From positions 8,980 through 72,979 of the forward strand of contig JANRKA010000071.1 in NCBI GenBank assembly GCA_033875325.1: a DNA stretch of 64,000 nucleotides, given 5' to 3'. Both the position numbers and the translations under genes were made by a program. Under the pieces are notes generated by a model, which had not been told where the DNA came from, did no database searches, and saw only the letters and a program-made list of their open reading frames with translations. The DNA is from Elusimicrobiota bacterium (lineage in GTDB: Bacteria; Elusimicrobiota; Elusimicrobia; UBA1565; UBA9628). Shown in pieces: positions 1-64,000 of this stretch (the first letter of the stretch is position 1; every line of letters starts with the position of its first letter).

Positions 1-2423
<2,423 letters not shown>

Positions 2424-2443
2424 GCCTGGACGCGGCCGGCCAG

Positions 2444-3082
2444 ATGGCCTTGGACGAGGCTTGCCTCGACCTCGCCGCCGTCGGCGAGGTCGTCCTGCGC
2501 GTCTACGATTGGTCCGGCCGCGCCTGCACCTTCGGCTACGCGCGATCCCACGCCGAGGTCCGCGCCGCTCTCGACGAGAGGGGCTGGCGCGGCGTCGCTC
2601 CCGTGCGCCGCGCCACGGGCGGGGGCATCGTCTACCACGACGGCGACCTCACCTTCTCGCTCGTCTTCCCCTGGGACAAGGCCTTGGCCCCCGACCACGT
2701 GTACAAGAACGTCCACCGGGGCGTCTATCTCGCGCTCAAGGACCGCGGCGTGAGCACGGCCCTGTGGTCGCCGCGCGAGAAACCGCTCGGGGCCTCTCCG
2801 TGCTGCTTCGCGCGCGCCGAGCCGATGGACCTCGTGTCCCCGGACGGCACGAAGCTGCTCGGCGGCGCCTTGCGCAAGCGCGGGGGAAAGGGCTTATATC
2901 AGGGCTCGCTGAGGCCGGAAGGACTCGGCCTCGCCCGGGCGGAGCTGGCGGACGCCGTGGCCGACGGCGCCGCGCGCGAGTTCGGCCGCGCGCCGACGCG
3001 GGCGCTGCCGCAGGCCTGGCGCGACGCGGGACGGGCGCTGGAGGCCCGCTACCGCTCGCGGGAGTGGAACGAGAGGAGATGA
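2444..3082 (+). CDS. octanoyltransferase / lipoate-protein ligase family protein (BPL/LPL catalytic domain, LipB-like)
   Basis: The ATG is 20 nt after the gcvP stop. Motifs 'RRATGGGIVYHDGDLTFSLVF' and 'KLLGGALRKRGGKGLYQGSL' resemble the LipB/LplA catalytic core. Its position next to gcvP fits lipoylation of GcvH. Confidence 0.6.
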   Translation: MALDEACLDLAAVGEVVLRVYDWSGRACTFGYARSHAEVRAALDERGWRGVAPVRRATGGGIVYHDGDLTFSLVFPWDKALAPDHVYKNVHRGVYLALKDRGVSTALWSPREKPLGASPCCFARAEPMDLVSPDGTKLLGGALRKRGGKGLYQGSLRPEGLGLARAELADAVADGAAREFGRAPTRALPQAWRDAGRALEARYRSREWNERR

Positions 3083-3083
3083 C

Positions 3084-3314
3084 ATGAAGACCTTCGTGTT
3101 GTGCAAGCTGGCGCCGGGCAAGGAGCAGACGGCCGTGCGCGCCATCCGCTCCATCGAGGGCGTCACCGAGGTCTACATGGTGTTCGGCGGCTGGGACGTC
3201 GTGCTCGCCGCGGAGTCCGACACGGTGGACAAGCTCTCCAACCTCATCGTCAGCCGCGTGCGCTCCGTGGACGGCGTCACCGCCACCGAGACCCTCGTCA
3301 CCACCAACCTCTGA
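3084..3314 (+). CDS. stand-alone Lrp/AsnC C-terminal (RAM) domain protein
   Basis: This 76-aa ORF, 'MKTFVLCKL…VYMVFGGWDVVLAAESDT…', matches the RAM ligand-binding domain pattern. It starts 2 nt after the upstream stop. Confidence 0.55.
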   Translation: MKTFVLCKLAPGKEQTAVRAIRSIEGVTEVYMVFGGWDVVLAAESDTVDKLSNLIVSRVRSVDGVTATETLVTTNL

Positions 3315-3349
3315 GCGACCCGCGTCCGCCCTCGCGGCGCGACCTCGGC

Positions 3350-4906
3350 GTGGTCGCGGCCTTCGTCCTGGCGACCGGCCTGTGCCTGTGGGCCAAGCCC
3401 TGGCACATGGACGAGCCCTTCTTCCTGGCCATCGCGCGGCAGATCCTGAAGGACCCGGGCCGTCCGTTGTCCTTCTCGTTCAACTGGTACGGCTCGGCCG
3501 TGCCGATGGGGACCATCAACAACACGCCGCCCCTCCTGGCCTACCTGCTGGCGGCGGCCCTCAAGCTCGCCGGCGGGTCCGAGTTCTGGACCCGCGCCTT
3601 GTTCTTCCCTTTCGACCTCGCCGCGGCGTGGGGCCTGCTGGCGTTGGCCGCCCGTTTCTTGAAGAAGCCGTTGTGGCCGACGCTCATCGTGCTCGCCGGC
3701 CCGGCGTGGGCCCTGAACATGCACCACCTGATGGCGGAACGCGTGATGGCCGGCTTCGCCCTGCCGTGCCTGTGGCTGCTCGTCAAAGGCGTCGACGAGC
3801 GGTCGGCGCGCGCGTGGCGCGCGTCCGCCGCGCTGGCCTGCCTGGCCATCCTGTCGAAATACAACGCCGTCTTCCTTCTCCCCGCCGCCGTCGCCTACGG
3901 CGTCGCCGCGGGCGCGCCGTACCCGGCGCTCGCGGCCTGGTGCCTCGCCGCCGTGTCCGGCGCCGCCGCCTGGCAGTTGTGGTCGTGGGCGTCGGGCGCC
4001 AATCCGGGCCTGGCCGCCCTCGCCGTCACCGCGGAGGCCTCCGCCGGGTTCTGGTCGGCGCCCAGCCACAAGGCCCGCGCGCTCCTGGCGTTCACCGGCG
4101 GCTGCGGCCTGGCCGCGGCGTCGTGGGGCGCGCTGCTGCGGCCGCCGCGCGCGCTCGTCGCCGCCGCCGCCGTCTTGTCGGCGGTCCTGTTCGCGCCGTG
4201 GCTCGACCTGGCGCCCGTCGTGCGCGGCGTGGACCGCGCCACGGGCTTCATCCTGGCCTGGGGCGTGCTCGTCTCCGCCGGGGTCCTCGCGGCGGGCCGC
4301 CGGACCCGCGGAGCGCCCTTGTGGGCCGCCTGGGCGCTCTCCGTGGCCGCGCTCCAGCTCGCCTATTGGTCCGTGCTCGCGCGTTTCGTCGTCTTCCTCG
4401 TGCCGCCGCTGACCTTCTGGTTGGCGGAGCGTCTCGAGGAGAGGGGGGCCTCCTGGCGGCCGCACGCCGCCGTCTTCGCCGCGACCGCCGCGCTCGGGCT
4501 CGGCGTGGGCGTCGTGGATTGGACCTACGCCGCGGCTCAGCGCGAGGCCGCGCGACGCGTCGCCGCGGAGGGCGCGGGAGCGAGGCTCTGGACCACGGCG
4601 CATTGGGGCCTGCAGGAGTACCTCGTCGCCGCGGGCGGGCGGCCGCTGGACCTTGCGGCGGGCGGCTGGGACGCGGTGAGGCCGGGCGACCTCGTGGTCG
4701 TGACGCGGGCCAACTCCAACGCCTTCAAGCCGCCGCGTCCCATCGCGGCGAGCGTCTCGAGCTGGCGGGTCGAGAGCCCGGTGCCGCTGCGCCACCTCAG
4801 CGCGTGGACGGGCGAAGGCGCGTTTTATTCGTCCGTGATGGGCTTCCTGCCCTGGTCCTTCTCGACCGAGCCGGTCGAGGAGTTCACCGTCGTCTCGCCG
4901 CGCTGA
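3350..4906 (+). CDS. multi-pass membrane glycosyltransferase, GT39/GT83-like (PMT/ArnT family)
   Basis: It has a hydrophobic multi-TM N-terminus. Motifs 'DEPFFLAIARQIL', 'NNTPPLLAYLL' and 'LSKYNAVFLLPAAVAYG' are typical of PMT_2/ArnT-like glycosyltransferases. The start is uncertain: GTG 3350 or ATG 3407. Confidence 0.6.
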   Translation: MVAAFVLATGLCLWAKPWHMDEPFFLAIARQILKDPGRPLSFSFNWYGSAVPMGTINNTPPLLAYLLAAALKLAGGSEFWTRALFFPFDLAAAWGLLALAARFLKKPLWPTLIVLAGPAWALNMHHLMAERVMAGFALPCLWLLVKGVDERSARAWRASAALACLAILSKYNAVFLLPAAVAYGVAAGAPYPALAAWCLAAVSGAAAWQLWSWASGANPGLAALAVTAEASAGFWSAPSHKARALLAFTGGCGLAAASWGALLRPPRALVAAAAVLSAVLFAPWLDLAPVVRGVDRATGFILAWGVLVSAGVLAAGRRTRGAPLWAAWALSVAALQLAYWSVLARFVVFLVPPLTFWLAERLEERGASWRPHAAVFAATAALGLGVGVVDWTYAAAQREAARRVAAEGAGARLWTTAHWGLQEYLVAAGGRPLDLAAGGWDAVRPGDLVVVTRANSNAFKPPRPIAASVSSWRVESPVPLRHLSAWTGEGAFYSSVMGFLPWSFSTEPVEEFTVVSPR

Positions 4907-4944
4907 CGCGGGCCGGGCGGCGCGGTCCTGTGTATAATCGGGTC

Positions 4945-6360
4945 GTGAGCTCCGCCAGCCGGCCGGGGGCCGTGCCCGGCTCCTTCCGCGACCCCGCCGG
5001 CTTCGTCTTCCGCGAGGGGCGCGCCGTCCACCGGGCGCTCACGCGCGAAGGCGCGTCGGCGTTCCGCGCGTTGGCCGCGTCGGGCCTGCTGGAGAGGCTG
5101 ACGGCGTCGGGCGCCGTCGCGGCGACCGAGGAGGTCCCGGCGGACGCGCGGGCGCCGCTCGACGCGCGTTTCCCCGGCACGGAGGCTTTCCTGTCGCACC
5201 GCGAGGTGCCGTGGCTCGTCGAGCCGTGCGAGTGGACCTTCGAGATGCTGCGCGAGGCCGCGCTGCTGCACCTCGAGGTGCTGGAGCGCTCGCGCCGCGA
5301 GGGCTTCACGCTCCTGGACGCCTCCGCGTACAACGTGCAGTTCGTCCGGGGCCGCCCGCTGCTCATCGACACCTCCGCGCTCGCGCCGGACCCGGACCCC
5401 TCCTTGTGGCCGGCCTACGGTCGTTTCTGCCGCCACTTCGTCTACCCGCTCCTGCTCGGCTCCGCGGGCCTGGCGGACCCGGCGGAATACTTCCTGCCGC
5501 ACCTCGACGGCCTGGACCCGCGGGCCGTCGCGCGCCGGCTCGGGTGGGGGAGCCTGCGGCCGCGCGCTTTCTTCGACGTGTTCCTGCAGGCCGCGTCGCA
5601 GTCGCGGGCGGCCGCGGACCCGGAGGCGTTGGCGGCGGCGCTGGCCGGCCGCGGGCCGGCGGCGCGCGAGGGCGGCGCCGCGTTCCAAGGGTTGAACCTG
5701 CGCCGTCTCAGGCGCCTGGTCGAGGGCCTGCGCCCGCCCCGCCGCGCGCCGGCCTGGGCGGAGCACGATCCGCGCGACGCCCATCCCGCCGCCGCGCTCG
5801 AGTGGAAGCGGGGGCGCGTGGAGCGCTTCGTCGCGGAAGCGCGGCCCGCGACCTTGGTGGACCTGGGTTGCCGGGTGGGCGAGCACAGCCTGCCGGCCGC
5901 GGCCGCGGGCGCCAGCGTCGCGTGCGTGGACGCGGACCCCGCCGCCCTCGAGCGCCTGCGCGCCGGCGCGCGGGCGTCGGGCGCGGACGCGACCTGCCTG
6001 CGGGTGGACCTGCTCAGCCCCACGCCGGCGCTCGGCGTGGGCGCGGCGGAGCGGCCGGGCTTCTTCGCGCGAGTCCGCGGCGACGCGGCCCTCGCGCTCG
6101 GTCTGGCGCATCACCTGCTCTCGTCCGGCATGCCCGTGGACGCGTTCGCCGGTCTGCTCGACGCGGTCGCCGCGCGCCGGCTGCTCGTCGAGTTCGTCCC
6201 GCCCGAGGACCCGTTGTTCGCGCGCTTGAGCGCGCTGCGCCGTCCGGCGGGCGTCGGCCGCGGCGTCTTCCTCGCCGCTTTCGAAGGCCGCTTCCGCATG
6301 CTGCGCGAGGAGCCCGTGCCGGGCGGCGGCCGCGTCCTCTTCACCTTCGAGCGCGCATGA
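4945..6360 (+). CDS. two-domain protein: kinase-like N-terminal domain fused to class I SAM-dependent methyltransferase
   Basis: The N-terminal half has 'LLDASAYNVQF..GRPLLIDTSAL', reminiscent of the catalytic/DFG region of RIO/Kdo/LPS-kinase-like folds. The C-terminal half has SAM motif I 'LVDLGCRVGEH' and motif II 'VACVDADP'. A GTG start lies at 4945 after a RBS-like stretch. Confidence 0.5.
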   Translation: MSSASRPGAVPGSFRDPAGFVFREGRAVHRALTREGASAFRALAASGLLERLTASGAVAATEEVPADARAPLDARFPGTEAFLSHREVPWLVEPCEWTFEMLREAALLHLEVLERSRREGFTLLDASAYNVQFVRGRPLLIDTSALAPDPDPSLWPAYGRFCRHFVYPLLLGSAGLADPAEYFLPHLDGLDPRAVARRLGWGSLRPRAFFDVFLQAASQSRAAADPEALAAALAGRGPAAREGGAAFQGLNLRRLRRLVEGLRPPRRAPAWAEHDPRDAHPAAALEWKRGRVERFVAEARPATLVDLGCRVGEHSLPAAAAGASVACVDADPAALERLRAGARASGADATCLRVDLLSPTPALGVGAAERPGFFARVRGDAALALGLAHHLLSSGMPVDAFAGLLDAVAARRLLVEFVPPEDPLFARLSALRRPAGVGRGVFLAAFEGRFRMLREEPVPGGGRVLFTFERA

Positions 6361-7709
6361 GGGCCGACCTCTACCAAGGCCTGGTCCTCGCCTTCCTGCT
6401 GGCGACGCCGTACCTCGCCGAGAGCCAGGGCCACGCGCCGGCGGACCGCTGGCCGTGGGCGGACCCGGCGCTGTGGACGGTCGTCGCGGCGGCGGCCGCG
6501 GCGCTGGGCGGCTTGACGCGCCTGGCCGGGTCGAGGCGCGACGGGGGGCGCCTGCGCGCCGCGTGGCTGGCCGCGGCCTGGGCCGCGTGCGTGTGGCTCG
6601 CGTCGCGGCCGGCGGGCGGGGCTTTTTTCTCGTCGGAGCGGGTCTCGGACCCGGTCCTGCTCGCGGCGCTCGGGCTGTTCGTCGCGCTCGCGGCCGGGCC
6701 CGGCGCGGCGGCGGCCGCCCGCGCCTGCGAGACCGCGGCGCTCGCCATGGGGCCGGTGCTGCTGCTGAGCGCGTTCTCCTGCCTGCGCGCAGCGGGCGCG
6801 GCGCCGACGCCGCGCGTCCCGCTCCCCGCGCGCGCCGGCGACGCGCGGCCCAGCGTGTTCGTCTTCCTGTTCGACGGCTGGTCGCGCGAGCTCTCGTTCC
6901 CCGGCGGCCGGCCGCGCCCGGGGCTCGACAACCTGGCGGCGCTCATGGAGGTCTCCACCTTCCACGCCGACGCGCGTTCCCCGCACTTCGCCACGGAGGA
7001 GTCGGTGCCGCGCATCCTCTTCGGCGCCTGCGGCGACGCGGGGTGGCGCGGCCGCCCGTCGTTGTTCGTCGGCCCGCGCGCCGCGGGCTGGCGCACCGTG
7101 CTGGCGGGGTGGGTGGCGCCTTACCCGGCGCCGGACGAGCGGCAGGGCGTGGACCTGTTCGCGCTGACGGACGGGCGCCGCGCGCCGACGCCGTTCCTCG
7201 CCCGCCTGCCCATCTACGCCTACGCGCTCCTGCGGCCGCACCTGGCGCGCCTGCGCCCCGGCGAAGACGCCACGGGCTCGGTGCTGGTGCTCGCCACGCT
7301 GGGCCTGGAGGAGATCCACGCGCTGGCCATGGAGACCATCAGCCGCGACGACGAACCGCTGCTCGCGTTGTTCCACTACCCCATCCCGCATCCGCCGCTC
7401 GTCCACGGCCGCGCGGGTTTCGACCCGCGCGCGGAATACGCGCCAGACGCCGCCGCGGCCGGCCTGGAGCACCTCGACCGGGTCGTCGGCGAGCTCGTCG
7501 CGCGGCTGAAGGCCGCCGGCCGCTTCGACGCCTCCGCCATCGTCCTGCTGTCCGACCACGGGCGACGCTTCGCCGGGGAGGACCCGACCCGCGTCCCGCT
7601 GCTGGTCAAGGCGCCGGGCCAACGCGCCGCGCGCCGCGCGACGGGCCGCTTCGAGTTGTGCCGCCTGGACGCGCTCATCGGCGCCCTCGCCGCGGGGCGG
7701 TCGCCGTGA
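6357..7709 (+). CDS. membrane-anchored sulfatase / alkaline-phosphatase-superfamily protein (LTA-synthase/PEtN-transferase-like)
   Basis: The ATG overlaps the upstream stop (ATGA). It has N-terminal TM helices, then 'VFVFLFDGWSRE' and 'IVLLSDHGRRF' motifs typical of the sulfatase fold. Confidence 0.5.
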   Translation: MRADLYQGLVLAFLLATPYLAESQGHAPADRWPWADPALWTVVAAAAAALGGLTRLAGSRRDGGRLRAAWLAAAWAACVWLASRPAGGAFFSSERVSDPVLLAALGLFVALAAGPGAAAAARACETAALAMGPVLLLSAFSCLRAAGAAPTPRVPLPARAGDARPSVFVFLFDGWSRELSFPGGRPRPGLDNLAALMEVSTFHADARSPHFATEESVPRILFGACGDAGWRGRPSLFVGPRAAGWRTVLAGWVAPYPAPDERQGVDLFALTDGRRAPTPFLARLPIYAYALLRPHLARLRPGEDATGSVLVLATLGLEEIHALAMETISRDDEPLLALFHYPIPHPPLVHGRAGFDPRAEYAPDAAAAGLEHLDRVVGELVARLKAAGRFDASAIVLLSDHGRRFAGEDPTRVPLLVKAPGQRAARRATGRFELCRLDALIGALAAGRSP

Positions 7710-7815
7710 GCCAACCCTACTTCGACCCGGGCTCCGGCTCGCTGCTCGTGCAATACGCGGCGGGCCTCCTGCTGGGCGGCCTGCTCGCGTTGTGGCGCCG
7801 GCTGAGGGGGCGCCG

Positions 7816-8625
7816 CTAAGGCGCGAAGGCGCCTTCGTCCGGCGGGTAGCCCGGCGCCGCGGCCGTGCTGAGCGCCAGCTCCTCGAAGGCTTGGTCCGCG
7901 TCGTCGGCGTCCAAGGCCTCCGGCCACAGGCCGGACTTCTGCATGCGTCCGATGATGCGCCGCGAGTTGCGCTCCACGTATCGGCCGCGTTTGGCCGGGC
8001 TCCAGCGACGCGGGTTGGGCAGCACCACGGCCATGGCCACGGCTTCGTCCGGCGTCAGCTCCGCCGCGCTTTTGCCGAAGTAGGCCCGGGCCGCGGCCTC
8101 CGCGCCGAAGACGCCGTTGCCCCACTCCGCGCAGTTGAGATACAGCTCGAGGATGCGCCTCTTGCCGAGGACCTTCTCCAGGCGCCGCGCGATGAGGGCC
8201 TCCTTCACCTTGCGCAGCGGGTTGCGCGAGGGGGAGAGGTAGAGGTTCCGAGCCAGCTGCTGGGTGATGGTGCTGCCGCCGTGGGCGAGCTTGCGCTCGC
8301 TGAGGTTGCGCTCCCAGGCCACGCGCTGCGCGGCCCAGTCCACGCCGTCGTGACGCCAGAAACCGTCGTCCTCGGCCGTGACGACGGCGCTCTTGAGGTG
8401 CTCGGAGATCGCGCCGAGCGGCACGAAGTCCCAGCGCAGGGAGAAGGGTTTTCCCGCGGCCTTGGCCTGGCGCTTGCGCAGCTCGATGTAGGCCGTGGTC
8501 TTGGGTGGGCGCTTCTTCAGGGGCGCGGGGTCGGGCAGCCACAGGACCCAGCCGACGGCGGCGGCGAGGCCCAGCAGGAGGGCGGCGAGGGTCGCGCGTA
8601 GGACTGGCATGACGGGGACGCCCAT
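7816..8625 (-). CDS. mtgA: monofunctional biosynthetic peptidoglycan transglycosylase (GT51)
   Basis: It has a signal/TM N-terminus and the GT51 motifs 'AEDDGFWRHDGVD', 'GGSTITQQLARNLYL' and 'KRRILELYLNCAEWG'. Confidence 0.85.
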   Translation of the reverse strand: MGVPVMPVLRATLAALLLGLAAAVGWVLWLPDPAPLKKRPPKTTAYIELRKRQAKAAGKPFSLRWDFVPLGAISEHLKSAVVTAEDDGFWRHDGVDWAAQRVAWERNLSERKLAHGGSTITQQLARNLYLSPSRNPLRKVKEALIARRLEKVLGKRRILELYLNCAEWGNGVFGAEAAARAYFGKSAAELTPDEAVAMAVVLPNPRRWSPAKRGRYVERNSRRIIGRMQKSGLWPEALDADDADQAFEELALSTAAAPGYPPDEGAFAP

Positions 8626-8633
8626 GTTACCAT

Positions 8634-8960
8634 TTGGGCATGAACCGACTCCTGCTCGCCGTACTGCTGTCCGGCTCGGTCGCCGTCGCCCGCGCCGCCG
8701 ACGCGCCCGCCGCCGAGAAGCCCGCCAAAGGCGAGGCCAAGGACGAGGTGCGCGCCGAACGCGAGGCGTTCCGGGCGGCGCTGGCCGACGCCGAGGAAGC
8801 CTTCAAGCGCGACGGCGGGGACCCCGCCGAGCACCGCCGCAGGATGCGCGATTTGCGCAAGGCGCATCACGACAAGATCCGCGCCATGCGGCTCAAGCAG
8901 CGCCAGGAGCGCGTCGGACCCGACGGCAAGCCGCGGCCGAAGTCCGAGAAGAAGAAGTAG
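8634..8960 (+). CDS. secreted highly charged low-complexity protein
   Basis: It has a signal peptide 'MNRLLLAVLLSGSVAVARA' followed by a K/E/R-rich region. There is no recognisable domain. Confidence 0.4.
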   Translation: MGMNRLLLAVLLSGSVAVARAADAPAAEKPAKGEAKDEVRAEREAFRAALADAEEAFKRDGGDPAEHRRRMRDLRKAHHDKIRAMRLKQRQERVGPDGKPRPKSEKKK

Positions 8961-8968
8961 GCGGGCCG

Positions 8969-9370
8969 TCAGGCCTTGCCGGGGACCCGGCGCAGCAGCT
9001 TCAGGCGCGCCCGTATCGAGTGCCGCTCGGCGAGGGTCGCCTCCGGGCGCTCGAGCAGCGACTCGAAGAGCCCGCGGCTCTCGTCCTTGCGGCCCAGGCG
9101 CAGCAGGTAGTCGGCCTTCTTGAACACGGCCGAGAAGCGGCGGAAGGGCGCCTCCAGGGCGATGGCCTTGTCGAAGGCGGCCAACGCCGCGTCGGTCTCG
9201 CCCAGGCGGTCGTGAGCCTCCGCCGCGTAGACGCAGACGAGCGCGCGGTCGAGGTCGGGCAGGTCGGAGGCCGCCAGCTCGTTCAACACGGCGAGGGCCT
9301 CCCGGTGCGCGCCGCGGGTGGCGTGTTTCTCGGCCTTCTCCGTCGCGGCTCGGAAGTCGTCGAAGTCCAT
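8969..9370 (-). CDS. TPR-like repeat protein
   Basis: This 133-aa ORF shows TPR-like helical repeat periodicity ('EALAVLNELA', 'AALAAFDKAIALEA'). Confidence 0.45.
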   Translation of the reverse strand: MDFDDFRAATEKAEKHATRGAHREALAVLNELAASDLPDLDRALVCVYAAEAHDRLGETDAALAAFDKAIALEAPFRRFSAVFKKADYLLRLGRKDESRGLFESLLERPEATLAERHSIRARLKLLRRVPGKA

Positions 9371-9389
9371 GTCATGACGATGATACCTT

Positions 9390-10364
9390 TCACGGAGACG
9401 GCGGGTCCACGATGCCGGCCTGGTGGGCGTCCACGAAGACCTTCTCCTTGCCGTCCTCGCCCGTCCCGCCGGTGACGCGCACCGCGGTCTGCTCGAAGTT
9501 CACCGCGGCGGTGCCGCGCCGCGACATCATGATGGTCCAGCGCATGGTGGCGGTCTCCCCGGGCGCCAGCTCGGGCGCGGCGGCCGCGTGTCCGGCGTCC
9601 AGGCGGGGGCCGGCGGAGCCGTCGAGCATCAAGCCCTCCTGGGCGGCCTCGACGAAGAGGCCGCGCAGCGGCGCGGCGCCGTCGTTGCGCAGGGTCAGTT
9701 CCACGGTGACGGCGTCTCCCGCGAAGTAGATGGGGTGCTCGCGGCGCAGGACGGGCGGCACGCCTCCGGTCGCGGCGATGCGGTGCGGGGCGCGCCCGGG
9801 GAAGAGCATGGTGAAGCCGGTCGCGTCCGCGCGGTTGATGCCCCAGGGAGCGAGGTAGTCCACGCGCACGCTCAGCCCGTCGCCGCGCGACCAGAACCCG
9901 GTGAAGCGGTCCTTATAAGGGACCAGGGGGCGGCGCGTCACGGCGGCGAAGGCCTCCATCTCGCCGTAGGCGCCGATGACGCCGGAGCCGCCCGCGATGA
10001 GGATGCGGTCCACGGGTCGTCCTGACGGCGCGGGCTCGAGCGGCGGGAGCGCCTCCTCGGGCGGCGGCACGGCGACCGCGTCGCGGGCCGCCGGCGCGGG
10101 CGAGCGGTGCGCGGCCAAGGCTTCGTCGAGTCGCTGCGCGAGCCACGCGGCGACCGCGGCGGCGTCGCGCGACCAGGTCGAAGCCTTCCGCGGGGCGGTG
10201 GGCTTGGGCGCGGCGGCGGGAGCCGGGGCGAAGCGTCCCGGGGGCGGCGTGAGGGCCGCGCGCGCGGCGGGGCCCATCATCCCGGCGATCTCGGCGGCTC
10301 CGGTGGCCTGCGCGCTCAGCGCGAGGAGGCAGGCGACGGCGACGACGCGGCGACTGTGTCTCAT
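9390..10364 (-). CDS. secreted hypothetical protein
   Basis: The likely start is MRHSRRVVAVACLLALSAQA, a signal peptide. The ORF is long and the rest reads as beta-rich sequence. Confidence 0.45.
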   Translation of the reverse strand: MRHSRRVVAVACLLALSAQATGAAEIAGMMGPAARAALTPPPGRFAPAPAAAPKPTAPRKASTWSRDAAAVAAWLAQRLDEALAAHRSPAPAARDAVAVPPPEEALPPLEPAPSGRPVDRILIAGGSGVIGAYGEMEAFAAVTRRPLVPYKDRFTGFWSRGDGLSVRVDYLAPWGINRADATGFTMLFPGRAPHRIAATGGVPPVLRREHPIYFAGDAVTVELTLRNDGAAPLRGLFVEAAQEGLMLDGSAGPRLDAGHAAAAPELAPGETATMRWTIMMSRRGTAAVNFEQTAVRVTGGTGEDGKEKVFVDAHQAGIVDPPSP

Positions 10365-10504
10365 GGTCGGCTCCATAGGACTCCCGTCGATGGGAGCATA
10401 ACCCCGGACCTGTTGCGGCGCCATCACAAGACGGATAAATCACGGTAAAGATGCGGTAAGGCCCCTCCCTTGCGCCGCAGGGGTTCTTATGCCAGAATGA
10501 TGGC

Positions 10505-10903
10505 ATGACCGCCGGCGCGGATAAGCTCGTCCTGGTCGTCGACGACGACGACAGCGTGCGCGAGATGCTCGAGTTCATCGTCAAGAAGGAAGGTTTCCGC
10601 GTGGAGACCGCGGTGGACGGGGAGGACGGGGTGCAGAAGGCCCAGTCGCTCGCCCCCGACCTCATCATCCTCGACTTGATGCTGCCGCGCTACGGCGGCT
10701 TCGAGCTGTTGCGCCAACTCCAGTCGGGAGAACGGCGCGGCGTGCCCGTGGTGGTGGTGACCGGCCGCTACACCGACCGCTCCACCGCCGACCTCATCCG
10801 CCAGGAATCCAACGTCGTCGAGTTCCTGGAGAAGCCGGTCAAGCCGGCCGTGCTGGGCGCCGCGCTGCAGAAGATCATCGGACGCCGTCCGGGGACCTCG
10901 TGA
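10505..10903 (+). CDS. single-domain response regulator (REC only)
   Basis: It carries the CheY-like motifs 'LVLVVDDDDSVRE', 'DLIILDLMLP' and 'VVVVTGR'. Confidence 0.8.
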   Translation: MTAGADKLVLVVDDDDSVREMLEFIVKKEGFRVETAVDGEDGVQKAQSLAPDLIILDLMLPRYGGFELLRQLQSGERRGVPVVVVTGRYTDRSTADLIRQESNVVEFLEKPVKPAVLGAALQKIIGRRPGTS

Positions 10904-11319
10904 ACATGGAAGAAGGCAGGGAGTACGGCAAGCCCGCGGACAAGCTCGTGCTGCTCGTCGACGACGACGAGAGCCTGCTCGACCTGATGGACCACGTGGT
11001 CAAGAAGGAGGGCTTCCGCACGGACCGCGCCGCCGACGGGCACGAGGCGCTGCGCAAGGTCGAGGCTCTCAACCCGGACCTCGTCATCCTCGACTTCATG
11101 CTGCCCGGCATGGGCGGCTACGAGGCCCTGCGCCAGCTCCAGGCGCTCGGCTTCTCCTCGACGCCCATCATCATCGTCACCGGGCGGCAGATGGACCGGC
11201 AGAGCGTGGACATGGTGCGGCAGGAGTCCAACGTGCGCGAGTTCATGGAGAAACCCGTGCGCCCGGCCGCCCTCGCCGCGGCGCTGCACCGCATCCTGCG
11301 CACGGCGCCGGGCACCTGA
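10900..11319 (+). CDS. single-domain response regulator (REC only), tandem paralog
   Basis: It has 'LVLLVDDDESLLD', 'DLVILDFMLP' and 'IIIVTGR'. It shares the tail 'RQESNV.EF.EKPV.PA' with the upstream regulator. GTG 10900 overlaps the upstream stop; an alternative ATG is at 10906. Confidence 0.8.
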   Translation: MNMEEGREYGKPADKLVLLVDDDESLLDLMDHVVKKEGFRTDRAADGHEALRKVEALNPDLVILDFMLPGMGGYEALRQLQALGFSSTPIIIVTGRQMDRQSVDMVRQESNVREFMEKPVRPAALAAALHRILRTAPGT

Positions 11320-11762
11320 TGCGCCGGGTCCTGCTCACGGCGGCCGCGCTCGCGGCGGCCGTCTACGCCATGGCGCTGGGGGACGTGGTCCTGCGCGGGC
11401 GTTCCGCCTACCTCGAGGGCGAGAAGTGGCTCGAGTGGTCGCGCCGGCCCGAGCTCAAGAAAGCCCACTTCGACGCGGTCCTCGCGGAGCGGGAGAAGGC
11501 GTTGGCGAAGGAGAAGCCGTCGCTCGCCCCGGAGGCCTACGAGAAGAAGCTCGCGCTCGCGCGCTTCGAGCGCGACCAGGCCGTGGCCGAGAGCTCGCTC
11601 AAATACGCGTTCGTGTGGTACCGCACCGCCGTCGAGCTGTTCACGCCGCCCGAGACCCGCTGGACCCGCGCCGCGCGCGAGCGTTTGGCCGAGACCCGCG
11701 AGTTGTGGCGCGCGGAGCTGACGGCCCGCGGCGTGAAGGTCGCGGACCACATGCTCGAGTAG
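11319..11762 (+). CDS. hypothetical protein with N-terminal signal/TM
   Basis: This 147-aa ORF has a start overlapping the upstream stop. No domain was recognised. Confidence 0.4.
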   Translation: MRRVLLTAAALAAAVYAMALGDVVLRGRSAYLEGEKWLEWSRRPELKKAHFDAVLAEREKALAKEKPSLAPEAYEKKLALARFERDQAVAESSLKYAFVWYRTAVELFTPPETRWTRAARERLAETRELWRAELTARGVKVADHMLE

Positions 11763-11768
11763 CGGGCG

Positions 11769-12506
11769 ATGCTCCGACTGCTCGTCGGCCTCGCGCTCCT
11801 GCCTCTGTCGGCCTCGCTCTCCTGGGTGGGGGCCAAGACCCTCGCCGGCGTCGCCGTCGCCTCGGCGGGCGCCGCGCCGTTCGCGGCCGGGCTGGGCCTG
11901 TCGCTCGCGGGCTGGCTCGTGGCGCGTTTCGCCGTCGTGGACCCGCTGGGTCCCGTGGGCTGGGGCGTGCGCATGGCGCGCTGGACCTACGTGCTCGGCC
12001 ACGAGATGACGCACGCCCTCGCGGCCTGGGCGCTGGGCGGCAGCGTGTACGGCATCAAGGTCGCCGAGGACGGCGGGCACGTGGACCTGTCGCACTCCAA
12101 CGCCTTCATCGCGCTGGCCCCCTACTGCGTGCCGCTCTACGTCTTCGCGGTCGCGCTGGGCTACCGCGCCGTCTTGTGGCTGCGTCCGGACTTCGCGGGC
12201 GAGGCCCTGTTCCTCGGCCTGATGGGCGCGGCGCTGGCCTTCCACCTCCTGCTGACCTGGGACGCGCTCACGCAGTCGACGCAGCCCGACCTCAAGGCCG
12301 CGGGCGGGGTGGTGTTCTCCTGGGCGGTCATCGCGGCGGTCAACGGGGCGGTCGTGCTGGTCCTGCTCAAGGCGCTGTTCCCGGACTCGGTGGGACTGCT
12401 CGCCCGCTTCAAGGAGTCGGGCCGCATCGCGTTCTGGGCCTGGTCGGGCGCGTGGGCGGCGGGCAAACCCGCGGCCGTCGAGGCCTGGAGGAGGTTCGGC
12501 TCATGA
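11769..12506 (+). CDS. polytopic membrane protein with HExxH motif (putative membrane zinc metalloprotease)
   Basis: 'YVLGHEMTHALAAW' sits inside a hydrophobic multi-TM protein. Confidence 0.45.
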   Translation: MLRLLVGLALLPLSASLSWVGAKTLAGVAVASAGAAPFAAGLGLSLAGWLVARFAVVDPLGPVGWGVRMARWTYVLGHEMTHALAAWALGGSVYGIKVAEDGGHVDLSHSNAFIALAPYCVPLYVFAVALGYRAVLWLRPDFAGEALFLGLMGAALAFHLLLTWDALTQSTQPDLKAAGGVVFSWAVIAAVNGAVVLVLLKALFPDSVGLLARFKESGRIAFWAWSGAWAAGKPAAVEAWRRFGS

Positions 12507-13093
12507 GCCCCGAGCTCCTGCGCGAGTTCGCGCGCAAGGCGTTCCACATGCTCTCCTTGGCCTACCTGGCCGCCTTCCATCTGGCCGGCTGGCCGCTCGC
12601 CGGGCGCCTGATGGCCGTCTGGCTCCTGGTCTGCCTGGCCGTGGAGACCGCGCGACTCAAGGTCCCCGCGGTCGAACGCGTCCTCACGGGACTCTTCGCG
12701 GGGCTCATCCGCGAGACCGAGAAGAAACACTTCTCCGGCATCGTGCACACCACCGCGGGCTGCCTCATCGCGATGCTCGTGGGCGGCGGCGACTCCGTCA
12801 TCGTCACGGCCGCCATCCTCCAACTCGCCTTCGCCGACGCGGCGGCGGCGCTCGCGGGCAAGGCCTGGGGACACACGCGCCTCTTCGGCGGCAAGAAGAC
12901 GCTGGAGGGCAGCCTCGCGGGCTTCGCCGCGGGCCTGGCGTGCGCGCTCGCCGCGGGCGTGCCGCCCGGCCCGGCCGCCGCCTGCGCGCTGGCCGTCTCC
13001 CTCGTCGAGCTGCTCCCCACCACGGGCTGGTTCAACGACAACCTCACCATGCCCGCCGCCAGCGCGCTCGTCCTGCGGCTCCTCCTGCCGTGA
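12503..13093 (+). CDS. CdsA/dolichol-kinase-like CTP-transferase family membrane protein
   Basis: There is an ATGA overlap with the upstream gene. The motif 'RLFGGKKTLEGSLAGFAAG' is typical of phosphatidate cytidylyltransferase/polyprenol kinase family proteins. Confidence 0.5.
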   Translation: MSPELLREFARKAFHMLSLAYLAAFHLAGWPLAGRLMAVWLLVCLAVETARLKVPAVERVLTGLFAGLIRETEKKHFSGIVHTTAGCLIAMLVGGGDSVIVTAAILQLAFADAAAALAGKAWGHTRLFGGKKTLEGSLAGFAAGLACALAAGVPPGPAAACALAVSLVELLPTTGWFNDNLTMPAASALVLRLLLP

Positions 13094-14211
13094 AGCGGCG
13101 CCTGGCCCTCGTCGCGCGCCGCGTCGAGGGGCTCTCGGGCGCCTCGCGCATGATCGTGGAGCACGCGCGCCGCTTCGTCGCCGCGGGTTGGGAGGTGCAC
13201 GTCTTCGCGGGGCGCCTCGACGCGCCGGCCGTGACCGGCGCGGGCGCGACGCCGAACCTGGTGTTGTCCTGGCCGTGGGGCTCGTGGCTCAAGCGCGTCT
13301 CCTTCGCGCGGATGGCGGCGCGCGGCGCGCGCGGGTTCGACCTCGTGCACGGGCACGGCGACCTCTTCGACCAGGACGTCCTCAGCCTCCACAACTGCGT
13401 GCACGCCGCGCACGAGGCCGTGCGCGGGACGCCGCTGCCCGACTCCGACGCCACGGGCCGGCTGCACTCCCGGCAGCTGCGCGAGCGCCGCTTCCGCGTC
13501 CTCGTCGCCAACTCGCGCCTCATGAAGGACGACGCGACGCGCCGCTTCGGCGTTCCGCCGGAGAGCGTGGAGGTCGTCTACCCGGGCTTCGACCCGTCGC
13601 GCTTCACCCCGGCCGACCGCGAGCGCCTGGGCGCGCCCATGCGCGCCGAGCTCGGCGTCACGCCCGGGGAGACCTTGGTCGGCCTTGTCACCTCCGGGGA
13701 CTTCGAGAAGCGCGGCCTGCCGGCCTTCCTGCGCGCCTTCGCGCTGGCCGCGCGGACGCGCCCGGGCCTGCGCGCCCTCGTCGTGGGAAAGGAGACGCGA
13801 CCGGGCCCCTACAAGGCGCTCGCGGCCGGACTCGGCGTCGCCGAACGCGTCATCTGGCGCGAACCCAGCGCCGGCGTCGAGCGCTTCTACCACGCGTTGG
13901 ACCTCTACGCCCATCCCGCGCGTTGGGAGGAGTTCGGCATGAGCGTGCTCGAGGCGTTGGCCTGCGGCCTGCCCGTGGTGACCGGCTCGAAGGTCGGCGC
14001 CGCCGAGTTGATGACGGGGGGGCTGTCCGCGGGCGTGCTCGCCGACCCCGCCCCCGAGCCGCTGGCCGCGGCCTTCGGCGCGCTGGCCGACGACGCGGAC
14101 CGTCGCCGCGCCCTCGGCGCGCTCGGCCCCGCCGCCGCCGCGCCCTGCGCCTGGGACGCCTCCGCCGCCCGCCTGCTCGCGCTCTACGAGCGCCTCCTGC
14201 CGCCGCGCTGA
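13090..14211 (+). CDS. glycosyltransferase family 4 (GT1-fold)
   Basis: GTGA overlap with the upstream gene. The C-terminal 'EEFGMSVLEALACGLPVV' E-x7-E motif is present. Confidence 0.75.
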   Translation: MKRRLALVARRVEGLSGASRMIVEHARRFVAAGWEVHVFAGRLDAPAVTGAGATPNLVLSWPWGSWLKRVSFARMAARGARGFDLVHGHGDLFDQDVLSLHNCVHAAHEAVRGTPLPDSDATGRLHSRQLRERRFRVLVANSRLMKDDATRRFGVPPESVEVVYPGFDPSRFTPADRERLGAPMRAELGVTPGETLVGLVTSGDFEKRGLPAFLRAFALAARTRPGLRALVVGKETRPGPYKALAAGLGVAERVIWREPSAGVERFYHALDLYAHPARWEEFGMSVLEALACGLPVVTGSKVGAAELMTGGLSAGVLADPAPEPLAAAFGALADDADRRRALGALGPAAAAPCAWDASAARLLALYERLLPPR

Positions 14212-14302
14212 GCGGCGAGCTTTCATGCGCAAGCAGCAATACTGTTATTCATAATAATCAAACCTAACAAAAAATATTAGATTGCGATTTGCCGTGTCGT
14301 TG

Positions 14303-14325
14303 AGCCGGGGGACAGGCGCCCGGCT
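14303..14325 (+). repeat. hairpin with conserved loop motif GGGGACAGGC (same family as 26947-27036)
   Basis: The hairpin is AGCCGGG-GGACAGGCG-CCCGGCT. It lies in an AT-rich spacer 20 bp upstream of a TAGAAT -10-like hexamer. Confidence 0.5.
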
Positions 14326-14332
14326 TAACTGG

Positions 14333-14338
14333 TAGAAT
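14333..14338 (+). promoter_or_regulatory. -10-like hexamer TAGAAT, 8 nt upstream of the asmA GTG
   Basis: A (T/C)AGAAT hexamer recurs just upstream of several start codons (10486, 23252, 62873). Confidence 0.35.
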
Positions 14339-14346
14339 CGGGCATC

Positions 14347-16590
14347 GTGTCCGAGCATAGGCGAACGGCCTTGGAGGCGCTGCGGCGCGCGCTCCGGTTG
14401 CTGGCGCTGGCGGGGAGGACCCTCCTGCGCGGCTTCGGGTGGACCTTCGTCGTGCTCGTGGCGCTCGCCGCGGGGCTCGGGCTCTACGCCCAGCGTTTCC
14501 TCAGTCCCGAGAAGGCGCGCGTCATCATCATCGAGCAGCTCCAGGGCCTGCTCAACCGCGAGGTCCAGCTCGAGCGGGTCGTGCTGGCGCCTCGGGGCAT
14601 CAAGCTGCGCGGCCTGCGCGTGCGCTCGCGCCTGACGGGGGCCGAGGACCTCCTGGTCTGCGACACCCTGCTGGCGACCATCAAGCTCAAGCCGCTGCTC
14701 CAGCGCCGCGTCGAGCTGGACACTCTGCGCCTGGAGTCGCCGCGCATCTCGATGATCCGCACCGAGACCGGCGAGTGGGCCATCGCCGACCTGTTCACCT
14801 CCACGGCCGCCGCGCGTCGCAGCGCGCTCCCCTTCGACCTCGCCGCGGTCGAGACGCGCGTGGAGAACGGCGTGCTGCGCGTGGACGACCGGCTGCGAAA
14901 GCGCAAGGTCGTGCTCGACGGCCTCACCGCGCGCGTGGACGACTTCGCGCTCGCCAAGCCCTTCCCGGTCTCGGCGTCTTTCGCCACGACGGTCACCTTC
15001 GGCACGCGCACGGTGACCGCGCGCGCCGAGGCGGACGGTTCCCTCGACCTGGCGGGATTGAACTGGTCGAGCGCGACCGCGCGCGCCGACGCGTTCTCCG
15101 CCGTGGTGGACGGCACCAGCTTCTCCGGCGAGGTGGAGGCGAAGGGCTTCGTCGGCCCGTTGGTGACCTTCGAGGCCTCGGTGCCCGCGTTCGGGCCGGA
15201 GCAGTGGAAGCGGCATTTCGACCGCGCCTGGCCGCTGTCCCTGCCCGCCGGGCGGGTCGCGGGCGTCCTGCGCGTGCCCGCGCTCGGCCGCGTCGAGGTC
15301 GAGCGCCTGGAGACGCGCGTCGCCGGGGGGAGGGTGGTCGCCGAGGGCTCGGTCCTGTTCGTCTCGACGCCCACGCTGCGCGCCTCGGTGCGCGTCGAGG
15401 ACCTGGACCTCGCCCAGGCCGGGACCTGGTCCCCTTCGTGGGCCAAACGCTCCCTCATGGGCCGCCTCACCGGCCGCGTCTCTCTGGCCGGTTGGCCCGG
15501 ACGCCTGCAGGCCGAAGGCGGGGAGGTCGCGCTCAAGGGCTTCGGCGGCGTGTTCACGCGCCATCGGGTGGACGGCCTCGACGGGTACGGCTGGGCCGCC
15601 GACGAGTTCGCCGTGGCGCACGCGACCGTGAGCGCCGGGCGCCTGTCCTCCTTCGACAACGTGTTCGACGAGTTGTCGGGTTCGGCGTCCCTGCGCAAGC
15701 AGAACCTCGTGCTCGAGCGCCTCCGCACGAAGTGGGGCGGCTCCACCCTGAACCTCAAGGCCCGCGTCGAGCGCGTCTCCGACCCCAAGGAGGTCGCGGT
15801 GTCCGGCACCCTCGACAAGCTCGCCTGGGACGACGCTCAGCGCTTCGTGACCGCCTTCCGGGCCTCTCTCTCCACGAGGCCCGCCGTGCCCGAGGCGGAC
15901 CGGACCTGGGTGCGCGTCTTCAAATACGCCATCCCCAAACGCTTCCCCGACACCGTCGGGCACGTGCGCATCGGCGAGGTCCATCAAGCCAACTTCTGGT
16001 GCAAGGACGTGGACCTGCTGTGGACCCTGCGCGGGGTCACCCCCGACCTTCACGGCGTCAACGGCGAGGCGCGCCTGAGGCTGGGCACGGGCCGCGTGGC
16101 GGACATCCCCGCGGTCCAGGACGCGCACAAGTTCCTCAAAGTCATCTTCCTGCCCTTCATCTTCATGCACAAGATGAACAACCTGGCCGTGCTCAGCGCG
16201 GCGACCGCCTATCCCAAGACGCTCGATTTCCGGGCCATCGAGGGCGAATACGCCGTCTCGCGCGGCGTGGCGTCCACGCGCTACTTCACGGTGGACAGCG
16301 GCCAGCTCGTCGCCTACGCCGAGGGCGACGCCGATTTCGGCCGCGAGAAGGTGGACATGAACATCCTCACGCGCCTCACCGGCTACCGAGGCGCCGGCCT
16401 GCCCGAGTGGTGGACCGACGAGCAGGGCCGCGTGGCCATCGGCTTCCGCGTGAAGAACGACCTCAACTCGCCGGAGCTGGAGCCGCGCTTCAGCAAGATC
16501 GGCTCCGACGAGATCGAGAAGAAGGTCTCCGAAGGACGGGCCCGGGCCAAGAAGCGGTTCGAGGCCCTGGAGAAGCTCAAGACGCTGTAG
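14347..16590 (+). CDS. AsmA family outer-membrane biogenesis protein
   Basis: It has an N-terminal TM anchor, then 'IKLKPLLQRRVELDTLRLESPRISM', the AsmA N-domain signature. The protein is long and beta-rich. Confidence 0.7.
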   Translation: MSEHRRTALEALRRALRLLALAGRTLLRGFGWTFVVLVALAAGLGLYAQRFLSPEKARVIIIEQLQGLLNREVQLERVVLAPRGIKLRGLRVRSRLTGAEDLLVCDTLLATIKLKPLLQRRVELDTLRLESPRISMIRTETGEWAIADLFTSTAAARRSALPFDLAAVETRVENGVLRVDDRLRKRKVVLDGLTARVDDFALAKPFPVSASFATTVTFGTRTVTARAEADGSLDLAGLNWSSATARADAFSAVVDGTSFSGEVEAKGFVGPLVTFEASVPAFGPEQWKRHFDRAWPLSLPAGRVAGVLRVPALGRVEVERLETRVAGGRVVAEGSVLFVSTPTLRASVRVEDLDLAQAGTWSPSWAKRSLMGRLTGRVSLAGWPGRLQAEGGEVALKGFGGVFTRHRVDGLDGYGWAADEFAVAHATVSAGRLSSFDNVFDELSGSASLRKQNLVLERLRTKWGGSTLNLKARVERVSDPKEVAVSGTLDKLAWDDAQRFVTAFRASLSTRPAVPEADRTWVRVFKYAIPKRFPDTVGHVRIGEVHQANFWCKDVDLLWTLRGVTPDLHGVNGEARLRLGTGRVADIPAVQDAHKFLKVIFLPFIFMHKMNNLAVLSAATAYPKTLDFRAIEGEYAVSRGVASTRYFTVDSGQLVAYAEGDADFGREKVDMNILTRLTGYRGAGLPEWWTDEQGRVAIGFRVKNDLNSPELEPRFSKIGSDEIEKKVSEGRARAKKRFEALEKLKTL

Positions 16591-16603
16591 AAGGGGGGAC
16601 GCG

Positions 16604-17185
16604 ATGACGACGCCGGGAAAGATGGACGTGTTGGGGCTGCTGCAGGAGCATGGCGCCGTGGTGAGCGGGCACTTCCGTCTCGCCTCGGGCCTGCACACGC
16701 CGACTTATCTCCAGACCGCCCTCGTGCTGCAGTACCCGCACGTGGCGCAGAAGGTCGCCAAGACCCTCGCCGCCAAGTTCAGCGCGCCGGTGGACGTGGT
16801 CATCTCCACGGGCATGAGCTCGGTCGTGCTCGGCCAGGAGGTCGCGCGCGCCAAGAAGTGCCGCGCCATCTTCACCGAGCGGGCCCAGGGCGCGATGGCC
16901 TTCCGCCGGGACTTCACGCTGGCGCGCGGCGAGCGGGCGCTCGTCGTGGTGGACGTTCTCACCACCGGCCGCTCCAACGGCGAGGTCGTGGCGCTCGCGC
17001 GGGCCTACGGCGCGCGCGTCGTCGGCGTCGGCGCGATGGTGGACCGGTCCCAGGAGGCGTTGTGCCTCGGCGTGCCCGTGCGCTCCCTCATCGGCTATCC
17101 GCTGCACGCCGCGCCGCCCGAGGCGTGCCCGCAGTGCGCCGCCGGCGTCCCGCTGACCGGCGCCGCCCGTCCCGAGGCCGAGTGA
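16604..17185 (+). CDS. type I phosphoribosyltransferase, PyrE-like (orotate PRTase-like)
   Basis: It has 'GHFRLASGLHTPTYLQ' and the PRPP-binding loop 'VVVDVLTTGRS'. Confidence 0.6.
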   Translation: MTTPGKMDVLGLLQEHGAVVSGHFRLASGLHTPTYLQTALVLQYPHVAQKVAKTLAAKFSAPVDVVISTGMSSVVLGQEVARAKKCRAIFTERAQGAMAFRRDFTLARGERALVVVDVLTTGRSNGEVVALARAYGARVVGVGAMVDRSQEALCLGVPVRSLIGYPLHAAPPEACPQCAAGVPLTGAARPEAE

Positions 17186-17192
17186 GGCGACC

Positions 17193-18419
17193 GTGACGCC
17201 GCCGCCGGCCCGCACCTCGCTGCGCGCGCTCCTGCTCTGCCAGGCCGTGCTCGTGGGCGGGCTGACCCTGTCGTTCCCGTTCATGACGCTCTACCTCCAC
17301 CAGGAGCGCGGGCTGCCCATGGGCTTCGTCGGCCTGGTCATCAGCGCCTCGCTGCTGGCCACGGCCGCGGGCCAGGGCGTCGGCGGGGAATTGTCGGATT
17401 CGTGGGGCTGCAAACGCGTGATGGCCGCCGGCGTGGCGGGGAGAGCGGCGTTCACCGCGCTCCTGGCCGTGGCCATCGCGCGGGACTGGACGCTCGCCGC
17501 GCTGGCCGGGGCGCACTTGCTCGCCGCCTTCATGGGCAACCTGTACGACCCGGCGGTCAAATCCTGGATCGCGCAGGAGCACCCGGCCGAGGACCGCGCG
17601 CGGGCCTACGGCCTTCTGCGCATGGCGGCCAACGCGGCCTGGGCCGTGGGCCCGGCCCTCGGCGGCTTCATGGCGGGCCGTTCCTACGCGCTGATGTTCG
17701 GCACGACCGCCGCGGTGTGCGCGTTGGCGCTCGTGCTGCTCTTGTGGGCGGTGCCGCCGTCGCCGCCGGCGCAGGACCGCGAGGGTTTCGATCTGGTCGC
17801 CCTGCTCGCCGTCGCGCGCGACGGACGCTACCTGCGCTACTGCCTGCTCACCGTGGCCCTCGGCCTGATGACCGCCCAACTCGTGGCGCCGCTGTCGGTG
17901 CACGCCGTCGAACACGGGGGCTTGAGCGAGACCCAGCTCGGGGTGCTGTTCACGGTCAACGGGGCGCTGGTCGTGCTGCTGCAGACCGGGGCCAACGCGG
18001 CCATCGCCGGTAGCCGCCTGACCGCGGCTGCCGCCGTCGCCTGCCTGTTCTACGCCGCGGGTTGGCCCTTCATCGGTTTCGCCGCGGGCCTGCCCGCGCT
18101 CGCCGCCGGCATGGCCGTCGTCACCGTGGGCGAGGTGCTGCTCTCGCCGACGAGCAGCGCGCTGGCCGCCAACATGGCGCCGGCGCGCAACCGCGGCCGC
18201 TACCTGGGGTTCCACGGTCTCTCGTACCAGCTCGGGCACGCTCTGGGGCCGCTGCTGGGCGGCCTGGGCGCCGAGCACCTCAGCGGGCGCTGGGCGCCCG
18301 CGCCCTGGGTCGCCGCGGGCGCGATGGCGGGGGCGTGCGGCTGGGGCTTCCATCTGCTGGGCCGCGGCCTCAGCCGCGACGAACAAGGTCTCAGCCGCGA
18401 CAAGGAGAGCATCACATGA
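17193..18419 (+). CDS. MFS transporter
   Basis: It shows a 12-TM hydropathy pattern. An MFS motif-A-like 'G.LSD.WGCKR' is present. Confidence 0.7.
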   Translation: MTPPPARTSLRALLLCQAVLVGGLTLSFPFMTLYLHQERGLPMGFVGLVISASLLATAAGQGVGGELSDSWGCKRVMAAGVAGRAAFTALLAVAIARDWTLAALAGAHLLAAFMGNLYDPAVKSWIAQEHPAEDRARAYGLLRMAANAAWAVGPALGGFMAGRSYALMFGTTAAVCALALVLLLWAVPPSPPAQDREGFDLVALLAVARDGRYLRYCLLTVALGLMTAQLVAPLSVHAVEHGGLSETQLGVLFTVNGALVVLLQTGANAAIAGSRLTAAAAVACLFYAAGWPFIGFAAGLPALAAGMAVVTVGEVLLSPTSSALAANMAPARNRGRYLGFHGLSYQLGHALGPLLGGLGAEHLSGRWAPAPWVAAGAMAGACGWGFHLLGRGLSRDEQGLSRDKESIT

Positions 18420-19726
18420 TCGAGCGTTATTCCCGGCCCGCGATGGCCGCCATCTGGTCGGACGACAACCGCATGCGCGTCATGCTGCGCGTGGAGGAGG
18501 CCTACCTCGAGGTGCTGGCCAAGGAGAAATCCATCCCCGCCTCGGAGCTCAAGGCCTTCAAGCGCCTCATCGAGAAGTCCATGGTCGAGGCCGCGCGCCG
18601 CAAGGAGAACACCGCGGGTCATGAGGTCATCGGCATGATCTCCGCCGTCGCCGGGGAGCTCAAGAGCAAGGCGCCCAAGGTGGACCGCTATCTCCACTAC
18701 GGCCTGACCTCCTCCGACGTGCTCGATACCGCGCTCGCTGTTCAGCTGCGCGACTCGGCCGACCTGCTCATCGCGGGCTGGGAGGAGGCCTGCCGGCGCC
18801 TCAAGGCGTTGGCGCGCAAGCATGAGAAGACCGTCATGGTCGGCCGCACGCACGGCGTGCACGCCGAGCCCATCACCTTCGGGCACAAGGCCGCGGGCTG
18901 GCACGCCGAGGCCCAGCGCTGCCTGCGCCGCATGCGCCAGGCGCGCGACCTGGCCGCCTATGGGAAGATCTCCGGCGCGGTCGGCGGCTTCACCCACGCC
19001 GGGCCCGAGGTCGAGGCGGAGGTCCTCGACGCCCTCGGGCTGCGCCCCGAGCCCGTTTCCACGCAGGTCGTGCCCCGCGACCGCGTCGCGGAGTACTTCA
19101 CGGCCCTCGCCTTGTCGGCGGCGTGCATCGAACGCGTCGCCCTCGAGATCCGCCACCTCCAGAAGACCGAGACCCTCGAGGTCGAGGAGCCGTTCTCCGA
19201 GGGGCAGAAGGGCTCCTCGGCCATGCCGCACAAACGCAACCCCATCCTGTGCGAGAACCTCTGCGGCCTGGCGCGCCTCATCCGCTCCCAGTTGCCGGTC
19301 GTGTTCGAGAACTGCGCCCTCTGGCACGAGCGGGACATCTCGCACTCGTCCAACGAGCGCGTCGTGCTGCCGGACGCTCACATCGCGCTCGACTTCATGC
19401 TCCACCGCTTCTGCGGCGTCATCGACGGCCTGCAGGTGTATCCCGAGCGCATGAAGGCGAACCTGGAGTCCTCCAAGGGGCTCGTCTTCTCGCAGAAGGT
19501 CCTTCTCAAGCTCATCGACGCCGGTCTGGGCCGGCTCGAGGCCTACGAGATCGTCCAGCGGAACGCGATGAAGACCTGGAAAGGCGCCGGCCCCTTCAAG
19601 GCCGTGCTCGCCGCCGACCCCGAGGTCAAGCGCCGGCTCTCGACCAAGGAGCTCGACGCCTGCTTCGACCTGGCCGGCTACGCCGCGCATTCGCGCGAGA
19701 TCCTCAAGCGGGGGGGCTGTCTCTGA
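18416..19726 (+). CDS. purB: adenylosuccinate lyase
   Basis: The N-terminus is 'MIERYSRPAMAAIWSDDNRMRV'. The fumarate-lyase signature 'GSSAMPHKRNP' is present. ATGA overlap with the upstream gene. Confidence 0.9.
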   Translation: MIERYSRPAMAAIWSDDNRMRVMLRVEEAYLEVLAKEKSIPASELKAFKRLIEKSMVEAARRKENTAGHEVIGMISAVAGELKSKAPKVDRYLHYGLTSSDVLDTALAVQLRDSADLLIAGWEEACRRLKALARKHEKTVMVGRTHGVHAEPITFGHKAAGWHAEAQRCLRRMRQARDLAAYGKISGAVGGFTHAGPEVEAEVLDALGLRPEPVSTQVVPRDRVAEYFTALALSAACIERVALEIRHLQKTETLEVEEPFSEGQKGSSAMPHKRNPILCENLCGLARLIRSQLPVVFENCALWHERDISHSSNERVVLPDAHIALDFMLHRFCGVIDGLQVYPERMKANLESSKGLVFSQKVLLKLIDAGLGRLEAYEIVQRNAMKTWKGAGPFKAVLAADPEVKRRLSTKELDACFDLAGYAAHSREILKRGGCL

Positions 19727-20451
19727 GCGGGACCATCGCCCTCCTGACCGACTTCGGCCATCAGGACCCCTTCGTCGGGGTGATGAAGGCCGTCATCTGG
19801 TCGCGCGCGCCGCGGGCCCGCGTCGTGGACCTGTGCCACGGCATCCCGCCGGGAGACGCGCGCGCCGGGGCGCTCGCGCTCAGGTCGTCCGTGCCGTATT
19901 TCCCCGCGAAGACGCTGTTCGTGTGCGTCGTGGACCCCGGCGTGGGCTCGCGCCGCCGCGTCCTGTGGGCGCGCACGAAGAGACATTCGTTTTTGGCCCC
20001 GGACAACGGGCTTCTGTCGTGGCTCCCGGACCCCGTCCTCGAGCGCCGGGCCGTGACGGACGCCTCCTTGTTCCTCGAGCCGCTAAGCGGGACCTTCCAC
20101 GGGCGCGACCTGTTCGCTCCCGTCGCCGCCGCCCTCCTGAACCGCCGTCCGCCGTCGAGCCTCGGCCCGAGGGTGGACGCCGCCGTCGAGATCGCGTGGC
20201 CCGAGAACGAGATACTCGCCTTCGACCGCTTCGGCAACGCGGTCACGAGCATCCCCTCGAAGACGGCGGGCGGACGCGTCGTTTACAAGCGGCGCGACCT
20301 CGGCCCGTTGCGCACCCACTACGCCGCCGTGCCCTCCGGCAAGCCGCTCGCCGTGGCCGGTTCCTCCCATCTCGTCGAGCTGTCCGTGCGGGACGGTGAC
20401 TTCCGTACCCGCTTCCGCGCCTCCATAGGAGACCCCGTCCATGTCCGATAA
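19723..20451 (+). CDS. SAM hydroxide adenosyltransferase / fluorinase-chlorinase family (DUF62)
   Basis: It has 'IALLTDFGHQDPFVGVMKAVI' and a C-terminal beta domain. No ATG/GTG/TTG start lies upstream of the conserved N-terminus. A CTG at 19717/19723 or a sequencing error is possible. Confidence 0.6.
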   Translation: MSGTIALLTDFGHQDPFVGVMKAVIWSRAPRARVVDLCHGIPPGDARAGALALRSSVPYFPAKTLFVCVVDPGVGSRRRVLWARTKRHSFLAPDNGLLSWLPDPVLERRAVTDASLFLEPLSGTFHGRDLFAPVAAALLNRRPPSSLGPRVDAAVEIAWPENEILAFDRFGNAVTSIPSKTAGGRVVYKRRDLGPLRTHYAAVPSGKPLAVAGSSHLVELSVRDGDFRTRFRASIGDPVHVR

Positions 20452-21658
20452 CGCCGCCGTGCCCGAGACCGTCCACCGCGTCATCCTCAAGCCGGGCCAG
20501 GAGGACCGCATCCTGGCCGGCCATCTTTGGGTGTTCTCCAACGAGGTCCGCGAGGTGGCCGGCGCGGCCAAACCCGAGCCCGGCGACCTCGCCGTGGTCG
20601 CCACCGCGGGCGGGCGCGAGCTGGGGCTCGCGTTCTACAACCCGAAGAGCCTCATCGCGGCGCGCCTGCTCACGCGCAGCCCCGCCGAGCCCATCGACGC
20701 GGACTTCTTCCGGCGGCGCCTGGCCGACGCGATGGCCCATCGCGAGGCCGCTTATCCGGGCGAGAACGCCTACCGCCTGTGCTTCGGCGAGTCCGACGGG
20801 CTCCCCGGGCTCGTGGTGGACCGCTACGGCTCCATCCTCGTGCTCCAGGTGTTGTCGGCGGGCATCGAGCGGCGCCTGCCGCTCGTGCAGGCCGCGCTCG
20901 AGGAGCTGCTGGCTCCCAAGGGCATCTACCTCAAGAACGACCACCGGGTGCGCGCGCTCGAGGGCCTGCCGCTCGAGTGCAAGACCTTGATGGGCGCCAT
21001 CCCGGAGAAGGTCGCCATCGTCGAGGGCGGCATGCGTTTCGCCTCGCCCGTGGGCGAGGGTCAGAAGACCGGCCACTACTTCGACCAGCGCGACAACCGC
21101 GCCTTCCTGCGGCCGTATTTCGCGGGGCGTTCGGTGCTGGACCTGTACTGCTACACCGGCGGCTTCGCCGTGCACGCGGCCAAGGGCGGGGCCAAAAGCG
21201 TCTACGCGCTCGACAGCTCGGGCCCGGCGGTGGCCCTGGCGCGCGAGAACGCCAAGCTCAACGGCGTGGAAGGCGCGGTGTCGGTGGATGAAGGCGACGC
21301 CGAGCAGGCGTTGGAGTCCTTCGCGCGCCTGGAGCAGCCGTTCAAGCCCGATTTCATCCTGCTCGATCCGCCGAGTCTCGTGCCGGCGCGCAAACACCTG
21401 CCCAAGGCCATCCGCCTCTACGCCAAGCTCAACGCGCTGGCCATGAAGGCCCTGCCGCGCGGCGGCCTGCTCGCGACCGCGACCTGCTCGCACCACGTCT
21501 CGCGGGAGGCCTTCGTGGACATGCTGCGCCAGGCGCAGGCCAAGGCCCAGCGCCCGGCCACCTTGCTCGCCTTGCGCGGGCAGGCCGCCGACCACCCCGT
21601 CCTCCTGGCGATGCCGGAGACCGAATACCTGCACTTCGCCTTGCTGCGCATGGACTGA
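20441..21658 (+). CDS. rlmI: 23S rRNA m5C methyltransferase RlmI/RlmK-like (PUA + SAM MTase)
   Basis: It has 'LVVDRYGSILVLQ', the motif I 'VLDLYCYTGGFAVHAA' and 'FILLDPPS'. Confidence 0.8.
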   Translation: MSDNAAVPETVHRVILKPGQEDRILAGHLWVFSNEVREVAGAAKPEPGDLAVVATAGGRELGLAFYNPKSLIAARLLTRSPAEPIDADFFRRRLADAMAHREAAYPGENAYRLCFGESDGLPGLVVDRYGSILVLQVLSAGIERRLPLVQAALEELLAPKGIYLKNDHRVRALEGLPLECKTLMGAIPEKVAIVEGGMRFASPVGEGQKTGHYFDQRDNRAFLRPYFAGRSVLDLYCYTGGFAVHAAKGGAKSVYALDSSGPAVALARENAKLNGVEGAVSVDEGDAEQALESFARLEQPFKPDFILLDPPSLVPARKHLPKAIRLYAKLNALAMKALPRGGLLATATCSHHVSREAFVDMLRQAQAKAQRPATLLALRGQAADHPVLLAMPETEYLHFALLRMD

Positions 21659-21676
21659 CCCCGGACCGTCCTATTA

Positions 21677-22933
21677 ATGGAAGAAGACAAGTCCAAGACC
21701 TTCTCTCCGTCCAAGCTCTCCACCTACCAGAACTGCCCCAAGAAGTACCAGTTCCGGTACGTGGACCGCATCTCGCGCAAGCGCAAGACGCCCGAGACCG
21801 TGGTCGGCGTCGCGGTGCACGCGGCGTTCGAGGAGCTGCACGGCCTGGTCAACGGCGGGAAGGTCCCGACCTTGGCCGAGACCCAGGCGACCTTCGAGGC
21901 GGAGTTGGCCAAGGAATGGGACGACACGGTCAAGCTCCGCGACGAGCGCTTCACCAAGGACGACTGGCGGCGCGTCGGGCTCGACTGCGTCAAGAACTAC
22001 TACGACGCCGGTTTCCCCTTCGACCGGGACAAAACCGTCGCCGTGGAGAAACGCGTGGGTTTCCCCATCGACACGGAGGAGGGGGAGTACCGCATCGAGG
22101 GCTTCGTGGACCGGCTCGTGCTGGCCAAGGACGGCGCCTTCGAGATCCACGACTACAAAACCGCCAAGACCTTGCCCACGCAGGCCGACATGGACGAGGA
22201 CTGGCAGCTCGCCCTCTATGAGCTGGCCATCCGGCACGATTGGCCCGACACCAAGGAGGTGCGCCTGCGCTGGCACTTCGTGCGCCACGGCAAGGTCATC
22301 ACCTCCGTGCGCGACGCGGCCGCGCGCGAGAAGCTGCGCGCCGACGCGGCGGCCCTCATCGCGGCCATCAAGCGCGACCACGATTTCAAGCCGGTCGTCA
22401 CGGCGCTGTGCGACTGGTGCGAATACAAGGACCTATGCCCGGAGTTCGCCCACCCGGAGAAGGTCGCGGCCCTGCCGTCGGAGGAGCGCCGCAAGGACGA
22501 CGGAGTGAAGCTGGCCGACGCGTTCGCGGAGATCGAGGGCCGGCGCAAGAAGCTCAACGGCGAGCTCAAGGCCGCCGGCATCGAGAAGGAGCGCCTGGAG
22601 AAGCGGCTGGCGGCGTGGGCCGAGGAGCACGGCGTCGTCACGGTCGCGGGCACCGACGCGGAGGTGCACCTCACGCTGAAGGACGAGGTCGAGCTGCCCA
22701 CGAAGTCGCGCGAGCCGGAGCGGCACGACGAATTGGAGAAGGCGGCGCGCGCCCTGCCGCTGTGGGACGCCGTCGCGAAGCTCGACGGGCACGCCCTCGT
22801 GGAGGGCGTCAAGGCCAAGCGTTGGGCGGGCGACCTGCTGACGGCGGCCGAGGCGCTCCTGGAGCGCTACGGCAGGCGCGTCGTCAAGACGACGGCGCGG
22901 TTGCGCCGCCGCAAGGACGCCGACGAGGAGTAA
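21677..22933 (+). CDS. PD-(D/E)xK nuclease family protein with Cas4/AddB-type Fe-S cysteine cluster
   Basis: The N-terminal 'SPSKLSTYQNCPKKYQFRYV' and C-terminal 'CDWCEYKDLCPEF' give the C…CxxCx5C arrangement. Confidence 0.65.
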   Translation: MEEDKSKTFSPSKLSTYQNCPKKYQFRYVDRISRKRKTPETVVGVAVHAAFEELHGLVNGGKVPTLAETQATFEAELAKEWDDTVKLRDERFTKDDWRRVGLDCVKNYYDAGFPFDRDKTVAVEKRVGFPIDTEEGEYRIEGFVDRLVLAKDGAFEIHDYKTAKTLPTQADMDEDWQLALYELAIRHDWPDTKEVRLRWHFVRHGKVITSVRDAAAREKLRADAAALIAAIKRDHDFKPVVTALCDWCEYKDLCPEFAHPEKVAALPSEERRKDDGVKLADAFAEIEGRRKKLNGELKAAGIEKERLEKRLAAWAEEHGVVTVAGTDAEVHLTLKDEVELPTKSREPERHDELEKAARALPLWDAVAKLDGHALVEGVKAKRWAGDLLTAAEALLERYGRRVVKTTARLRRRKDADEE

Positions 22934-23307
22934 TCCCCGCCGTCAGTCGTAGCCGCCGCTGGACCCGTTGGAGCCGATGTTGAGCTGGGCCGCCAGGCTC
23001 GACCAGTCCATCTTGATGCGGTCGTGCTGGGCTTCCAGCTCGTGCCATCCCCGGTCGAACTCGACCGGCCGCTCCTTCCCGTGTTTGCGGCCCGTTCCCT
23101 TCTTCACGCGTGTCGGCGCTGTTTTCTTCATGGGGGCCTCTTCTCGCAGTATAGCCCCGACCCTCTTTTTCGTCAACGGGAAAGTGCCCCGGAGGACCCA
23201 TAAAAAAAGTGGGCCGGACCCATGTTTTTTATGGGCCCAATGGCCCCGCCTCATGCTAGAATCCGAGCGTCGTCACATGGCCGTCACATCGGGCACGAGA
23301 GGATGAA

Positions 23308-24522
<1,215 letters not shown>

Positions 24523-24677
24523 GCCTACGCGCCCTCTGGGGCGAAGGACCTATGGCATAGGTCCTTGGACCTATACGCATCTAGGCCCAATGCCCCATGG
24601 TGAAACTAGGTCTTTCAGTTAAAACCTGGTAGGTCTTCGGTGAAAGACCGGTAAGACGCAAGGGGAGGACGAAAGAG

Positions 24678-25958
<1,281 letters not shown>

Positions 25959-25978
25959 TCGGGCGCGCCGTCCGAAGG

Positions 25979-26016
25979 CCCCGGCCGACTCCCCTCGGCC
26001 GGGGCCGCTTTTTTGT
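25979..26016 (+). terminator. intrinsic terminator after second S8 protease
   Basis: A GC hairpin GGCCCCGGCCGA…TCGGCCGGGGCC is followed by TTTTTT. Confidence 0.7.
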
Positions 26017-26027
26017 ACCTTAGCCCC

Positions 26028-26948
26028 ATGGCCGCGCTCGACACGCTGTTCATCCTCAACCCCGCGGCCGGGCATGGGCGGGCGGGGGGGCGTTGGCGCG
26101 ACGCCTACGAACGCGTGAAGGGCCGCGCGGGGGCGCACCGCGTCGTGGAGACGGAGCGTCCCGGGCACGGCCGCGAGCTGGCCCGGGCCGCGTTCGAGGA
26201 CGGCGCGCGCCTCGTGGTCGCGGTCGGGGGCGACGGGACCGTCGGCGAGGTCGTGGACGGGCTGCTCGCCGCCTCGGCCGGCGCGCGCGCCAACGCGGCC
26301 ATGGCCACTTTCCCGGCCGGCTCCGGCTGCGACTTCGCGGGTCACGCGCGCATCCCGCGCGACCCGGCGGCCTGGGCCGACGCCTTCGCCTCGGGCACGG
26401 TCAAGCGCCTGGACGCCGGACGCGCGACCTTCCGAGTCGGCGGCGTCGAGCGCGTGCGCCACTTCCTCAACATGGCCGCCGCCGGCCTGCCCGGCGACGT
26501 CGCCTTGGCCGTGGAGAAACGCGGCAAACCGCTGGGCGGGACCTTGACCTACCTGTTGGAGGGCGCGCTCGCCGCGACGCTCTCGCGCGCCCGCCGCATG
26601 CGTCTGACGCTCGACGGCAAACCCGAGGAAGGCGACTTCCACCTCTTCACCGCGGCCAACACCAGCACCTTCGGCGGGGGCATGAAGGTCGCTCCCGACG
26701 CCGACACGGCCGACGGCCTGCTCGACATCGTGACCATCGGCGCCATGTCCAACGCGTCCCTGCTCGCGCTGCTGCCGAAGGCGCATTCCGGAGGCCACGT
26801 CGGCAAGCCGGGCGTCTCCATCCGCCGCGCGCGGCGCGTGGAGCTGTCCGGACCCGAGCGTTTGCCGCTCAACATCGACGGCGACGCCGAGGGCGAGGCG
26901 CCCGCCGTGTTCGAGGCCCTGCCCGGCGTCCTGCCCTTCCGTTATTAA
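26028..26948 (+). CDS. diacylglycerol/lipid kinase catalytic-domain protein (YegS/BmrU family)
   Basis: It has 'LFILNPAAGHGRAG' and 'VVAVGGDGTVGEVV'. An alternative TTG start lies at 26013. Confidence 0.75.
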   Translation: MAALDTLFILNPAAGHGRAGGRWRDAYERVKGRAGAHRVVETERPGHGRELARAAFEDGARLVVAVGGDGTVGEVVDGLLAASAGARANAAMATFPAGSGCDFAGHARIPRDPAAWADAFASGTVKRLDAGRATFRVGGVERVRHFLNMAAAGLPGDVALAVEKRGKPLGGTLTYLLEGALAATLSRARRMRLTLDGKPEEGDFHLFTAANTSTFGGGMKVAPDADTADGLLDIVTIGAMSNASLLALLPKAHSGGHVGKPGVSIRRARRVELSGPERLPLNIDGDAEGEAPAVFEALPGVLPFRY

Positions 26949-27036
26949 GCTGGGGGACAGGCACCCAGCTTAACAGACCTGTCCCACAACTTAAGGGGAC
27001 TGTCCCCGTAAGCTGGGTGCCTGTCCCCTAGCTTAC
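26947..27036. repeat. cluster of three palindromic elements sharing core GGGGACAG/CTGTCCCC between convergent genes (probable bidirectional terminator / REP-like)
   Basis: AAGCTGGG-GGACAGGCA-CCCAGCTT is at 26947-26971. The palindrome GGGGACTGTCCCC is at 26995-27007. The inverted copy GTAAGCTGGGTGCCTGTCCCCTAGCTTAC is at 27008-27036. They overlap the stop codons of dagK-like (+) and cupin (-). Confidence 0.55.
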
Positions 27037-27482
27037 TTGGGGAGGTCGGCGGGTTTGGAGTCGTAGGGGCCGTCGAAGGCGATGAGGAACTCCGCGCCGC
27101 CCCAGCCGCCGGTGGACAGGGAAAAGGCGGTCCCCGCCGGGATGAGGGCGTAGTCGCCGGCCTTCAGCGTCTCGGCGCGCGTCCCGAAGTCCAAGGTGAG
27201 CTTGCCTTTGAGGACGAGGAAGGTCTCGTGGCGGGAGTGGGTGTGCGGGGGGATGTGATACCCCTTGGGCACGCGCACCAGGGCCTGGACGGCGTGTGTC
27301 GCGGGGTCCTCCCAGACCAAGTGGTACTCCGCGCCGGGCGGCAGGGACCCGGAAGCCGCGAAACGCTGCTCGCCCGAGCGGCGCACCACGGGGCCCGCGG
27401 CGGCGCCGTCGGCGGGCGCGGACTGGGCCGCGGCGAGGGCCGCGTGAAGGGCGACGGCGACGACGAAGAGGGCGCGCCGCAT
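27033..27482 (-). CDS. secreted cupin-domain protein
   Basis: The start is MRRALFVVAVALHAALAAAQ, a signal peptide. The cupin motifs are 'HTHSRHETFLVLKG' and 'GDYALIPAG'. Confidence 0.6.
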   Translation of the reverse strand: MRRALFVVAVALHAALAAAQSAPADGAAAGPVVRRSGEQRFAASGSLPPGAEYHLVWEDPATHAVQALVRVPKGYHIPPHTHSRHETFLVLKGKLTLDFGTRAETLKAGDYALIPAGTAFSLSTGGWGGAEFLIAFDGPYDSKPADLPK

Positions 27483-27487
27483 CAAAA

Positions 27488-27532
27488 TGGTGGCGGGGGA
27501 CAGGATCGAACTGTCGACACCCGGTTTTTCAG
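27488..27532 (-). pseudogene. orphan 45-nt copy of tRNA-Phe 3' exon (anticodon loop to CCA), diverged direct repeat
   Basis: The RNA-sense sequence is CTGAAAAACCGGGTGTCGACAGTTCGATCCTGTCCCCCGCCACCA. This aligns to the 27703-27747 exon with 5 substitutions. No matching 5' half lies upstream. Confidence 0.6.
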
Positions 27533-27702
27533 ACTGGACTACATTTGGGAATGGTCGGACGAAAAAACATCTGTTTTTCCGTCGCTTTTCGATACTCAAA
27601 ACGGTCAAAAACGACCACTTCCAACGAATTTTTGTCGAGATGTGTGTCGAGATGAGCCCTTTTTCAGGGCCCATCCCGACATCACGCGACGGCTTTCAAA
27701 GA

Positions 27703-28021
27703 TGGTGGCGAGGGCCAGGATTGAACTGGCGACACCCGGTTTTTCAGCGTTTTGTTACCGCTCCACGCGGAGCAGGGCCGACCTTCCGACCTCTTCACGT
27801 TACCGTGAAGACCAGACTATATCTTCCGCTTCGAGAGCGGTTAGGCGTGTAGTCGTTACGGGTTCCCCGAGGTTTACGCTCCTCGAGGCCTTCCCTCGGT
27901 ATTGTCCTCCCAGCTCTCGCCGGGGTGGGAGTTCCACCGATATAGCCTAATGCAATTCCCGCCGTCGCCGGCGGGAGGGGCCGATTTGTTGACCGGTGCT
28001 CTACCACTGAGCTACCTCGCC
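27703..28021 (-). tRNA. tRNA-Phe(GAA) interrupted by a group I intron (5' exon 27992-28021, 3' exon 27703-27747)
   Basis: Joining the exons gives GGCGAGGTAGCTCAGTGGTAGAGCACCGGT|CTGAAAAACCGGGTGTCGCCAGTTCAATCCTGGCCCTCGCCACCA. This is a canonical cloverleaf. The anticodon loop CUGAAAA gives anticodon GAA. The variable loop GUGUC and the overall layout match E. coli tRNA-Phe. Confidence 0.8.
27748..27991 (-). ncRNA. group I intron (IC3-like) inserted between tRNA positions 31 and 32
   Basis: The 244-nt insert carries the conserved catalytic core 'GACUACACG' (R/P7 5') and 'AAGAUAUAGUC' (S/P7 3'). The 5' exon ends in U and the intron ends in G (omega-G). A candidate IGS GCCGG can pair with exon CCGGU to form a U•G wobble. 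Confidence 0.7.
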
Positions 28022-28103
28022 ACGGACTTACTTGGTAGAACAACGAGATTATGCCACATTCCCGGCTAGGTGGCAATGTAGACGAGATTCTGCGGGCGCG
28101 AGC

Positions 28104-29210
28104 TTAGGCGGCTAACACGCGAAGGAGGCTGCCGTCCTCGGCGACATGCAGCAGCTTGTTCGGTTGGGCGTGGGCCTTGAGCGGGATATCGAGCAGCTTT
28201 TCGAACTCCCACTTGTTCAGCGCTTCCACGACCGCCGCGTCGAGCCCGAACTCGAGACTGAGGGGGTGGTGGGGCTCCCATTCGGGCCGGCGCTCCGGCT
28301 TGCCAGGCGCCTCCAATCGGAGCGGGCCAATCTGTTTGATCAAGTCCGCCGTCTCGCCGTATTCGTCCCGCAGGAACGTCCTTCCTTCGTGCTGGATCTC
28401 GCCCTGAAACTTCGGCATCTTTTCCACGACAGGCCCCGGAATCCATTTCTTGGTTCGGACGATCTCGGAGCTTCTGCGCTCGATGGCGCTGGCGAGAGTC
28501 GCCATGCCCGCAAGGGCTGCCGCGCTTCGGTAATGCCGCGCGAGCTGTAGATAGCGTTCCTCAGTCGACGGCGGCTTCAGGTCCTCGTCCCCCGGGGGAT
28601 CGAAGATGAAGAGCTCGACCGGCGGCCCATCGTTCGGCAGAGAGGAAATCACGCCGTACTTGTAGTTGGCGACATGCGCGGCCTTCTTGGCAGCGAGGTC
28701 TTTGGAGGCGCCGCGCACCTGCGAGCGTCTGCTCCGTCCCCGCGCCTCATAGACGGCGGTGAAGCCTCGTGAAACCACGCGGAAGTCGCATCGCTTGCTC
28801 GTGGTGGTAATTCGGGTGATCTCCGCGAGCTTGACCGAGAGAGCCTTGCACATCGTCAAGGTCGCCAGCCCGACGCCGAGCACCTGGGAGACCGCCCCCG
28901 TCCACTCGTGATCGCCAGACGCTCTCAGATGCAGGGCCTCCGTGCCCGCGTCTCGATACATGGTTCCAGCGAGGTCATCGAAGGCCCGGACTATTCGCCG
29001 GGCGGGCCCGCAGTCGCGGATGAGATAATGAACGGAGGCGTAGTGGATCAGGGCGATGGGGCGAATCGTGATTCCGGTTCGCACAAGATTCCTGAGCACT
29101 CCACTGTGCGGGTAGCTGTTCGTGGCACAGGAGCCATCGCCGTCTCGCACGGGAATAGAACATTCCGCGAATAGGTCCCTGATGAAGCCGGGAATGCCTG
29201 AGTACAGCAT
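28104..29210 (-). CDS. hypothetical 368-aa protein (no recognisable domain), first gene of a 3-gene minus-strand cassette
   Basis: It is a long ORF with good codon usage and lies next to the tRNA. It contains an Rx4H stretch (RASGDH). Confidence 0.4.
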   Translation of the reverse strand: MLYSGIPGFIRDLFAECSIPVRDGDGSCATNSYPHSGVLRNLVRTGITIRPIALIHYASVHYLIRDCGPARRIVRAFDDLAGTMYRDAGTEALHLRASGDHEWTGAVSQVLGVGLATLTMCKALSVKLAEITRITTTSKRCDFRVVSRGFTAVYEARGRSRRSQVRGASKDLAAKKAAHVANYKYGVISSLPNDGPPVELFIFDPPGDEDLKPPSTEERYLQLARHYRSAAALAGMATLASAIERRSSEIVRTKKWIPGPVVEKMPKFQGEIQHEGRTFLRDEYGETADLIKQIGPLRLEAPGKPERRPEWEPHHPLSLEFGLDAAVVEALNKWEFEKLLDIPLKAHAQPNKLLHVAEDGSLLRVLAA

Positions 29211-29648
29211 CTACCGCGCTTCGAGCCGCCAACGTGCCTCGCGTTTGCCGAGGCTCCGCACCGCGATCAGCGCCGCGCGGTTCTTGTCGCGAGGCCTGGA
29301 GCGGCCGCCTTCCCAGGCCGAAACCGCTCCCGCGCTCGCTCCCACCAGCTTTCCAAAAGCCTCTCGTGAAAGACCCAGGCGGGCACGCTGCGAGCGGATC
29401 AAGTGAGGCCCGAGGTGCGCGTTCTTCACCTCTGCTCCCGAGGCGGTGGGGGGCGCAGTCATGCGCGCTCTATAGTCGGTCTGGAGCTTGGCGTTGTCTC
29501 GCCGCAGTTGGTCCGTGGTCCGGGACAGCTCCGCGACCTTGTGCTTGAGGGCGATGACATCCTTCCTGAGCTTGGCGTCTGCTTGGCGCGACACTCGGCG
29601 GGCCAATCGCTGGATTTCTTCTCTAAGAACCGCACCGATGTTGGGCAT
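29211..29648 (-). CDS. XRE-family helix-turn-helix protein with N-terminal coiled coil
   Basis: 'IRSQRARLGLSREAFGKLVGASAGAVSAWEGG' is an HTH_XRE. The N-terminal 60 aa show a heptad-like pattern. The stop abuts the start of the 368-aa gene. Confidence 0.55.
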   Translation of the reverse strand: MPNIGAVLREEIQRLARRVSRQADAKLRKDVIALKHKVAELSRTTDQLRRDNAKLQTDYRARMTAPPTASGAEVKNAHLGPHLIRSQRARLGLSREAFGKLVGASAGAVSAWEGGRSRPRDKNRAALIAVRSLGKREARWRLEAR

Positions 29649-29658
29649 GTCGTCCCTC

Positions 29659-30087
29659 CTAAAACTTCGTCGCGCAAACGAACGCGCCGATTCCGATGAA
29701 AAGAAGCACCGCCGCGCTGCATGCGTAATCCGCCGCGGTGTACCAGCACTCCGCCTTGCCCATTTCCGCGAATCGAGCGTCGAGCTCCTTCATCTGATCG
29801 TCGGCTGGGTCTTTACGCTCATGTTTGCCGAGCCATCGGCTCCAATGACGCAGGGATTTCGCTTGGTGCTGGCTTCCGAGATAATGCGCGAGCTGCTGGA
29901 CCAGGCAGGCACAGATAGGGACGAAGAACAGGCGCGCCATTCCTCGCAGCGAGGCTTCTTTCCCCAGCTCGTATAGCGCTCCGGTCGAAAGGCCGATGAC
30001 CGTTGTCATCAGCGCTAAGCCGACGCCGCGGTAGCGTTCGTGGGCCTGCTCGGCTTTCTCCGATTCGGCTTCGGTATCTAGTGCCAT
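29659..30087 (-). CDS. small membrane protein (2 predicted TM helices)
   Basis: It is 142 aa. Hydrophobic segments are 'GVGLALMTTVIGLSTGAL' and 'AAVLLFIGIGAFVCA'. Confidence 0.4.
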   Translation of the reverse strand: MALDTEAESEKAEQAHERYRGVGLALMTTVIGLSTGALYELGKEASLRGMARLFFVPICACLVQQLAHYLGSQHQAKSLRHWSRWLGKHERKDPADDQMKELDARFAEMGKAECWYTAADYACSAAVLLFIGIGAFVCATKF

Positions 30088-30091
30088 CGTT

Positions 30092-31627
30092 TCAAGGTTT
30101 CAGCTTCAGTCGTTTGATCCGCGGCACGAAGATCTCATGGAAGCGTTCGAGGGAATGGAGCATCCATTCGTACGCCTGGGGCCATGCCGCCCGGTCGAGG
30201 AGCTTGCCGTCGAAATGGGTCTGGATCTGGCTTTCCTTCTTCGTGGGGAGCGGCTCCCAGCGTAGAGGAGCGCCGAATTCCTTATCGATCGCCGCCTTCT
30301 CCGTCTTCAGCAGCTCGTAGTTCTTCTTGCGATCCGGACCCTTGATCGCGATGTAGACGGCGAGCCGGTTCTGGCTCGCGATGGCGACGTAAAGGAAACC
30401 CCCGGTGTTGATCGTCATCCAGCCCTTCGGGCGCGGGACTGGATAGCGTAGTTTGCTGCCGGCTTTCTCCGCGTAGTTGCGGAAGCCGCTCCAGAAGTCG
30501 AACTGCAGTTTCGTGACGCCGCCCGCCCCGTTGGTCGACGCGCGCCCCGGCAGCGCCTCGTCCAGGTAAGGCTTCAGGACCTCGATGAAGCGGTGGATGC
30601 GTCCGGCGATGAATTCCGGGTCATCGGGCACCGTCTCGTAGAGACAACTCGAAGGATGATCCTCCCAGGAAACTTTGTCGCCGAGGGCCTCCTCGATTTC
30701 GCGCCGGTGGGCGGTGAGCAGGGTCTTGAGCGCGCGGTTATGGCGAGGCTGGCAGTTGGTGTGTACCTGGAACGTGCGATCCGCGGGGTCGTAGTAGAGA
30801 GAGATACCCTCATAGATGGTCTTCCAGCGCGAGAAGACGCCTTGAACATACTGCTTGCTCCTGTGGAGCCTCCAGCCCTCGCCGGCGGGGCAGTCATCCT
30901 TTAACATTCCCTCCACGCCGTCGAGCAGCTTGGAAAAGCGTTCCTTCACGTCCGCAGGCACGTTTGCTGCTTCCCCATCCTCATTCTCGTCGTCTTCCTT
31001 TGCGGACTGTGCCGGCCGCGCGGAGTCGTGCAGGGGGTTTATCAGCAGGTATTCATCGTTCGTCGTCGTGACGAAATTTGAGAACTGCAGGACGCGGCAG
31101 TCGAATCGAAGGCCGCTGATCTGGGTGATGAAGTCGGAGTCGAAGTCTTCCGCCACTACGACGCCGACCTGTTCGTCGTTGAAGTCTGGTACGTGAGTGA
31201 CCTTGAAGTGCTCCTTGAAGCGTCGCACGAGGTTGTTGACTTCGCGGTCGAAGGGGATGAGGTTCGCCTTGCGCGCGAGCTCGCCGTCGGACCACCCGCT
31301 GATCGCGGTGAGGTAGTCGTTGAGCTGGGCGACGGTATCGCGGGGAGCCCTCCCGCGCTTCAATTCGATCACGACGACGCGGCCGTGCTGGTCGAGAGCG
31401 AGCAGATCGATGAACGCGCCGCGATCGGTCTTCACCTGCCGGCCGATGAGGAGGATGTCGTCGCCGAGCAGATGCGGATTGGCGCCGAGCCAGTCCTCGA
31501 GGTTCTTCTCCAGGCGCTCGAAGCCGAACTGCCTCTTCTGGATCGGCTGGAACACCCCGGCGTCCGACTTGAACAGCTTCATCGTCATGTTACAAGGATG
31601 ATACCAAGCACGGTCCAGCGAGTCCAC
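30092..31627 (-). CDS. NucS/DUF91-like PD-(D/E)xK nuclease fused to C-terminal DUF4268-like domain
   Basis: It has 'GAFIDLLALDQHGRVVVIELKRG', the D…ExK nuclease core. The C-terminal region is 'GWMTINTGGFLYVAIA…YIAIKGP'. An alternative start at Met14 (31588) overlaps, as ATGA, a small upstream ORF. Confidence 0.6.
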   Translation of the reverse strand: MDSLDRAWYHPCNMTMKLFKSDAGVFQPIQKRQFGFERLEKNLEDWLGANPHLLGDDILLIGRQVKTDRGAFIDLLALDQHGRVVVIELKRGRAPRDTVAQLNDYLTAISGWSDGELARKANLIPFDREVNNLVRRFKEHFKVTHVPDFNDEQVGVVVAEDFDSDFITQISGLRFDCRVLQFSNFVTTTNDEYLLINPLHDSARPAQSAKEDDENEDGEAANVPADVKERFSKLLDGVEGMLKDDCPAGEGWRLHRSKQYVQGVFSRWKTIYEGISLYYDPADRTFQVHTNCQPRHNRALKTLLTAHRREIEEALGDKVSWEDHPSSCLYETVPDDPEFIAGRIHRFIEVLKPYLDEALPGRASTNGAGGVTKLQFDFWSGFRNYAEKAGSKLRYPVPRPKGWMTINTGGFLYVAIASQNRLAVYIAIKGPDRKKNYELLKTEKAAIDKEFGAPLRWEPLPTKKESQIQTHFDGKLLDRAAWPQAYEWMLHSLERFHEIFVPRIKRLKLKP

Positions 31628-31712
31628 GGCGGGTCGGTCCGCGGGCGCTCCACCCCGTTGGGGTCCTGAACGAAGGAAGTGCTTTTCCCGGCTGCCGACA
31701 TAACGCAGGTCT

Positions 31713-31989
31713 TATTTTTCATAACCACCTCCCGCTCAGCCGGCCAGGAGTGAGCGGCGCCGCGCCTGCGGCATAAACGGTCACCCCCGCCGACGATCGG
31801 GAAATTCGGCCCAACCCCCGCCGTGCCCCAAATTGCCCGACAGCGCGCTCCGCGCGGCCGCCAGCTCGGCTGCGCCGGGGGCGGTCGCCAGGTGGGGACC
31901 CACCATTTATTCCTCATCGCGGCGCCGCTCCTCGGCCGCCTTCGACCCTTCGGGCGTTCGGAGGTGGTTATGAAAAATAAGACCTGCGT
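31713..31989. repeat. perfect 30-bp inverted repeat pair bracketing a 217-bp leader; the right copy contains the RBS+ATG+6 codons of the JAB gene
   Basis: 31713-31742 is ACGCAGGTCTTATTTTTCATAACCACCTCC. It is the exact reverse complement of 31960-31989, GGAGGTGGTTATGAAAAATAAGACCTGCGT. Confidence 0.7.
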
Positions 31990-32518
31990 GAAAGTCGTAA
32001 CGGACGGCAAGACGGACACGGCGCCGGTAGCTGGTGAGTCTCTGGCCACGGAAGCCATGAAGCGTTCGAGGGTGCCTCTCTACCGGGTGATGCTCGACCG
32101 GACGGGCTCTATCCTCAAGGAGGGGACGGCATTCGTCACGGAGCCGCGAGAGGCTGCGCGGTTGTTCCGTGAGTTCATCGGGGACGCACCGCAGGAGCAC
32201 TTCTGTCTGATGGTGCTCGACGCGAGAAAGCGGGTCATCGGAATCAACGAGGTCAGCGTAGGGACGCTCTCCGCGTCCTTGGTGCATCCGCGAGAGGTCT
32301 TCCGGGCGGCCATCCTGCTCAACGGCGCGGCCGTCGTGGTGGCGCACAACCACCCGAGCGGCGACCCGGCTCCTTCCCCGGAGGACCGCGAGGCGACCCG
32401 ACGGCTCCAACGCGCGGGAGAAATCCTCGGCATTCCCGTCGCGGACCACATCGTGCTGGGAGAGGGCGAAGGAGCCTCCCTACGCTTCTTCAGCTTCCGC
32501 GACGGCGGGTTGCTCTAG
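31970..32518 (+). CDS. RadC-like JAB/MPN domain protein (DUF2466)
   Basis: It has 'VVAHNHPSGDPAPSPEDREATRRL', the HNHPSG JAMM-like motif. Confidence 0.8.
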   Translation: MKNKTCVKVVTDGKTDTAPVAGESLATEAMKRSRVPLYRVMLDRTGSILKEGTAFVTEPREAARLFREFIGDAPQEHFCLMVLDARKRVIGINEVSVGTLSASLVHPREVFRAAILLNGAAVVVAHNHPSGDPAPSPEDREATRRLQRAGEILGIPVADHIVLGEGEGASLRFFSFRDGGLL

Positions 32519-32586
32519 GGCGTCCACGCCGCCGCCCTGGGGCGACCCGGGGCGGTCCGTGGGCGCCTTAGCCCAAGGAGAACACC

Positions 32587-33051
32587 ATGAACATGAATGA
32601 ATGCGTAAGCCGTGAGCGCGAGGCGTTGAAGGAGCGGCGGCGTCTGCTGGTCGAGAAGCTCAAGCCGTTCGGAGTCGTCAGGGTCGAGGTCGATTACGAC
32701 GGCTGCGGGGACTCGGGCGATATCCAGGAAGTCCGCGCCTTGAAGAAGGGCCCCCGCTCCGACAAGGAGCAGCCCGCGAACCTGGACGGGCAGAGCGTCA
32801 CAGTCGAGCGCTTCGAGAGCGTCTACAACACCGAGCGCAAGGACTGGGACCGCAAGCCCTACCAGGCCACGGTGACGCTCAAGGAGGCGTTGAGCGACTT
32901 CGCGCTGGACTTCCTCTCGTTCCTCGGCATCGACTGGTACAACAACGAGGGCGGCTACGGGACCATCGTCCTGGATGTGGCGGGGGACGAGGCCAAGGCC
33001 GAGCACAACTATCGCATCGAGTCCAGCGAGTATTCGGAGCACGCCCTGTGA
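32587..33051 (+). CDS. hypothetical protein (mobile-element-associated)
   Basis: It is 154 aa and acidic, with 'DYDGCGDSGDI'. It overlaps the next gene as ATGA. Confidence 0.4.
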   Translation: MNMNECVSREREALKERRRLLVEKLKPFGVVRVEVDYDGCGDSGDIQEVRALKKGPRSDKEQPANLDGQSVTVERFESVYNTERKDWDRKPYQATVTLKEALSDFALDFLSFLGIDWYNNEGGYGTIVLDVAGDEAKAEHNYRIESSEYSEHAL

Positions 33052-33422
33052 GCCATACCTACCACCATGCCGTGAGCTCGGCTCGACTGTTCGGCGGCAA
33101 GCCCGAGGACTACCAGGCCGTTCATGACTGGTTCGACGAGAGCAAGGCCCACTTGGCCGAAGCCAGGCACCGGGCCAAGCGCCACCACGCGGAAGGCATC
33201 TTCGAGGCCGAGCGCGTGTTCGGCAAGACCATCATCAACAGCAACGGGACGAAGGTGCCCGTGCGCTACATCGGCGAGCAGCACGTCAAGGAGGATTGCG
33301 GCGGCTTCATCCCGTCCGAGGCCGATTGGTGGCGCTGCATCGTGCGCCAGCCGTGGATGAACCGCGGCTACGAGAGCAAGGACGGCTCCAACGCGCGGGC
33401 GGTCCGCGCGTCGGAGCCGTAA
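33048..33422 (+). CDS. hypothetical protein
   Basis: It is 124 aa and translationally coupled to the upstream gene. A hairpin terminator follows it. Confidence 0.4.
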   Translation: MSHTYHHAVSSARLFGGKPEDYQAVHDWFDESKAHLAEARHRAKRHHAEGIFEAERVFGKTIINSNGTKVPVRYIGEQHVKEDCGGFIPSEADWWRCIVRQPWMNRGYESKDGSNARAVRASEP

Positions 33423-33436
33423 CGCAAAAGCGGTTC

Positions 33437-33465
33437 GGGGCCCGTCGGCGAAAACCGACGGGCCC
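33437..33465 (+). terminator. hairpin terminator GGGGCCCGTCGG-CGAAAA-CCGACGGGCCC
   Basis: It is a perfect 11-bp stem. The 3' U-tract is weak (TCTGCTTTG). Confidence 0.55.
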
Positions 33466-33469
33466 TCTG

Positions 33470-33650
33470 CTTTGCGGTGGATATTGCCGCGCCCGTGGAC
33501 GGCGTGGACGAGCAGGTCGCCCACCCCGCCCACCGCCGCTTGGATATCTCTGCCCTGCGGGGCGGATCGGTCCGCGACGCTCCACCCGCGCGAGAGGCCG
33601 CGGGGTCCCCGAGATCTCCACAATCTCCACCGCTCGGCGGCGGAGATTTT
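33470..33650 (+). repeat. partial copy (C) of island repeat family
   Basis: It shares 'GCGGTGGATA..CGTGGACGGCGTGGACGAGC.GGTCGCCCACCCCGCCCACCGCCGCTTGGAT', the palindrome GGCGGATCGGTCCGCG, and the tail 'CTCCACCGCTCGGCGGCGGAGATTT' with copies at 36961, 63775 and 35925. Confidence 0.6.
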
Positions 33651-33699
33651 TTCTTCTTCTCCTTCCACGGCACTTCCCGCTCCGCCGCCTCCCTTCTTC

Positions 33700-33923
33700 G
33701 GTCTGGTCCATTTCGCACCTTCTCTCGGGCCGCAGGAGTGAAGCCCGCCTGCGCTGCGGCATAAACGGTCACCCCTCTCGGCGACTCCCCGGCCGCTCCA
33801 GAGCCTTGCTCGTTCCGCTGGCCGGGTCCCTGCCGGGGGACCCACCATTTATTCCTCGCTTCGACGGACTTCCTCGCGACCCTCCACCCTCCGGGCGGGC
33901 GGAGGTGCGAAATGGCCCAGACC
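33700..33923. repeat. imperfect inverted repeat pair bracketing a 184-bp leader homologous to 31743-31959; right copy includes start codon of gene 33912
   Basis: 33700-33719 is GGTCTGGTCCATTTCGCACC. The reverse complement of 33904-33923 is GGTCTGGGCCATTTCGCACC. Similarity continues into the coding region: the left copy encodes MDQTEEGRRRSGK and the right gene begins MAQTYETRRRSGK. Confidence 0.6.
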
Positions 33924-34298
33924 TACGAGACTCGGCGGCGGAGCGGGAAGCACGAAGGCTCTGACGTGAAAGTCCAGGGACGGAGCCAAGCACCCCGGGA
34001 GAAGCACATGAAAACTGGAAAAGCGTTGGGCTTCAAGAAGGGGGACTTCGTCCACACGGGAGCGTTCCCCGGAATCATCATCAGCGACGTGCAGACGTTC
34101 GCGCCGTGTTGCGAGGTTTGGGGCTTCGAGCACGAGATGGGCTCGGCCTACGCCGAGGACATGACGCTTCTGACCTGGGAGAACTTCCAGGAACTCGCCA
34201 AGCGCTTCGGCTTCGACAGCACCGCCGACTCCAAGACGGCGCAGGAGGCCATCGCCAAGGCGAAGGCGGCGGCTTCGGGGGTTCCCGTAACTGCCTGA
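33912..34298 (+). CDS. hypothetical protein
   Basis: It is 128 aa with no recognised domain. It lies downstream of a conserved leader module. Confidence 0.4.
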   Translation: MAQTYETRRRSGKHEGSDVKVQGRSQAPREKHMKTGKALGFKKGDFVHTGAFPGIIISDVQTFAPCCEVWGFEHEMGSAYAEDMTLLTWENFQELAKRFGFDSTADSKTAQEAIAKAKAAASGVPVTA

Positions 34299-34364
34299 TT
34301 CGACCAGGGGTCCCGAGGGCGACCTCGGGGCCCCGAGCCGGGCCAGGCCCGGGAACTGAAACAC

Positions 34365-35894
34365 ATGGAGAAAACAATGAACGAGACGAAAGAGAAGGAA
34401 GCCATGAAGGTGCCGGAGCGCGCGCTGTTGAGCATCCCGCTCGACAAGGTCGAAATCGTGGAGAACGTCCGCAGGAACTTCGACGCGGCTGAAATGAAGG
34501 AACTCGCGGCGAACATTAAGAAGGTCGGCATCCTGCAGAACATCATCGTCATCCGCAACGGCAAGGGAGCCTACACGCTCTCGGCAGGCGAGCGCCGGGT
34601 GCGGGCCGCGCGGATGGCGGGGCTCGTCGAGATTCCCGCGTCCGTGTACGAGGAAGGCGTGGACCCGAAGATGCTCCAGGTGTTCGAGAACCTCCACCGC
34701 AAGGACGTGGGGCCCGTCGAGGAGGCGCGGGGCTTCAAGCACCTTCTCGACGAGGGCAAGCACACCATCGAGGGCCTGGCGCAGGCCGTGGACAAGTCGG
34801 TGAAGTACGTGACGCGCTCGATTCGGCTCCTCGAACTGCCGAAGGCGGCGGTCAAGGCCGTCGAGGCGGGAACGCTCTCGCCCGAGCACGGCCATCAAAT
34901 CCTCCGCGCCCCGGAGGACAAGCGCGAGACGTTCGTGACGTTCGCGCTGACGCCCAAGTGGGGCGGCGGGAGCGACGTGCTTCCCACCATCCACGACCTC
35001 AAGAACGAAATCGAGCGGCGTTTGGAGAAGGACCTCTCGAAGGCCTGCTTCCCGAAGGACAAGGAGTACGCGGGGGCCATGGCCTGCTCGCTCTGCCCGT
35101 TCAACACGGGCAACCAGGACGTGCTGTTCGAAGGGGCCAAGGACGGCAAGTGCACCGACGGCGGGTGCTTCGCCAAGAAAACGTCCACGTTCCTGCGGGA
35201 GTTCCGCGAGGATGCGGGCAAGAAGCTCGGCGGGGTCAAGTTCGCGGGCTACGCGGGCCAGGACCACGGCATGCCGCGCGAGGTCGGCGAGGGCGTCGTG
35301 CTGAGCGCCTCGGAGGCCAAGAGCGAGGCGGTCAAGGCGCTCCTCAAGAAGGACCCCAAGAAGTTCGGCTTCGCCGTGCTCAAGCCGTCGCGGTTCGGGA
35401 GCAAGTCGCCGAGCGCGGTCCTCGTCTGCAACGACAAGGACTTCGTGACGGCGAAGCTCCGCAAGTCCGAGGAGAAGGCCGAGCGCGGTATGAGCGAGGA
35501 GGAGCGGGCCAAGGCTCACTTCGTCGCGACTCATGAGAGCAAGGCGCTGTTCCTCGCGGCGGCGAAGTCGCTCAAGGCAGTCAAGAAGTCGCACTTGGTG
35601 GACGTGGTCATGGCCTTGAACGGCGAGGAGTTGGCGTTCGAGGCCATCGGCGTCGAGGCCGACGAGGACGCGGCGCGGGCGCTCAAGAAGTTGTCCGAGA
35701 AGGACCTCCTGCGCCTGGCGTGGCTGTGCACGGTCCAGCACTACGAGTTAGACGAGCGCCTCTCGGGCCTCATCGAGGTCAAGAAGGTCCGCAAGGAAGC
35801 GCGGACGTTCGCGCACTCTGAGTGGGAGCGCATCCAGAAGGAGGAGGCCGCGAAGGCCGAGGCTCCGAAGGAGGTTGAGCCCGCCGTGAAGTAG
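34365..35894 (+). CDS. ParB/Sulfiredoxin-like nuclease domain protein (plasmid/ICE type)
   Basis: The N-terminal 'ILQNIIVIRNGKGAYTLSAGERRVRAARMAGL' is the ParB GERR-like motif. The long K/E-rich C-terminus has a Cys cluster 'CSLCPFN…CTDGGC'. Confidence 0.7.
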   Translation: MEKTMNETKEKEAMKVPERALLSIPLDKVEIVENVRRNFDAAEMKELAANIKKVGILQNIIVIRNGKGAYTLSAGERRVRAARMAGLVEIPASVYEEGVDPKMLQVFENLHRKDVGPVEEARGFKHLLDEGKHTIEGLAQAVDKSVKYVTRSIRLLELPKAAVKAVEAGTLSPEHGHQILRAPEDKRETFVTFALTPKWGGGSDVLPTIHDLKNEIERRLEKDLSKACFPKDKEYAGAMACSLCPFNTGNQDVLFEGAKDGKCTDGGCFAKKTSTFLREFREDAGKKLGGVKFAGYAGQDHGMPREVGEGVVLSASEAKSEAVKALLKKDPKKFGFAVLKPSRFGSKSPSAVLVCNDKDFVTAKLRKSEEKAERGMSEEERAKAHFVATHESKALFLAAAKSLKAVKKSHLVDVVMALNGEELAFEAIGVEADEDAARALKKLSEKDLLRLAWLCTVQHYELDERLSGLIEVKKVRKEARTFAHSEWERIQKEEAAKAEAPKEVEPAVK

Positions 35895-35906
35895 GCCTGT
35901 TGACTT

Positions 35907-35932
35907 GGCCCATCCGGGAAACCGGGTGGGCC
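35907..35932 (+). terminator. hairpin terminator GGCCCATCCGGG-AAA-CCGGGTGGGCC
   Basis: It is a stable GC hairpin immediately after the ParB-like stop. Confidence 0.5.
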
Positions 35933-36070
35933 TCTGTGAGCGGGTCGTGCCTGGATGAACGGGGAAAACTTCGATGGCCGGAGTTCGCCCCCTGGCGGGG
36001 CGCGGACCGGTCCGCGAGCGCTCCTCCCTGCCGGATCGGCCGCAGGGACCGCGAACTCCGGTGGAACTAA
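35925..36070 (+). repeat. diverged copy (D) of island repeat family
   Basis: It contains the perfect palindrome CGCGGACCGGTCCGCG at 36001-36016, followed by 'GCTCCTCCCTGCCGG…GGGACCGCGAACTCC'. This is similar to the tail of the copy at 63775. Confidence 0.5.
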
Positions 36071-36479
36071 ACGCGGGGGTCGTTCGTATAGCTTGTGTGG
36101 ATCAGGAGACCCCCGACGCATTCCGGTGGGAGGAATGGGACTGGCGGCCGCTGGCGCGCCTCATCGCCTGGGTCCTCCTCGCCGCCCTTTGGGCGCGCTC
36201 GCGAGACATCGTCTCGCTCGCGCTCATTCAGCGCGTTCTCCGCGAGCTCCTGCTCGGCTGGCTGCTCTCCTTCGGCCTGCTGACTTATGTCCAAGCGCTG
36301 ATCGCCACCGCGGCCTTCCGCCTCGCGCTCGCGCTCGACGACGCCGCTTACGGCCTGTCGGAACGCCTCGTGAGGCTCTTCATGCGCCGCGCGTCGTTCG
36401 CCGCGACTTTCGTCGCGGCGTTCGGCGTCGAGCTCACGTTCGTTCTCGGCGCGCTTTGTCTCGTCGTGGGGGCGCTGCG

Positions 36480-36899
36480 ATGATTACGAGCCTGCGGGTC
36501 GTGCACGCGGGCCGCCGCCCAGGGCCTCTCATCCGTTCGGCCGAGGACGCCTACCGCGTGCTGTGCCCGCTGGCGCGGGGCCTCGACCGCGAGCACTTCT
36601 GGCGGCTCGACCTCGATTCGCGGCGGCGGTTGCTCGGCTGCGAGCTCGTCTCGATGGGAAGTCTCGACGCCTCGATCGTCCATCCGCGCGAAGTGTTCAA
36701 AGGTGCGCTCCTGAACAACGCGCACAGCATCATGGTCGCGCACAATCATCCGTCCCATGACTTGAGGCCTAGCCAGGCGGACCGACGGACCACGAAGCAA
36801 CTCCTGTTCGTCGCGTGCATGCTCCAGGTGGACCTGGTCGACCATCTCATCGTCGGCGACGACAGCTACTTCAGTTTCAAGAAAGCGGGACTTCTCTAG
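36480..36899 (+). CDS. RadC-like JAB/MPN domain protein, second copy
   Basis: It has 'IMVAHNHPSHDLRPSQADRRTTKQL'. The ATG overlaps the stop of an upstream hydrophobic ORF (35974-36483) that may encode a small membrane protein. Confidence 0.7.
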   Translation: MITSLRVVHAGRRPGPLIRSAEDAYRVLCPLARGLDREHFWRLDLDSRRRLLGCELVSMGSLDASIVHPREVFKGALLNNAHSIMVAHNHPSHDLRPSQADRRTTKQLLFVACMLQVDLVDHLIVGDDSYFSFKKAGLL

Positions 36900-36960
36900 A
36901 AAAGAGGAAGCCCAGCGCCGAGAGCGCCGGGCCTCCTGTCGAACGAAGCAGCTCCTGGGG

Positions 36961-37270
36961 GAAAAGCTTCGCTCAAGGCGAGTATAGAGCGCGAAGCGTG
37001 GAGCGCGCAAGACCCAAAAAGATAACCCAGCCCCCCATCCGTAAGAGCCGGGTCATCGTCCTATCGAGGGTTGCCTTACGAGGGGCCCCCGACAGAACGG
37101 AGCATAATCCCGGCGCCCGGATATTTCAAGACCCAAAAGTCCCAGGGCTGCGGTGGATACCGCCGCGTCCGTGGACGGCGTGGACGAGCGGGTCGCCCAC
37201 CCCCGCCCACCGCCGCTTGGATTTCTCCGCGCCTGCGGCGCGCGCGGACCGGTCCGCGTGCGCTCCTCCC
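36961..37270 (+). repeat. full-length copy (A) of ~300-bp island repeat family with internal 110-bp insertion
   Basis: 'GAGTATAGAGCGCGAAGC…GCGGTGGATACCGCCGCGTCCGTGGACGGCGTGGACGAGCGGGTCGCCCACCCCCGCCCACCGCCGCTTGGATTTCTCCGCGCCTGCGGCGCGCGCGGACCGGTCCGCGTGCGCTCCTCCCCGCCG' is ~95% identical to 63775-63950. Confidence 0.75.
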
Positions 37271-37395
37271 CGCCGGCGATCCGAAAACCTGGCCCAACCC
37301 CAGCCTAGCCCTTAGTTTTCGAACGGCTAGCGTGCCGCGAGGCGGCCAGCCCGGCTGCACACTCGAACAAGACTAGTGTCGCTCGTCTCGCGAAT

Positions 37396-37412
37396 ATACC
37401 CACCCCCAGTAT
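37396..37412 (+). promoter_or_regulatory. candidate CsoR/RcnR-type operator ATACCCACCCCCAGTAT
   Basis: It is a G/C-tract flanked by inverted TAC…GTA arms. This resembles RcnR/CsoR operators (TACT-G6-N-AGTA type). It lies 15 bp upstream of the regulator's ATG. Confidence 0.55.
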
Positions 37413-37426
37413 GCTATGCTAGGGAC

Positions 37427-37678
37427 ATGTCTCACGGGACAACCAAGAAGCGCGGACTCCTCAACCGCGTCAATAGAATCCGCGGGCAGGTCGAGGCGAT
37501 CGGCCGCGGCCTCGAAGACGAGCGTGACTGCTCGAGCCTTCTGCAGACCATCGCTGCGTGTCGAGGCGCCATCGATGGCCTCATGGCGGAGGTGATCGAG
37601 GATCACATCAAATCCCATCTCACCGAGCCCCGCGCGACCCGAACGCTGCTCGCCGTCGTCCGTTCATATTTGAAGTAA
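37427..37678 (+). CDS. CsoR/RcnR/FrmR-family metal-sensing transcriptional repressor
   Basis: 'LNRVNRIRGQVEAIGRGLEDERDCSSLLQTIAACRGAIDGLMAEVIEDHIKSH' gives the C-H-C ligand pattern of DUF156. Confidence 0.75.
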   Translation: MSHGTTKKRGLLNRVNRIRGQVEAIGRGLEDERDCSSLLQTIAACRGAIDGLMAEVIEDHIKSHLTEPRATRTLLAVVRSYLK

Positions 37679-37696
37679 AGACAAGAAGAGGACATT

Positions 37697-37963
37697 ATGG
37701 ACCCGAAGATCGTGATGACCGCATTCTCGATGCTGTTCCTCGCCGAGATGGGGGATAAGACCCAGCTCGCCGTGCTCACTTTGAGCGCATCGAGCGGCAG
37801 GCCCGGGTCGGTGTTCATCGGCGCGGCGGCGGCCTTGATCGCGGTCACGGCGCTCGGGGCCTTTATAGGCGCCGCTACTGGACGGTTCGTTTCGCCCGTG
37901 CTGCTCAACCGGGTCGCGGCGACGTCCTTTATCGCCATAGGCTTATGGATGTGGGCGCGCTGA
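37697..37963 (+). CDS. UPF0016 (GDT1/TMEM165/MneA) half-size cation transporter subunit
   Basis: It has the signature 'E-x-G-D-K-T-Q' (EMGDKTQL) in TM1 and 3 TM helices. Confidence 0.7.
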   Translation: MDPKIVMTAFSMLFLAEMGDKTQLAVLTLSASSGRPGSVFIGAAAALIAVTALGAFIGAATGRFVSPVLLNRVAATSFIAIGLWMWAR

Positions 37964-37964
37964 T

Positions 37965-38918
37965 ATGCACAACGAATCAATAGAGCGTTGGACCCATGAC
38001 CACGTCTTCGGCCAAGATCGCCCGCGGTCGGGAGAAAGCCGGACGCAACTCGTGATCGTCATCACGGCGGTCATGATGGCGCTTGAGATCGGAGCCGGAA
38101 TCGCCTACGGCTCGATGGCGCTGCTGGCGGACGGGCTCCACATGGCCTCGCACGCTTCCGCGCTTGCCATCTCAGCGTTGGCCTATTACTACACCAGGCG
38201 GCACGCCCATGACGCGCGCTTCAACTTCGGCACAGGCAAGATCAACTCGCTGGCCGCCTTCGCGAGCGCGACGCTGCTCGCGGCATTCTCCGTGATCATG
38301 ACCTGGCAGAGCGCGGCGCGGCTCCTCGCTCCGGTCAAGATCGAGTTCAACCAGGCGATCCTCGTCGCCACCCTGGGATTGGCGGTCAACGGCGTCTGCC
38401 TGCTCATCCTCAAAAACCGCGGGCACTCGCACGACGACGAGCACGAGCATGCTCACGACGATCATGGGCACGCCGAGGATAGCGATCACAACCTCTGGTC
38501 CGCCTATTTGCACGTCCTGGCCGACGCCCTCACTTCGGTCTTGGCGATCGCGGCGCTGCTCGCCGGAAAGCGATTCGGCATGACATGGATGGACCCGGCC
38601 ATGGGCATGCTGGGCGCCGCGCTCGTCATCCGCTGGGCCTGGCAGCTTCTGCGCGCATCAAGCCATGTCCTCCTGGATATGCAGGCCCCGGAGACGATGC
38701 GGCGGGCCATCTGCGAGGCGATCGAGCGGCGCGGGAATGCCCGAGTGACGGACCTCCACGTATGGTCCGTGGGTCCTGGAATCTATGCGGCGGAGATCGG
38801 CGTCGTCGCCTCGGAGCCCGCGAGCGCGGACGAATACCGCAAGCTTCTTCCTGAAGCGCTTGGCGTCGTCCATGTCACGGTCGAGGCGCAGCGCTGCGAG
38901 TCGCGCGCCTCGGCATAG
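37965..38918 (+). CDS. czcD: cation diffusion facilitator (CzcD-type) metal efflux transporter
   Basis: It has the CDF TM core ('HMASHASALAIS', 'YLHVLADALTSV'), a His-rich loop 'HSHDDEHEHAHDDHGHAED' and a C-terminal cytoplasmic domain. Confidence 0.85.
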   Translation: MHNESIERWTHDHVFGQDRPRSGESRTQLVIVITAVMMALEIGAGIAYGSMALLADGLHMASHASALAISALAYYYTRRHAHDARFNFGTGKINSLAAFASATLLAAFSVIMTWQSAARLLAPVKIEFNQAILVATLGLAVNGVCLLILKNRGHSHDDEHEHAHDDHGHAEDSDHNLWSAYLHVLADALTSVLAIAALLAGKRFGMTWMDPAMGMLGAALVIRWAWQLLRASSHVLLDMQAPETMRRAICEAIERRGNARVTDLHVWSVGPGIYAAEIGVVASEPASADEYRKLLPEALGVVHVTVEAQRCESRASA

Positions 38919-38927
38919 GCCGATCTC

Positions 38928-40145
38928 GTGGCGGATTCAATCGAAACCACCCCTTCTCGCGCGATCCCGCGCGGCGTCTGGGTGCTGGGCTTCGTGAGCC
39001 TGTTCATGGATGTTTCGTCCGAGATGGTCCACAGCCTGCTGCCCGTGTTCATGGTCTCCGCGCTCGGAGCCGGCGCCTTTGCCGTCGGCCTAGTGGAGGG
39101 CGTCGCCGAGGCCACGGCTCTCATCGTCAAAGTGTTCTCCGGCACGCTCAGTGATTATCTCGGCCGCCGCAAGGAATTGGCCGCCTTCGGCTACGGCCTA
39201 GGGGCGTTGTCCAAACCCCTGTTCGCCCTGGCCGGGACGGTGAACGGCGTCCTTGCCGCCCGCTTCATCGACCGGATTGGAAAAGGGATGCGCGGGGCTC
39301 CCCGAGACGCGCTCGTCGCCGATCTGACGCCGGAGCCGATCCGCGGCGCGGCCTACGGCCTTCGACAATCCTTGGACACGGTCGGAGCCTTCCTCGGGCC
39401 GGTGCTGGCCATGGCGCTCATGCTGCTTTGGGCCGGGGATTTCCGAAAAGTTTTTTGGTTCGCCGTCATTCCCGGCATTCTCTCCGTGACGCTGCTCTTG
39501 TCCGGGGTCCGGGAGCCGGAGGCATCGAAGAAGCCCGGCGAGCCCCGGAGTCCGGTCCACTGGCGGACGCTGAAGCTCTTTGACAAGGCGTATTGGTGGG
39601 TCGTCGCCGTGGGCGCGGTGTTCACGCTCGCACGCTTCAGCGAGGCTTTCTTGATCCTGCGCGCACGCCAGAACGGCCTTTCCGACGCCTTGGCCCCGAC
39701 CGTGCTCGTCTTGATGAACGCGGTCTACGCCTCCACGGCCTATCCCGCCGGAAAGCTCGCGGACCGGATGGACCGCCGCCTTTTGCTCGCAGCCGGACTA
39801 CTCGTCTTGCTGCTCGCGGATCTAGCGCTGGCCCGGGCCGAGGGGTTGACGCTCGTCGCCGTCGGCATCGCCTTGTGGGGCCTGCATATGGGCATCACGC
39901 AAGGCCTGCTCGCGACGATGGTCGCCGCCGCCGCGCCGTCGCACCTGCGCGGGAGCGCCTTCGGCTTCTTCAATCTCGCCGGCGGCTGCGCGATGCTGGC
40001 GGCGAGCATGCTGGCCGGACTTTTGTGGGAACAGTTCGGCGCTCCCTCGACGTTCTATGCCGGAGCCGCGTTCTCGGCCGCCGCGCTGGTCCTCCTCGCC
40101 GCGAAGCCTGCCGACACCATCCCGACCGAACGCCGTTTGTCGTAA
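38928..40145 (+). CDS. MFS transporter
   Basis: It shows 12-TM hydropathy and a motif A-like 'GTLSDYLGRRK'. Confidence 0.7.
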   Translation: MADSIETTPSRAIPRGVWVLGFVSLFMDVSSEMVHSLLPVFMVSALGAGAFAVGLVEGVAEATALIVKVFSGTLSDYLGRRKELAAFGYGLGALSKPLFALAGTVNGVLAARFIDRIGKGMRGAPRDALVADLTPEPIRGAAYGLRQSLDTVGAFLGPVLAMALMLLWAGDFRKVFWFAVIPGILSVTLLLSGVREPEASKKPGEPRSPVHWRTLKLFDKAYWWVVAVGAVFTLARFSEAFLILRARQNGLSDALAPTVLVLMNAVYASTAYPAGKLADRMDRRLLLAAGLLVLLLADLALARAEGLTLVAVGIALWGLHMGITQGLLATMVAAAAPSHLRGSAFGFFNLAGGCAMLAASMLAGLLWEQFGAPSTFYAGAAFSAAALVLLAAKPADTIPTERRLS

Positions 40146-40213
40146 GATCAAAGACGGGCTCGAGACCAGGGCGCTGTCCAGCAGGGCAGCTATAGCGAAA
40201 AACACGATTTTTC

Positions 40214-40279
40214 TTATTGAGATTGATTTTCAATAAGAATTGTGTTAGGCTCTCCCTTATTGAAATGACATTTCAATAA
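40214..40279 (+). promoter_or_regulatory. two AT-rich palindromic operators (TTATTGAGATTGATTTTCAATAA and perfect TTATTGAAATG-A-CATTTCAATAA) upstream of siderophore locus
   Basis: It is an AT-rich island in GC-rich DNA. The second site is a perfect 11+1+11 palindrome immediately before the RBS AAAGGAGG. A Fur/metalloregulator-box-like architecture is possible. Confidence 0.55.
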
Positions 40280-40292
40280 GAAAGGAGGGCCG

Positions 40293-40505
40293 GTGCGCGA
40301 GAAGATAGCTGATGACGGGACCCGGGGCGAGGTCACGCTTTGCGGTTCCTGCGATGACGCGCACGTCCGCTGGGGCCGCCTGACGCTCAGCATTCCCCGA
40401 GAGGAATTCCTCAGGCTCGCGGACATGCTCGCTCGCGCCGCCGCCGATCTCTCGCGTGAGCCCGCCAAGAGGCCCGCGTGGAACGCGGCAGGACCGCTGC
40501 AGTGA
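40293..40505 (+). CDS. small hypothetical protein (70 aa) with Cys pair CGSC
   Basis: It has a strong RBS. It overlaps (GTGA) a possible GTG start of the synthetase. Confidence 0.3.
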   Translation: MREKIADDGTRGEVTLCGSCDDAHVRWGRLTLSIPREEFLRLADMLARAAADLSREPAKRPAWNAAGPLQ

Positions 40506-42238
40506 AGACCGCCCGCCACGAGGTGCTTGAGCGCGTCTTCAACGCCCTGTGGCGGGAAGGCTTCAGCGAGTCCAAGCGCTGGTCCGGCGGTCTCGCCACC
40601 GTGAGACTGCCCGGGGGCGCCGAAGTGGCCGCTCCGGCCGTGCGGATGGCCAGCCTGGGGGTCGTGCGAACCGGCTTTCCTTATTATGTCCGGGTGCCCG
40701 GCGGCCCGGTGGAGTCGCTCTCGGAGCCGGAACATCTGGTCGAGCTTCTTCCCGAAAGCGACGGCATGAGAAAGCGCTGGAGCGACGAAGTCGCTCAGAG
40801 CGCCGAGAACATGGGCTTCTTCCTGGACCGAGCCCTGGCTCGCCGCGCGGAACTAGGCTCCGCGCGGACGCTTTTGGAAGCCGCGCCCGCCGCGGCTCGC
40901 CGCTTGAATATAAGGCCTGAGGAATACCTGGAGTCCTGGGTGCTCCGCGGCCATCCGCTCCATCCCGGCTGCAAGACGCGCTGGGGCTTCGATCAAGACG
41001 ACTTAGCCCGATACTCTCCGGAGCTCGGCCGCCCCGTGGCGCTCTCGTTCTTCGCGCTGCGCCGCGACCACGTTCAAGAGACGCTGTCGCGTCCTGATGC
41101 GCCTGCCGCGTACCCCAGCTGCTGGACGGGGGTATTCGACGCGGAGCTGTCGGGCCTCGGCTTTGAGCCGTCCGAGTACGCGATCCTTGCCGCTCATCCC
41201 TGGCAGGCGGAGCGAGTGCTGCGTCGCTTGTTCGCGGACGAGCTGCGCTCGAAGGTCATCCTGCCTCTTTCGGCGACGTTCTTCGCGCAGCCGCTGACAT
41301 CGGTGCGCACGATGGCGCCGCTCTCCGCCTGCTCGCCCGTGCACTTGAAGCTGCCGCTCGCCATCCAATCGACGAGCGCCGAGCGCACGGTCTCGGCTCC
41401 TTCCGTGCGCAACGGCCCGGCGCTCTCACGCTGGATCGCGGCCGCGCTCGCGGCGGCTCCCAGGGTTTCCGAGATCCTCGAACTGCAGGAGGAAGTCCGC
41501 GGCCTCCACTATCGCGCGCCAGGCTCGGCCGAGAGCGACCCAGCCGCCCTCGAAAAGGCGCGTCACCTCTCTTTGCTTGCCCGAGTGCGGCCAAGCGAAC
41601 GCCCAGGAACTTCACTCGTTCCGGCCGCGCTGCTTTCGGAGCTGTCGCCGCTTGATGGAAGGCCGGTGGCGGCCGAGCTCGCCGAACGCCGCGGCGATGC
41701 CGCGCTTTTCTTCGCCGAGTGCGCCGAGGTGACGGCGCGCGCGCTCCTGCCGCTGCTCGCGCGAGGCTTGGCGCTTGAGGCCCACGGTCAAAACGTTCTT
41801 TTCCGCTTGGACGAGCGCGCCCGGCCGATCTCGTGGGTGCTGCGAGACCTGGGCGGCGTGCGCTTCCTCGCCTCGTGGATGAAGGATATCCATGCCTTCG
41901 AGCCGCATCCCGCCACGCTCATCGCCGCGGCCGACGAGGGCGAGCTGGTCGGAAAGCTGCACCACGCCTGGCTGCAGGGCCTTCTCGCGCCGCTCGCCGA
42001 CGCGCTCGTCGAAGGCTGTCACACGAATGACGAAGCCCTCTGGGAGGCGGCTCGACCGCGGGTTCGCACCGCGTGGAACCAGGCCTCGCCCGGCGGCGCG
42101 CGCGGCGCGCTGCTCGAACGGCTGCTCTTCGCTCCGCGCGTGCGGGTCAAGGCTCTCACGCGCATGCGCCTCAACCGGCGCTACGCGACCTACGACTGGT
42201 GCGAGATCGACAATCCGCTGTCGGAGGCCCGCGCTTGA
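40478..42238 (+). CDS. IucA/IucC-family NRPS-independent siderophore synthetase
   Basis: 'RWSDEVAQSAENMGFFLDRALARR', 'HPWQAERVLRRLF' and a FhuF-like C-terminus are present. Alternative GTG start at 40502. Confidence 0.8.
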   Translation: MERGRTAAVKTARHEVLERVFNALWREGFSESKRWSGGLATVRLPGGAEVAAPAVRMASLGVVRTGFPYYVRVPGGPVESLSEPEHLVELLPESDGMRKRWSDEVAQSAENMGFFLDRALARRAELGSARTLLEAAPAAARRLNIRPEEYLESWVLRGHPLHPGCKTRWGFDQDDLARYSPELGRPVALSFFALRRDHVQETLSRPDAPAAYPSCWTGVFDAELSGLGFEPSEYAILAAHPWQAERVLRRLFADELRSKVILPLSATFFAQPLTSVRTMAPLSACSPVHLKLPLAIQSTSAERTVSAPSVRNGPALSRWIAAALAAAPRVSEILELQEEVRGLHYRAPGSAESDPAALEKARHLSLLARVRPSERPGTSLVPAALLSELSPLDGRPVAAELAERRGDAALFFAECAEVTARALLPLLARGLALEAHGQNVLFRLDERARPISWVLRDLGGVRFLASWMKDIHAFEPHPATLIAAADEGELVGKLHHAWLQGLLAPLADALVEGCHTNDEALWEAARPRVRTAWNQASPGGARGALLERLLFAPRVRVKALTRMRLNRRYATYDWCEIDNPLSEARA

Positions 42239-43398
42239 GACTCCCGGCGCTCATCGCCTCTCATGCGCTCGCCGTAGCCGGCGTCGAGGCGGTTTTTTCG
42301 TTGTCGCCCTTGGTCCTGGCGCGCGCCGGCGCCGCGGGCGCCGGGCAGCAGGCGGCCTGGGCGGGCCTCGCGGCCGCCGCCGGAGTGGGGGCTTCCATGG
42401 CCGCCGCGCCTCTCTGGGCCCGGCTGGCCGACGCGGGCTATCGCCGAGGGATGCTCGCGCGCGCCTACGCCGGAATGGCGCTGGCCGCGATCGCCGCTCT
42501 GCTGGCCGCCGGGCCCTGGCAGTTCGTCGCGGCCCGCGTGCTGCTCGGCCTGCTCGGCGGCGGCACGCTCGCCGCGTCGTCGCTCGTCGCCGCGGGACCC
42601 GCCGGCGCGGCGGCGGTCTCGCGCGTGCAAGCCGCCTCGCTCTGGGGCGCCGCGCTGGGCCCCGTAGTTGGAGGCTGGCTGCTGGCCTCGGGACGGATAT
42701 GGGTGATCGGCCTATGGGCCACGCTCGGCGCCGTCGCGGCCGCCGCCGCGGCCGCCGCCGCGACGCTTCGCCTGCGCGTCGATGAGACTCCCGCGCCGCA
42801 AGAAGACGAGCCGGCAGCTTCCGCGTCCTCCTTCGGGCTCAGGGCGGGTCTCGCTTCGGCCGGCCGCTCCCTGGAAGACCCCTGGATTCCGCTCCTGGCG
42901 GGCGGCGACGCCGCCTTGGCCGGCGCCGCGCTCAGCGTGTCCCGAACGGCCGCGGCCTTGGCCGCGCCGGCCTGGGGAGCCGCCGCCTCGCGTCGCGGCC
43001 CGCGTCGCGTTTTGATTGCCGCTCTGGCCGCCGCGGGCGCTCTCACGGCCGCCCAGGCGCTTCCGCTCGGCGCGGGCGCGTTCCTCAGCGTGCGGGCGCT
43101 GCTCGGAGCCGCCGCCGGAGGACTCTCCGCCCTGCTCATGGCCGACGCCGTCGTCCTTTTAGGCGAACGGCGGCGCGGCGCCGCCTGCGCCGCCGTGGCT
43201 GTCGGGGCCGACGCCGGCAAGGCGGCAGCCGGCCTGGCCGCGGCGGCCTTGCCGGGCGCGACAGCCGCCGTCGCGCTCGGCGGAGCCGTTCTGCTCGTGC
43301 TTCCCCGCTTTCTTGTCAGTCAAAATCGTTGGAGGAGTTCATGCGACGTTTCGTCTTTGACGCCCACATCTACGCCGGTCGAATCGCCGGCGGCCTAG
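42235..43398 (+). CDS. MFS transporter (putative siderophore exporter)
   Basis: The TTG start overlaps the synthetase stop. The protein is Ala-rich with 12 TM helices. Confidence 0.55.
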   Translation: MRLPALIASHALAVAGVEAVFSLSPLVLARAGAAGAGQQAAWAGLAAAAGVGASMAAAPLWARLADAGYRRGMLARAYAGMALAAIAALLAAGPWQFVAARVLLGLLGGGTLAASSLVAAGPAGAAAVSRVQAASLWGAALGPVVGGWLLASGRIWVIGLWATLGAVAAAAAAAAATLRLRVDETPAPQEDEPAASASSFGLRAGLASAGRSLEDPWIPLLAGGDAALAGAALSVSRTAAALAAPAWGAAASRRGPRRVLIAALAAAGALTAAQALPLGAGAFLSVRALLGAAAGGLSALLMADAVVLLGERRRGAACAAVAVGADAGKAAAGLAAAALPGATAAVALGGAVLLVLPRFLVSQNRWRSSCDVSSLTPTSTPVESPAA

Positions 43399-46300
43399 TC
43401 CTGCTCTGGTCGCTCACGGGATCGCTGATGATCCTGGACCCGATCCTGCGGCGCGGCCTCGACCGCGTCCCGAAGCAGGCGGCTTTGGCTCGCGTCGACG
43501 CGGCGACGGTCTCGCCCTCCGCGCTGCGCGCCGCCTCCGGTCCCGCGACCGCCGTGCGCCTGCGTGCGGACGGGAGACGGACTTGGCTCGAAGTAGAGCG
43601 GCCGAAGGGTCCGCTCGAGGCCTACGACGCCGCGACCGGCCGGCCGACGCATGCCCTGTTGCAGCTTGATGAGGCGCTCGCGCTTCTCGGCAAACAGCTC
43701 GAAGGGGGGAAGTGGCGTCCGGTTTCCGCCGAGCGCATCGACGCGTACGACTATGATTACAAGACCGGCGAGCTGCCGGCCTTCCGTATCCGGCTTGAAG
43801 GGCCCGGTGGGATCGTCCTCTATGTTTCCGCGCGCGATGGCTCGTGGCAGAAGACGACGACGGTCTGGGCCCGCGCGTTCAAGAGGCTCGGGATGGGCCT
43901 GCACACTTGGAACTGGCAGTTCCTGCGTGGGCCGTGGGACGACACTCGCCGCTGGGCGCTGGTGCTCCTCATCGGACTTCCGTGCACGCTCCTGGGGGCG
44001 CTCGGCCTGATCCTTCTGCGGCTTCGCAGCAAGGCGGCGGCCGCGGCTCCGAAGGCGGCCGCGCGGCGGGCCGTCGCCGCAGGCGCCGCGGTCTCGGTGC
44101 TTCTCTCATGCGTCCCGCAGGCCTCGGCCCAAGCGATGGCCCGCGCCGTCTCTTCGCGGCCGGTCGGCGCGCCCGGCGTCACGATGATCGTGCCGGGCGC
44201 AAGCGTCTCGGCGCATTCGTCGCTGGCGCCTGCCACCTCCATCGGGTTGATTCCACCGGCCCACATCAACGCGCCGTCCGTCACGCCGCCGCAGCAGCCA
44301 GCGCCTCTCGCGAGCCGGGTAGCGGTAATCCCCGCCGCGCTCGCCATCCCGATGCCGCTTCCAGCGTCCGCCATCGCTCAACCGCGCTCCGCGATCGGCG
44401 CTGCCAGTCTCAAGCCCGAAATCGAGCTCGCGTCGCCTCGCCAGCTTGCGACGAGGCTGACTCCCTCGATACCGGAGACCGCCGTCGCGCCCCAGGCGTC
44501 CGACGCTTCAGCCGAATCTTTCGCCGTAGCCGGTCGCATCCTCTTCGACGGAGCCGGAGCCGCGGCGGCCGACGGCGCGCCCGTTCCAGCCGCGCCGCAC
44601 TCTGGAGGCAGGAGCAACGGTCTGGCGCCTCCGGGCGGCAACTCCGATGAACCGCCGCGCCCTCCGCGCCGCTCGGGCGCCTTCGGGCTCTACGCCACGC
44701 ACGCCGCCCATATGGCGGTCATGTCCTCGGTCTGGCGCGTGGCCTGGCCGCTTTTCGCGCTCGATACGATCGGCAAAGCCGGACTCGCCTGGGTCGGCTC
44801 GACCGCGGGCCTCGCGACGATGGGCGGCGGGCTCATCGCGGGCGTTCTCGTCGACCGATTTCTTCCGCGCCGCTCGCTCGTGGGCTCGGCGCTCGTGCGC
44901 GCCGCGCTGGCCGCGGGCGTCGCCGTGGCCGCGTTCACCGCTTCTCCGGGCGTCGCGTTCTTCCTGGCCGCGGCGACGGCGCACTCCTTCGCCACGATGA
45001 CCGTCCATATCGGCCAGTCGGCGCTCTCGCCCCGCGTGGCGGGCGGCGACGAGACGAAGCTGCAGAGGATCAACACGACGCTCAAACTCATCTCCGCAGC
45101 GGTCTCGATCCCAGGAGCTCTCGTGGGGGGTTGGCTCGCGGCCTCGGTCGGAGTTCCCGGCGCCTTCCTTGCCTACGCCGCCGTGTCGCTCTTGATCTTG
45201 GCGCCCGCGTATCACTTCCTTCTGCCCGAGGCCGGTTCCGCGAACGACGCGCCCGAAGAAAAGAAGCCGAAGGGCGGCTTCTTGGAGACCGCGCGCGTCA
45301 TCCTCTCCAGCCGGCCCGCGCTGGCGGCGATGGCCGCCATGGCCCTTCTCACGCTGATGAACGCGCCGCTCCAGGGCACGACTTTGCCGATCCTCGCGCG
45401 CGAAGGCCTGTCGGGCGGCGCGCAGTCGGTCGGAGCGCTCCTGTCGGCGTTCAGCGCCGGCCAGTTCGTCGGCATCCTGGCTCAGCTTACCCTCGCCAAG
45501 AAGCTGCCGCCCAAGGCCTGGGTCTGGCTCGGCGCCGCGGGCATGGCGGCGTTCTCGCTGCTGACACTGACGTTGCCGGCCTTCTGGCCTACCGCCGCGG
45601 CGGTCGCGCTCCTCGCGGCGCTGACGCAGCCGGCCTCGGTCGCGCTCAAGACGATCTTCCAAAAGGAAGTCGCCGCCCGGCGCCCCGAGCTGCTCGGCCG
45701 CGCCATGGGCCTGAACAGCCTGGCCTACGAGCTGGCGGTCGTCGGCGGGGGAGCGCTGCTCGCCCTTGCCGTCGCCGGTACGCTGGCTTCGGCCCTGTCT
45801 ACGCTGGCGCTCGTCTATGCCGGCCTGGGTCTCGCCGTCGGGGCGGCTGCGTGGTGGATGGGCCGCAAGCCCCGACCCAAGGATGGGTCCGGCTCGAAGC
45901 TGCACGGCTTTGCGCTCGGCGCGCTGCCGCTCGCGCTCGGCGCCGGAACGCCCGCGGCATGGCACGTCCTCGCGGGGACCGCGTTCGGCGCGCTGATCCT
46001 TCTCTATTCGATCACCGGCACGGTGAGCCTGATCTCGCCATGGCTCAAGCAGGTCTTCGATCCGAAGCTTCCCGCCTATCCCGAGGTCCGGGTCGAGGCC
46101 GAGCAGTTCCCGCTGTCGCCCGCGACCGCGGTCCTGGCTCTCACGCAGGAGGAGCGCGCCCAGCTCAAGCCCGGCATGCCGAGGCTTCGCGCCGCGCCGG
46201 GCTCTCCGCCCAAGCGCTGGTACGCTTTCGAGCTGGCCGACGGCTCGCTGGTAGACGTCCACGCCCGCACCGGCCGCCGCATGCGCTCGCCTCGCTCGCC

Positions 46301-47396
46301 GGCGTTCGTCCGCTCGCAGGTCCGCCGCTGGCTGGCCGGCACGCCGTGGAAGGCGCGCGGCCGGCCCGTCCTGATGACCGCGCAGGGAGACCACTACCGA
46401 AAGGGGGAGACGCCCCACTACCGCGTGGATCTCGACGGCCCAGGGGGGTATCAAGCGTTCTTTTCGGTCAAGGACGGCAGGCTTCTCGAAACGCACTCTC
46501 GCCTGTCGCGCTTCCTGCGGCTGACCGGCAAGGGCCCGCATACTTGGGCGATCAAGGCGCTCGACCGTCACGATATTCTCAAGCGCCTGCTCACGCCGCT
46601 GTTGCTGGGCCTGCCCATGCTCGCCATCGCTGCGACGGCGTTCTGGCTCAAGGTTCGCCACGGCTTCTCGATCGAGATTCCGTCTTTCGGCTCGGACGTC
46701 GGCGTCTGGCATCGCTTTCTCGGCACCTATTCCTTGTTCGCGCTGGCGCTTATGTCGGTCACGGGCCCGCTGACTTTGCTGATGCCCGTCGTGACCAAGA
46801 AGCTCACGCCTAAGCTACCTTCCGCGAAAGTCCTTGGGCCAGAGGCCTTCACGATCTCGCCGCTCGAGGCCGCCGAGCGTCTGGGCTCGGATGTACAGCC
46901 CGTCTCGGCGTCGTTGCGCGCCACGAGCCGCCGCGCCTGGTATGAGTTCGTGTTGGCTGACGGCACGCGCCGGGCCATCTCGGCCCAGGACGGCGGCGAA
47001 CTGCCAGTCCTGATGACGCCTCAGGAGATCGAGACGGAGACACGAGACTGGCTCGAAGGGAGCGCATGGTCGGTCAAGGGCACGCCGCTGCTGCTCGAGA
47101 CCTTTGACGCGCATTACAAGGACTTTCAAGAAGCCGAACTTCCGGTTTACCGCGTAGAGCTGAACGGCCCTAAGGGTCTGCGGCTCTATCTCTCGGCGCG
47201 TGACGGCCGGCCGGTCAACATGCTCTCGGTCCGCACGCGCCTTTCGCGCTGGCTCGCCGTCGGCGTAAAGGCGGTGCACGCCTTCGAATGGGGGCCGTTC
47301 GGGCGCAACGAGACGCTGCGGCGCTTGGCGATGATCCTCCTGCTCACGCTGCCGCTCGCGGCGACCGTAATCCTCGGCTTCATCGCGAGGCTATGA
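43329..47396 (+). CDS. 1355-aa multidomain membrane protein: PepSY-TM module + Ala/Pro-rich linker + MFS-like transporter core + two further PepSY-TM modules
   Basis: The N-terminus 'FVFDAHIYAGRIAGGLVLLWSLTGSLMI' is the PepSY_TM helix. Residues ~450-850 have MFS-like hydropathy ('LVDRFLPRRSL'). The C-terminal repeats 'LTGKGPHTWAIKALDRH…' and 'HAFEWGPFGRNETLRRL' are PepSY-TM-like. It is one uninterrupted frame. Confidence 0.55.
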   Translation: MEEFMRRFVFDAHIYAGRIAGGLVLLWSLTGSLMILDPILRRGLDRVPKQAALARVDAATVSPSALRAASGPATAVRLRADGRRTWLEVERPKGPLEAYDAATGRPTHALLQLDEALALLGKQLEGGKWRPVSAERIDAYDYDYKTGELPAFRIRLEGPGGIVLYVSARDGSWQKTTTVWARAFKRLGMGLHTWNWQFLRGPWDDTRRWALVLLIGLPCTLLGALGLILLRLRSKAAAAAPKAAARRAVAAGAAVSVLLSCVPQASAQAMARAVSSRPVGAPGVTMIVPGASVSAHSSLAPATSIGLIPPAHINAPSVTPPQQPAPLASRVAVIPAALAIPMPLPASAIAQPRSAIGAASLKPEIELASPRQLATRLTPSIPETAVAPQASDASAESFAVAGRILFDGAGAAAADGAPVPAAPHSGGRSNGLAPPGGNSDEPPRPPRRSGAFGLYATHAAHMAVMSSVWRVAWPLFALDTIGKAGLAWVGSTAGLATMGGGLIAGVLVDRFLPRRSLVGSALVRAALAAGVAVAAFTASPGVAFFLAAATAHSFATMTVHIGQSALSPRVAGGDETKLQRINTTLKLISAAVSIPGALVGGWLAASVGVPGAFLAYAAVSLLILAPAYHFLLPEAGSANDAPEEKKPKGGFLETARVILSSRPALAAMAAMALLTLMNAPLQGTTLPILAREGLSGGAQSVGALLSAFSAGQFVGILAQLTLAKKLPPKAWVWLGAAGMAAFSLLTLTLPAFWPTAAAVALLAALTQPASVALKTIFQKEVAARRPELLGRAMGLNSLAYELAVVGGGALLALAVAGTLASALSTLALVYAGLGLAVGAAAWWMGRKPRPKDGSGSKLHGFALGALPLALGAGTPAAWHVLAGTAFGALILLYSITGTVSLISPWLKQVFDPKLPAYPEVRVEAEQFPLSPATAVLALTQEERAQLKPGMPRLRAAPGSPPKRWYAFELADGSLVDVHARTGRRMRSPRSPAFVRSQVRRWLAGTPWKARGRPVLMTAQGDHYRKGETPHYRVDLDGPGGYQAFFSVKDGRLLETHSRLSRFLRLTGKGPHTWAIKALDRHDILKRLLTPLLLGLPMLAIAATAFWLKVRHGFSIEIPSFGSDVGVWHRFLGTYSLFALALMSVTGPLTLLMPVVTKKLTPKLPSAKVLGPEAFTISPLEAAERLGSDVQPVSASLRATSRRAWYEFVLADGTRRAISAQDGGELPVLMTPQEIETETRDWLEGSAWSVKGTPLLLETFDAHYKDFQEAELPVYRVELNGPKGLRLYLSARDGRPVNMLSVRTRLSRWLAVGVKAVHAFEWGPFGRNETLRRLAMILLLTLPLAATVILGFIARL

Positions 47397-48004
47397 TGAC
47401 GATGCGCGCCCTCATCTCAGCGATTCTGCTTTCGTGGTCCGCGGTGAGCGAAGCCGCGGGACCCCGAAGGCCCGCGGCTCCACCGAACGGCGGCGCGTCG
47501 ACGCCTTCCGTCCCTCGCGTCTCGCTGCCGATATTACCTGCTCAGACCTTCAACTCCCCGCCTACGCCGCCCTCAACGGGCGGAACGCAACCGCTGCGTC
47601 TCTCGCGCGATGTCGCGCGGGACGAGGCCGCCGCGACGCTGGCCGCCGCCGGCTTTCCCGAGCGCTTGCGAGAGCACGGGCTGGTCGTCTGGCAGATCCT
47701 GCGCGCAAAGACTCGCGGAGGGGAGAAGGCCTTCCTCACGGTCGGCCTTCCCGCGGACGGCATTCCGCTTGAGCGCGGCTCCGGGAATCCCGAGCGCCGC
47801 GCAGAGCTGGACCGGCGGCTCGAGGCCGCGCGCGACTTCATCGTCTCCGAGGCGTCGCGCCTGCTCGGGATGCCCGAGGACATGGTCTCAGTGAACGCGC
47901 GGCTCGTCGCGACCTGCTGCGGCGCGGGCTGTCAGTCGTGTCTCATCACCAAGCCCGAGCACGCCGAGCGCTGGACCGGACAGAAGCCGCGTCCCACGAA
48001 ATAA
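47393..48004 (+). CDS. secreted hypothetical protein with C-terminal CCGAGCQSC motif
   Basis: It has a signal peptide MMTMRALISAILLSWSAVSEA and a Pro-rich segment. ATGA overlap with the upstream gene. Confidence 0.4.
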   Translation: MMTMRALISAILLSWSAVSEAAGPRRPAAPPNGGASTPSVPRVSLPILPAQTFNSPPTPPSTGGTQPLRLSRDVARDEAAATLAAAGFPERLREHGLVVWQILRAKTRGGEKAFLTVGLPADGIPLERGSGNPERRAELDRRLEAARDFIVSEASRLLGMPEDMVSVNARLVATCCGAGCQSCLITKPEHAERWTGQKPRPTK

Positions 48005-48047
48005 AGAGAGCATTGCGCGCCTTGCGAATGTCTGCTAGACTCAAGCG

Positions 48048-48323
48048 ATGACTTCGCGTTTGCGTTCGCTAATCTGCGCTCTGGCCCTATTCGTCTGTGG
48101 GCTGGACATCGGCGTGGACGCGTTCGGCCGCTGCGAGGAATCCAAGAGCGTCGCGACCGCGTGTCACGTCTGCGCCTGCGCGAATCACTTCTTCAATCCG
48201 AGCGAAGCGGAGAAGTCCTTGCGCATCGATCGTCCTCAGCCTTCGTATTCCTCCTACCAGCAGCCGGTCTACTCGCTCCTCCTGGTCGAGTCGATCTTCC
48301 AGCCTCCTAAGCTCACCGCCTAG
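48048..48323 (+). CDS. small secreted Cys/His-rich protein (possible metal-binding)
   Basis: It has a signal peptide and the motif 'ACHVCACANH'. Confidence 0.3.
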   Translation: MTSRLRSLICALALFVCGLDIGVDAFGRCEESKSVATACHVCACANHFFNPSEAEKSLRIDRPQPSYSSYQQPVYSLLLVESIFQPPKLTA

Positions 48324-48415
48324 CGGAAGAGCTTTCCCCCGCGCGATCCGTTCCTGAGCCCTATCTTGCCGCCTTGTCGCGGCGGCTTTCGCGCTCAGGT
48401 TGTTGAACGATCCCA

Positions 48416-49660
48416 TTGTCGAGCAGGATACTTATGACCCAGTTGATATTTCTCTTCATCTTGGCGACGGCCCCCGCCATCGCCGCCGAGCCCGCATGCC
48501 CCGCGCTGTCGAGCCCGCAATCCGTGCTCGATTGCGTGCTCCGCGTGCATCCCGCAGCCAAGGGATCGGCGGCGTTGCTGTTGCAGGCGGAGGCGCTCGG
48601 AAGCGCGGCCGGGCAGCGGCCGAACCCGGAGGCCGCGGGCACCGGGGTTTTCGGCGACTCGCAGGATCAAATGCAGGTCTCGCTCCTTCATACGTTCGAG
48701 ACCGGCGGCAAGAGAGGTCGTCGGCTGGATCGCGCGCGCGCCGAGGCCCTCGAACTGGGGGCCGAAGCGTTGAGCGTCAAGGAGGAGATCGCTGTCGACA
48801 CCGTCTCCGACCTTTTCCGTCTCCGCCAGATCCGCGAGGAGCTCAAGCTGTTGCAGGAGGCTTTGGACACCTTCTCGAGGATCGCCCGGCAGCTGCGGGC
48901 GCGTCCGCGCCGGTCTCCCGAGCAGGAGGTCTCGTTGTCGGTGTTCCAGCTCGCCGAGCGTGATTATTCCGTCAAGCGCTCGGCCCTCGAAGGCGAGACA
49001 CTCGCCCTCCGCAGGGAGCTCGAACTCGGGTTAGGGGCGCCGCTCCCGGATTCCGATTCAGTGCTCCCTGCGCGGCGCACCCAATGGCCCGACCTGGGCG
49101 CGCCGGGTTCGCCGGCGGCGCTTCGAGGCTCGTCGGCTCTGCGCGCCACGGCGGCGCTCGAGGCGGCGCAAGCCGAGCTAGGCTCGGCCCGGGCGGCGGC
49201 TTATCCGGACGTCCAACTTGGACCGAGCGTCCAAAGGCAAAAGAACGGACCCGGCGAGGGCTCGTCGACCTTGCTCGGCGCGAGTTTTTCGCTGCCGCTT
49301 CCTCTTTACCAGCGCAACGCGGGCGGCAAGCGATTAGCGACACGAGCGGTCGAGACTGCCCAGGCGAGGTCCGCGGCGGCAATGGCGGCTCTCGGCGCGC
49401 AGAGGGACGCGGAACTCGCGCGCTACCGTGCCGCTACTTCGACGCTCGCCCAGGCCGGCGACACCGAGAAGCTCGAAGCCGAGCACGAGAAGATGGAAGG
49501 GCTCTATGAACGAGGCCTGATTCCCAGCGCGCTCGTCATCGAGGCTCACCGGCAGATGGTCGACTATACGCGCGACCTCAACGAGCAGGAGCTGGGCGCC
49601 GTCCGCGCTCTCTGGACGATCTATGCGATCGAAGGCCGCGTTCTCACGGAGAAACTGTGA
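48416..49660 (+). CDS. TolC/CusC/CzcC-like outer membrane efflux factor
   Basis: It has a signal peptide and two OEP repeats rich in coiled-coil heptads ('LSVFQLAERDYSVKRSALEGETLALRRELE'). Confidence 0.8.
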   Translation: MSSRILMTQLIFLFILATAPAIAAEPACPALSSPQSVLDCVLRVHPAAKGSAALLLQAEALGSAAGQRPNPEAAGTGVFGDSQDQMQVSLLHTFETGGKRGRRLDRARAEALELGAEALSVKEEIAVDTVSDLFRLRQIREELKLLQEALDTFSRIARQLRARPRRSPEQEVSLSVFQLAERDYSVKRSALEGETLALRRELELGLGAPLPDSDSVLPARRTQWPDLGAPGSPAALRGSSALRATAALEAAQAELGSARAAAYPDVQLGPSVQRQKNGPGEGSSTLLGASFSLPLPLYQRNAGGKRLATRAVETAQARSAAAMAALGAQRDAELARYRAATSTLAQAGDTEKLEAEHEKMEGLYERGLIPSALVIEAHRQMVDYTRDLNEQELGAVRALWTIYAIEGRVLTEKL

Positions 49661-50271
49661 ACATGATCAAGCTGATTCCCATCGCCTTGCTGCTGCTGGC
49701 GGCTCCCTCGCAGGCGAGCGACGAGCACAAAGATCACAAACCGGGCGAAAAGCATGCGGATGCTCGCAAGAAGGAAGTTGGCCCGGCAAAAGACGAGCAC
49801 GATCATGAGCCGGGTGAAAAGCACGCTGAAGATCACAAAAAGGAAGGCGCCCCCGCGAAAGACGAGCACGAAGGCGAAGAGGGACACGGCGAGGAGCACG
49901 GGGAAGAAGAAGAGGCAAGCCCCAATGTCGGCCCCGGCAAGGGCGTGGAGGCCTTCGGACATGAAGGCATGAAGCTGTCGGCGAAGGCGGCGGCGAGCTT
50001 GGGTTTCAAGACATCGCCCATCGCGGGCAACGGCGCGGTCAAGGTGCCTGTGTCGGCCCTGGTCTTCTTCCAAGACGAGGTCGGCGTCTATCGATCGCGC
50101 GGGGGCTGGATCAAGCTCGTCGAGGTCGAGCTTGCGGAGCGGACGAAGCGCGACGCCATCGTGCGCTCCAAGGAGCTAAAGCCGGGCGATCAATTGGTCG
50201 TCGCGGGAGCCGCCGCGATCCGGGTCATCGAGCTCGACCTGACCAGCGGCGACGTGGGCCACGGGCACTGA
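49657..50271 (+). CDS. short (204 aa) periplasmic adaptor-like protein with His/Glu-rich repeats
   Basis: It has a signal peptide, then three 'DEHxxxPGEKHA' repeats. The C-terminal ~100 aa ('VPVSALVFFQDEVGVYRSRGGWIKLVEVELAERTKRDAIVRSKELKPGDQLVVAGAAAIRVIE') resemble the beta-barrel/membrane-proximal end of HlyD-family adaptors. It lacks the lipoyl and alpha-hairpin domains. Confidence 0.45.
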   Translation: MNMIKLIPIALLLLAAPSQASDEHKDHKPGEKHADARKKEVGPAKDEHDHEPGEKHAEDHKKEGAPAKDEHEGEEGHGEEHGEEEEASPNVGPGKGVEAFGHEGMKLSAKAAASLGFKTSPIAGNGAVKVPVSALVFFQDEVGVYRSRGGWIKLVEVELAERTKRDAIVRSKELKPGDQLVVAGAAAIRVIELDLTSGDVGHGH

Positions 50272-50281
50272 GGACTATTCC

Positions 50282-53200
50282 ATGATAAACAAGATCATTC
50301 ATTTTTCCGTCTACAACCGCGGCGTCGTGCTGCTCTTCACGGTGCTGGCGGCCCTCGCGGGCTGGTCAGCGTTCGAGAACCTTCCCATCGACGCCGTGCC
50401 GGACATCACGAACGTCCAGGTCCAGGTGAACTCTCAAGTGGACGGCCTGGCCCCCGAGGAGATCGAGCGCGGCGTGACCTTCCCGATCGAGGCCGCCATG
50501 AGCGGCATCGCGGGAGTCGAGCAGGTGCGCTCCATCACCCGCTTCGGCCTTTCCCAGGTGACGGTGATCTTCGAGGAAGGGACGGACATCTATCGGGCGC
50601 GTCAGATGGTTTCCGAGCGTCTGCAGAACGCGTCAGGGCAGCTTCCCGCGGGCGTCTTGCCCCGTCTCGGACCCATCAGCACGGGCCTGGGCGAGATCTT
50701 CTATTACACGCTCGAAGCCGAGAAGCCGGCCGAGGGCGAGGAGCGAATAAGGCAGCTAATGGAGCTTCGAGCGCTTCATGATTGGACCGTTAAGCCCCGC
50801 CTCTTGACCGTCAAGGGCGTCGCCGAGGTCAACGTCATCGGCGGCTACGAGAAGCAATACCACGTTCAGCCCCGGCCGGCTGCTCTCGCGCGCTACGGCT
50901 TGCGCTTCTCGGACCTCAAGGAGGCCCTGGAGCGGACCAACCGCAACGCGGGAGGCGGCTACGTGCAGCAGACCGGCGAGCAATTCCTCGTCCAGGCGGT
51001 CGGGCTCTTGAAGACGCCCGAGGAGATCCGCCGCGTCCCGATCAAGTCCCTCGAGACGCTCAAGACGGTCACGATCGGAGACGTGGCCGCCGTCGGCCTC
51101 GCGACGGAGCTTCGCACCGGCGCCGCGCTCGTGCGCGGCCGCGAGGGGGTGCTCGGCAGTACGCTCATGCTCATGGGCGCGAACAGCCGCTCGGTCTCCC
51201 TGCGCGTCGCCGAGCGGCTTGCCGAGATCCAGAAGAACCTGCCTCCCGGCTACAAGCTCGAGACTCTCTACGACCGCTCCGTGCTGGTCAACGCCACGCT
51301 GGGCACGGTCGAGCACAACCTCGTGACGGGAGCCGCGCTCGTCATCGTGATCCTTCTGCTTCTGCTCGGCAACGTCCGCGCCGCTTTGATCACGGCCGTG
51401 ACGATCCCGCTGACCTTGCTCATGACCTTCATCGTCATGCGCTGGTTCGGCATGTCGGGAAACCTCATGAGCCTGGGCGCGCTCGACTTCGGCATCATCA
51501 TCGACGGCGCGGTGATCGTCCTGGACAACTGCGTCCGCATGGTGCATCTGCGCGCCAAGCAGCTCGGCCGCGGGCTCACGGGACCGGAGGTCCAGAAGAC
51601 GGTCTACGAGGCCGCCGTCGAGATCCGGACGGCGGCCGGCTTCGGCGAGCTCATCATCGTCGTCGTCTTCCTGCCCATCTTCGCGCTCGTCGGCATCGAG
51701 GGCAAGATGTTCGTGCCGATGGCGGGAACGTTCTGCGCGGCGGTGCTGTGCGCGCTGATCCTCTCGTTCACGACGGCGCCGGCTTTGGCGAGCCTCTTCC
51801 TCAAAGGCGACACGGACGACAAGGAGCCTTGGCTCATGCGCAAGGTGCGGGCCGGCTACGCGCCGATACTCTCAGGCGCCGTGACCCGCCGCAAATGGAC
51901 CGTCGGGGTCGGCCTGTCCGCCGTTGCCTTGGGCGGCATCCTTTACGTGCGACTGGGCGGCGAGTTCCTTCCTCAGCTCAACGAGGGCTCGTTCACCTTC
52001 CAGTTCGTGCGTCCCGTCAACGTCAGCCTCGACCAGTCCATCGCGTTCCAGGAACGCTCCGAGAAGCTGCTCGGAGCGTTCGAAGAGGTCTCGGTCGTCT
52101 TCTCGCGCATGGGCACGGCGGAGATCGCCACCGACCCGATGGGCGTGAACATCTCCGACACCTACGTCATGCTCAAGGACAAGAAGGATTGGCCGCTCGT
52201 CGACGGCAGGAGACGGACCAAGGACGAGCTGGGAGCCGCGATGAGCAAGCGGCTGGCGGAGGAGATCCCAGGCCAGCGCGCGCTGGCGAGCCAGCCCATC
52301 GAGATGCGCTTCAACGAGTTGTTGGAGGGCACCAGGGCCGACATCGCGATCAAGGTCTTCGGCGACGACTTGGACAAGCTCACGCAGGTCACCAAGGAGA
52401 TCGCCGAGATCGTGGGCAAGGTGCAAGGGGCCGGCGAGGTCGAGCCTGAGCTGCGCGGCAAGTCGCCGCTCTTGCGCGTGGTTCCGCGCGAGGGCGTCCT
52501 GCGCACGCTCGGCGTCTCGACCATCGAAGTGCTCGAGACGATCGGGATCGCGCTCGGCGGCGAGGAGGCCGGTCAGATCTATGAGGGCGTCCGGCGCTTC
52601 CCGATCATCGTGCGCTTGAGCCCGACCGACCGCACGGACCTAGACTCCATCCGGAAGCTCCCCGTTGGCATCGGAGCCAACGCCACGATCCCTCTCACTG
52701 AGGCGGCGGAGGTGTCTTTCACCGAGGCTTACGGCGCGGTCACGCGCGAGGACGCCAAGCGAAGGGCCGCCGTCCTCGTCAACCTCGCCGGGCGGGACAC
52801 GGAGAGCTTCGTCGGGGAGGCCCAGGCTGCCGTCGAGGCCAAGGTCAAGCTGCCGCCGGGCTACTACGTCGAATGGGGGGGAAACTTCAAGAATCTTCAG
52901 AAGGCGCGCGCCCGGCTGATGCTCTTGACCCCCGTGGCGTTGGTCCTGGTCCTTATGATGATCTACGCCGCGTTCAAGAACGTCTATGAGACGATGCTGA
53001 TCTTCTCCTGCGTGCCGCTGGCGCTGGTCGGCGGCGTCCTCGGTCTCATGCTCAACGGCCTGCCGTTCAGCATCTCGGCCGGCGTCGGGTTCATCGCGCT
53101 GACCGGCATCGCGGTGCTCAACGGCGTCGTGCTCGTGCACTACTTCAACGACCTGCGAGCAGCCGAGGGGCTGTCTGGCTGGAAGCTGGTGGAGAAGGGA

Positions 53201-53422
53201 ACGTTGATCCGGCTGCGGCCTGTGCTCATGACGGCGCTCGTCGAGATCTTCGGCTTCCTACCGATGATGCTCGCGACGGGCCTGGGCGCGGAGGTGCAGC
53301 GTCCTCTGGCGTCGGTCGTGATCGGCGGCGTCATCTCGTCGACGACGCTGACGTTGCTCGTGCTTCCCACGCTCTATCTGATGTTCGAGCGCTACATGGC
53401 GGCCCCGGAGGTAGAAATATGA
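50282..53422 (+). CDS. heavy-metal-efflux RND transporter, CusA/CzcA family
   Basis: 1046 aa. It has the RND/AcrB architecture and HME-type motifs ('GAVIVLDNCVRMV', 'AIKVFGDDLDKL'). Confidence 0.9.
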   Translation: MINKIIHFSVYNRGVVLLFTVLAALAGWSAFENLPIDAVPDITNVQVQVNSQVDGLAPEEIERGVTFPIEAAMSGIAGVEQVRSITRFGLSQVTVIFEEGTDIYRARQMVSERLQNASGQLPAGVLPRLGPISTGLGEIFYYTLEAEKPAEGEERIRQLMELRALHDWTVKPRLLTVKGVAEVNVIGGYEKQYHVQPRPAALARYGLRFSDLKEALERTNRNAGGGYVQQTGEQFLVQAVGLLKTPEEIRRVPIKSLETLKTVTIGDVAAVGLATELRTGAALVRGREGVLGSTLMLMGANSRSVSLRVAERLAEIQKNLPPGYKLETLYDRSVLVNATLGTVEHNLVTGAALVIVILLLLLGNVRAALITAVTIPLTLLMTFIVMRWFGMSGNLMSLGALDFGIIIDGAVIVLDNCVRMVHLRAKQLGRGLTGPEVQKTVYEAAVEIRTAAGFGELIIVVVFLPIFALVGIEGKMFVPMAGTFCAAVLCALILSFTTAPALASLFLKGDTDDKEPWLMRKVRAGYAPILSGAVTRRKWTVGVGLSAVALGGILYVRLGGEFLPQLNEGSFTFQFVRPVNVSLDQSIAFQERSEKLLGAFEEVSVVFSRMGTAEIATDPMGVNISDTYVMLKDKKDWPLVDGRRRTKDELGAAMSKRLAEEIPGQRALASQPIEMRFNELLEGTRADIAIKVFGDDLDKLTQVTKEIAEIVGKVQGAGEVEPELRGKSPLLRVVPREGVLRTLGVSTIEVLETIGIALGGEEAGQIYEGVRRFPIIVRLSPTDRTDLDSIRKLPVGIGANATIPLTEAAEVSFTEAYGAVTREDAKRRAAVLVNLAGRDTESFVGEAQAAVEAKVKLPPGYYVEWGGNFKNLQKARARLMLLTPVALVLVLMMIYAAFKNVYETMLIFSCVPLALVGGVLGLMLNGLPFSISAGVGFIALTGIAVLNGVVLVHYFNDLRAAEGLSGWKLVEKGTLIRLRPVLMTALVEIFGFLPMMLATGLGAEVQRPLASVVIGGVISSTTLTLLVLPTLYLMFERYMAAPEVEI

Positions 53423-53727
53423 AGGAGATAAAGGCGATCATCCGCACTACGAAGCTTGAGAAGGTCGTCGAAGCACTGCAGTCGATCAAGGACCTGCCCG
53501 GCTGCATCGTCTCGCACGTCCACGGATACGGCGCCAGCACCGGCCATGAGGCCGCGGAGTTCACGAAGCTCGAGATCGTAGTCGACGATGCCGCCGTCTC
53601 TAAGGTTCTGACCTCCATCCGGGAGAACGCGTATACCGGCAATACAGGCGACGGGAAGATATTCGTGATTTCTTGCGCTGACGCCGTGCGAATCAAGGAC
53701 GGCAAACGCGGCAAAGCCGCCCTCTGA
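53419..53727 (+). CDS. P-II (GlnB-like) family protein associated with cation efflux operon
   Basis: 'MKEIKAIIRTTKLEKVVEAL…GDGKIFV' is the P-II fold signature. It is translationally coupled (ATGA) to the RND gene. Confidence 0.7.
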   Translation: MKEIKAIIRTTKLEKVVEALQSIKDLPGCIVSHVHGYGASTGHEAAEFTKLEIVVDDAAVSKVLTSIRENAYTGNTGDGKIFVISCADAVRIKDGKRGKAAL

Positions 53728-53732
53728 ATCAT

Positions 53733-54521
53733 ATGGATTTCCTTTCCCGGGGGCTTGAAGAAGCTTGTCGACGGCGAGCTCAAGGAACAGCAACGGTGGT
53801 AAGCGTGAGAGTCCTCGCTCTCGGCGCCGCAATCCTCTGCGCAACTCCGGCCGCCGCGCAATACGTGGAGCCCGAGCTGCAGGTCCAGAAAATATCCGCG
53901 AAGGCGTACCCTCCCGTCGCGGAGGACGAGTCGTCCATCATAAGCTCCGACGAGTTCTACAAACGGAGAAACTCGGTCTTTTCCGTTGAGGAGATCGCCG
54001 TCATCCGATTCGTCTTCAAGGGCCCGTGGTACAAGTCCGCCGATTACCTGGCGCGGGAGAAGGCGGCTTTGCTGGGCGCAAACGGGCTCGTCCTCGTGGA
54101 GTCCATCGGGCGCGAAGATATGGGCGCCGGCGCGATTCGGACCTACAAGGCGTTCCGGCTGGCGAACTCCTCCGGCAACCCGATTTATATGAAGCCCTCT
54201 GAGGAGGCGCCGCCCGCCCAGCCATCCGCGGCCTCGAGCACGAATCCAGCCGCAACGCCGAAACCGGCGAAGACCGCTTCCGCCGCGCCTTCGGAGCCGC
54301 CCAGAAAGCACCGCCATTTTGAATGGGTTTGGACGAAAGACGCCTCGGTCCTCTCCCATCGCCTCGGCTTCGACGCGGCCCGCGCGAGCAAGGACGAATT
54401 GGAGCAGTTGAAGCTGTACGTCCGGGAGAATTTCCGCGCCGCGGAATATAAGAAATTAATCAGAGCGTCCGGGAAACGCTCCAAGGTCATGCTAGATTTC
54501 GTGAATGGGGCGATCGAATGA
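53733..54521 (+). CDS. secreted hypothetical protein (paralog of next gene)
   Basis: It shares 'LAREKAALLGANGLVLVESIGRED…YKAFRL' with the next ORF. Confidence 0.4.
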   Translation: MDFLSRGLEEACRRRAQGTATVVSVRVLALGAAILCATPAAAQYVEPELQVQKISAKAYPPVAEDESSIISSDEFYKRRNSVFSVEEIAVIRFVFKGPWYKSADYLAREKAALLGANGLVLVESIGREDMGAGAIRTYKAFRLANSSGNPIYMKPSEEAPPAQPSAASSTNPAATPKPAKTASAAPSEPPRKHRHFEWVWTKDASVLSHRLGFDAARASKDELEQLKLYVRENFRAAEYKKLIRASGKRSKVMLDFVNGAIE

Positions 54522-55219
54522 GGCGCATGGTCCTGCTCGGCGTACTGTTGTGCGCCTCCTCGCGTGCCGGGGCCCAATACCCGCCCGAGGTGGAGGTCAC
54601 CCAGGTTCTTAAAGAGAAGCGTCCTCACATGCTCGCCTCGAAAGTGGCCGTCGCCGACTGCTACACGAGCTCGCTCCCGGGCGCGCAAAGAGAAGAGGTG
54701 GCGCTGGTCAAAGTGACCGTCCGCGGAGCCTGGGAGAGGAGCGCTCAGCATCTGGCCTCGGAGAAGGCCGCGGAGCTCGGAGCCAACTGCCTCCTCGTCG
54801 TCTCATCCTTCGGCAAAGACAACGCCGAGTATCCCGTCCATCGTTCCTACAAGGCGTTCCGGGTCACCGTTCCCTACGGACCGTGGCGCGTCCCAGCGTC
54901 GCCCGAGAGCCTCGCTTCGGCCGCGACCTCCGGCTCCGCTGGATTCGACTTCCCGCTGCCGAAGCTCAAGGCGCCGGTCATCGAGAAGAAACCCTCCAAG
55001 GCGCACGGCGACCACCTCAGTCGCGCCATGGGCGAGGCCGTCTACGTCCATGAGATCGTGCTTGACCCCGCCCGCGCCGACTCGGAGACGTGGGCGGACG
55101 TCGTTCAGGACGTGAAGGAATATTTCGGCGAAGCTGAGGCGGAGAAGCTGGTCCGGCTCGTTGCGGCGGGAAGGACGGTCCGGATCGATCTGAAGACGGG
55201 CGCGGTGTCGGGGCTATGA
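54518..55219 (+). CDS. secreted hypothetical protein (paralog)
   Basis: Signal peptide. It has 'LASEKAAELGANCLLVVSSFGKDN…YKAFRV'. Confidence 0.4.
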   Translation: MRRMVLLGVLLCASSRAGAQYPPEVEVTQVLKEKRPHMLASKVAVADCYTSSLPGAQREEVALVKVTVRGAWERSAQHLASEKAAELGANCLLVVSSFGKDNAEYPVHRSYKAFRVTVPYGPWRVPASPESLASAATSGSAGFDFPLPKLKAPVIEKKPSKAHGDHLSRAMGEAVYVHEIVLDPARADSETWADVVQDVKEYFGEAEAEKLVRLVAAGRTVRIDLKTGAVSGL

Positions 55220-55677
55220 ACCGGCATAGAACAAGACGAGCGGCCGCGGCGATCGGCGTGCTGTGCTTGACGCTGCTGGGATGCGATGTCACGCCGCTCA
55301 TCAAAGAGGATAAGGCGTGGGTCAATCCCCAGGCTCTTTGGCGGCAGGCAAGAAACGATTTCGTCGTTGTTTTCGAGGCGATCCCTCGAACGCCGGCACA
55401 GGGGCGGGAAGCCGATTTCCAAGTCACCATTCATGACGACTCCAAGGAACCGCCCCAACCGGTCTCGGATGCGAAGATCATAGGGATCGCGGTGATCCCG
55501 AGCATGCCGGGGCACGTTCGTGAACTGGAGTTGAAGCCCGGCCTGGCAGCGGCTGCGCCGGGAATCTATCGGGCGCGCTCGACCTTCGATACCAAAGGAA
55601 AATGGCTGGCGAAGCTGCTGATCCATCTCTCCTCAGGAGAGAAGATAAACGTCGAGTTCCCGTTCGAGGTCCGCTGA
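55216..55677 (+). CDS. lipoprotein, Ig-like/YtkA-FixH-like (possible periplasmic metal-binding)
   Basis: The lipobox is 'LTLLGC'. The profile is beta-rich, with 'IPSMPGHV'. Confidence 0.45.
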   Translation: MNRHRTRRAAAAIGVLCLTLLGCDVTPLIKEDKAWVNPQALWRQARNDFVVVFEAIPRTPAQGREADFQVTIHDDSKEPPQPVSDAKIIGIAVIPSMPGHVRELELKPGLAAAAPGIYRARSTFDTKGKWLAKLLIHLSSGEKINVEFPFEVR

Positions 55678-55916
55678 TGGCGGCGGAAGACATGGACCGC
55701 GGCGCCTTGGCGACGGTCGAGGTAGTCTACCCCGACGGGAGAGCCAAGATTCTATCCTTGGATTTTCCCAGTGCCTTTGAAAAAACTCAGTGGCTCGGAA
55801 TCAACATGTGCGAGTGCGGCGGAGACATCCGGTACAAGTGGGATGACGCTCATACCCGTCGGCAGGCCGTCTGTCCCGCATGCGGCATCACCTTCCTGGT
55901 ACGAAAAGGCCGGTAA
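55677..55916 (+). CDS. small zinc-ribbon protein (CxCGG…CPACG)
   Basis: It is 80 aa and starts at an ATGA overlap. Confidence 0.35.
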   Translation: MAAEDMDRGALATVEVVYPDGRAKILSLDFPSAFEKTQWLGINMCECGGDIRYKWDDAHTRRQAVCPACGITFLVRKGR

Positions 55917-56051
55917 TGGATGAGATGGGCATGCGGGGTTATGTCGCCGCCGCCTGCATGCTCGGAGGCGTCGCCTTTATCGTCGTTGCCCTTCATACGT
56001 TGTGTAAGCATCGGGAAGATGATCATTAGAGAGCAGTTAGGAGTCGTCTAA

Positions 56052-56534
56052 ATGCAGATCGTCGATAATACGCCTCAGTCCTATGCACCGCTGCTGAAGG
56101 TGACGCTGCGCGAGCTGATCGACTGCGCTCCCGCCCAGCGCCTCAAAGGCATTCGGCTGATGTTCTGGGAGATTGGCGGCGACACCTCTGACGAATCCCG
56201 AGTGACCACGCGATATTCACATCAAAACGGGCAAGCCGTGGTGCACGTCGAATTGGGTGCGATCCTCCGGCTGACGGGCCTTGAGTGGCGCCCGTGGGCA
56301 TTGGGTCGCCGGACGGCTCATGCGTTGTCGTTTGCCTTGGCGAACCATGCCGTCCATCATGGTGGAGTAAACCGGGCTCACTTGGCGACCGAGGCGCGGC
56401 GCATCCAGGTCGAGTTGCTGAAATCCTGGTCGGAGCGGTTGATTGCGCGAATGGAACTTCCGAACTTCGCCAAGCGCCTCATGTCTGCCTTTGTGGCGCG
56501 CCGGCTTGCCGTCATCGCCGCAAAAAAGACTTAA
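56052..56534 (+). CDS. hypothetical protein
   Basis: It is 160 aa, preceded by RBS AGGAG. No domain was recognised. Confidence 0.35.
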   Translation: MQIVDNTPQSYAPLLKVTLRELIDCAPAQRLKGIRLMFWEIGGDTSDESRVTTRYSHQNGQAVVHVELGAILRLTGLEWRPWALGRRTAHALSFALANHAVHHGGVNRAHLATEARRIQVELLKSWSERLIARMELPNFAKRLMSAFVARRLAVIAAKKT

Positions 56535-56590
56535 CCGGCGGCCGCGGAAGCGGCTGATCGACGTGAAACAGATTTTAGGAGAACGATAAG

Positions 56591-58795
56591 ATGAGCGCCG
56601 AGACGAGCAGTTTTAAGATACGCGGGATGGATTGCGCCGAAGAAGTCTCCACCTTGAAACGGGAAGTTGGGCCTCTGGTCGGCGGCGAGGGCAAGCTCTC
56701 CTTTGACCTTCTCAACGGCAAGATGACGGTGCAGTCGCCGGCGGCGCCTTCTTCCGCGATCGTCGAGGCCGTCGCGCGGACGGGAATGCACGCGCAGCCG
56801 TGGGATGGAACGGTTGATTCCGGCGATTCGAGCTCTCAAGCCCCACAGCGAGCGATTCTCACGGGCGCGAGCGGCCTCTGTCTTGTGTCGGGATACCTAG
56901 CCCACGCCTGGCTTTCCGGGAGCTTCTTGGCTGCGATGGGGTCGGAAGGGCTCGGCCTGGCCCATGGCGTGCCCATGGCGGCGCGCGCCCTCTACGGCTT
57001 CGGGATATTGGCGGGTTCCTGGCTGATCCTGCCGAAGGCGATATTCGCGGCGAGGCGCCTGCGGCCCGATATGAACCTGCTGATGACCGTCGCCGTCATC
57101 GGGGCGATCGGCATAGGGGAATGGTTCGAGGGCGCCACCGTCTCCTTCTTGTTTTCCGTGGCGCTGCTCCTCGAGTCATGGAGCGTCGGACGCGCGCGTC
57201 GGGCAATCGCGGCGCTCATGGAGTTGTCGCCGTCCGTCGCGCACCTGAAGCTCGAGGACGGCACGTTGCGCGAAACTCCTGCCGGCGAGGTGCCGGTGGG
57301 CGCCGTCTTCGTGGTCAAGCCGGGAGACAAGATCCCGCTCGACGGCCTCGTGGTCGCGGGCGAGAGCGCTGTCAATCAGGCGCCGATAACGGGAGAGAGC
57401 ATGCCCGCGGCGAAGGCACCAGGCGGCGTCGTGTATGCCGGCACAATCAACGGCGACGGAGCGCTCGAGGTCAAGTCGACGAAGGCCGCGGGACAGACGA
57501 CTTTGGCCCACATCATCCGGCTGGTGGGGGAAGCCCAGAGCAAGCGCTCGCCCTCGGAGCAGTGGGTGGAGAAATTCGCGAGGATCTATACGCCCGCCGT
57601 CATGCTCCTCTCCCTCGCCGTCCTCCTCGTCCCGCCCTTGCTCTTCGGAAGCCCTTGGACGCCGTGGCTTTACCGCTCCTTGGTCCTGCTCGTCATCGGC
57701 TGCCCCTGCGCGCTCGTCATCTCGACGCCGGTGACGGTCGTCGCCGCCCTCGCTGCCGCCGCCAAGAACGGCGTGCTGCTTAAAGGGGGGACTTTTGTCG
57801 AGACGCCGGCGCGGCTGAAGGCCGTCGCGTTCGACAAGACCGGAACTTTGACGAAGGGCGAGCCGGCGGTCGTGTCGGTCGCGGCGCTCGGCGGGCACAC
57901 CGAGACCGAGCTGCTCGAGATCGTCGCCGCCATGGAGGCGCATAGCGGTCATCCGCTGGCGAAATCCATCATGGCCTACGCCCAACAGAAGGGCATCCGA
58001 CCGGCCGCGGCAAGCGGCTTCGAGATCATCCAGGGCAAAGGCGCGACGGCGACCGTGAACGGAGAACGATACTGGCTCGGCTCGCATCGCTACCTGGAGG
58101 AGCGCAAGCAGGAGACGAAAGAAGTCCACGATATGCTCGAGACCATGACGAGCTCGGGGCGCAGCGTCGTGATCGTCGGGGATGAAAAGCACGTCTGCGG
58201 ACTCATCGCGCTCGCGGATACGGTCCGGCCCGAGGCCCGAAGGACTTTGGAGGCGCTGCACGCGGAGGGCATCGAGCACCTCGTGATGCTCACCGGCGAC
58301 AACAAGGGAACGGCGGACGCGATCGCCAAAGAACTGGGTCTCGACGAAGTCTACGCCGAGTTGCTCCCTCAAGACAAAGTCTCCGCGATCGAGAAGCTGG
58401 TCTCACGCTACGGCTCGGCGGCGATGGTAGGAGACGGCGTCAACGACGCGCCCGCCCTCGCGGCCTCGACCATGGCGGTGGCGATGGGCGCCGCGGGAAG
58501 CGACGCGGCGATCGAGACCGCCGACGTGGCGCTGATGTCGGACGACCTTTTGAAGCTGCCTTGGCTCATGCGCCACTCCCGGCGCAGCCTTCGGATCATC
58601 CGTCAGAACATAGGCCTATCACTCTTGACCAAGGCCGCCTTCGTGCTGCTGACGTTTCTAGGTTACGCTTCGCTGTGGAGCGCGATCGCGGCGGATATGG
58701 GTGTGTCGTTGATCGTGATCTTCAACGCCTTGCGGCTGCTCGCTGATTCAGGGCAGGACCATCGAACCGGTAATGACTCGGCGAAAGGGCGATAA
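56591..58795 (+). CDS. heavy-metal translocating P1B-type ATPase (CPC motif)
   Basis: It has an N-terminal HMA-like domain ('FKIRGMDCAEEV'), the TM6 'CPC', 'DKTGTLT', 'GDGVNDAPAL' and 'HEGSTVVV'-like hinge motifs. Confidence 0.9.
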   Translation: MSAETSSFKIRGMDCAEEVSTLKREVGPLVGGEGKLSFDLLNGKMTVQSPAAPSSAIVEAVARTGMHAQPWDGTVDSGDSSSQAPQRAILTGASGLCLVSGYLAHAWLSGSFLAAMGSEGLGLAHGVPMAARALYGFGILAGSWLILPKAIFAARRLRPDMNLLMTVAVIGAIGIGEWFEGATVSFLFSVALLLESWSVGRARRAIAALMELSPSVAHLKLEDGTLRETPAGEVPVGAVFVVKPGDKIPLDGLVVAGESAVNQAPITGESMPAAKAPGGVVYAGTINGDGALEVKSTKAAGQTTLAHIIRLVGEAQSKRSPSEQWVEKFARIYTPAVMLLSLAVLLVPPLLFGSPWTPWLYRSLVLLVIGCPCALVISTPVTVVAALAAAAKNGVLLKGGTFVETPARLKAVAFDKTGTLTKGEPAVVSVAALGGHTETELLEIVAAMEAHSGHPLAKSIMAYAQQKGIRPAAASGFEIIQGKGATATVNGERYWLGSHRYLEERKQETKEVHDMLETMTSSGRSVVIVGDEKHVCGLIALADTVRPEARRTLEALHAEGIEHLVMLTGDNKGTADAIAKELGLDEVYAELLPQDKVSAIEKLVSRYGSAAMVGDGVNDAPALAASTMAVAMGAAGSDAAIETADVALMSDDLLKLPWLMRHSRRSLRIIRQNIGLSLLTKAAFVLLTFLGYASLWSAIAADMGVSLIVIFNALRLLADSGQDHRTGNDSAKGR

Positions 58796-59073
58796 CAAGA
58801 GGAGGACTCGGCGTTCTAGGGTCTGGTATGCGTGGATTTTCCGTGCGGTCATTCTGACGATTGTCGTGGGCGGGGGCACCTTGCTCTTTCGTCGTGCGGC
58901 GGAATCGATCGAATGCTCTTCGTCGGAGCACAAGCGCCGTTTCCACGGCCCCTTGCCTGCCGGCGGCAAGCGTGAAGAGTGTCCGTGCCGTTGACGGCTG
59001 CCATCTTCCGGCCGTTGCCCAGCGATAAGCGATAACCTTGACAAACTTCGACATGAGGGTTATAAATGACACG

Positions 59074-59472
59074 ATGATCAGAGGCCTTGCGCCGTGCACG
59101 AAGTTTATAGCGGGCGCCCTCATTGCCGCGCTGACTGCCATCGCCACGCAAGCGCCGCTCATCGCCCACGCGGTCGGGCACTGGGCCGCGTCCGCTCACG
59201 AGCACAGCCACGGCGAAGCGATTCACCGCCACGACCATGACGCCCAGCACGATCACGAGTTGCGCATCCAGACAAGTCCGCTGTCGGTCGTGCCCGCCAA
59301 GTTCGTCAATAAGTTTGACCAGAACCTCCTACCGCTCTGTGTTCTGACCTCCGTGACGGCCGCGCTTCACATGAACATCGTCTCCGCCGATGCGTGGAAG
59401 GTGCGGGGCCCGCCTCTCCCGCTCTCGCGTTCCTTCCCTCCCGCCTACAGCACGGCTCCTCCGGCCGTCTAG
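59074..59472 (+). CDS. secreted His-rich protein
   Basis: It has a signal peptide and then 'HAVGHWAASAHEHSHGEAIHRHDHDAQHDHE'. Confidence 0.4.
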   Translation: MIRGLAPCTKFIAGALIAALTAIATQAPLIAHAVGHWAASAHEHSHGEAIHRHDHDAQHDHELRIQTSPLSVVPAKFVNKFDQNLLPLCVLTSVTAALHMNIVSADAWKVRGPPLPLSRSFPPAYSTAPPAV

Positions 59473-59592
59473 CTTCCGGGTCCCGTCCTGGGAACCGGCT
59501 TTCTCCGCGTCAGTCGCCGGGCACGCCCCGCCGAAAGGGTCGTGTAAATTGAGCGGCCACGAAGAATTAAACGTCTAACGGGGAATCAAATC

Positions 59593-60321
59593 ATGCATCA
59601 GGAAAACATTCAGCTTGAGAGCCGCCGACGCGGATTTAGCAAAGCGTTTATCTTTATGGCCTTGTTCGCGGCGTTGGCGGTGTTCATCCCGGACGCCGGC
59701 GCTCACGGGGTGACTGCGGGCGACAAGGGCTATATCCAGGAAAGTTCCGGCAGCCTGGTTTTTCCGTTCATCTACCTGGGCGCAAAGCACATGGTCACGG
59801 GGTACGATCACCTGCTGTTCCTGTTCGGCGTGATCTTTTTCCTCTACCGCTTCAGAGACATCGGCGTTTACGTCAGCCTGTTCGCGGTGGGGCATACGGT
59901 CACGCTCCTATTGGGCACGCTGATGAAGATAAGCGTCAGCGCCTACCTGATCGATGCCGTGATCGGCTTCTCGATCGTCTATAAGGCTCTCGATAATATG
60001 GGGGCGTATCAGAGGTGGTTCGGCTTTCAGCCTAACACCAAGGCGGCCACGCTGATCTTCGGCCTGTTCCATGGGTTCGGTCTTGCCACCAAGATCCTTG
60101 AGTACAAGGTCTCGCCGGACGGGCTTTTCTTGAATCTCGTCTCTTTCAACGTCGGAGTGGAGTTGGGACAACTGCTGGGCCTGGCCATGATCCTCATCGG
60201 CATGGGCTTTTGGCGGCGGTCGGACAACTTCATGCGGCACGCTTACGCCGCGCAGGTGGTTTTGATGACGGGAGGTTTCCTCCTGGTTGGATATCAACTT
60301 GCCGGATTTTTTGTCGCTTAA
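59593..60321 (+). CDS. HupE/UreJ-family metal (Ni/Co) transporter
   Basis: It has 'GAKHMVTGYDHLLFLFGV' (H-x4-G-x-DH signature) and 6 TM helices. Confidence 0.7.
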   Translation: MHQENIQLESRRRGFSKAFIFMALFAALAVFIPDAGAHGVTAGDKGYIQESSGSLVFPFIYLGAKHMVTGYDHLLFLFGVIFFLYRFRDIGVYVSLFAVGHTVTLLLGTLMKISVSAYLIDAVIGFSIVYKALDNMGAYQRWFGFQPNTKAATLIFGLFHGFGLATKILEYKVSPDGLFLNLVSFNVGVELGQLLGLAMILIGMGFWRRSDNFMRHAYAAQVVLMTGGFLLVGYQLAGFFVA

Positions 60322-60332
60322 GGAGAACACTC

Positions 60333-60974
60333 ATGTACAACGCGAACATGCCTGACAAATCAGAACTCCCTTCAACGGAGAAGCTCGTCAAGTCCACCAT
60401 CCTGGCCGCCGTTTCGGCCGGCGTTCTTTTGGTCACGGTCGTTATGCCGGCTGAATATGGCATCGACCCTACCGGCGTGGGCCGCATTCTAGGCTTGAAG
60501 AGAATGGGGGACATTAAAGTATCCCTGGCACGAGAAGCCGCTGCCCAGCAGACCGCGGACCCGGCCGCCGGCGACCAAACTGCGGCCCGGCCCATAGAGG
60601 CGGCAGTGCCTGCCGTCGCGCCGGAGACAAAGCCAGCCGCAGCCGCGGCGGGAAATCGCGCCGACGAAATGCAGGTAACCCTCGCCCCCAATGAAGGAAC
60701 CGAGATCAAGGTCGAACTGGCCAAAGGCAGGAAGGTTGATTACATCTGGGCGACCGACGGCGGCCCCGCCAACTTCGACCTTCACGGCGATTCCAAAAAG
60801 CTGAAAATCGATTATCACGGATACGGCAAGGGTTCGGAGCAGAAGAGCCAAGGCACTCTAATGGCCGCGTTCGACGGGAGCCACGGCTGGTTCTGGAGAA
60901 ACCGAACGCCCAATACGCTCACCGTGACTCTTAAGGTTCACGGCGAACACACCGGCATCAAGCACATGAAGTAA
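60333..60974 (+). CDS. membrane-anchored hypothetical protein
   Basis: It has an N-terminal TM segment, an Ala/Pro-rich linker and a beta-rich C-terminus 'DYIWATDGGPANFDLHGD'. Confidence 0.4.
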   Translation: MYNANMPDKSELPSTEKLVKSTILAAVSAGVLLVTVVMPAEYGIDPTGVGRILGLKRMGDIKVSLAREAAAQQTADPAAGDQTAARPIEAAVPAVAPETKPAAAAAGNRADEMQVTLAPNEGTEIKVELAKGRKVDYIWATDGGPANFDLHGDSKKLKIDYHGYGKGSEQKSQGTLMAAFDGSHGWFWRNRTPNTLTVTLKVHGEHTGIKHMK

Positions 60975-61089
60975 GGACCTTTTCAATGAAAAGCGCACAC
61001 GACCACGATCAGACGACGTCGCAGGGACACAAGCACGGCGATGCCGCGATCCACGTCGATCCGTCGGGGAGAGGAAGGGGACCTTCATC

Positions 61090-62322
61090 ATGACGCGCAC
61101 TGAAACCGAGATGAACCGCCGGTCCAGCCTCGACTCTCTTTTCCCGCTGAACTACGACCGCGGAATCTGGCTGCCGGCGGGTTTGGCCGTGGTAGGGTTC
61201 GCAGGATTGGAGATGGTCTTTCACCTCGGCGGCGCCGCAGCCCAGGCGGGGATGCCTGACTTCCTCACGGAGGTCCGGGAAAGGACAGGATTCCGATTCT
61301 GGGATTTTCTATACCGCATCGGCTACTCGCTCCTGGTAATCCCCTTCCTCCTGCCCGCCGCAAGGGCTATTCAGGGGGCCTTGCGGAGACTCCTCGTCGC
61401 CTATCTATTGGCCCTGGGCGCCGGGGGACTGCTGGCGATATCTCTTCGGCCGGGAACCCTTGAGGCCGTCCCTTGTCTGCTGATCGCGGGCTGCGCCATC
61501 GTCACGCTGTTCTTCGCCAGGAGCGGGTTCTTCGCGATGACGGCTTTGGCGGCCGGCGCGACCACGACCGCGGCGTTGGCAACGTTCATGATCGAGCTCC
61601 ATGGCCCCATCGACATCGTTTCCGGCCTCGCATTGGGAACAATCGCCTTCCATCTCGCCTTCTCGAAGCCTCTGTTCTTTCTCGATCGCCCCAGTCCCTG
61701 GACGGGGATCGAGCACGAACTGGACAACCTTTGGAATCTCTTCGTCTCCAATACCCGACAGAAGTGGGAGCGCAACTACGCCTCGGGCTCGTGGGATTTC
61801 CTGAATTCGCCGTCGCAGCGCGGGCGCCACTACGCGATCGCGGGAATCGTCGCCGATCGTCATCCGGACGGAGGAGCCCGGGTCCTCGACGTGGGCTGCG
61901 GGCTCGGCACGCTGTACCCGCTGCTGAAGGGGCGCGTCTGTTCGTACTCGGGCCTCGACCTTTCCGAGGAGGTGATCAAGCGCTGTCGTTCCGCCTTCGC
62001 GGACGATCCGAACTGCACTTTCGCCAGCGGAGCCTTCGAGGATTTTCCGGCGCAGGAGCCCTTCGACGTCGTCGTGCTCAACGAGGTCCTGTACTACTTT
62101 CCCGTCTCGCGAGCCGTCGAGGTCTTCCAGAAGGCGCTCTCGCACGCCGGAGACGATGGTTTCGTCGTCGTCTCCATGAACCGTTCATGGAAAGGGCGCC
62201 TGATCCGGGCGCGACTGAACGCGATCTCGCCTCCGGTTCAAAGCCTGAGGATCACCAATCTCCAGACGGGAAGCTACTGGACCGTCGAAGTCTACAGCCG
62301 TGCCAAAGGAGAACATGGATGA
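61090..62322 (+). CDS. membrane domain fused to class I SAM-dependent methyltransferase
   Basis: It has 5-6 N-terminal TM helices. The C-terminus has motif I 'RVLDVGCGLGTLY' and motif post-I 'YSGLDLSEEV'. Confidence 0.5.
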   Translation: MTRTETEMNRRSSLDSLFPLNYDRGIWLPAGLAVVGFAGLEMVFHLGGAAAQAGMPDFLTEVRERTGFRFWDFLYRIGYSLLVIPFLLPAARAIQGALRRLLVAYLLALGAGGLLAISLRPGTLEAVPCLLIAGCAIVTLFFARSGFFAMTALAAGATTTAALATFMIELHGPIDIVSGLALGTIAFHLAFSKPLFFLDRPSPWTGIEHELDNLWNLFVSNTRQKWERNYASGSWDFLNSPSQRGRHYAIAGIVADRHPDGGARVLDVGCGLGTLYPLLKGRVCSYSGLDLSEEVIKRCRSAFADDPNCTFASGAFEDFPAQEPFDVVVLNEVLYYFPVSRAVEVFQKALSHAGDDGFVVVSMNRSWKGRLIRARLNAISPPVQSLRITNLQTGSYWTVEVYSRAKGEHG

Positions 62323-62771
62323 TGACAAGACTAGCCGTGCTATTCGCCGCGCTTCTGGCCGCTTCGACCTCTCTCGCCCACGACGAAGGCCACGGTCCCA
62401 GGCTCATGGAGGAGCCTCCCAAGCAAGGCGGGCTCATCGCTTCGGTCGTAGACGCGAAGGACGCAAAACTCGGGCCGGAGGCTCCGCTCGTCTATAAAGC
62501 CGAGTTGATCCGCTCGGATGACGGGACGATGCGTCTTTTCCTTTATGACGCCAAGATGGCGCCGCTAGATGGGGCCGCCTTCGAGAAGAAGGCGAACGCG
62601 ATCATTCTATCAGGGAAAAAGAAGAACAAGAAGCGCAGCTTCTCGCTGAGCAGGGAAGGCGGCGTCTACTCCGGCGTTGCTCCCAAGGCCCCGAGCCGCC
62701 CCTTCAACCTCGAGGTCTCGCTCAAAGACGGTAAGCGGTCCTTGCTCGTGGCGTTTGAGAATCTAGACTGA
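62319..62771 (+). CDS. secreted hypothetical protein
   Basis: Signal peptide MMTRLAVLFAALLAASTSLA. It is followed by 'HDEGHG'. Confidence 0.35.
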   Translation: MMTRLAVLFAALLAASTSLAHDEGHGPRLMEEPPKQGGLIASVVDAKDAKLGPEAPLVYKAELIRSDDGTMRLFLYDAKMAPLDGAAFEKKANAIILSGKKKNKKRSFSLSREGGVYSGVAPKAPSRPFNLEVSLKDGKRSLLVAFENLD

Positions 62772-62877
62772 CGCCGCACATCTGGCCCTCGTGGCTCATT
62801 GGTGTTTGGGTCTCGTCTAGTCCTGCGAGTCGCACGCTGCCTTCCGCGCGACCTAGAAAAATTCTTTAATTGCAGAA

Positions 62878-62932
62878 TAGGCGATGGAGTTCGCCTGAAC
62901 CGCCTCCGCCCAGGAGGCTGATGACTCCTACC
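62878..62932 (+). ncRNA. fluoride riboswitch (crcB RNA motif)
   Basis: 'GGCGATGGAGTTCGCC…AACCGCC…CTGATGACTCCTAC' matches the aptamer consensus (P1 GGCGAUGG/GUUCGCC, pseudoknot ACCGCC, 3' CUGAUGAnUCCUAC). It lies directly upstream of crcB. Confidence 0.85.
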
Positions 62933-62966
62933 GGAAGACGTTCTGGTAGGAGTCATTTTCATTTTA
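62921..62966 (+). terminator. riboswitch expression-platform terminator (ATGACTCCTACC…GGTAGGAGTCAT + TTTCATTTT)
   Basis: The 5' arm of the hairpin is the 3' strand of the aptamer. This is a mutually exclusive fold, typical of transcriptional ON riboswitches. Confidence 0.65.
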
Positions 62967-62980
62967 GAGGAGTGAGCAAT

Positions 62981-63355
62981 ATGGATAAGTCAATACCGCT
63001 TGTTTTCGGCGCGATCTTGGGTGTATTCGCGCGTTATCTGGTCGCGACGAGGATCTACATGATGACTGGGACCGGCTTCCCGTTTGGAACCTTGGCCGTC
63101 AATATCTCCGGCTGCCTCCTAGTAGGAGTCTTTGACAGCTGGGCAGGGGACCGCGGACTGATCGGGCCGGCGGGGCGCCTATTTCTCATGACCGGGTTCT
63201 GCGCGACCTACACGACCTTCTCGACTCTCATCCTCGAGAGTGCGCACCTCATCAGCAACGGGCAGATCGCCCGCGCCCTGGCGTACTATCTCGGGAGTGG
63301 CGTCCTGGGATTCGTGAGCTTCCGTCTGGGCGCGTTCCTTGGGAGAATATTCTAG
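62981..63355 (+). CDS. crcB: fluoride ion channel CrcB/FluC
   Basis: It has 'IPLVFGAILGVFARYLV…GTLAVNISGCLLVG' and 4 TM helices. It is preceded by RBS GGAG. Confidence 0.85.
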   Translation: MDKSIPLVFGAILGVFARYLVATRIYMMTGTGFPFGTLAVNISGCLLVGVFDSWAGDRGLIGPAGRLFLMTGFCATYTTFSTLILESAHLISNGQIARALAYYLGSGVLGFVSFRLGAFLGRIF

Positions 63356-63774
63356 GAGGCGGCATGGAGAAGGAGGTGCGCTGGCTAGGAAGCCTCCATG
63401 GCGGGTTATTGTCCCCACGCAGCGCGCGTGGATGAAGCCACTAAAATTCGTATTTGACTCGGCCGCCTGATTCGGGGCGAGTCATCCACCGCGGGTCCTG
63501 GCCAGCGATAACTTGGAGAAGAAGGGGAAGGTCTTGATGACGCGAACCGAGGCCTCCGCAGCACTGGGTCGCAGCAGCATGGCCTGAAGCCAATGGCCGA
63601 TGCGTAGGCGCGCGGCGAATCGGCGTAACCGTTCAAGCTGCCGAGTGTCCGTTCGTCGTTGTAGTCCGTCCGTCAGGCTTCGATCACGCCTTTCGCCTCG
63701 ACAATCGTCACGAACCGATTGTCGTGAGGTATTCCTCGCGAAAACGTCTGTTTAGGGGAAAAGATTCGCTCGAG

Positions 63775-64000
63775 CCGAGTATAGAGCGCGAAGCAGTACC
63801 TGCGTAAGACCCAATGCTTGCGGTGGATACCGACGCGTCCGTGGACGGCGTGGACGAGCGGGTCGCCTACCCCGCCCACCGCCGCTTGGATTTCTCCGCG
63901 CCTGCGGCGCGCGCGGATCGGTCCGCGTGCGCTCCTCCCCGCCGTGCGGCCGGCGGGGACCGAGAACTCCACCGTCTCCACCGCTCGGCGGCGGAGATTT
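63775..64000 (+). repeat. copy (B) of ~300-bp island repeat family, running off window end
   Basis: It is near-identical to 36969-37270 minus the 110-bp insert. It continues into the 'CCACCGCTCGGCGGCGGAGATTT' tail shared with copy C (33630-33650). Confidence 0.75.

What the first reader, a model, noticed from the sequence alone, without database searches (positions are those of the whole stretch)
27488..27747. 45-nt direct repeat of the tRNA-Phe 3' exon 170 bp downstream: att-site scar
27488-27532 is a diverged copy (5 mismatches) of exactly the anticodon-loop-to-CCA segment of the tRNA. That is the classic identity block used by tyrosine integrases of genomic islands. The intervening 170 bp (27533-27702) is markedly AT-richer than its flanks. 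This looks like attL/attR of an element that has since been deleted, or a remnant tandem att. The repeat boundary coincides with the intron insertion point.
Basis: seen in the sequence. Interest (0 to 1): 0.55.

Follow-up and report, generated by a model that had tools for sequence, protein, structure and literature searches.

The report
Island splits tRNA-Phe, brings intron-bearing spare
The short repeat is the leftover 3' half of the cell's original tRNA-Phe gene, cut in its anticodon loop by a ~12.7 kb mobile island that supplies its own complete tRNA-Phe gene interrupted by a self-splicing intron at the point where the island's recombination site lies.

Summary
The repeat is real: 27488-27532 and 27703-27747 are 41/45 identical, so there are 4 mismatches, not 5. 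It is att-related, but not a scar of a deleted element. Related genomes with an empty site (L001, L018-L022) carry an intact, intronless tRNA-Phe directly upstream of the same cupin gene. Its 3' half is identical to 27488-27532. In the window everything from 27533 to about 40.2 kb is inserted DNA with lower GC. It holds RadC, ParB-like and candidate defence genes, but no integrase. The insert includes the 170-nt spacer and the whole intron-containing tRNA-Phe gene with its own promoter. The same junction (...GTAGTCCAGT|CTGAAAAACCGG) and the same 169-170 nt spacer occur in five host backgrounds. Occupied and empty sites are interleaved among relatives. One contig (L029) shows the probable unintegrated attP. 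Its core CCAGT-CTGAAAA-GACGG mimics the anticodon stem-loop, repeated CATCTCGACA motifs sit in both arms, and it has no tRNA 3' half. Integration therefore should destroy the target, and the island-borne gene replaces it. The four mismatches are allelic differences between two working tRNA-Phe lineages and are compensatory in the stems. I propose, without a test, that the group I intron keeps the island's own tRNA gene from being a target of its integrase.

The parts
27488..27532 (-). Displaced 3' part (anticodon loop to CCA, 45 nt) of the resident, intronless tRNA-Phe(GAA). This is the chromosomal side of the attR-type junction. The cupin start codon follows 5 nt downstream.
   Evidence: It is 100% identical, together with GT upstream (47 nt), to the intact tRNA-Phe of the empty-site relatives L001 9921-9995 and L018 9987-10061. 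The downstream flank is syntenic at 83-88% identity.
27521..27537 (-). Hybrid core of the junction: element-derived CCAGT (27537-27533), the anticodon loop CTGAAAA (27532-27526, the likely strand-exchange region) and the chromosomal ACCGG (27525-27521).
   Evidence: CCAGT, with A in place of G, is present in all five integrated copies and in the attP-like contig L029. The L029 core CCAGTCTGAAAAGACGG matches the tRNA anticodon arm CCGGTCTGAAAAACCGG at 14 of 17 positions.
27533..27702 (-). The 170-nt spacer, read as the island's attachment-site arm (P arm). It holds two direct CATCTCGACA repeats (27633-27642 and 27645-27654), a covarying hairpin (27654-27672) and a second covarying hairpin (27558-27583).
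   Evidence: The length (169-170 nt), both ends and the repeats are conserved in window, L003, L016, L017, L029 and L035. The same repeat motif lies about 115-125 nt beyond the core on the other arm in L029, and in L027 next to an integrase remnant. GC is 46.5%.
27703..27747 (-). 3' exon of the island-borne tRNA-Phe(GAA).
   Evidence: It differs from 27488-27532 at 4 positions. C50/G64 versus A50/T64 is compensatory in the T stem, A57G lies in the T loop, and T68 pairs with A5 of the 5' exon. In L035 the same variant is the native allele.
27748..27991 (-). Group I self-splicing intron, 244 nt, inserted between tRNA nucleotides 31 and 32 at the 5' edge of the anticodon loop.
   Evidence: Rfam RF00028 scores 47.4 bits, E 4.8e-10; homologues score 46.5-50.6 bits. 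P1 is GGU|C paired with GGCC, giving a U.G wobble at the splice site, and the terminal nucleotide is G. Nine covarying pairs appear among five sequences. ARAGORN gives i(31,244).
27992..28021 (-). 5' exon of the island-borne tRNA-Phe(GAA) (A5 variant).
   Evidence: The spliced product folds as a canonical 75-nt tRNA-Phe.
28022..28064 (-). Conserved upstream region of the island-borne tRNA gene, with an extended -10-like TGGCATAAT at about 28048-28056. Probable own promoter.
   Evidence: It is conserved among window, L003, L015, L016, L029 and L035 but unrelated to the sequence upstream of the native tRNA in L001 and L018. Promoter function is inferred.
28065..37360 (.). Island body. It carries a 368-aa unknown protein (28104-29210), an HTH protein (29211-29648), a 142-aa protein, a NucS/DUF4268 protein matching the PADLOC candidate defence family PDC-S11 (30092-31627), RadC (to 32518), a ParB-like protein (34365-35894), a second RadC (35955-36899), and repeated long hairpin elements.
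   Evidence: The segment is absent from the empty-site relatives. Window 30101-33422 is 90.6% identical to L003 although the host flank is only about 80% identical. GC is 64.7% against 71.5% in the flank. No integrase was found.
37361..40209 (.). Probable distal part of the insert, with a cation-efflux gene (37965-38918) and an MFS transporter (38928-40145). The far junction lies between 40146 and 40209. The expected attL (native promoter, 5' half, other arm, integrase) is missing.
   Evidence: GC is 65.1%, like the island. This segment is not found between the IucA operon and tRNA-Phe in L001. No native 5' half and no P' arm occur anywhere in the window. The extent is uncertain.

Best explanation
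A site-specific integrative island of about 12.7 kb, now truncated and without an integrase, inserted into the anticodon loop of the resident intronless tRNA-Phe(GAA) gene of this Elusimicrobiota genome. The copy at 27488-27532 is the resident gene's displaced 3' half. The 170-nt spacer is one arm of the island's attachment site. Its core (CCAGT-CTGAAAA-GACGG) imitates only the anticodon stem-loop, so integration does not rebuild the target the usual way. Instead the island carries, 170 nt from the core, a complete tRNA-Phe gene with its own promoter. That gene is interrupted between nucleotides 31 and 32 by a 244-nt group I intron, and its 3' exon is the other copy of the repeat. The four mismatches are differences between two functional tRNA-Phe alleles from different lineages. 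Shown here: the empty/occupied polymorphism, the identity of the fragment, the conserved junction, and the structure of the intron and tRNA. Inferred: catalysis by a tyrosine integrase, loss of the integrase end by deletion, inactivation of the target at attL, and self-splicing of the intron.
For: Empty sites hold an intact intronless tRNA-Phe directly upstream of the cupin gene in L001 and in L018-L022. Its nucleotides 29-75 are 100% identical to 27534-27488. Synteny runs on one side from 27537 at 83-88% identity and resumes on the other side only at the IucA operon near 40.5 kb. There are five occupied sites with a nucleotide-identical junction and a 169-170 nt spacer. Host flanks are only 69-83% identical while the insert is 88-91% identical. 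Occupied and empty genomes are interleaved: window-L001 is 83% and L003-L018 is 90%. In L029 the same tRNA and spacer are joined, after CTGAAAA, to non-tRNA DNA with a second CATCTCGACA pair about 115 nt away. L027 has the same spacing next to a PF00589 integrase remnant at a split tRNA-Tyr. GC is 65% in the insert against 71% in the flanks. The intron and tRNA are supported.
Against: There is no integrase, no second att copy and no native 5' half in the window, so the recombinase and the attL structure are inferred from other contigs. L029 ends 139 nt past the core. Its reading as attP rests on the repeat motif and its spacing, not on an observed circle or an adjacent integrase. The right-hand limit of the insert (37.4 or 40.2 kb) is not fixed. 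Rfam scores for the intron sit at the gathering threshold (47.4 against 50). Splicing is untested. It is unknown whether the genome has another tRNA-Phe gene.
Confidence: 0.75

Rival explanations
1. The two copies are attL and attR (or tandem att sites) of an element that once lay between them and has since been deleted, leaving 170 bp.
For: A direct repeat of a tRNA 3' half with an AT-rich spacer is the usual signature of an island boundary.
Against: The spacer has the same length and ends in six independent copies, including one not attached to a tRNA. The upstream copy, the intron, the 5' exon and its promoter are all absent from empty sites and travel with the 12.7 kb island.
Confidence: 0.04
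2. An ordinary tRNA-restoring island. Functional copies rebuild tRNA-Phe at the far junction through a normal 3'-half identity block. The intron-bearing tRNA gene is incidental cargo, and L029 is a degenerate copy or a secondary-site insertion rather than attP.
For: This is the standard model for islands in tRNA genes (Islander abstract, PMC4383910, listed). The far junction is not visible in any occupied contig here. Mobile elements often carry tRNA genes.
Against: The cargo tRNA has the same identity as the target and sits 170 nt from the core in every copy. The DNA after the core in L029 is not tRNA-like beyond 17 nt but carries the same arm repeats at the same spacing as L027.
Confidence: 0.17
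3. The arrangement spreads by homologous recombination through conserved flanking genes (a replacement island), not by site-specific integration. The fragment arose once in an ancestor.
For: No integrase is present in the window. Flanking genes are conserved enough for recombination.
Against: The host flank right up to the junction is as diverged as the rest of each host (69-83%), while the insert is 88-91% identical. The displaced fragment matches each host's own allele, as in L035. L029 shows the element end joined to different DNA.
Confidence: 0.04

Closest known systems
Genomic islands and prophages integrated in tRNA genes by tyrosine integrases (Islander/TIGER model; anticodon-loop sublocation class, Williams 2002, cited from my own knowledge and as reference 29 in the paper read)
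   Same: The island inserts into a tRNA gene with the crossover in or next to the 7-nt anticodon loop, flanked by the symmetric stem. A displaced tRNA fragment marks one end. Relatives show empty and occupied sites. The att arm is AT-rich with repeated motifs. The cargo consists of defence and anti-restriction-type genes.
   Different: In the standard model the island carries an overlapping tRNA fragment that regenerates the target (PMC4383910 abstract). Here the att core copies only about 17 nt of the anticodon arm, and a separate, complete tRNA gene with its own promoter is carried beside it. This copy has no integrase and no second att.
Group I (IC3-type) introns in bacterial tRNA anticodon loops: tRNA-Leu(UAA), fMet, Arg and Ile classics, plus the 17 further settings in Williams 2020 (bioRxiv 10.1101/2020.01.27.920355)
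   Same: The intron is about 244 nt with no ORF and lies in the anticodon-loop region. It has U-1 in a wobble pair in a short P1, a terminal G, and the conserved GAAGAUAUAGUC core. The spliced product is a canonical tRNA.
   Different: The host is tRNA-Phe and the insertion point is the 5' edge of the loop (position 0 in Williams' numbering). I could not check whether that setting is among his 21, because the table is an image. All six copies I found are carried on a mobile island, and none sits in a resident gene.
Randau and Soll (2008) proposal that introns and split genes protect archaeal tRNA genes from integrating elements (cited in PMC3488258)
   Same: The logic is the same: an intron in the anticodon region removes the contiguous DNA target of an integrase while leaving the mature tRNA unchanged.
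   Different: That proposal concerns protein-spliced archaeal introns protecting host genes. Here a self-splicing bacterial intron would protect the element's own copy of its target from the element's own recombinase.
Related Elusimicrobiota island at tRNA-Tyr
   Same: It shares the RadC-ParB module, the CATCTCGACA arm repeats at about 120 nt from an anticodon-loop junction, and a near-identical anticodon arm (one nucleotide different).
   Different: There a 46-nt 5'-half repeat flanks the island, and the working tRNA-Tyr seems rebuilt directly from an island-borne promoter and 5' half. There is no intron and no separate spare gene.

Membership tests
tRNA-targeting integrative genomic island (tyrosine-integrase type) | A displaced tRNA gene fragment at an island end that matches the uninterrupted gene of relatives | tested here: met
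   27534-27488 is identical over 47/47 nt to the tRNA-Phe of L001 and L018.
tRNA-targeting integrative genomic island (tyrosine-integrase type) | Empty and occupied sites among related genomes, with the same junction in independent hosts | tested here: met
   Empty: L001/L002 and L018-L022. Occupied: window, L003, L016, L017 and L035, all with an identical junction.
tRNA-targeting integrative genomic island (tyrosine-integrase type) | A tyrosine integrase gene inside the island | tested here: not met
   Pfam, NCBIfam and tblastn found none among the island ORFs. Only a remnant (PF00589, aa 275-424) occurs in the related island L027.
tRNA-targeting integrative genomic island (tyrosine-integrase type) | The target gene is regenerated by an overlapping island-borne fragment, with a second att copy at the far end | tested here: not met
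   No native 5' half, no third copy of the block and no P' arm occur in the window. The working tRNA is a separate island gene.
tRNA-targeting integrative genomic island (tyrosine-integrase type) | An attP whose core matches attB and is flanked by arms with repeated protein-binding motifs | tested here: inconclusive
   L029 has a core matching at 14/17 positions and CATCTCGACA pairs on both sides. The contig ends in the arm, and neither a circle nor an adjacent integrase was seen.
Group I intron (Rfam RF00028) | A covariance-model match at the curated threshold | tested here: inconclusive
   The window scores 47.4 bits against a gathering score of 50 (E 4.8e-10). Homologues score 46.5-50.6, and L003 passes.
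Group I intron (Rfam RF00028) | U-1 in a G.U wobble in P1 and a terminal G before the 3' splice site | tested here: met
   ...CCGGU|CAAC...AACG|CUGAAAA. P1 is GGUC/GGCC and invariant in 5 sequences.
Group I intron (Rfam RF00028) | Helices supported by compensatory changes, and exon ligation that gives a canonical RNA | tested here: met
   Nine covarying pairs among 5 sequences. The spliced sequence is called tRNA-Phe(gaa) by ARAGORN.
Group I intron (Rfam RF00028) | Self-splicing with guanosine | not testable with these tools
   This needs in vitro transcription and a splicing assay.
DDE transposon (Tn7-like or IS) inserted at a tRNA gene | Terminal inverted repeats, a target-site duplication and a transposase | tested here: not met
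   The island end has no inverted copy in the window. An rve ORF occurs only in L016, in a variable segment. CCAGT versus CCGGT is not an exact duplication.

The most novel reading that the evidence does not exclude
The island's integrase recognises the contiguous anticodon stem-loop DNA of tRNA-Phe and destroys that gene on entry. The island can carry a working spare of its own target 215 bp from attP only because a self-splicing group I intron, placed between the left core arm (CCGGT) and the overlap (CTGAAAA), erases the target at the DNA level. Without the intron, attP and the spare gene would recombine in cis and delete both. That would make the intron a self-immunity device of a mobile element, and a natural bacterial test case for the idea that tRNA introns guard against integration.
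Probability: 0.35. Interest if true: 0.8.

Novelty: new variant of a known kind. Interest (0 to 1): 0.62.

Why it matters
Islands in tRNA genes are normally thought to be harmless to their target because they carry an overlapping piece that rebuilds it. Here the element seems to use another solution: break the gene and bring a whole replacement. The replacement is interrupted by a ribozyme exactly where the recombination site would be. If the genome has no other tRNA-Phe gene, the host now depends on a self-splicing intron for every phenylalanine codon, and the island, having lost its integrase end, is fixed. This gives a concrete system for asking whether introns in tRNA genes act as shields against site-specific recombinases. 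It also has a practical side: default tRNA finders miss the gene entirely, and the orphan fragment could be mis-annotated.

Tried and rejected
ARAGORN with default settings found no tRNA in the window; the gene appears only when introns are allowed.

I searched the window for a third copy of the block, a native 5' half, and remnants of the other att arm, and found none.

I looked for terminal inverted repeats of the island end, as a test of the transposon idea, and found none.

Pfam, NCBIfam, PHROGs and PADLOC gave no hit for the 368-aa protein next to the tRNA gene, so it is not a recognisable integrase. tblastn of the L027 integrase remnant, Fic and their neighbours against the window and other loci gave no hits.

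I tested whether the attP flanks are a decayed complete tRNA. Similarity beyond the 17-nt core is no better than shuffles (35% of shuffles score as high), so I dropped that idea.

Four viral-contig scans with intron/exon, arm-repeat and junction patterns gave nothing, or four unrelated chance matches. There is therefore no evidence that the element is a phage.

Exact-sequence look-ups of the window's own proteins failed, and P0193 could not be retrieved.

I considered and rejected three other readings:
- A tandem tRNA duplication with decay, rejected because of the empty sites.
- An insertion of only the intron, 3' exon and spacer into a native gene, rejected because the promoter and the A5 5' exon travel with the island and L029 shows the whole unit contiguous off-target.
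- Use of the downstream fragment as an alternative 3' exon, rejected because it is preceded by U, not G.

Full report
**1. The observation**

On the minus strand the window carries a tRNA-Phe(GAA) gene split by an intron. The 5' exon is 28021-27992, the intron is 27991-27748 (244 nt) and the 3' exon is 27747-27703. ARAGORN with default settings finds no tRNA anywhere in the window. With introns allowed it reports tRNA-Phe(gaa) i(31,244) at exactly these coordinates, and the spliced sequence folds as a canonical 75-nt tRNA-Phe.

A second copy of the 45-nt 3' exon lies at 27532-27488, 170 nt downstream. These are the only two matches in 64 kb, and none appeared in shuffles. The copies differ at 4 positions, not 5. 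The spacer has 46.5% GC, against 73.6% in the cupin gene that starts 5 nt after the downstream copy.

**2. The nature of the four differences**

They are not random decay. C50/G64 in the 3' exon corresponds to A50/T64 in the downstream copy, so the T-stem pair is kept. A57 versus G57 are both normal T-loop residues. T68 pairs with A5 of the 5' exon, while C68 of the downstream copy would pair with a G5. Each copy is therefore the 3' half of a different working tRNA-Phe allele.

**3. The empty site**

The cupin protein identified the organism as a high-GC Elusimicrobiota MAG and supplied relatives. In a 3.1 Mb contig of a relative (L001, GCA_965283875.1) the same gene order is present: PD-(D/E)XK nuclease, two subtilases, a DAGK-like gene and cupin. 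Directly upstream of cupin sits an intact, intronless tRNA-Phe, GGCGGGG...CCCCCGCCACCA. Its 3' half and trailer are identical to 27534-27488 of the window. A second, independent set of relatives (L018-L022) shows the same arrangement.

DNA synteny between L001 and the window runs from window 27537 leftwards at 83-88% identity. On the other side it resumes only at the IucA/IucC operon near 40.5 kb. So 27533 to about 40.2 kb is an insertion into the resident tRNA-Phe, and 27488-27532 is the resident gene's displaced 3' half.

The insert has 65% GC against 71% on both flanks. It carries the following:
- An HTH protein.
- A NucS/DUF4268 protein that matches the PADLOC candidate defence family PDC-S11.
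- Two RadC genes.
- A ParB-like gene.
- A cation-efflux gene and an MFS transporter.

No integrase is present. No native 5' half exists anywhere in the window.

**4. The intron-bearing gene belongs to the insert**

The same unit recurs in four other host backgrounds: L003, L016, L017 and L035, plus the truncated L015. The unit consists of:
- About 43 nt of conserved upstream sequence with TGGCATAAT.
- The 5' exon, the intron and the 3' exon.
- A 169-170 nt spacer ending ...CCAAATGTAGTCCAGT.

In every copy it is joined at the same nucleotide to CTGAAAAACCGG... of that host's tRNA-Phe remnant, which is followed by cupin. The sequence upstream of the native gene in L001 and L018 is unrelated.

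Host flanks (470 nt of cupin) are 69-83% identical between these genomes, whereas the inserted 520 nt are 88-90% identical. The island body is 90.6% identical between the window and L003 over 3.3 kb. Occupied and empty genomes are interleaved. The window's closest flank is the empty L001 (83%), and L003's closest is the empty L018 (90%). That pattern requires repeated site-specific insertion, or repeated precise loss, of a horizontally moving element.

In L035 the displaced fragment carries the same variant allele as the window's 3' exon. This shows that the variant is simply the native tRNA-Phe of another lineage.

**5. The attachment site**

A contig found through the NucS/DUF4268 protein (L029) carries the island genes, the intron-bearing tRNA-Phe and the same spacer up to ...GTAGTCCAGT CTGAAAA. 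It then continues GACGGATGGCTACC... rather than with tRNA sequence. About 115 nt further it has a second CGTCATCTCGACAAACATCT motif before the contig ends.

A related island at a split tRNA-Tyr (L027) has the same motif at the same distance from an anticodon-loop junction, next to Fic and a PF00589 integrase remnant. The tRNA-Tyr anticodon arm differs from that of tRNA-Phe by one nucleotide.

I read L029 as the unintegrated attP. Its core, CCAGT-CTGAAAA-GACGG, matches the anticodon arm CCGGT-CTGAAAA-ACCGG at 14/17 positions, with CATCTCGACA repeats in both arms. Beyond those 17 nt the flanks are no more tRNA-like than shuffles. If that reading is right, integration yields native 5' half + loop + non-tRNA DNA on one side, which is a dead gene, and island arm + loop + native 3' half on the other, which is what the window shows. 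The island-borne gene is then the only working tRNA-Phe at the locus.

The window copy lacks the other arm, the integrase and the native 5' half. The simplest account is a later deletion of that end. This is inference.

**6. The intron**

- Rfam Intron_gpI scores 47.4 bits (E 4.8e-10) in the window and 46.5-50.6 bits in four homologues, against a gathering score of 50.
- The 5' exon ends in U, which pairs as a wobble with G in a 4-bp P1 (GGU|C with GGCC).
- The intron ends in G, and the GAAGAUAUAGUC core is present.
- Five sequences give nine pairs with compensatory changes, including the acceptor and T stems of the exons.
- There is no ORF.

[quoted passage not shown] I could not verify whether Phe at the 5' loop edge is among them.

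A 21-nt probe across the 3' splice site found only island-borne copies in the metagenome collection. With L003, L029, L035 and the window that makes seven copies in all, none of them in a resident gene.

**7. How it probably works, and the speculative part**

The recombinase type is inferred from the att architecture and from the L027 remnant.

The island's own tRNA-Phe gene lies 215 bp from the core in direct orientation. An intronless copy would present a perfect attB beside attP and invite a deletion that destroys both. The intron sits between CCGGT and CTGAAAA, that is, between the left core arm and the overlap, so the gene has no contiguous target while the mature tRNA is normal. This is the Randau-Soll idea for archaeal tRNA introns (cited in PMC3488258), applied to an element's own gene.

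In favour:
- Every island copy has the intron and every resident gene seen lacks it.
- Intron-bearing tRNA genes are rare: about 0.5 per genome in uncultured phyla.

Against:
- Any anticodon-loop intron would have this effect, so the exact coincidence of boundaries adds little.
- The intron may simply have come with the donor gene.

I give it about 0.35.

**8. Verdict**

It is not a scar of a vanished element. It is the junction between a resident tRNA-Phe remnant and a still-present island, and the island replaces the gene it split with an intron-bearing spare. I class it as a new variant of a known kind.

Noticed in passing
window 31690-32000; paralogues at 33470-33950, 35980-36060, 37150-37360 and 63820-64000: These are repeated intergenic elements of about 200-300 nt that fold as very long hairpins. 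At 31703-31732 and 31960-31989 the arms are 30 nt and perfect. The single-strand DNA fold is -105 kcal/mol with z -10.4. They sit in front of the RadC and ParB-like genes, are conserved in related islands (L023-L029) and match no Rfam family. They resemble single-strand promoter or initiation hairpins of conjugative-element leading regions. The copy at the window's end suggests a second island there.
   Followed up: partly
L027 16865-16912 and 577-667 (also L028): A related island sits at tRNA-Tyr(GTA) and is flanked by a 46-nt direct repeat of the 5' half of the tRNA, not the usual 3' half. A truncated 5' half with its promoter lies at one end. A complete tRNA-Tyr lies at the other, beside an integrase pseudogene.
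   Followed up: partly
window 40210-40283; L001 9775-9873: Two palindromes of the form CTTATTGAAA-N-TTTCAATAAG lie upstream of the IucA/IucC siderophore operon and are conserved in the relative. They are probably operators of an iron-responsive repressor.
   Followed up: no
window 26946-27035: A palindrome with 40-nt arms (83% complementary) lies between the convergent cupin and DAGK-like genes. It produced spurious plant and animal miRNA hits in Rfam and is probably a bidirectional terminator or a REP-like element.
   Followed up: no
window 27483-27487; L001 9996-10000: The cupin start codon lies only 5 nt after the CCA end of the tRNA-Phe sequence, in both empty and occupied sites. The gene is therefore presumably co-transcribed with the tRNA. 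In occupied genomes it must now be read through from the island's tRNA promoter or from the att arm.
   Followed up: no
window 28104-29210; L034 4095-5198; L035 2656-3783: A conserved protein of 367-375 aa lies immediately upstream of the island-borne tRNA gene. It has no match in Pfam, NCBIfam, PHROGs or PADLOC, and its function is unknown.
   Followed up: partly
L016 1403-2869; L035 about 4090-4200: The segment between the island genes and the tRNA promoter is variable. L016 has an rve-family DDE transposase ORF there, and L035 has a (CTGC)n microsatellite and small ORFs.
   Followed up: no
L003 and L029 record titles: MAGs carrying this Elusimicrobiota-type locus are labelled Armatimonadota (L003) and Bryobacteraceae (L029). 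This is probably mis-binning of short contigs or, for L029, a free element binned arbitrarily.
   Followed up: no

What the first reader, a model, noticed from the sequence alone, without database searches (positions are those of the whole stretch)
27703..28021. Group I intron splitting tRNA-Phe(GAA) at the anticodon stem/loop junction
The 5' exon (28021→27992) and 3' exon (27747→27703) on the minus strand join into a textbook tRNA-Phe. A 244-nt insert separates them. It carries the group I catalytic-core elements GACUACACG and AAGAUAUAGUC. The last exon residue is U, the last intron residue is G, and a GCCGG guide sequence can pair with CCGGU. Known bacterial tRNA group I introns sit in tRNA-Leu(UAA), tRNA-fMet, tRNA-Ile and tRNA-Arg, inside the anticodon loop. 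A tRNA-Phe host and a 31/32 insertion point would both be unusual.
Basis: partly seen in the sequence, partly recalled or inferred. Interest (0 to 1): 0.8.

Follow-up and report, generated by a model that had tools for sequence, protein, structure and literature searches.

The report
Self-splicing intron in island-borne tRNA-Phe
The tRNA-Phe gene split by a group I intron is real, and it sits on a 12.7-kb inserted DNA island that broke the bacterium's own intron-free tRNA-Phe gene, so the intron-bearing copy most likely serves as the replacement.

Summary
On the minus strand, 28021..27992 and 27747..27703 join into a perfect tRNA-Phe(GAA). The 244 nt between them are a group I intron inserted between positions 31 and 32. 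Rfam scores it 47.4 bits against a cut-off of 50. Seventeen homologues show strong covariation in P2, P5a, P6a, P8 and P9, and exon-exon pairs covary across the intron.

This tRNA and insertion site are not new. A near-identical Elusimicrobiota tRNA-Phe 31/32 intron is listed in Table S5 of an mSystems 2026 paper.

The context is new as far as I found. A second, orphan tRNA-Phe 3' half lies 215 nt downstream (27532..27488). Nine related loci carry an intact intron-free tRNA-Phe at that exact spot, beside the same cupin gene, with an identical 3' half. So about 12.7 kb of lower-GC DNA (about 27538..40213) inserted into the host tRNA's anticodon loop, at CTGAAAA, without rebuilding the gene. The split gene lies at the edge of that insert.

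The same pairing recurs in at least two element families. It resembles phage "tRNA-dependent lysogeny". The replacement gene's own attachment-site sequence is physically interrupted by the intron. Whether that gives protection is inferred, not shown.

The parts
28048..28076 (-). Promoter-like site for the split gene: TTGCCA, 17-nt spacer, TG-CATAAT. It lies about 27 nt upstream of the tRNA 5' end.
   Evidence: 10 of 12 matches, 1 found against 0.1 expected. The GGCATAATC motif is conserved in L005, L009, L011 and L030.
27992..28021 (-). 5' exon of tRNA-Phe(GAA), canonical positions 1-31. It ends in CCGGU.
   Evidence: The acceptor, D-stem and anticodon-stem pairs with the 3' exon are 100% intact in the homologues counted (14 to 17 per pair, by completeness).
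27748..27991 (-). Group I intron, 244 nt, with no ORF. The terminal G (omega G) is at 27748.
   Evidence: A near-identical published entry is classed IA3.
27979..27994 (-). P1: exon GGU plus intron C (27994..27991) pairs with GGCC (27982..27979). The U:G wobble sits at the 5' splice site.
   Evidence: helix 3: 4 pairs invariant in 17 of 17 sequences. They are consistent with the model but do not test it.
27958..27975 (-). P2 hairpin with a GNRA loop (GCGA).
   Evidence: helix 4: 6 of 7 pairs changed on both sides, 99% of cells paired.
27861..27950 (-). P3 5' strand (27950..27945) and the P4-P5-P5a-P6-P6a domain (27940..27861).
   Evidence: P3 has 1 covarying pair, P4, P5 and P6 are invariant, P5a covaries at 6 of 6 pairs and P6a at 6 of 8.
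27815..27854 (-). Catalytic core: P7 5' strand GACU (27854..27851), P3 3' strand (27846..27841), P8 (27840..27826), J8/7 AAGAUAU (27825..27819) and P7 3' strand AGUC (27818..27815).
   Evidence: P7 is invariant and P8 has 3 of 5 covarying pairs. The P3/P7 pseudoknot can be written for all 17 sequences.
27758..27811 (-). P9 with a GUAA loop (27811..27792) and two further 3' hairpins, P9.1 and P9.2 (27791..27758).
   Evidence: P9 has 4 of 8 covarying pairs. P9.1 and P9.2 are less well aligned, at 67-77% of cells paired.
27703..27747 (-). 3' exon of the split tRNA-Phe, positions 32-76 including CCA. It begins with the anticodon loop CUGAAAA.
   Evidence: It differs from the host-type 3' half at 4 positions, which include one compensated T-stem pair.
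27538..27702 (-). Spacer of 165 nt at about 47% GC, read as the P arm of the element's attachment site. It holds two ATCTCGACA boxes (27653..27645 and 27641..27633) and ends in ..AAATGTAGT.
   Evidence: It is conserved in L005, L009, L011, L030 and L035. Reading the boxes as integrase arm sites is inference; two copies in the window alone are only weakly above chance.
27526..27537 (-). Junction core: CCAGT, an imperfect copy of the anticodon-stem strand CCGGT, followed by CTGAAAA, the anticodon loop. Homology to empty-site genomes starts here.
   Evidence: L011 diverges right after CTGAAAA. L041 homology begins at window 27537.
27488..27532 (-). Orphan 3' half of the host's original intron-free tRNA-Phe.
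   Evidence: second exact copy of an 18-mer, with 0.01 expected. It is 45 of 45 identical to the 3' half of the intact tRNA-Phe in nine empty-site loci.
27538..40213 (.). Inserted island of about 12.7 kb at GC 0.60-0.66, against 0.70-0.78 for the host. It carries HTH, DUF4268/NucS, two RadC, DUF6878, DUF6915, ParB-like, CsoR-like (my reading, not scanned), CDF and MFS genes. No integrase and no host 5' half are present at the left end.
   Evidence: The left limit, about 40146..40214, is set by where homology to L041 resumes.
27033..27482 (-). Host cupin-domain gene. It is the conserved neighbour downstream of tRNA-Phe in this Elusimicrobiota clade and was used as the synteny anchor.
   Evidence: P0001 is 100% identical and labelled Elusimicrobiota MAG.

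Best explanation
The 244-nt insert is a self-splicing group I intron. It has a full P1-P9 core, a U:G pair at the 5' splice site, a terminal G and no ORF. It sits between positions 31 and 32 of a tRNA-Phe(GAA) gene. That gene is not the organism's ancestral tRNA-Phe.

The gene lies at the right-hand edge of about 12.7 kb of foreign DNA. This DNA inserted by site-specific recombination into the 7-nt anticodon loop (CTGAAAA) of the host's intron-free tRNA-Phe. The insertion did not rebuild the host gene. Its 3' half now sits orphaned 215 nt downstream, and its 5' half and promoter are gone from this window. The island's own promoter-driven, intron-containing tRNA-Phe therefore most likely supplies tRNA-Phe after transcription, self-splicing and exon ligation.

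At the DNA level, the intron separates the left core arm (CCGGT) from the crossover segment (CTGAAAA) in the island's copy. So the replacement gene does not present a contiguous attachment site to an integrase that targets intron-free tRNA-Phe.

Shown: the intron's anatomy, the insertion, the empty sites and the recurrence elsewhere. Inferred: splicing in vivo, dependence of the host on this copy, and any selective benefit from the interrupted site.
For: Intron. Rfam RF00028 gives 47.4 bits, E = 9.7e-11. ARAGORN -i calls tRNA-Phe with a 244-nt intron. In the P1-P9 model on 17 homologues, 94.5% of cells pair, against 36-50% when partners are slid. Forty pairs changed on both sides, and 0 of 500 shuffles reached any of the five measures.

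Functional tRNA. Exon-exon pairs are 100% intact. Anticodon-stem pair 28:42 covaries across the intron (CG 8, UA 6, AU 1). The spliced product folds as a cloverleaf. A promoter-like site is present.

Insertion. The orphan 3' half is a second exact copy. GC drops at 27.5 kb. Nine syntenic loci hold an intact 75-nt intron-free tRNA-Phe directly upstream of the cupin gene, and all nine tRNAs are identical. L050 also has one, though its sequence was not extracted. Their 3' half equals the window's orphan copy. Collinearity with L041 starts at window 27537 and resumes near 40.2-40.9 kb.

The split gene travels with the island. L005, L009 and L011 share island genes next to the split gene but have different downstream DNA. 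L011 shows an attP-like form that diverges exactly after CTGAAAA.

Recurrence. Orphan 3' halves occur in L005, L008, L009 and L035. Orphan 5' halves ending CACTGGT-CTGAAAA, followed by a shared non-tRNA arm, occur in L018 and L038, and a different arm follows in L039. A tyrosine integrase abuts a split gene in L037.
Against: No integrase and no left junction (host 5' half) are present in the window. The recombinase is therefore inferred from other loci and from the shape of the junction. The Rfam score is below the gathering cut-off. The core helices P1, P4, P5, P6 and P7 never vary, so covariation neither supports nor refutes them. No splicing data exist.

The rest of the genome was not available, so another tRNA-Phe gene elsewhere cannot be excluded. 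Four loci with the split gene (L017, L028, L031, L040) show no attachment junction within reach, so the link to an element is not shown for every copy.

In L042 the same box-bearing arm precedes an intact tRNA-Phe. This shows the family is more varied than the simple model. Both group I introns and integrases favour the anticodon loop, so their coincidence is partly expected.
Confidence: 0.8

Rival explanations
1. The intron is only a selfish passenger. It sits in the anticodon loop region because group I introns in tRNAs almost always do. That it interrupts the attachment-site sequence of the island's tRNA copy has no selective meaning.
For: Surveys report bacterial tRNA group I introns at nearly all positions of the anticodon loop. 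Tyrosine integrases also commonly cross over in that loop (and my own knowledge of Williams 2002). Overlap is therefore expected by chance. The phages with tRNA-dependent lysogeny manage without introns; the word occurs once in that paper. Four loci (L017, L028, L031, L040) show the split gene without a nearby junction.
Against: Of 15 informative loci with this split gene, 11 show an attachment-type junction, an attP-like site, the conserved attachment arm alone (L030) or an integrase within about 2 kb. These fall in at least two unrelated arm families and in three different geometries. An uninterrupted copy 215 nt from the core would be a perfect target in direct repeat.
Confidence: 0.45
2. 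This is an ordinary chromosomal tRNA-Phe that acquired an intron in place. The orphan 3' half is an unrelated scar, for example from an old island or a local duplication.
For: The split gene is the only complete tRNA-Phe in the window. An Elusimicrobiota genome is listed with such a gene and no comment on context.
Against: Nine related loci have an intron-free tRNA-Phe at this exact position, and its 3' half and flank equal the orphan copy. The split gene differs from that host tRNA at 5 positions, with compensated pairs. It lies on the low-GC side of the boundary. It co-occurs with the island genes in loci that have different downstream DNA.
Confidence: 0.05
3. The split gene is a dead relic. 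The intron no longer splices, and tRNA-Phe is supplied by another gene outside the window.
For: No expression data exist. The island's left end is deleted, so decay is under way. The Rfam score is below the gathering cut-off.
Against: Exon pairs are 100% intact and show compensatory changes across the intron in all homologues whose exons are held. All catalytic-core elements are invariant, while peripheral helices covary. The promoter is conserved. The native gene at this locus is destroyed.
Confidence: 0.08

Closest known systems
[quoted passage not shown] Classical cases are tRNA-Leu(UAA), fMet, Ile(CAU) and Arg(CCU), extended to 21 settings by Williams 2020 (bioRxiv 10.1101/2020.01.27.920355). 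PMC13011429 Table S5 lists Elusimicrobiota GCA_023213235.1 tRNA-Phe(GAA) 31/32 with a 246-nt intron.
   Same: It is a small, ORF-less, self-splicing-type intron with U before the 5' splice site and G at the intron's end. Exon pairing in the anticodon stem is retained. The published Elusimicrobiota entry has the same exons, the same junctions and a nearly identical intron.
   Different: The classical four are subgroup IC3 and lie inside the loop. This one is at the stem/loop boundary, and its published relative is classed IA3. The same core 22-mer (viral scan) or 27-base split pattern (metagenome scan) also turns up next to phage-like ORFs and in 23S rRNA. No paper I found mentions a mobile-element context.
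tRNA-dependent lysogeny of actinobacteriophages (Guerrero-Bustamante and Hatfull 2024, PMC10865867)
   Same: In both cases an element integrates in a host tRNA gene through a short common core; here it is 9 nt, GTCTGAAAA, against about 10 bp there. [quoted passage not shown]
   Different: Here the carrier is a non-phage island with ParB, RadC and metal-efflux genes in Elusimicrobiota and other uncultured bacteria. The compensating tRNA sits right next to the attachment site and is interrupted by a group I intron at the attachment-core position. Dependence is not tested. In this window the integrase end has been lost.
Classical tRNA-targeting genomic islands (Islander/TIGER type, PMC4383910)
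   Same: A genomic island (integrative element) is inserted in a tRNA gene, with the crossover in the anticodon loop, and a displaced tRNA fragment marks one end.
   Different: Classical islands carry the tRNA 3' part in attP and regenerate the target gene (abstract). Here the arm next to the core is not a tRNA half, and a separate complete gene is supplied instead.
Randau and Soll's proposal that disrupted archaeal tRNA genes protect against integration of mobile elements (as cited in PMC4390854)
   Same: The idea is the same: an interruption in the anticodon region removes a recombination target while RNA-level processing restores the tRNA.
   Different: That proposal concerns host genes in Archaea with protein-spliced introns or split genes. 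Here the interrupted gene belongs to the mobile element itself, the organism is a bacterium and the intron is self-splicing.

Membership tests
Group I intron (Rfam RF00028) | Score at or above the curated gathering threshold | tested here: not met
   47.4 bits against 50, with E = 9.7e-11 in a 1-kb search. It is absent from the gathering-threshold scan. Williams 2020 notes that the Rfam seed holds no bacterial introns and used an 18-20 bit cut-off.
Group I intron | A P3-P9 core with the P3/P7 pseudoknot, the P4-P6 domain and the conserved P, Q, R and S sequence elements | tested here: met
   All helices can be written for 17 sequences, with 94.5% of cells paired. P2, P3, P5a, P6a, P8 and P9 show compensatory changes. 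P4, P5, P6 and P7 are invariant. The R element (..GUAACGACUACACG) and the S element (AAGAUAUAGUC) are present.
Group I intron | U at position -1 in a U:G wobble within P1, and G as the last intron residue | tested here: met
   U:G occurs in 17 of 17 sequences in the GGU|C:GGCC P1. The terminal CG| precedes CUGAAAA in every sequence that reaches the 3' splice site.
Group I intron | Guanosine-dependent self-splicing with exon ligation | not testable with these tools
   This needs in vitro transcription and splicing, or RNA-seq. The indirect support is selection on the exon-exon pairs.
Subgroup IC3 (the classical bacterial tRNA introns) | IC3-type peripheral and core architecture | not tested
   I ran no subgroup classifier. 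PMC13011429 Table S5 labels the near-identical intron IA3.
tRNA-Phe(GAA) | Cloverleaf fold, GAA anticodon, A73 discriminator and an isotype call | tested here: met
   ARAGORN calls the spliced sequence tRNA-Phe(gaa), 75 nt. The minimum-energy fold is a cloverleaf. The discriminator A followed by CCA is encoded.
Integrative element with tRNA-dependent integration (Hatfull type) | attB overlaps a host tRNA gene, with a short common core | tested here: met
   The empty site is an intact tRNA-Phe. Identity between the attP-like L011 and the tRNA is limited to GTCTGAAAA.
Integrative element with tRNA-dependent integration (Hatfull type) | The host tRNA is not reconstructed at either junction | tested here: met
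   At the right junction in the window, a non-tRNA arm is joined to the 3' half. Left junctions in L018, L038 and L039 show a 5' half plus CTGAAAA joined to non-tRNA sequence. The window's own left junction is missing.
Integrative element with tRNA-dependent integration (Hatfull type) | [quoted passage not shown] | tested here: met
   The split tRNA-Phe(GAA) lies 215 nt from the core.
Integrative element with tRNA-dependent integration (Hatfull type) | An element-encoded tyrosine integrase | tested here: not met
   No Phage_integrase hit among the ORFs scanned against Pfam in 28.1-40.1 kb. The smaller ORFs of 36.8-40.2 kb were listed but not scanned, and none looks like a recombinase. tblastn with the L037 integrase finds nothing in the window. 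Integrases are seen only in other loci, L037 and a remnant in L031.
Integrative element with tRNA-dependent integration (Hatfull type) | The element's tRNA is required for host viability after integration | not testable with these tools
   This needs genetics, or at least the complete genome's tRNA set.
Classical tRNA-targeting genomic island | An island-borne tRNA fragment regenerates the target gene | tested here: not met
   The sequence 5' of the core is CCAAATGTAGTCCAGT, not a tRNA 5' half. The far side in L011 is GACGGATGGCTACCCCCGCC, which lacks a T arm.

The most novel reading that the evidence does not exclude
A mobile element that destroys its tRNA target carries a working copy of that same tRNA, and a self-splicing intron hides the copy from the element's own integrase and from competitors. 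The intron thus acts as a DNA-level shield for the attachment site.

A corollary follows. Recombination between the 45-nt 3' exon and the orphan 3' half 215 nt downstream would leave an intron-containing tRNA-Phe at the native locus. That would be a route for introns to enter host tRNA genes by gene replacement rather than by homing.
Probability: 0.35. Interest if true: 0.8.

Novelty: new variant of a known kind. Interest (0 to 1): 0.6.

Why it matters
Taken alone, the intron is one more member of a catalogued class. The link to an integrative element is what matters.

First, it extends tRNA-dependent integration from actinobacteriophages to islands of uncultured phyla. In that mechanism the element breaks an essential tRNA gene and brings its own copy. 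Second, it offers a concrete, testable role for a bacterial group I intron: interrupting a recombination site in DNA while leaving the RNA product intact. The benefit of introns to their carriers is a long-standing question.

Third, it explains why default tRNA finders report no tRNA-Phe in such genomes. Fourth, it warns that orphan tRNA halves next to a split gene mark island borders. Fifth, in this window the integrase end is gone, so the host may now depend permanently on an intron-containing foreign tRNA gene.

Tried and rejected
(1) The Rfam gathering-threshold scan of the whole window returned only a fluoride riboswitch. The intron needs the E-value mode.

(2) Exact-protein look-ups of three window proteins found nothing. 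The cupin protein is nevertheless in the homology database as P0001.

(3) A BLAST search of the locus against plasmids gave only tRNA-Phe 3'-half hits in Acinetobacter.

(4) The viral-contig scan for the intron core found one unrelated intron next to a capsid-like ORF (L025). Scans for the attachment core and for the predicted left junction found nothing.

(5) Of the 24 hits in the genome scan, 6 were true homologues. The rest were chance matches or intron-free tRNA-Phe genes downstream of a chance AGATATAGTC.

(7) At first I took the whole 27.5-64 kb low-GC stretch as one island of at least 36 kb. Synteny with L041 shows that host genes (IucA/IucC, MFS-PepSY) resume at about 40.2-47 kb, so the island is about 12.7 kb and 47-64 kb is a separate block.

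(8) I looked for the host 5' half, a P' arm or an integrase at the left border and found none.

(9) I considered use of the orphan 3' half as an alternative 3' exon and rejected it. It is preceded by U rather than G, and its acceptor strand mismatches the 5' exon at pair 5:68.

(10) The junction in L037 could not be explained by conservative recombination at CTGAAAA and is left open.

Full report
**Observation.** On the minus strand the window reads GGCGAGGTAGCTCAGTGGTAGAGCACCGGT (28021..27992), then 244 nt, then CTGAAAAACCGGGTGTCGCCAGTTCAATCCTGGCCCTCGCCACCA (27747..27703). Default ARAGORN finds no tRNA anywhere in the 64 kb. With introns allowed it calls tRNA-Phe(gaa) at exactly these coordinates, with a 244-nt intron after ccggt. 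It also calls the joined exons a 75-nt tRNA-Phe. The joined sequence folds into the cloverleaf as its minimum-energy structure (-32.8 kcal/mol, z = -4.0). Because the exon ends in U and the intron in G, only one pair of junctions fits, at canonical positions 31/32.

**Is it a group I intron?** Rfam Intron_gpI matches 27793..28052 at 47.4 bits, E = 9.7e-11 in a 1-kb search. That is 2.6 bits below the gathering score, so the standard scan does not list it. To test the structure I collected homologues.
- One scan of species-representative genomes returned six (L005, L008, L009, L011, L017, L018).
- One metagenome scan returned ten more (L028, L030, L031, L034-L040).
- One sequence came from a published table.
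- L035, which lacks the 5' exon, was left out of the 17-row alignment.

I wrote out a P1-P9 model with the P3/P7 pseudoknot and counted it on the 17-sequence alignment.
- 94.5% of cells pair, against 36-50% when the partners are slid by 1-3 columns.
- Forty pairs changed on both sides.
- None of 500 shuffles reached the observed values.
- P2 (6 of 7 pairs), P5a (6 of 6), P6a (6 of 8), P8 (3 of 5), P9 (4 of 8) and P3 (1 of 6) covary.
- P1, P4, P5, P6 and P7 never vary, which fits a catalytic core but is not a test of it.

Read as a guide it shows no compensatory change, and its U:G pair fails in 4 of 17 sequences. An invariant GGU|C:GGCC P1 keeps U:G in all 17.

**Is the tRNA under selection?** All 21 exon pairs are intact in every homologue whose exons are held. 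Anticodon-stem pair 28:42, whose two sides are separated by the intron, occurs as C-G (8), U-A (6) and A-U (1). Acceptor and T-stem pairs covary as well. A sigma-70-like promoter (TTGCCA, 17 nt, TG-CATAAT) lies just upstream, and its -10 region is conserved in relatives. These results argue that the precursor is made and spliced. Splicing itself is not shown.

The 18-mer that starts the 3' exon occurs twice. A second 3' half, CTGAAAAACCGGGTGTCGACAGTTCGATCCTGTCCCCCGCCACCA, lies at 27532..27488, 215 nt downstream. It differs at four positions, one of them a compensated T-stem pair. Its acceptor strand does not match the 5' exon at pair 5:68. No second 5' half exists in the window. GC content is 0.70-0.78 below 27.5 kb, about 0.47 in the spacer, and 0.60-0.66 above it.

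**Empty sites.** The gene downstream of the orphan half encodes a cupin protein. Its exact match is annotated as coming from an Elusimicrobiota MAG contig of 137,893 nt (P0001). I fetched the loci of six homologues. Nine of the loci held (L041, L042, L045, L047, L049, L052-L055) have an intact, intron-free 75-nt tRNA-Phe(GAA) immediately upstream of the cupin gene. All nine tRNAs are identical, and their 3' half equals the window's orphan copy at 45 of 45 positions. L050 also carries one, but I did not extract its sequence.

L041 comes from a 3.1-Mb assembly. It is collinear with the window from 27537 down to 20961 at 83% identity, and its IucA/IucC gene matches window 41998..40915. The block from about 27538 to about 40213 is therefore an insertion into the anticodon loop of the host's tRNA-Phe. 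The split gene lies inside the inserted DNA.

**The island.** It encodes HTH, DUF4268/NucS, RadC (two copies), DUF6878, DUF6915, ParB-like, CDF and MFS proteins. It also has an ORF I read as a CsoR-like regulator, which I did not scan against a family library. At its left border the host promoter and 5' half are absent and no integrase is found. This copy has lost its left end and is probably fixed in place.

**The split gene travels with the island, not with the host.**
- L005 shares the island genes at 75-97% identity and the host cupin at 77%.
- L009 has island-type genes next to the split gene but a different host gene after its orphan half.
- L011 has the island genes, the split gene and the same spacer. 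Immediately after ..TAGTCCAGT CTGAAAA it continues as GACGGATGGCTACCCCCGCC.. and has a third ATCTCGACA box. I read this as an unrecombined attP. Identity between it and the tRNA is limited to GTCTGAAAA.
- L008 is a host relative (cupin, DAG kinase, protease). It has the same architecture, but none of the eight window island proteins queried has a match in it.

**A second family.** In L018 and L038 a host 5' half ending CACTGGT CTGAAAA is followed by a shared non-tRNA arm. The split gene lies 230 nt away in the same orientation (L018), or 1.8 kb away in inverted orientation past an AbiE toxin-antitoxin pair (L038). L039 shows a third arm. A 423-aa tyrosine integrase abuts a split gene in L037, and a remnant of a homologue lies 3.9 kb from the split gene in L031.

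Of 15 loci with enough flank, 11 show such a junction, an attP-like site, the conserved attachment arm alone (L030) or an integrase within about 2 kb.

**Mechanism, with shown and inferred steps marked.**
- Shown: site-specific insertion at CTGAAAA; no regeneration of the host tRNA; a complete tRNA-Phe of the same isotype carried next to the attachment site; and a group I intron in that gene that separates CCGGT from CTGAAAA.
- Inferred: a tyrosine integrase made the junction; the ATCTCGACA boxes are its arm sites (two copies in the window alone are only weakly above chance); the split gene is transcribed and self-splices; and it replaces the lost function.
- Inferred further: without the intron, the island's copy would be a perfect target in direct repeat 215 nt from its own core. 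The intron may therefore protect the element from self-recombination and from competitors. The rival view, that the overlap simply reflects two systems that both favour the anticodon loop, remains about as likely.

**Comparison with what is known.** Williams (2020) raised the number of intron-interrupted bacterial tRNA settings from 4 to 21 and tested the 31/32 position. The table is an image, and Phe is not named in the text. PMC13011429 (mSystems 2026) Table S5 lists Elusimicrobiota GCA_023213235.1 tRNA-Phe(GAA) 31/32 with a 246-nt intron, classed IA3, whose sequence is nearly identical to this one. The same paper lists a Patescibacteria tRNA-Phe intron at 33/34. So the host tRNA and the site are catalogued, but only in a supplement and without context.

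At the element level the closest system is tRNA-dependent lysogeny of actinobacteriophages (PMC10865867). It has a short common core, the tRNA is not rebuilt, and a phage tRNA compensates. Classical islands regenerate the target gene (PMC4383910). The idea that interrupted tRNA genes resist integration was proposed for Archaea by Randau and Soll (cited in PMC4390854). I found no paper that links a bacterial group I intron to an integrative element's replacement tRNA.

**Verdict.** The finding is real and its main interpretation is right. The claimed rarity is out of date. The added value is the context: an island-borne, intron-split replacement for a tRNA gene that the island itself destroyed. 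I rate it a new variant of known kinds, with interest 0.6.

Noticed in passing
window 62871-62937 (+): Fluoride riboswitch (crcB motif), 62.4 bits against a gathering score of 34. It lies inside the second low-GC block.
   Followed up: no
window 47000-64000: A second low-GC block (0.59-0.66) follows the host IucA/IucC and MFS-PepSY genes. It carries an outer-membrane efflux protein, an AcrB-type RND pump, a P-type ATPase, HupE/UreJ and a methyltransferase. It is probably a separate metal-resistance island whose borders were not mapped.
   Followed up: partly
window 33472-33553, 37148-37275, 63818-63944: Three copies of a 75-130 nt non-coding repeat, with 37201-37275 and 63870-63944 being 99% identical. 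The last two lie 26.67 kb apart, one in each low-GC block. This suggests the two blocks are related elements or share a module.
   Followed up: no
L037 5671-6100 (and 5947-7215): A 5' exon plus intron is followed directly by TTTTCAG, the reverse complement of the anticodon loop, instead of a 3' exon. A 423-aa tyrosine integrase on the opposite strand has its stop codon inside that heptamer. A second TATACTGAAAAG lies 74 nt away in inverted orientation. Simple conservative recombination at CTGAAAA does not explain this.
   Followed up: partly
L042 5790-5996: An intact intron-free tRNA-Phe is preceded by the GGCATAATC promoter motif and the two ATCTCGACA boxes of the island's arm, with AbiEi/AbiEii genes upstream. 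This may be a relative whose attachment arm carries a good tRNA 5' half and so regenerates the gene. In the window type, the split gene sits between that promoter and the boxes.
   Followed up: partly
L025, L026, L027, L029/L032, L033: The same conserved intron-core sequences (a 22-mer in the viral scan, a 27-base split pattern in the metagenome scan) occur in introns outside tRNA. These include 23S rRNA (L026), phage-like structural or tail genes (L025, L029/L032), a small cold-shock-like ORF context (L027), and an intron with what looks to me like a LAGLIDADG-type ORF (L033). This fits a phage-associated (IA-type) origin rather than the IC3 lineage of classical tRNA introns.
   Followed up: no
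L022 132-145 and 468-481: A Saccharibacteria MAG contig has two group I-like S elements (AAGATATAGTCTGT) 336 nt apart. The host genes were not identified.
   Followed up: no
window 40214-40285 (-): Two copies of the palindromic box CTTATTGAAA..TCAATAAG lie upstream of the IucA/IucC siderophore operon and are also present in L041. They resemble Fur-type operators. They mark the host side of the island's left border.
   Followed up: no
window 26950-27030 (-): A long imperfect inverted repeat (GGGGACAGGCACCCAGCTTA ... TAAGCTGGGTGCCTGTCCCC) lies between the convergent cupin and DAG-kinase genes. It is probably a bidirectional terminator.
   Followed up: no
L011 1-132 (P' side) and window 27538-27560: Both sides of the attP-like core look like a decayed tRNA-Phe. 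On the left, ..TGTAGTCCAGT resembles ..GGTAGAGCACCGGT. On the right, GACGG...CCCCCGCC resembles ACCGG...CCCCCGCC with the T arm missing. The attachment site may descend from a whole captured tRNA gene.
   Followed up: partly

What the first reader, a model, noticed from the sequence alone, without database searches (positions are those of the whole stretch)
28040..64000. Large horizontally acquired region right of the tRNA: mobile/defence-like module plus 26-kb metal and fluoride resistance island
GC drops from ~70% to ~55-65%. Gene content switches to RadC/JAB (×2), a ParB-like nuclease-domain protein, a NucS-like nuclease, an XRE regulator and small coupled hypotheticals. Then comes a dense resistance set: CsoR/RcnR, UPF0016, CzcD, a siderophore synthetase, OMF plus HME-RND, a P1B ATPase, HupE/UreJ and crcB with its riboswitch. 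Direct ~300-bp repeats at 36961 and 63775 bracket the resistance module. No integrase, relaxase or transposase lies inside the window, so the mobilisation machinery is either beyond the right edge or lost.
Basis: partly seen in the sequence, partly recalled or inferred. Interest (0 to 1): 0.6.

Follow-up and report, generated by a model that had tools for sequence, protein, structure and literature searches.

The report
Nested mosaic island beside split tRNA-Phe
The low-GC region right of the tRNA is foreign DNA in an uncultured Elusimicrobiota genome, but it is a nested mosaic rather than one island: a lineage-specific mobile-element backbone with a 26-kb metal, siderophore and fluoride cargo block inserted into one of its regulatory hairpins.

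Summary
The composition shift, gene content, riboswitch and repeats are real. The single-island reading is only partly right.

- **The tRNA anchor:** it is a tRNA-Phe(GAA) gene split by a 244-nt group I intron. A truncated native tRNA-Phe 3' half and a 170-bp spacer lie to its left.
- **The backbone (28063-37358):** a variable conflict arm is followed by RadC, DUF6878, DUF6915, an orf, a ParB-like gene, a TM gene and a second RadC. This backbone recurs in at least five other Elusimicrobiota lineages.
- **The split:** in those lineages the second RadC (or ParB) is followed within 455-743 nt by an ECF sigma gene. Here that sigma gene lies 27.4 kb away, just past the window edge.
- **The cargo:** 26.4 kb (37359-63754) sits inside the sigma leader, which is duplicated on both sides.
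- **The cargo is itself mosaic:** CsoR-GDT1-CDF-MFS; a high-GC siderophore cluster that the closest relative also has next to tRNA-Phe; and a Czc-type RND, P1B-ATPase, HupE and crcB block that occurs elsewhere in another context.
- **Mobility genes:** no integrase, relaxase or transposase in the window or in 9.3 kb beyond it.
- **Hairpin cassettes:** each backbone operon is preceded by a conserved ~300-nt hairpin containing the RBS and start codon. Their function is unresolved.

The parts
27486..27532 (-). Truncated native tRNA-Phe 3' half (anticodon loop to CCA), abutting the native cupin gene
   Evidence: Identical to the 3' half of the intact tRNA-Phe of relatives L004 and L005. It forms direct repeat D4 with 27699-27747 at 90% identity.
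27533..27702 (.). 170-bp AT-rich spacer between the truncated tRNA half and the complete tRNA
   Evidence: The same junction (CAG|ACTGGACTACATTTGG) and spacer occur in metagenome loci L033 and L038.
27703..28021 (-). tRNA-Phe(GAA) gene split by a 244-nt group I intron. Exons are 28021..27992 and 27747..27703; the intron is 27991..27748.
   Evidence: Rfam RF00028 scores 47.4 bits (gathering score 50), E 8.7e-11. Homologous introns score 49.4 and 46.5 bits in L024 and L033. Joining the exons gives exactly the intron-less tRNA-Phe of L032/36/37/43/46.
28063..31627 (-). Variable left arm of the island: 368-aa unknown (28104-29210), XRE HTH (29211-29648), 142-aa unknown (29659-30087), NucS_C+DUF4268 nuclease-like protein (30092-31627)
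   Evidence: Similarity to L033 and L024 ends at 28062-28064. Domains from Pfam. The nuclease-like protein matches PADLOC candidate PDC-S11 at 8.5e-32. These genes have no homologue in five other backbone loci.
31700..32010 (+). Hairpin cassette 1; its 3' arm carries the RBS and ATG of RadC1
   Evidence: A perfect 30-nt inverted repeat lies at 31703-31732 / 31960-31989. MFE is -175.7 kcal/mol, z -8.7. nhmmer E 4.8e-60.
31970..33422 (+). RadC1 (31970-32518), DUF6878 (32587-33051), DUF6915 (33048-33422)
   Evidence: Pfam E-values 3.6e-40, 1.4e-20 and 2e-45. Orthologues occur in L011 and L015.
33472..33949 (+). Leader A: repeat blocks with a terminator-like hairpin (33630-33643), then hairpin cassette 2 (33672-33949)
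   Evidence: Repeat and inverted-repeat data. MFE z-score is -5.1. nhmmer E 4.7e-68.
33912..35894 (+). Conserved orf128 (33912-34298) and ParB-like protein (34365-35894)
   Evidence: Pfam ParB_N and HTH_ParB. Of 65 homologues, the 44 covering at least half the protein are 38-100% identical, and every one of those with a source name is from an Elusimicrobiota MAG.
35959..36899 (+). Short leader fragment B (35959-36059), TM protein (about 36100-36483), RadC2 (36480-36899)
   Evidence: Repeat data. Pfam RadC 9.2e-39. RadC2 is 84% identical to that of L011.
36958..37358 (+). Leader C: left copy of the duplicated sigma-gene leader. It is cut off in the apical part of the hairpin and lacks the 5' arm.
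   Evidence: 93-99% identical to 63755-63944. 37265-37358 matches L006 3262-3355 at 95.7%. Only profile positions 99-171 are retained.
37359..40200 (+). Cargo block 1: CsoR-type repressor, GDT1/UPF0016, CDF (CzcD-like), MFS
   Evidence: Pfam. GC is 0.65.
40201..48004 (+). Cargo block 2, the siderophore cluster: two palindromic boxes (40213-40282), a small ORF, IucA/IucC+FhuF, MFS, an MFS-PepSY_TM fusion, and a 202-aa protein
   Evidence: Pfam. GC is 0.70-0.74. The gene order matches L004 directly right of its tRNA-Phe, but at only 65-69% nt and about 38-63% aa identity.
48048..63754 (+). Cargo block 3: 91-aa ORF, OEP, short MFP-like protein, CzcA/CusA-type RND, P-II, unknowns, P1B ATPase, HupE/UreJ, methyltransferase, fluoride riboswitch (62871-62937), CrcB (62981-63355)
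   Evidence: Domains and riboswitch. Homologue names. The core recurs at 76% nt in L048 next to SLT and HTH_17 genes.
63755..64000 (+). Leader D: right, complete copy of the sigma-gene leader. It runs off the window.
   Evidence: L006 is 100% identical to 60858-64000. It continues with the hairpin (L006 3164-3489) and an ECF sigma gene (L006 3452-4054).

Best explanation
The region is a nested, mosaic genomic island in the chromosome of an uncultured Elusimicrobiota bacterium. It sits at a hypervariable site on the 5' side of tRNA-Phe.

Layer 1 is a lineage-specific mobile-element backbone. It has a variable conflict-gene arm, then RadC1, (DUF6878, DUF6915), orf128, ParB-like, TM, RadC2, a leader, ECF sigma and further genes. 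Its operons are each preceded by a ~300-nt hairpin cassette.

Layer 2 is a 26.4-kb cargo block (37359-63754). It entered the backbone inside the apical part of the hairpin leader of the sigma gene. The most likely route (inferred) is Campbell-type recombination of a circular intermediate carrying a leader copy. That left the leader duplicated on both sides, as leader C and leader D.

The cargo is itself assembled from at least three modules:
- a CsoR-controlled cation-efflux set;
- a siderophore cluster, probably captured from the tRNA-Phe neighbourhood of a related genome;
- a portable Czc-type RND, P1B-ATPase, HupE, methyltransferase and riboswitch-crcB set.

Shown: composition, boundaries, gene content, the backbone's recurrence elsewhere, the split of the backbone, and the leader duplication. 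Inferred: the recombination mechanism, the order of events, and that the recombinase lies beyond the sequence available or has been lost.
For: Composition:
- GC, GC3 and tetranucleotide usage differ from the native left flank.

Synteny:
- L004 matches window 15486-27537 at 83-88% nt. It then goes straight from an intact tRNA-Phe into the siderophore cluster.
- L005 and about 25 metagenome loci keep the left flank or the tRNA but have unrelated right flanks.

Backbone recurrence:
- It recurs in L011/12, L013/14, L015/16, L131 and L133, with ParB at 57-80% aa identity.
- The flanks differ: tRNA-Tyr in two loci, and different conflict systems on the left.
- An integrase is present in L013/14.

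The split:
- In four loci the sigma orthologue (44-79% aa) starts 455-743 nt after RadC2 or ParB.
- In the window plus L006 it starts 27.4 kb after RadC2.

Leader copies:
- Leaders C and D are each other's closest relatives: the blocks they share are 93-99% identical, against 85-92% for the same blocks of leader D in L011. One leader segment (37265-37358) is 95.7% identical in both comparisons.
- Each carries a different deletion relative to L011's full leader.

Independent assemblies:
- The crcB-leader D-sigma junction is present in a separate NCBI contig (L006).
- Logan contigs confirm the leader C 3' end-CsoR and crcB-leader D joins.

Portable cargo:
- The RND-ATPase-MTase core occurs in another context in L048.
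Against: - No integrase, relaxase, T4SS or transposase lies in the window or in the 9.3-kb extension. Mobility is therefore inferred from distribution only.
- The island lies on the 5' side of the tRNA, which is not the usual geometry. The tRNA-derived repeat encloses only 170 bp.
- The siderophore cluster has host-like GC and occupies the same relative position as in L004. It could be vertically inherited rather than cargo.
- The joins at 28063 and at RadC2-leader C are seen only in this one metagenome contig. I could not retrieve the source contig or reads.
Confidence: 0.6

Rival explanations
1. One reading: one large tRNA-integrated island. Its resistance module is a discrete unit bracketed by ~300-bp direct repeats, and the integrase and second att site lie beyond the right edge.
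For: - A truncated native tRNA-Phe 3' half sits at 27486-27532. In the classical geometry this would be the distal att of an element extending rightwards, with the intact native tRNA beyond the window.
- All low-GC segments share leader repeats that are absent from the native 27 kb.
- Tetranucleotide usage of all segments, including the siderophore block, is closer to each other than to native DNA.
Against: - No second tRNA-Phe fragment occurs in the window, and no tRNA or integrase in the next 9.3 kb.
- The composite of truncated half, spacer and intron-bearing tRNA recurs in L033 and L038 without the island. That repeat is therefore a separate, older feature.
- The repeats are leader copies of a backbone that continues on both sides.
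Confidence: 0.15
2. Two independent insertions flank a vertically inherited siderophore cluster. One island occupies 28.06-40.2 kb and another starts at 48.0 kb and runs past the window. Each happens to carry backbone-type leaders.
For: - L004 has the siderophore cluster directly next to tRNA-Phe, in the same orientation and with the same palindromic boxes.
- GC of 41-46 kb is host-like at 0.72-0.74.
Against: - The two low-GC parts are exactly complementary halves of one backbone: the left part ends in the sigma leader, and the right part starts at the same leader's first base. That is unlikely for independent insertions.
- Siderophore proteins are only about 38-63% identical to L004, against 78-95% for left-flank proteins.
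- The block's tetranucleotide correlation is 0.73-0.74 with native DNA but 0.81-0.88 with the other island segments.
Confidence: 0.15
3. Assembly or binning artefact: the contig is chimeric at the tRNA and/or at the repeated leaders, so the apparent nesting is not real.
For: - The source is a metagenome-assembled genome.
- Short-read contigs break exactly at the leader repeats.
- The joins at 28063 and at RadC2-leader C are not independently confirmed.
Against: - Leader C and leader D each have unique indels that allow unambiguous assembly.
- The crcB-leader D-sigma join is reproduced in a different NCBI assembly.
- Logan contigs confirm the leader C 3' end-CsoR and crcB-leader D joins.
- The only alternative resolution of the repeat graph is an intact backbone plus a 26.4-kb circle. 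That is the excised form of the same structure.
Confidence: 0.07

Closest known systems
tRNA-associated genomic islands and integrative elements with a RadC-containing conserved module (e.g. E. coli CP4-type islands with YeeS/YkfG/YfjY RadC-like genes; from my own knowledge)
   Same: - Foreign composition and adjacency to a tRNA gene.
- A conserved RadC-type module with variable cargo.
- Defence and conflict genes in a variable arm.
- Absent from relatives at the same locus.
   Different: - It lies on the 5' side of the tRNA.
- No integrase is in the available sequence.
- No att repeats bracket the island.
- The backbone (ParB-like 509 aa, orf128, DUF6878/6915, ECF sigma) is confined to Elusimicrobiota MAGs in the search made.
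Leading-region anti-defence islands of conjugative elements with Frpo/ssi single-strand promoters (PMC11541004)
   Same: - Dispersed ~300-nt hairpin-forming repeats lie upstream of successive operons.
- All are in one orientation, in a module of MGE-typical accessory genes.
   Different: - No oriT, relaxase or T4SS is nearby.
- No convincing -35/-10 boxes lie in the stem.
- The 3' arm includes the RBS, the start codon and about 10 codons.
- No strand preference was found after controlling for composition.
- No sequence comparison with known Frpo was possible.
Heavy-metal resistance islands with czcCBA-type HME-RND, CzcD-type CDF and P1B ATPases (e.g. Cupriavidus metallidurans islands and plasmids; from my own knowledge)
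   Same: - An OMF plus a CzcA/CusA-family RND pump, a CDF, a P1B ATPase and a metal-sensing repressor are clustered on foreign DNA.
   Different: - The membrane-fusion protein is only 204 aa and matches just the C-terminal part of the family model.
- A P-II-like gene follows the pump.
- The block is combined with a siderophore cluster and a fluoride riboswitch-crcB unit.
Bacterial tRNA group I introns (cyanobacterial tRNA-Leu(UAA) and tRNA-fMet; proteobacterial tRNA-Ile and tRNA-Arg; from my own knowledge)
   Same: - A small (244-nt) ORF-less group I intron lies in the anticodon-arm region.
- U precedes the 5' splice site and the intron ends in G.
- Distribution among relatives is patchy.
   Different: - The host tRNA is tRNA-Phe(GAA).
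- The insertion is between nt 31 and 32.
- It is accompanied by a truncated duplicate 3' half.

Membership tests
tRNA-integrated genomic island / integrative element | Composition deviating from the host | tested here: met
   GC, GC3 and tetranucleotide usage all deviate.
tRNA-integrated genomic island / integrative element | Absent from the same locus in relatives | tested here: met
   L004, L005 and about 25 metagenome loci lack it. Only the siderophore part is shared, and only with L004.
tRNA-integrated genomic island / integrative element | Direct repeats derived from the tRNA 3' end bracketing the island | tested here: not met
   The only tRNA-derived repeat pair (27484-27532 / 27699-27747) encloses 170 bp. 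No other copy occurs in the window or in L006.
tRNA-integrated genomic island / integrative element | Integrase gene | tested here: not met
   None in the window or the 9.3-kb extension. A related backbone locus (L013/14) does have one.
Integrative conjugative element | Relaxase, coupling protein and T4SS genes | tested here: not met
   None in the window, in L006, or within 10 kb on either side of the backbone in five related loci.
Composite transposon | Flanking IS copies with transposase | tested here: not met
   The flanking repeats are non-coding leader copies. There is no transposase domain and no plasmid match.
Frpo/ssi single-strand promoter | ~300-nt hairpin upstream of genes, all in one orientation | tested here: met
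   All 12 hairpins give z-scores of -5 to -10. 16 of 48 consensus pairs show compensatory changes. All 30 profile hits lie on the gene strand.
Frpo/ssi single-strand promoter | -35/-10 elements within the stem; location in a leading region next to oriT | tested here: inconclusive
   Only weak matches exist (GTGAGC-N16-CATAAA in the 5' arm, by inspection). The σ70 consensus scan of 31500-37500 found only two minus-strand promoter-like sites and none at the plus-strand hairpin motifs. No oriT or relaxase is available.
Fluoride riboswitch-crcB unit | RF01734 aptamer directly upstream of a CrcB gene | tested here: met
   62.4 bits against a gathering score of 34. Pfam CRCB 4.7e-22.
HME-RND (CzcCBA-type) efflux system | OMF, MFP and CzcA/CusA-family RND pump in one operon | tested here: inconclusive
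   OEP and ACR_tran are clear, and homologues are named CusA/CzcA. The MFP candidate is 204 aa and scores 26 bits against a cut-off of 94.9.
Group I intron in a tRNA gene | Group I core fold, U at -1, terminal G, and exons that join to a functional tRNA | tested here: met
   RF00028 scores 47.4 bits (gathering score 50), E 8.7e-11, and 49.4 bits in L024. The joined exons equal intron-less tRNA-Phe genes.

The most novel reading that the evidence does not exclude
The ~300-nt hairpin cassettes would be single-strand-DNA promoters or initiation sites. They carry the RBS, the start codon and about 10 codons in the 3' arm, and their pairing covaries. On this reading the RadC-ParB-RadC-sigma backbone is the leading region of an undescribed class of Elusimicrobiota transferable elements. 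Cargo such as the 26.4-kb resistance block would then be captured by recombination at the hairpin apex.
Probability: 0.15. Interest if true: 0.7.

Novelty: new variant of a known kind. Interest (0 to 1): 0.45.

Why it matters
A metal and fluoride resistance island next to a tRNA is ordinary. The useful results are these:

- **A corrected anatomy.** A conserved backbone is split by nested cargo, and a chromosomal-type siderophore cluster lies inside that cargo.
- **A recurrent mobile-element backbone in Elusimicrobiota.** I did not look for, and do not know of, published mobile elements in this phylum. This backbone carries defence genes on one side and efflux cargo on the other.
- **Two unusual RNA/DNA features.** One is a family of long, covarying hairpin cassettes that occlude the translation start of every backbone operon. 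The other is a tRNA-Phe gene split by a group I intron, with a truncated duplicate half beside it.

If the hairpins act on single-stranded DNA, they would extend the Frpo principle far beyond proteobacterial plasmids.

Tried and rejected
- **ARAGORN on the window:** no tRNA. The intron explains this.
- **Rfam on the repeats and leaders at E<=1:** no family matched, including radC-type motifs.
no match.
- **ParB-like protein in IMG/VR:** none, so there is no support for a prophage.
- **Contig look-ups:** those for the 100% ParB hit (P0001), the 95% RND hit (P0066) and RadC2 returned nothing. The source contig could not be extended or the left junctions re-checked.
- **Strand-asymmetry test of the hairpins:**
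  - The template strand has lower free energy in 12 of 12.
  - The z-scores against shuffles do not differ consistently, so the test is uninformative.
- **σ70-type boxes in the hairpin stems:** only weak matches.
- **tblastn with the integrase, rve transposase, SLT and HTH_17 proteins of related loci against the window plus L006:** nothing.
- **Literature search for a tRNA-Phe group I intron or Elusimicrobia introns:** nothing relevant.
- **MITE explanation for the hairpins:** rejected, because the 5' arm covaries with the different N-terminal coding sequences of the downstream genes.

Full report
**Observation**

GC is 0.69-0.78 across 1-27 kb. It falls to 0.62-0.67 from 27 to 41 kb, returns to 0.72-0.74 at 41-46 kb, and is 0.59-0.68 from 47 kb to the end. 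Third-position GC of the called genes drops from 0.87-0.98 on the left to 0.66-0.93 on the right.

Tetranucleotide usage of the two native halves correlates at 0.93. The right-hand segments correlate at 0.65-0.85 with native DNA and 0.81-0.89 with one another. The high-GC siderophore segment follows the same pattern: 0.73-0.74 with native DNA and 0.81-0.88 with the other island segments.

The fluoride riboswitch is at 62871-62937 with 62.4 bits. The left 27 kb is housekeeping DNA: GcvP, transglycosylase, adenylosuccinate lyase, an RlmI-like methyltransferase, subtilases and a YegS-type kinase.

**The tRNA**

ARAGORN finds no tRNA. A tRNA-Phe(GAA) gene is nevertheless present on the minus strand at 28021..27703, interrupted by a 244-nt group I intron.
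- RF00028 scores 47.4 bits, just under the gathering score of 50, with E 8.7e-11.
- The exons are 28021..27992 and 27747..27703.
- The 5' exon ends in U and the intron ends in G.
- The joined exons are identical to intron-less tRNA-Phe genes found in five metagenome loci.

To the left lie a 170-bp spacer and then a truncated tRNA-Phe 3' half (27486-27532). This half is identical to the 3' half of the intact, intron-less tRNA-Phe of the relatives L004 and L005. It abuts the native cupin gene.

The same composite (truncated half, spacer, intron-bearing gene) occurs in L033 and L038 at 77-78% nt identity. The intron also occurs in L024 at 93% identity, with Rfam scores of 46.5-49.4 bits for the two full-length copies (L024, L033) and 28.7 bits for the copy in L038, which the contig end cuts off. 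In L033 and L024 similarity to the window stops at 28062-28064. L033 has an rve-type transposase there instead.

The tRNA composite is therefore a separate and older feature. The large island starts at about 28063, on the 5' side of the tRNA.

**Relatives at the locus**

The closest genome found is an Elusimicrobia MAG (L004, a 3.1-Mb contig). It is collinear with window 15486-27537 at 83-88% nt, and its left-flank proteins are 78-95% identical. From its intact tRNA-Phe it runs directly into two palindromic boxes, a small ORF, IucA/IucC, and MFS and PepSY genes.

These match window 40915-47993, but only at 65-69% nt and roughly 38-63% aa. L004 has nothing corresponding to 28.06-40.2 kb. It also has nothing corresponding to the DNA after 48.0 kb, within the 2.2 kb of L004 sequence available beyond that point.

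L005 and about 25 further loci with the same tRNA have unrelated right flanks. Several of them keep the same kinase-cupin left flank. The right side of this tRNA is a variable site.

**The backbone**

Homologues of the 509-aa ParB-like protein that cover most of its length come, wherever a source name exists, from Elusimicrobiota MAGs. Five independent contexts were read: L011/12, L013/14, L015/16, L131 and L133. Four of them show the conserved order RadC, (DUF6878, DUF6915), orf of about 130 aa, ParB-like, small TM protein, RadC, about 0.5 kb of non-coding DNA, and an ECF sigma factor; L013/14 keeps the part up to ParB but has an integrase and Fic in place of the second RadC and the sigma gene.

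The flanks differ between loci:
- tRNA-Tyr on the same side in L013 and L015.
- A GASH, DO-GTPase and GAP1-N1 conflict system in L011.
- REase-ARP plus helicase in L133.
- Mrr in L013.
- RND efflux genes in L015 and L131.
- An integrase in L013/14.

In the window the corresponding left arm holds a 368-aa unknown, an XRE regulator, a 142-aa unknown and a NucS_C+DUF4268 protein. The last matches the PADLOC candidate PDC-S11 at 8.5e-32. None of these has a homologue in the other backbone loci. DUF6915 has 402 relatives in IMG/VR. The ParB-like protein has none.

**The split**

In L011, L015, L131 and L133 the sigma gene starts 455-743 nt after RadC2, or after ParB in L131. In the window, RadC2 ends at 36899 and no sigma gene follows.

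A second NCBI assembly (L006) is 100% identical to window 60858-64000 and extends it by 9.35 kb. The sigma orthologue is at L006 3452-4054, which corresponds to window position 64309. It is 79%, 54% and 44% identical to the sigma factors of L011, L015 and L131. The backbone is therefore split by 27.4 kb.

The sigma leader is present twice, as leader C (36958-37358) and leader D (63755 to about 64346).
- Their shared blocks are 93-99% identical, against 85-92% between the same blocks of leader D and L011's single leader. The 37265-37358 segment is an exception: it is 95.7% identical both to leader D and to L011.
- Each copy has its own deletion. Leader D lacks a 127-nt segment.
- Leader C lacks about 175 nt, including the hairpin's 5' arm, and ends in the apical part of the hairpin. 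Only profile positions 99-171 of 294 remain.

The intervening 26,396 bp (37359-63754) is thus an insertion into this leader, with the leader duplicated. They are leader copies, not mobile-element ends.

**The cargo is mosaic**

- **Block 1 (37359-40200, GC 0.65):** CsoR, GDT1, CDF and MFS.
- **Block 2 (40201-48004, GC 0.70-0.74):** the siderophore cluster described above.
- **Block 3 (48048-63754, GC 0.59-0.66):**
  - Genes: OEP, a 204-aa MFP-like protein, a CzcA/CusA-type RND pump, P-II, unknowns, a P1B ATPase, HupE/UreJ, a methyltransferase and the riboswitch-crcB unit.
  - The core of block 3 recurs at 76% nt (RND 89% aa) in L048-L050. There it lies downstream of SLT, HTH_17 and CSD genes and without the siderophore cluster. 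It is therefore a portable unit.

**Hairpin cassettes**

Every backbone operon is preceded by a 275-340-nt imperfect hairpin. Its 3' arm contains GGAGGTG, the ATG and the first 7-13 codons. Its 5' arm is complementary to them. In the RadC1 copy a 30-nt stretch is perfectly complementary.

Twelve copies from five loci (the window, L006, L011, L013 and L015) were aligned.
- They share invariant motifs: TGCGGCATAAACGG in the 5' arm, and CCATTTAT/ATCCTC and CCCTCCGGG in the 3' arm.
- The consensus structure has 48 pairs, and 16 of them carry compensatory double changes.

A sequence profile of these copies was searched against 134 held loci (1.69 Mb). It hit only backbone loci, with 30 hits all on the gene strand. 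The hits included L131, L132 and L133, which were not used to build the profile.

Folding is far better than shuffles on both strands, with z-scores of -5 to -10. The template strand is more stable in absolute terms in 12 of 12, but not relative to composition-matched shuffles. DNA-level and RNA-level function therefore cannot be separated here.

The arrangement resembles the dispersed Frpo/ssi repeats of plasmid leading regions (PMC11541004). However, no oriT, relaxase or convincing promoter boxes were found.

**Mobility genes**

No integrase, relaxase, T4SS or transposase domain was found in the window or in L006.

**Interpretation**

The best-supported reading is a nested island. A lineage-specific backbone sits at a variable site beside tRNA-Phe. 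It was later split by a composite cargo block that entered through its sigma-gene leader. The duplication of a whole leader fits Campbell-type recombination of a circle carrying a leader copy. This step is inferred.

The siderophore cluster shows low identity to L004 and island-like tetranucleotide usage. This suggests it was captured from the tRNA-Phe neighbourhood of a related genome rather than inherited in place. The alternative, two insertions around a native cluster, is not excluded.

**Caveats**

- The contig is from a metagenome.
- The joins at 28063 and between RadC2 and leader C are seen only in this contig.
- I could not retrieve the source contig or reads.

Noticed in passing
window 27486-28021 (minus strand): tRNA-Phe(GAA) is split by a 244-nt group I intron between tRNA nt 31 and 32. 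A truncated native tRNA-Phe 3' half and a 170-bp spacer lie downstream of it. The same composite occurs in metagenome loci L033 and L038, and the intron also occurs in L024. The closest relative, L004, has a plain intron-less gene. How the half-gene duplication arose is unexplained.
   Followed up: partly
window 31700-32010, 33672-33949, fragment 37264-37345; L006 3164-3489; L011, L013, L015, L131, L133: A family of ~300-nt hairpin cassettes whose 3' arm holds the RBS, the ATG and about 10 codons. Pairing covaries, and the family is found only in RadC-ParB-RadC-sigma backbone loci, always on the gene strand. RadC1 and the sigma factor share the cassette-encoded N-terminus MK(N)KTC.K.VV.DGK.
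   Followed up: partly
window 40213-40239 and 40256-40282; L004 11490-11600: Two palindromic boxes (CTTATTGAnAT...TTTCAATAAG) lie upstream of the IucA/IucC operon. They are conserved in L004 directly beside its tRNA-Phe. They are probably the operator of an iron-responsive repressor.
   Followed up: no
window 49732-49869: A 69-nt tandem duplication (78% identical) lies inside the unusually short (204-aa) MFP-like gene of the RND operon.
   Followed up: no
window 26946-27035: A 40-nt-arm inverted repeat (83% complementary) lies between the convergent kinase and cupin genes. It is probably a bidirectional terminator.
   Followed up: no
window 4000-8000: A stretch with GC of 0.77-0.78 and strongly negative AT skew (-0.3). 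Its ORFs (e.g. 6111-7622, minus strand) have no Pfam match and unusual codon-position GC.
   Followed up: no
L048 1578-15939 (also L049, L050): The OEP, short MFP, RND, P-II, P1B ATPase and methyltransferase core recurs at 76% nt. It lies next to a lytic transglycosylase and a 705-aa HTH_17 protein, followed by ankyrin, caspase-like and MazG_C genes. This may be part of a conjugative or other mobile element.
   Followed up: partly
L011 1706-7772; L133 1-6782; L013 4160-4921: The left arm of the backbone carries a different conflict system in each lineage: GASH, DO-GTPase1/2 and GAP1-N1; SbcCD-like, HD, REase-ARP and helicase; or Mrr. This suggests a defence-cargo hotspot.
   Followed up: partly
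window 33048-33422: DUF6915 has 402 relatives (57-69% identity among the best 80) in IMG/VR viral contigs. It is 96% identical to the L015 copy, although the neighbouring genes are only 56-71% identical.
   Followed up: no
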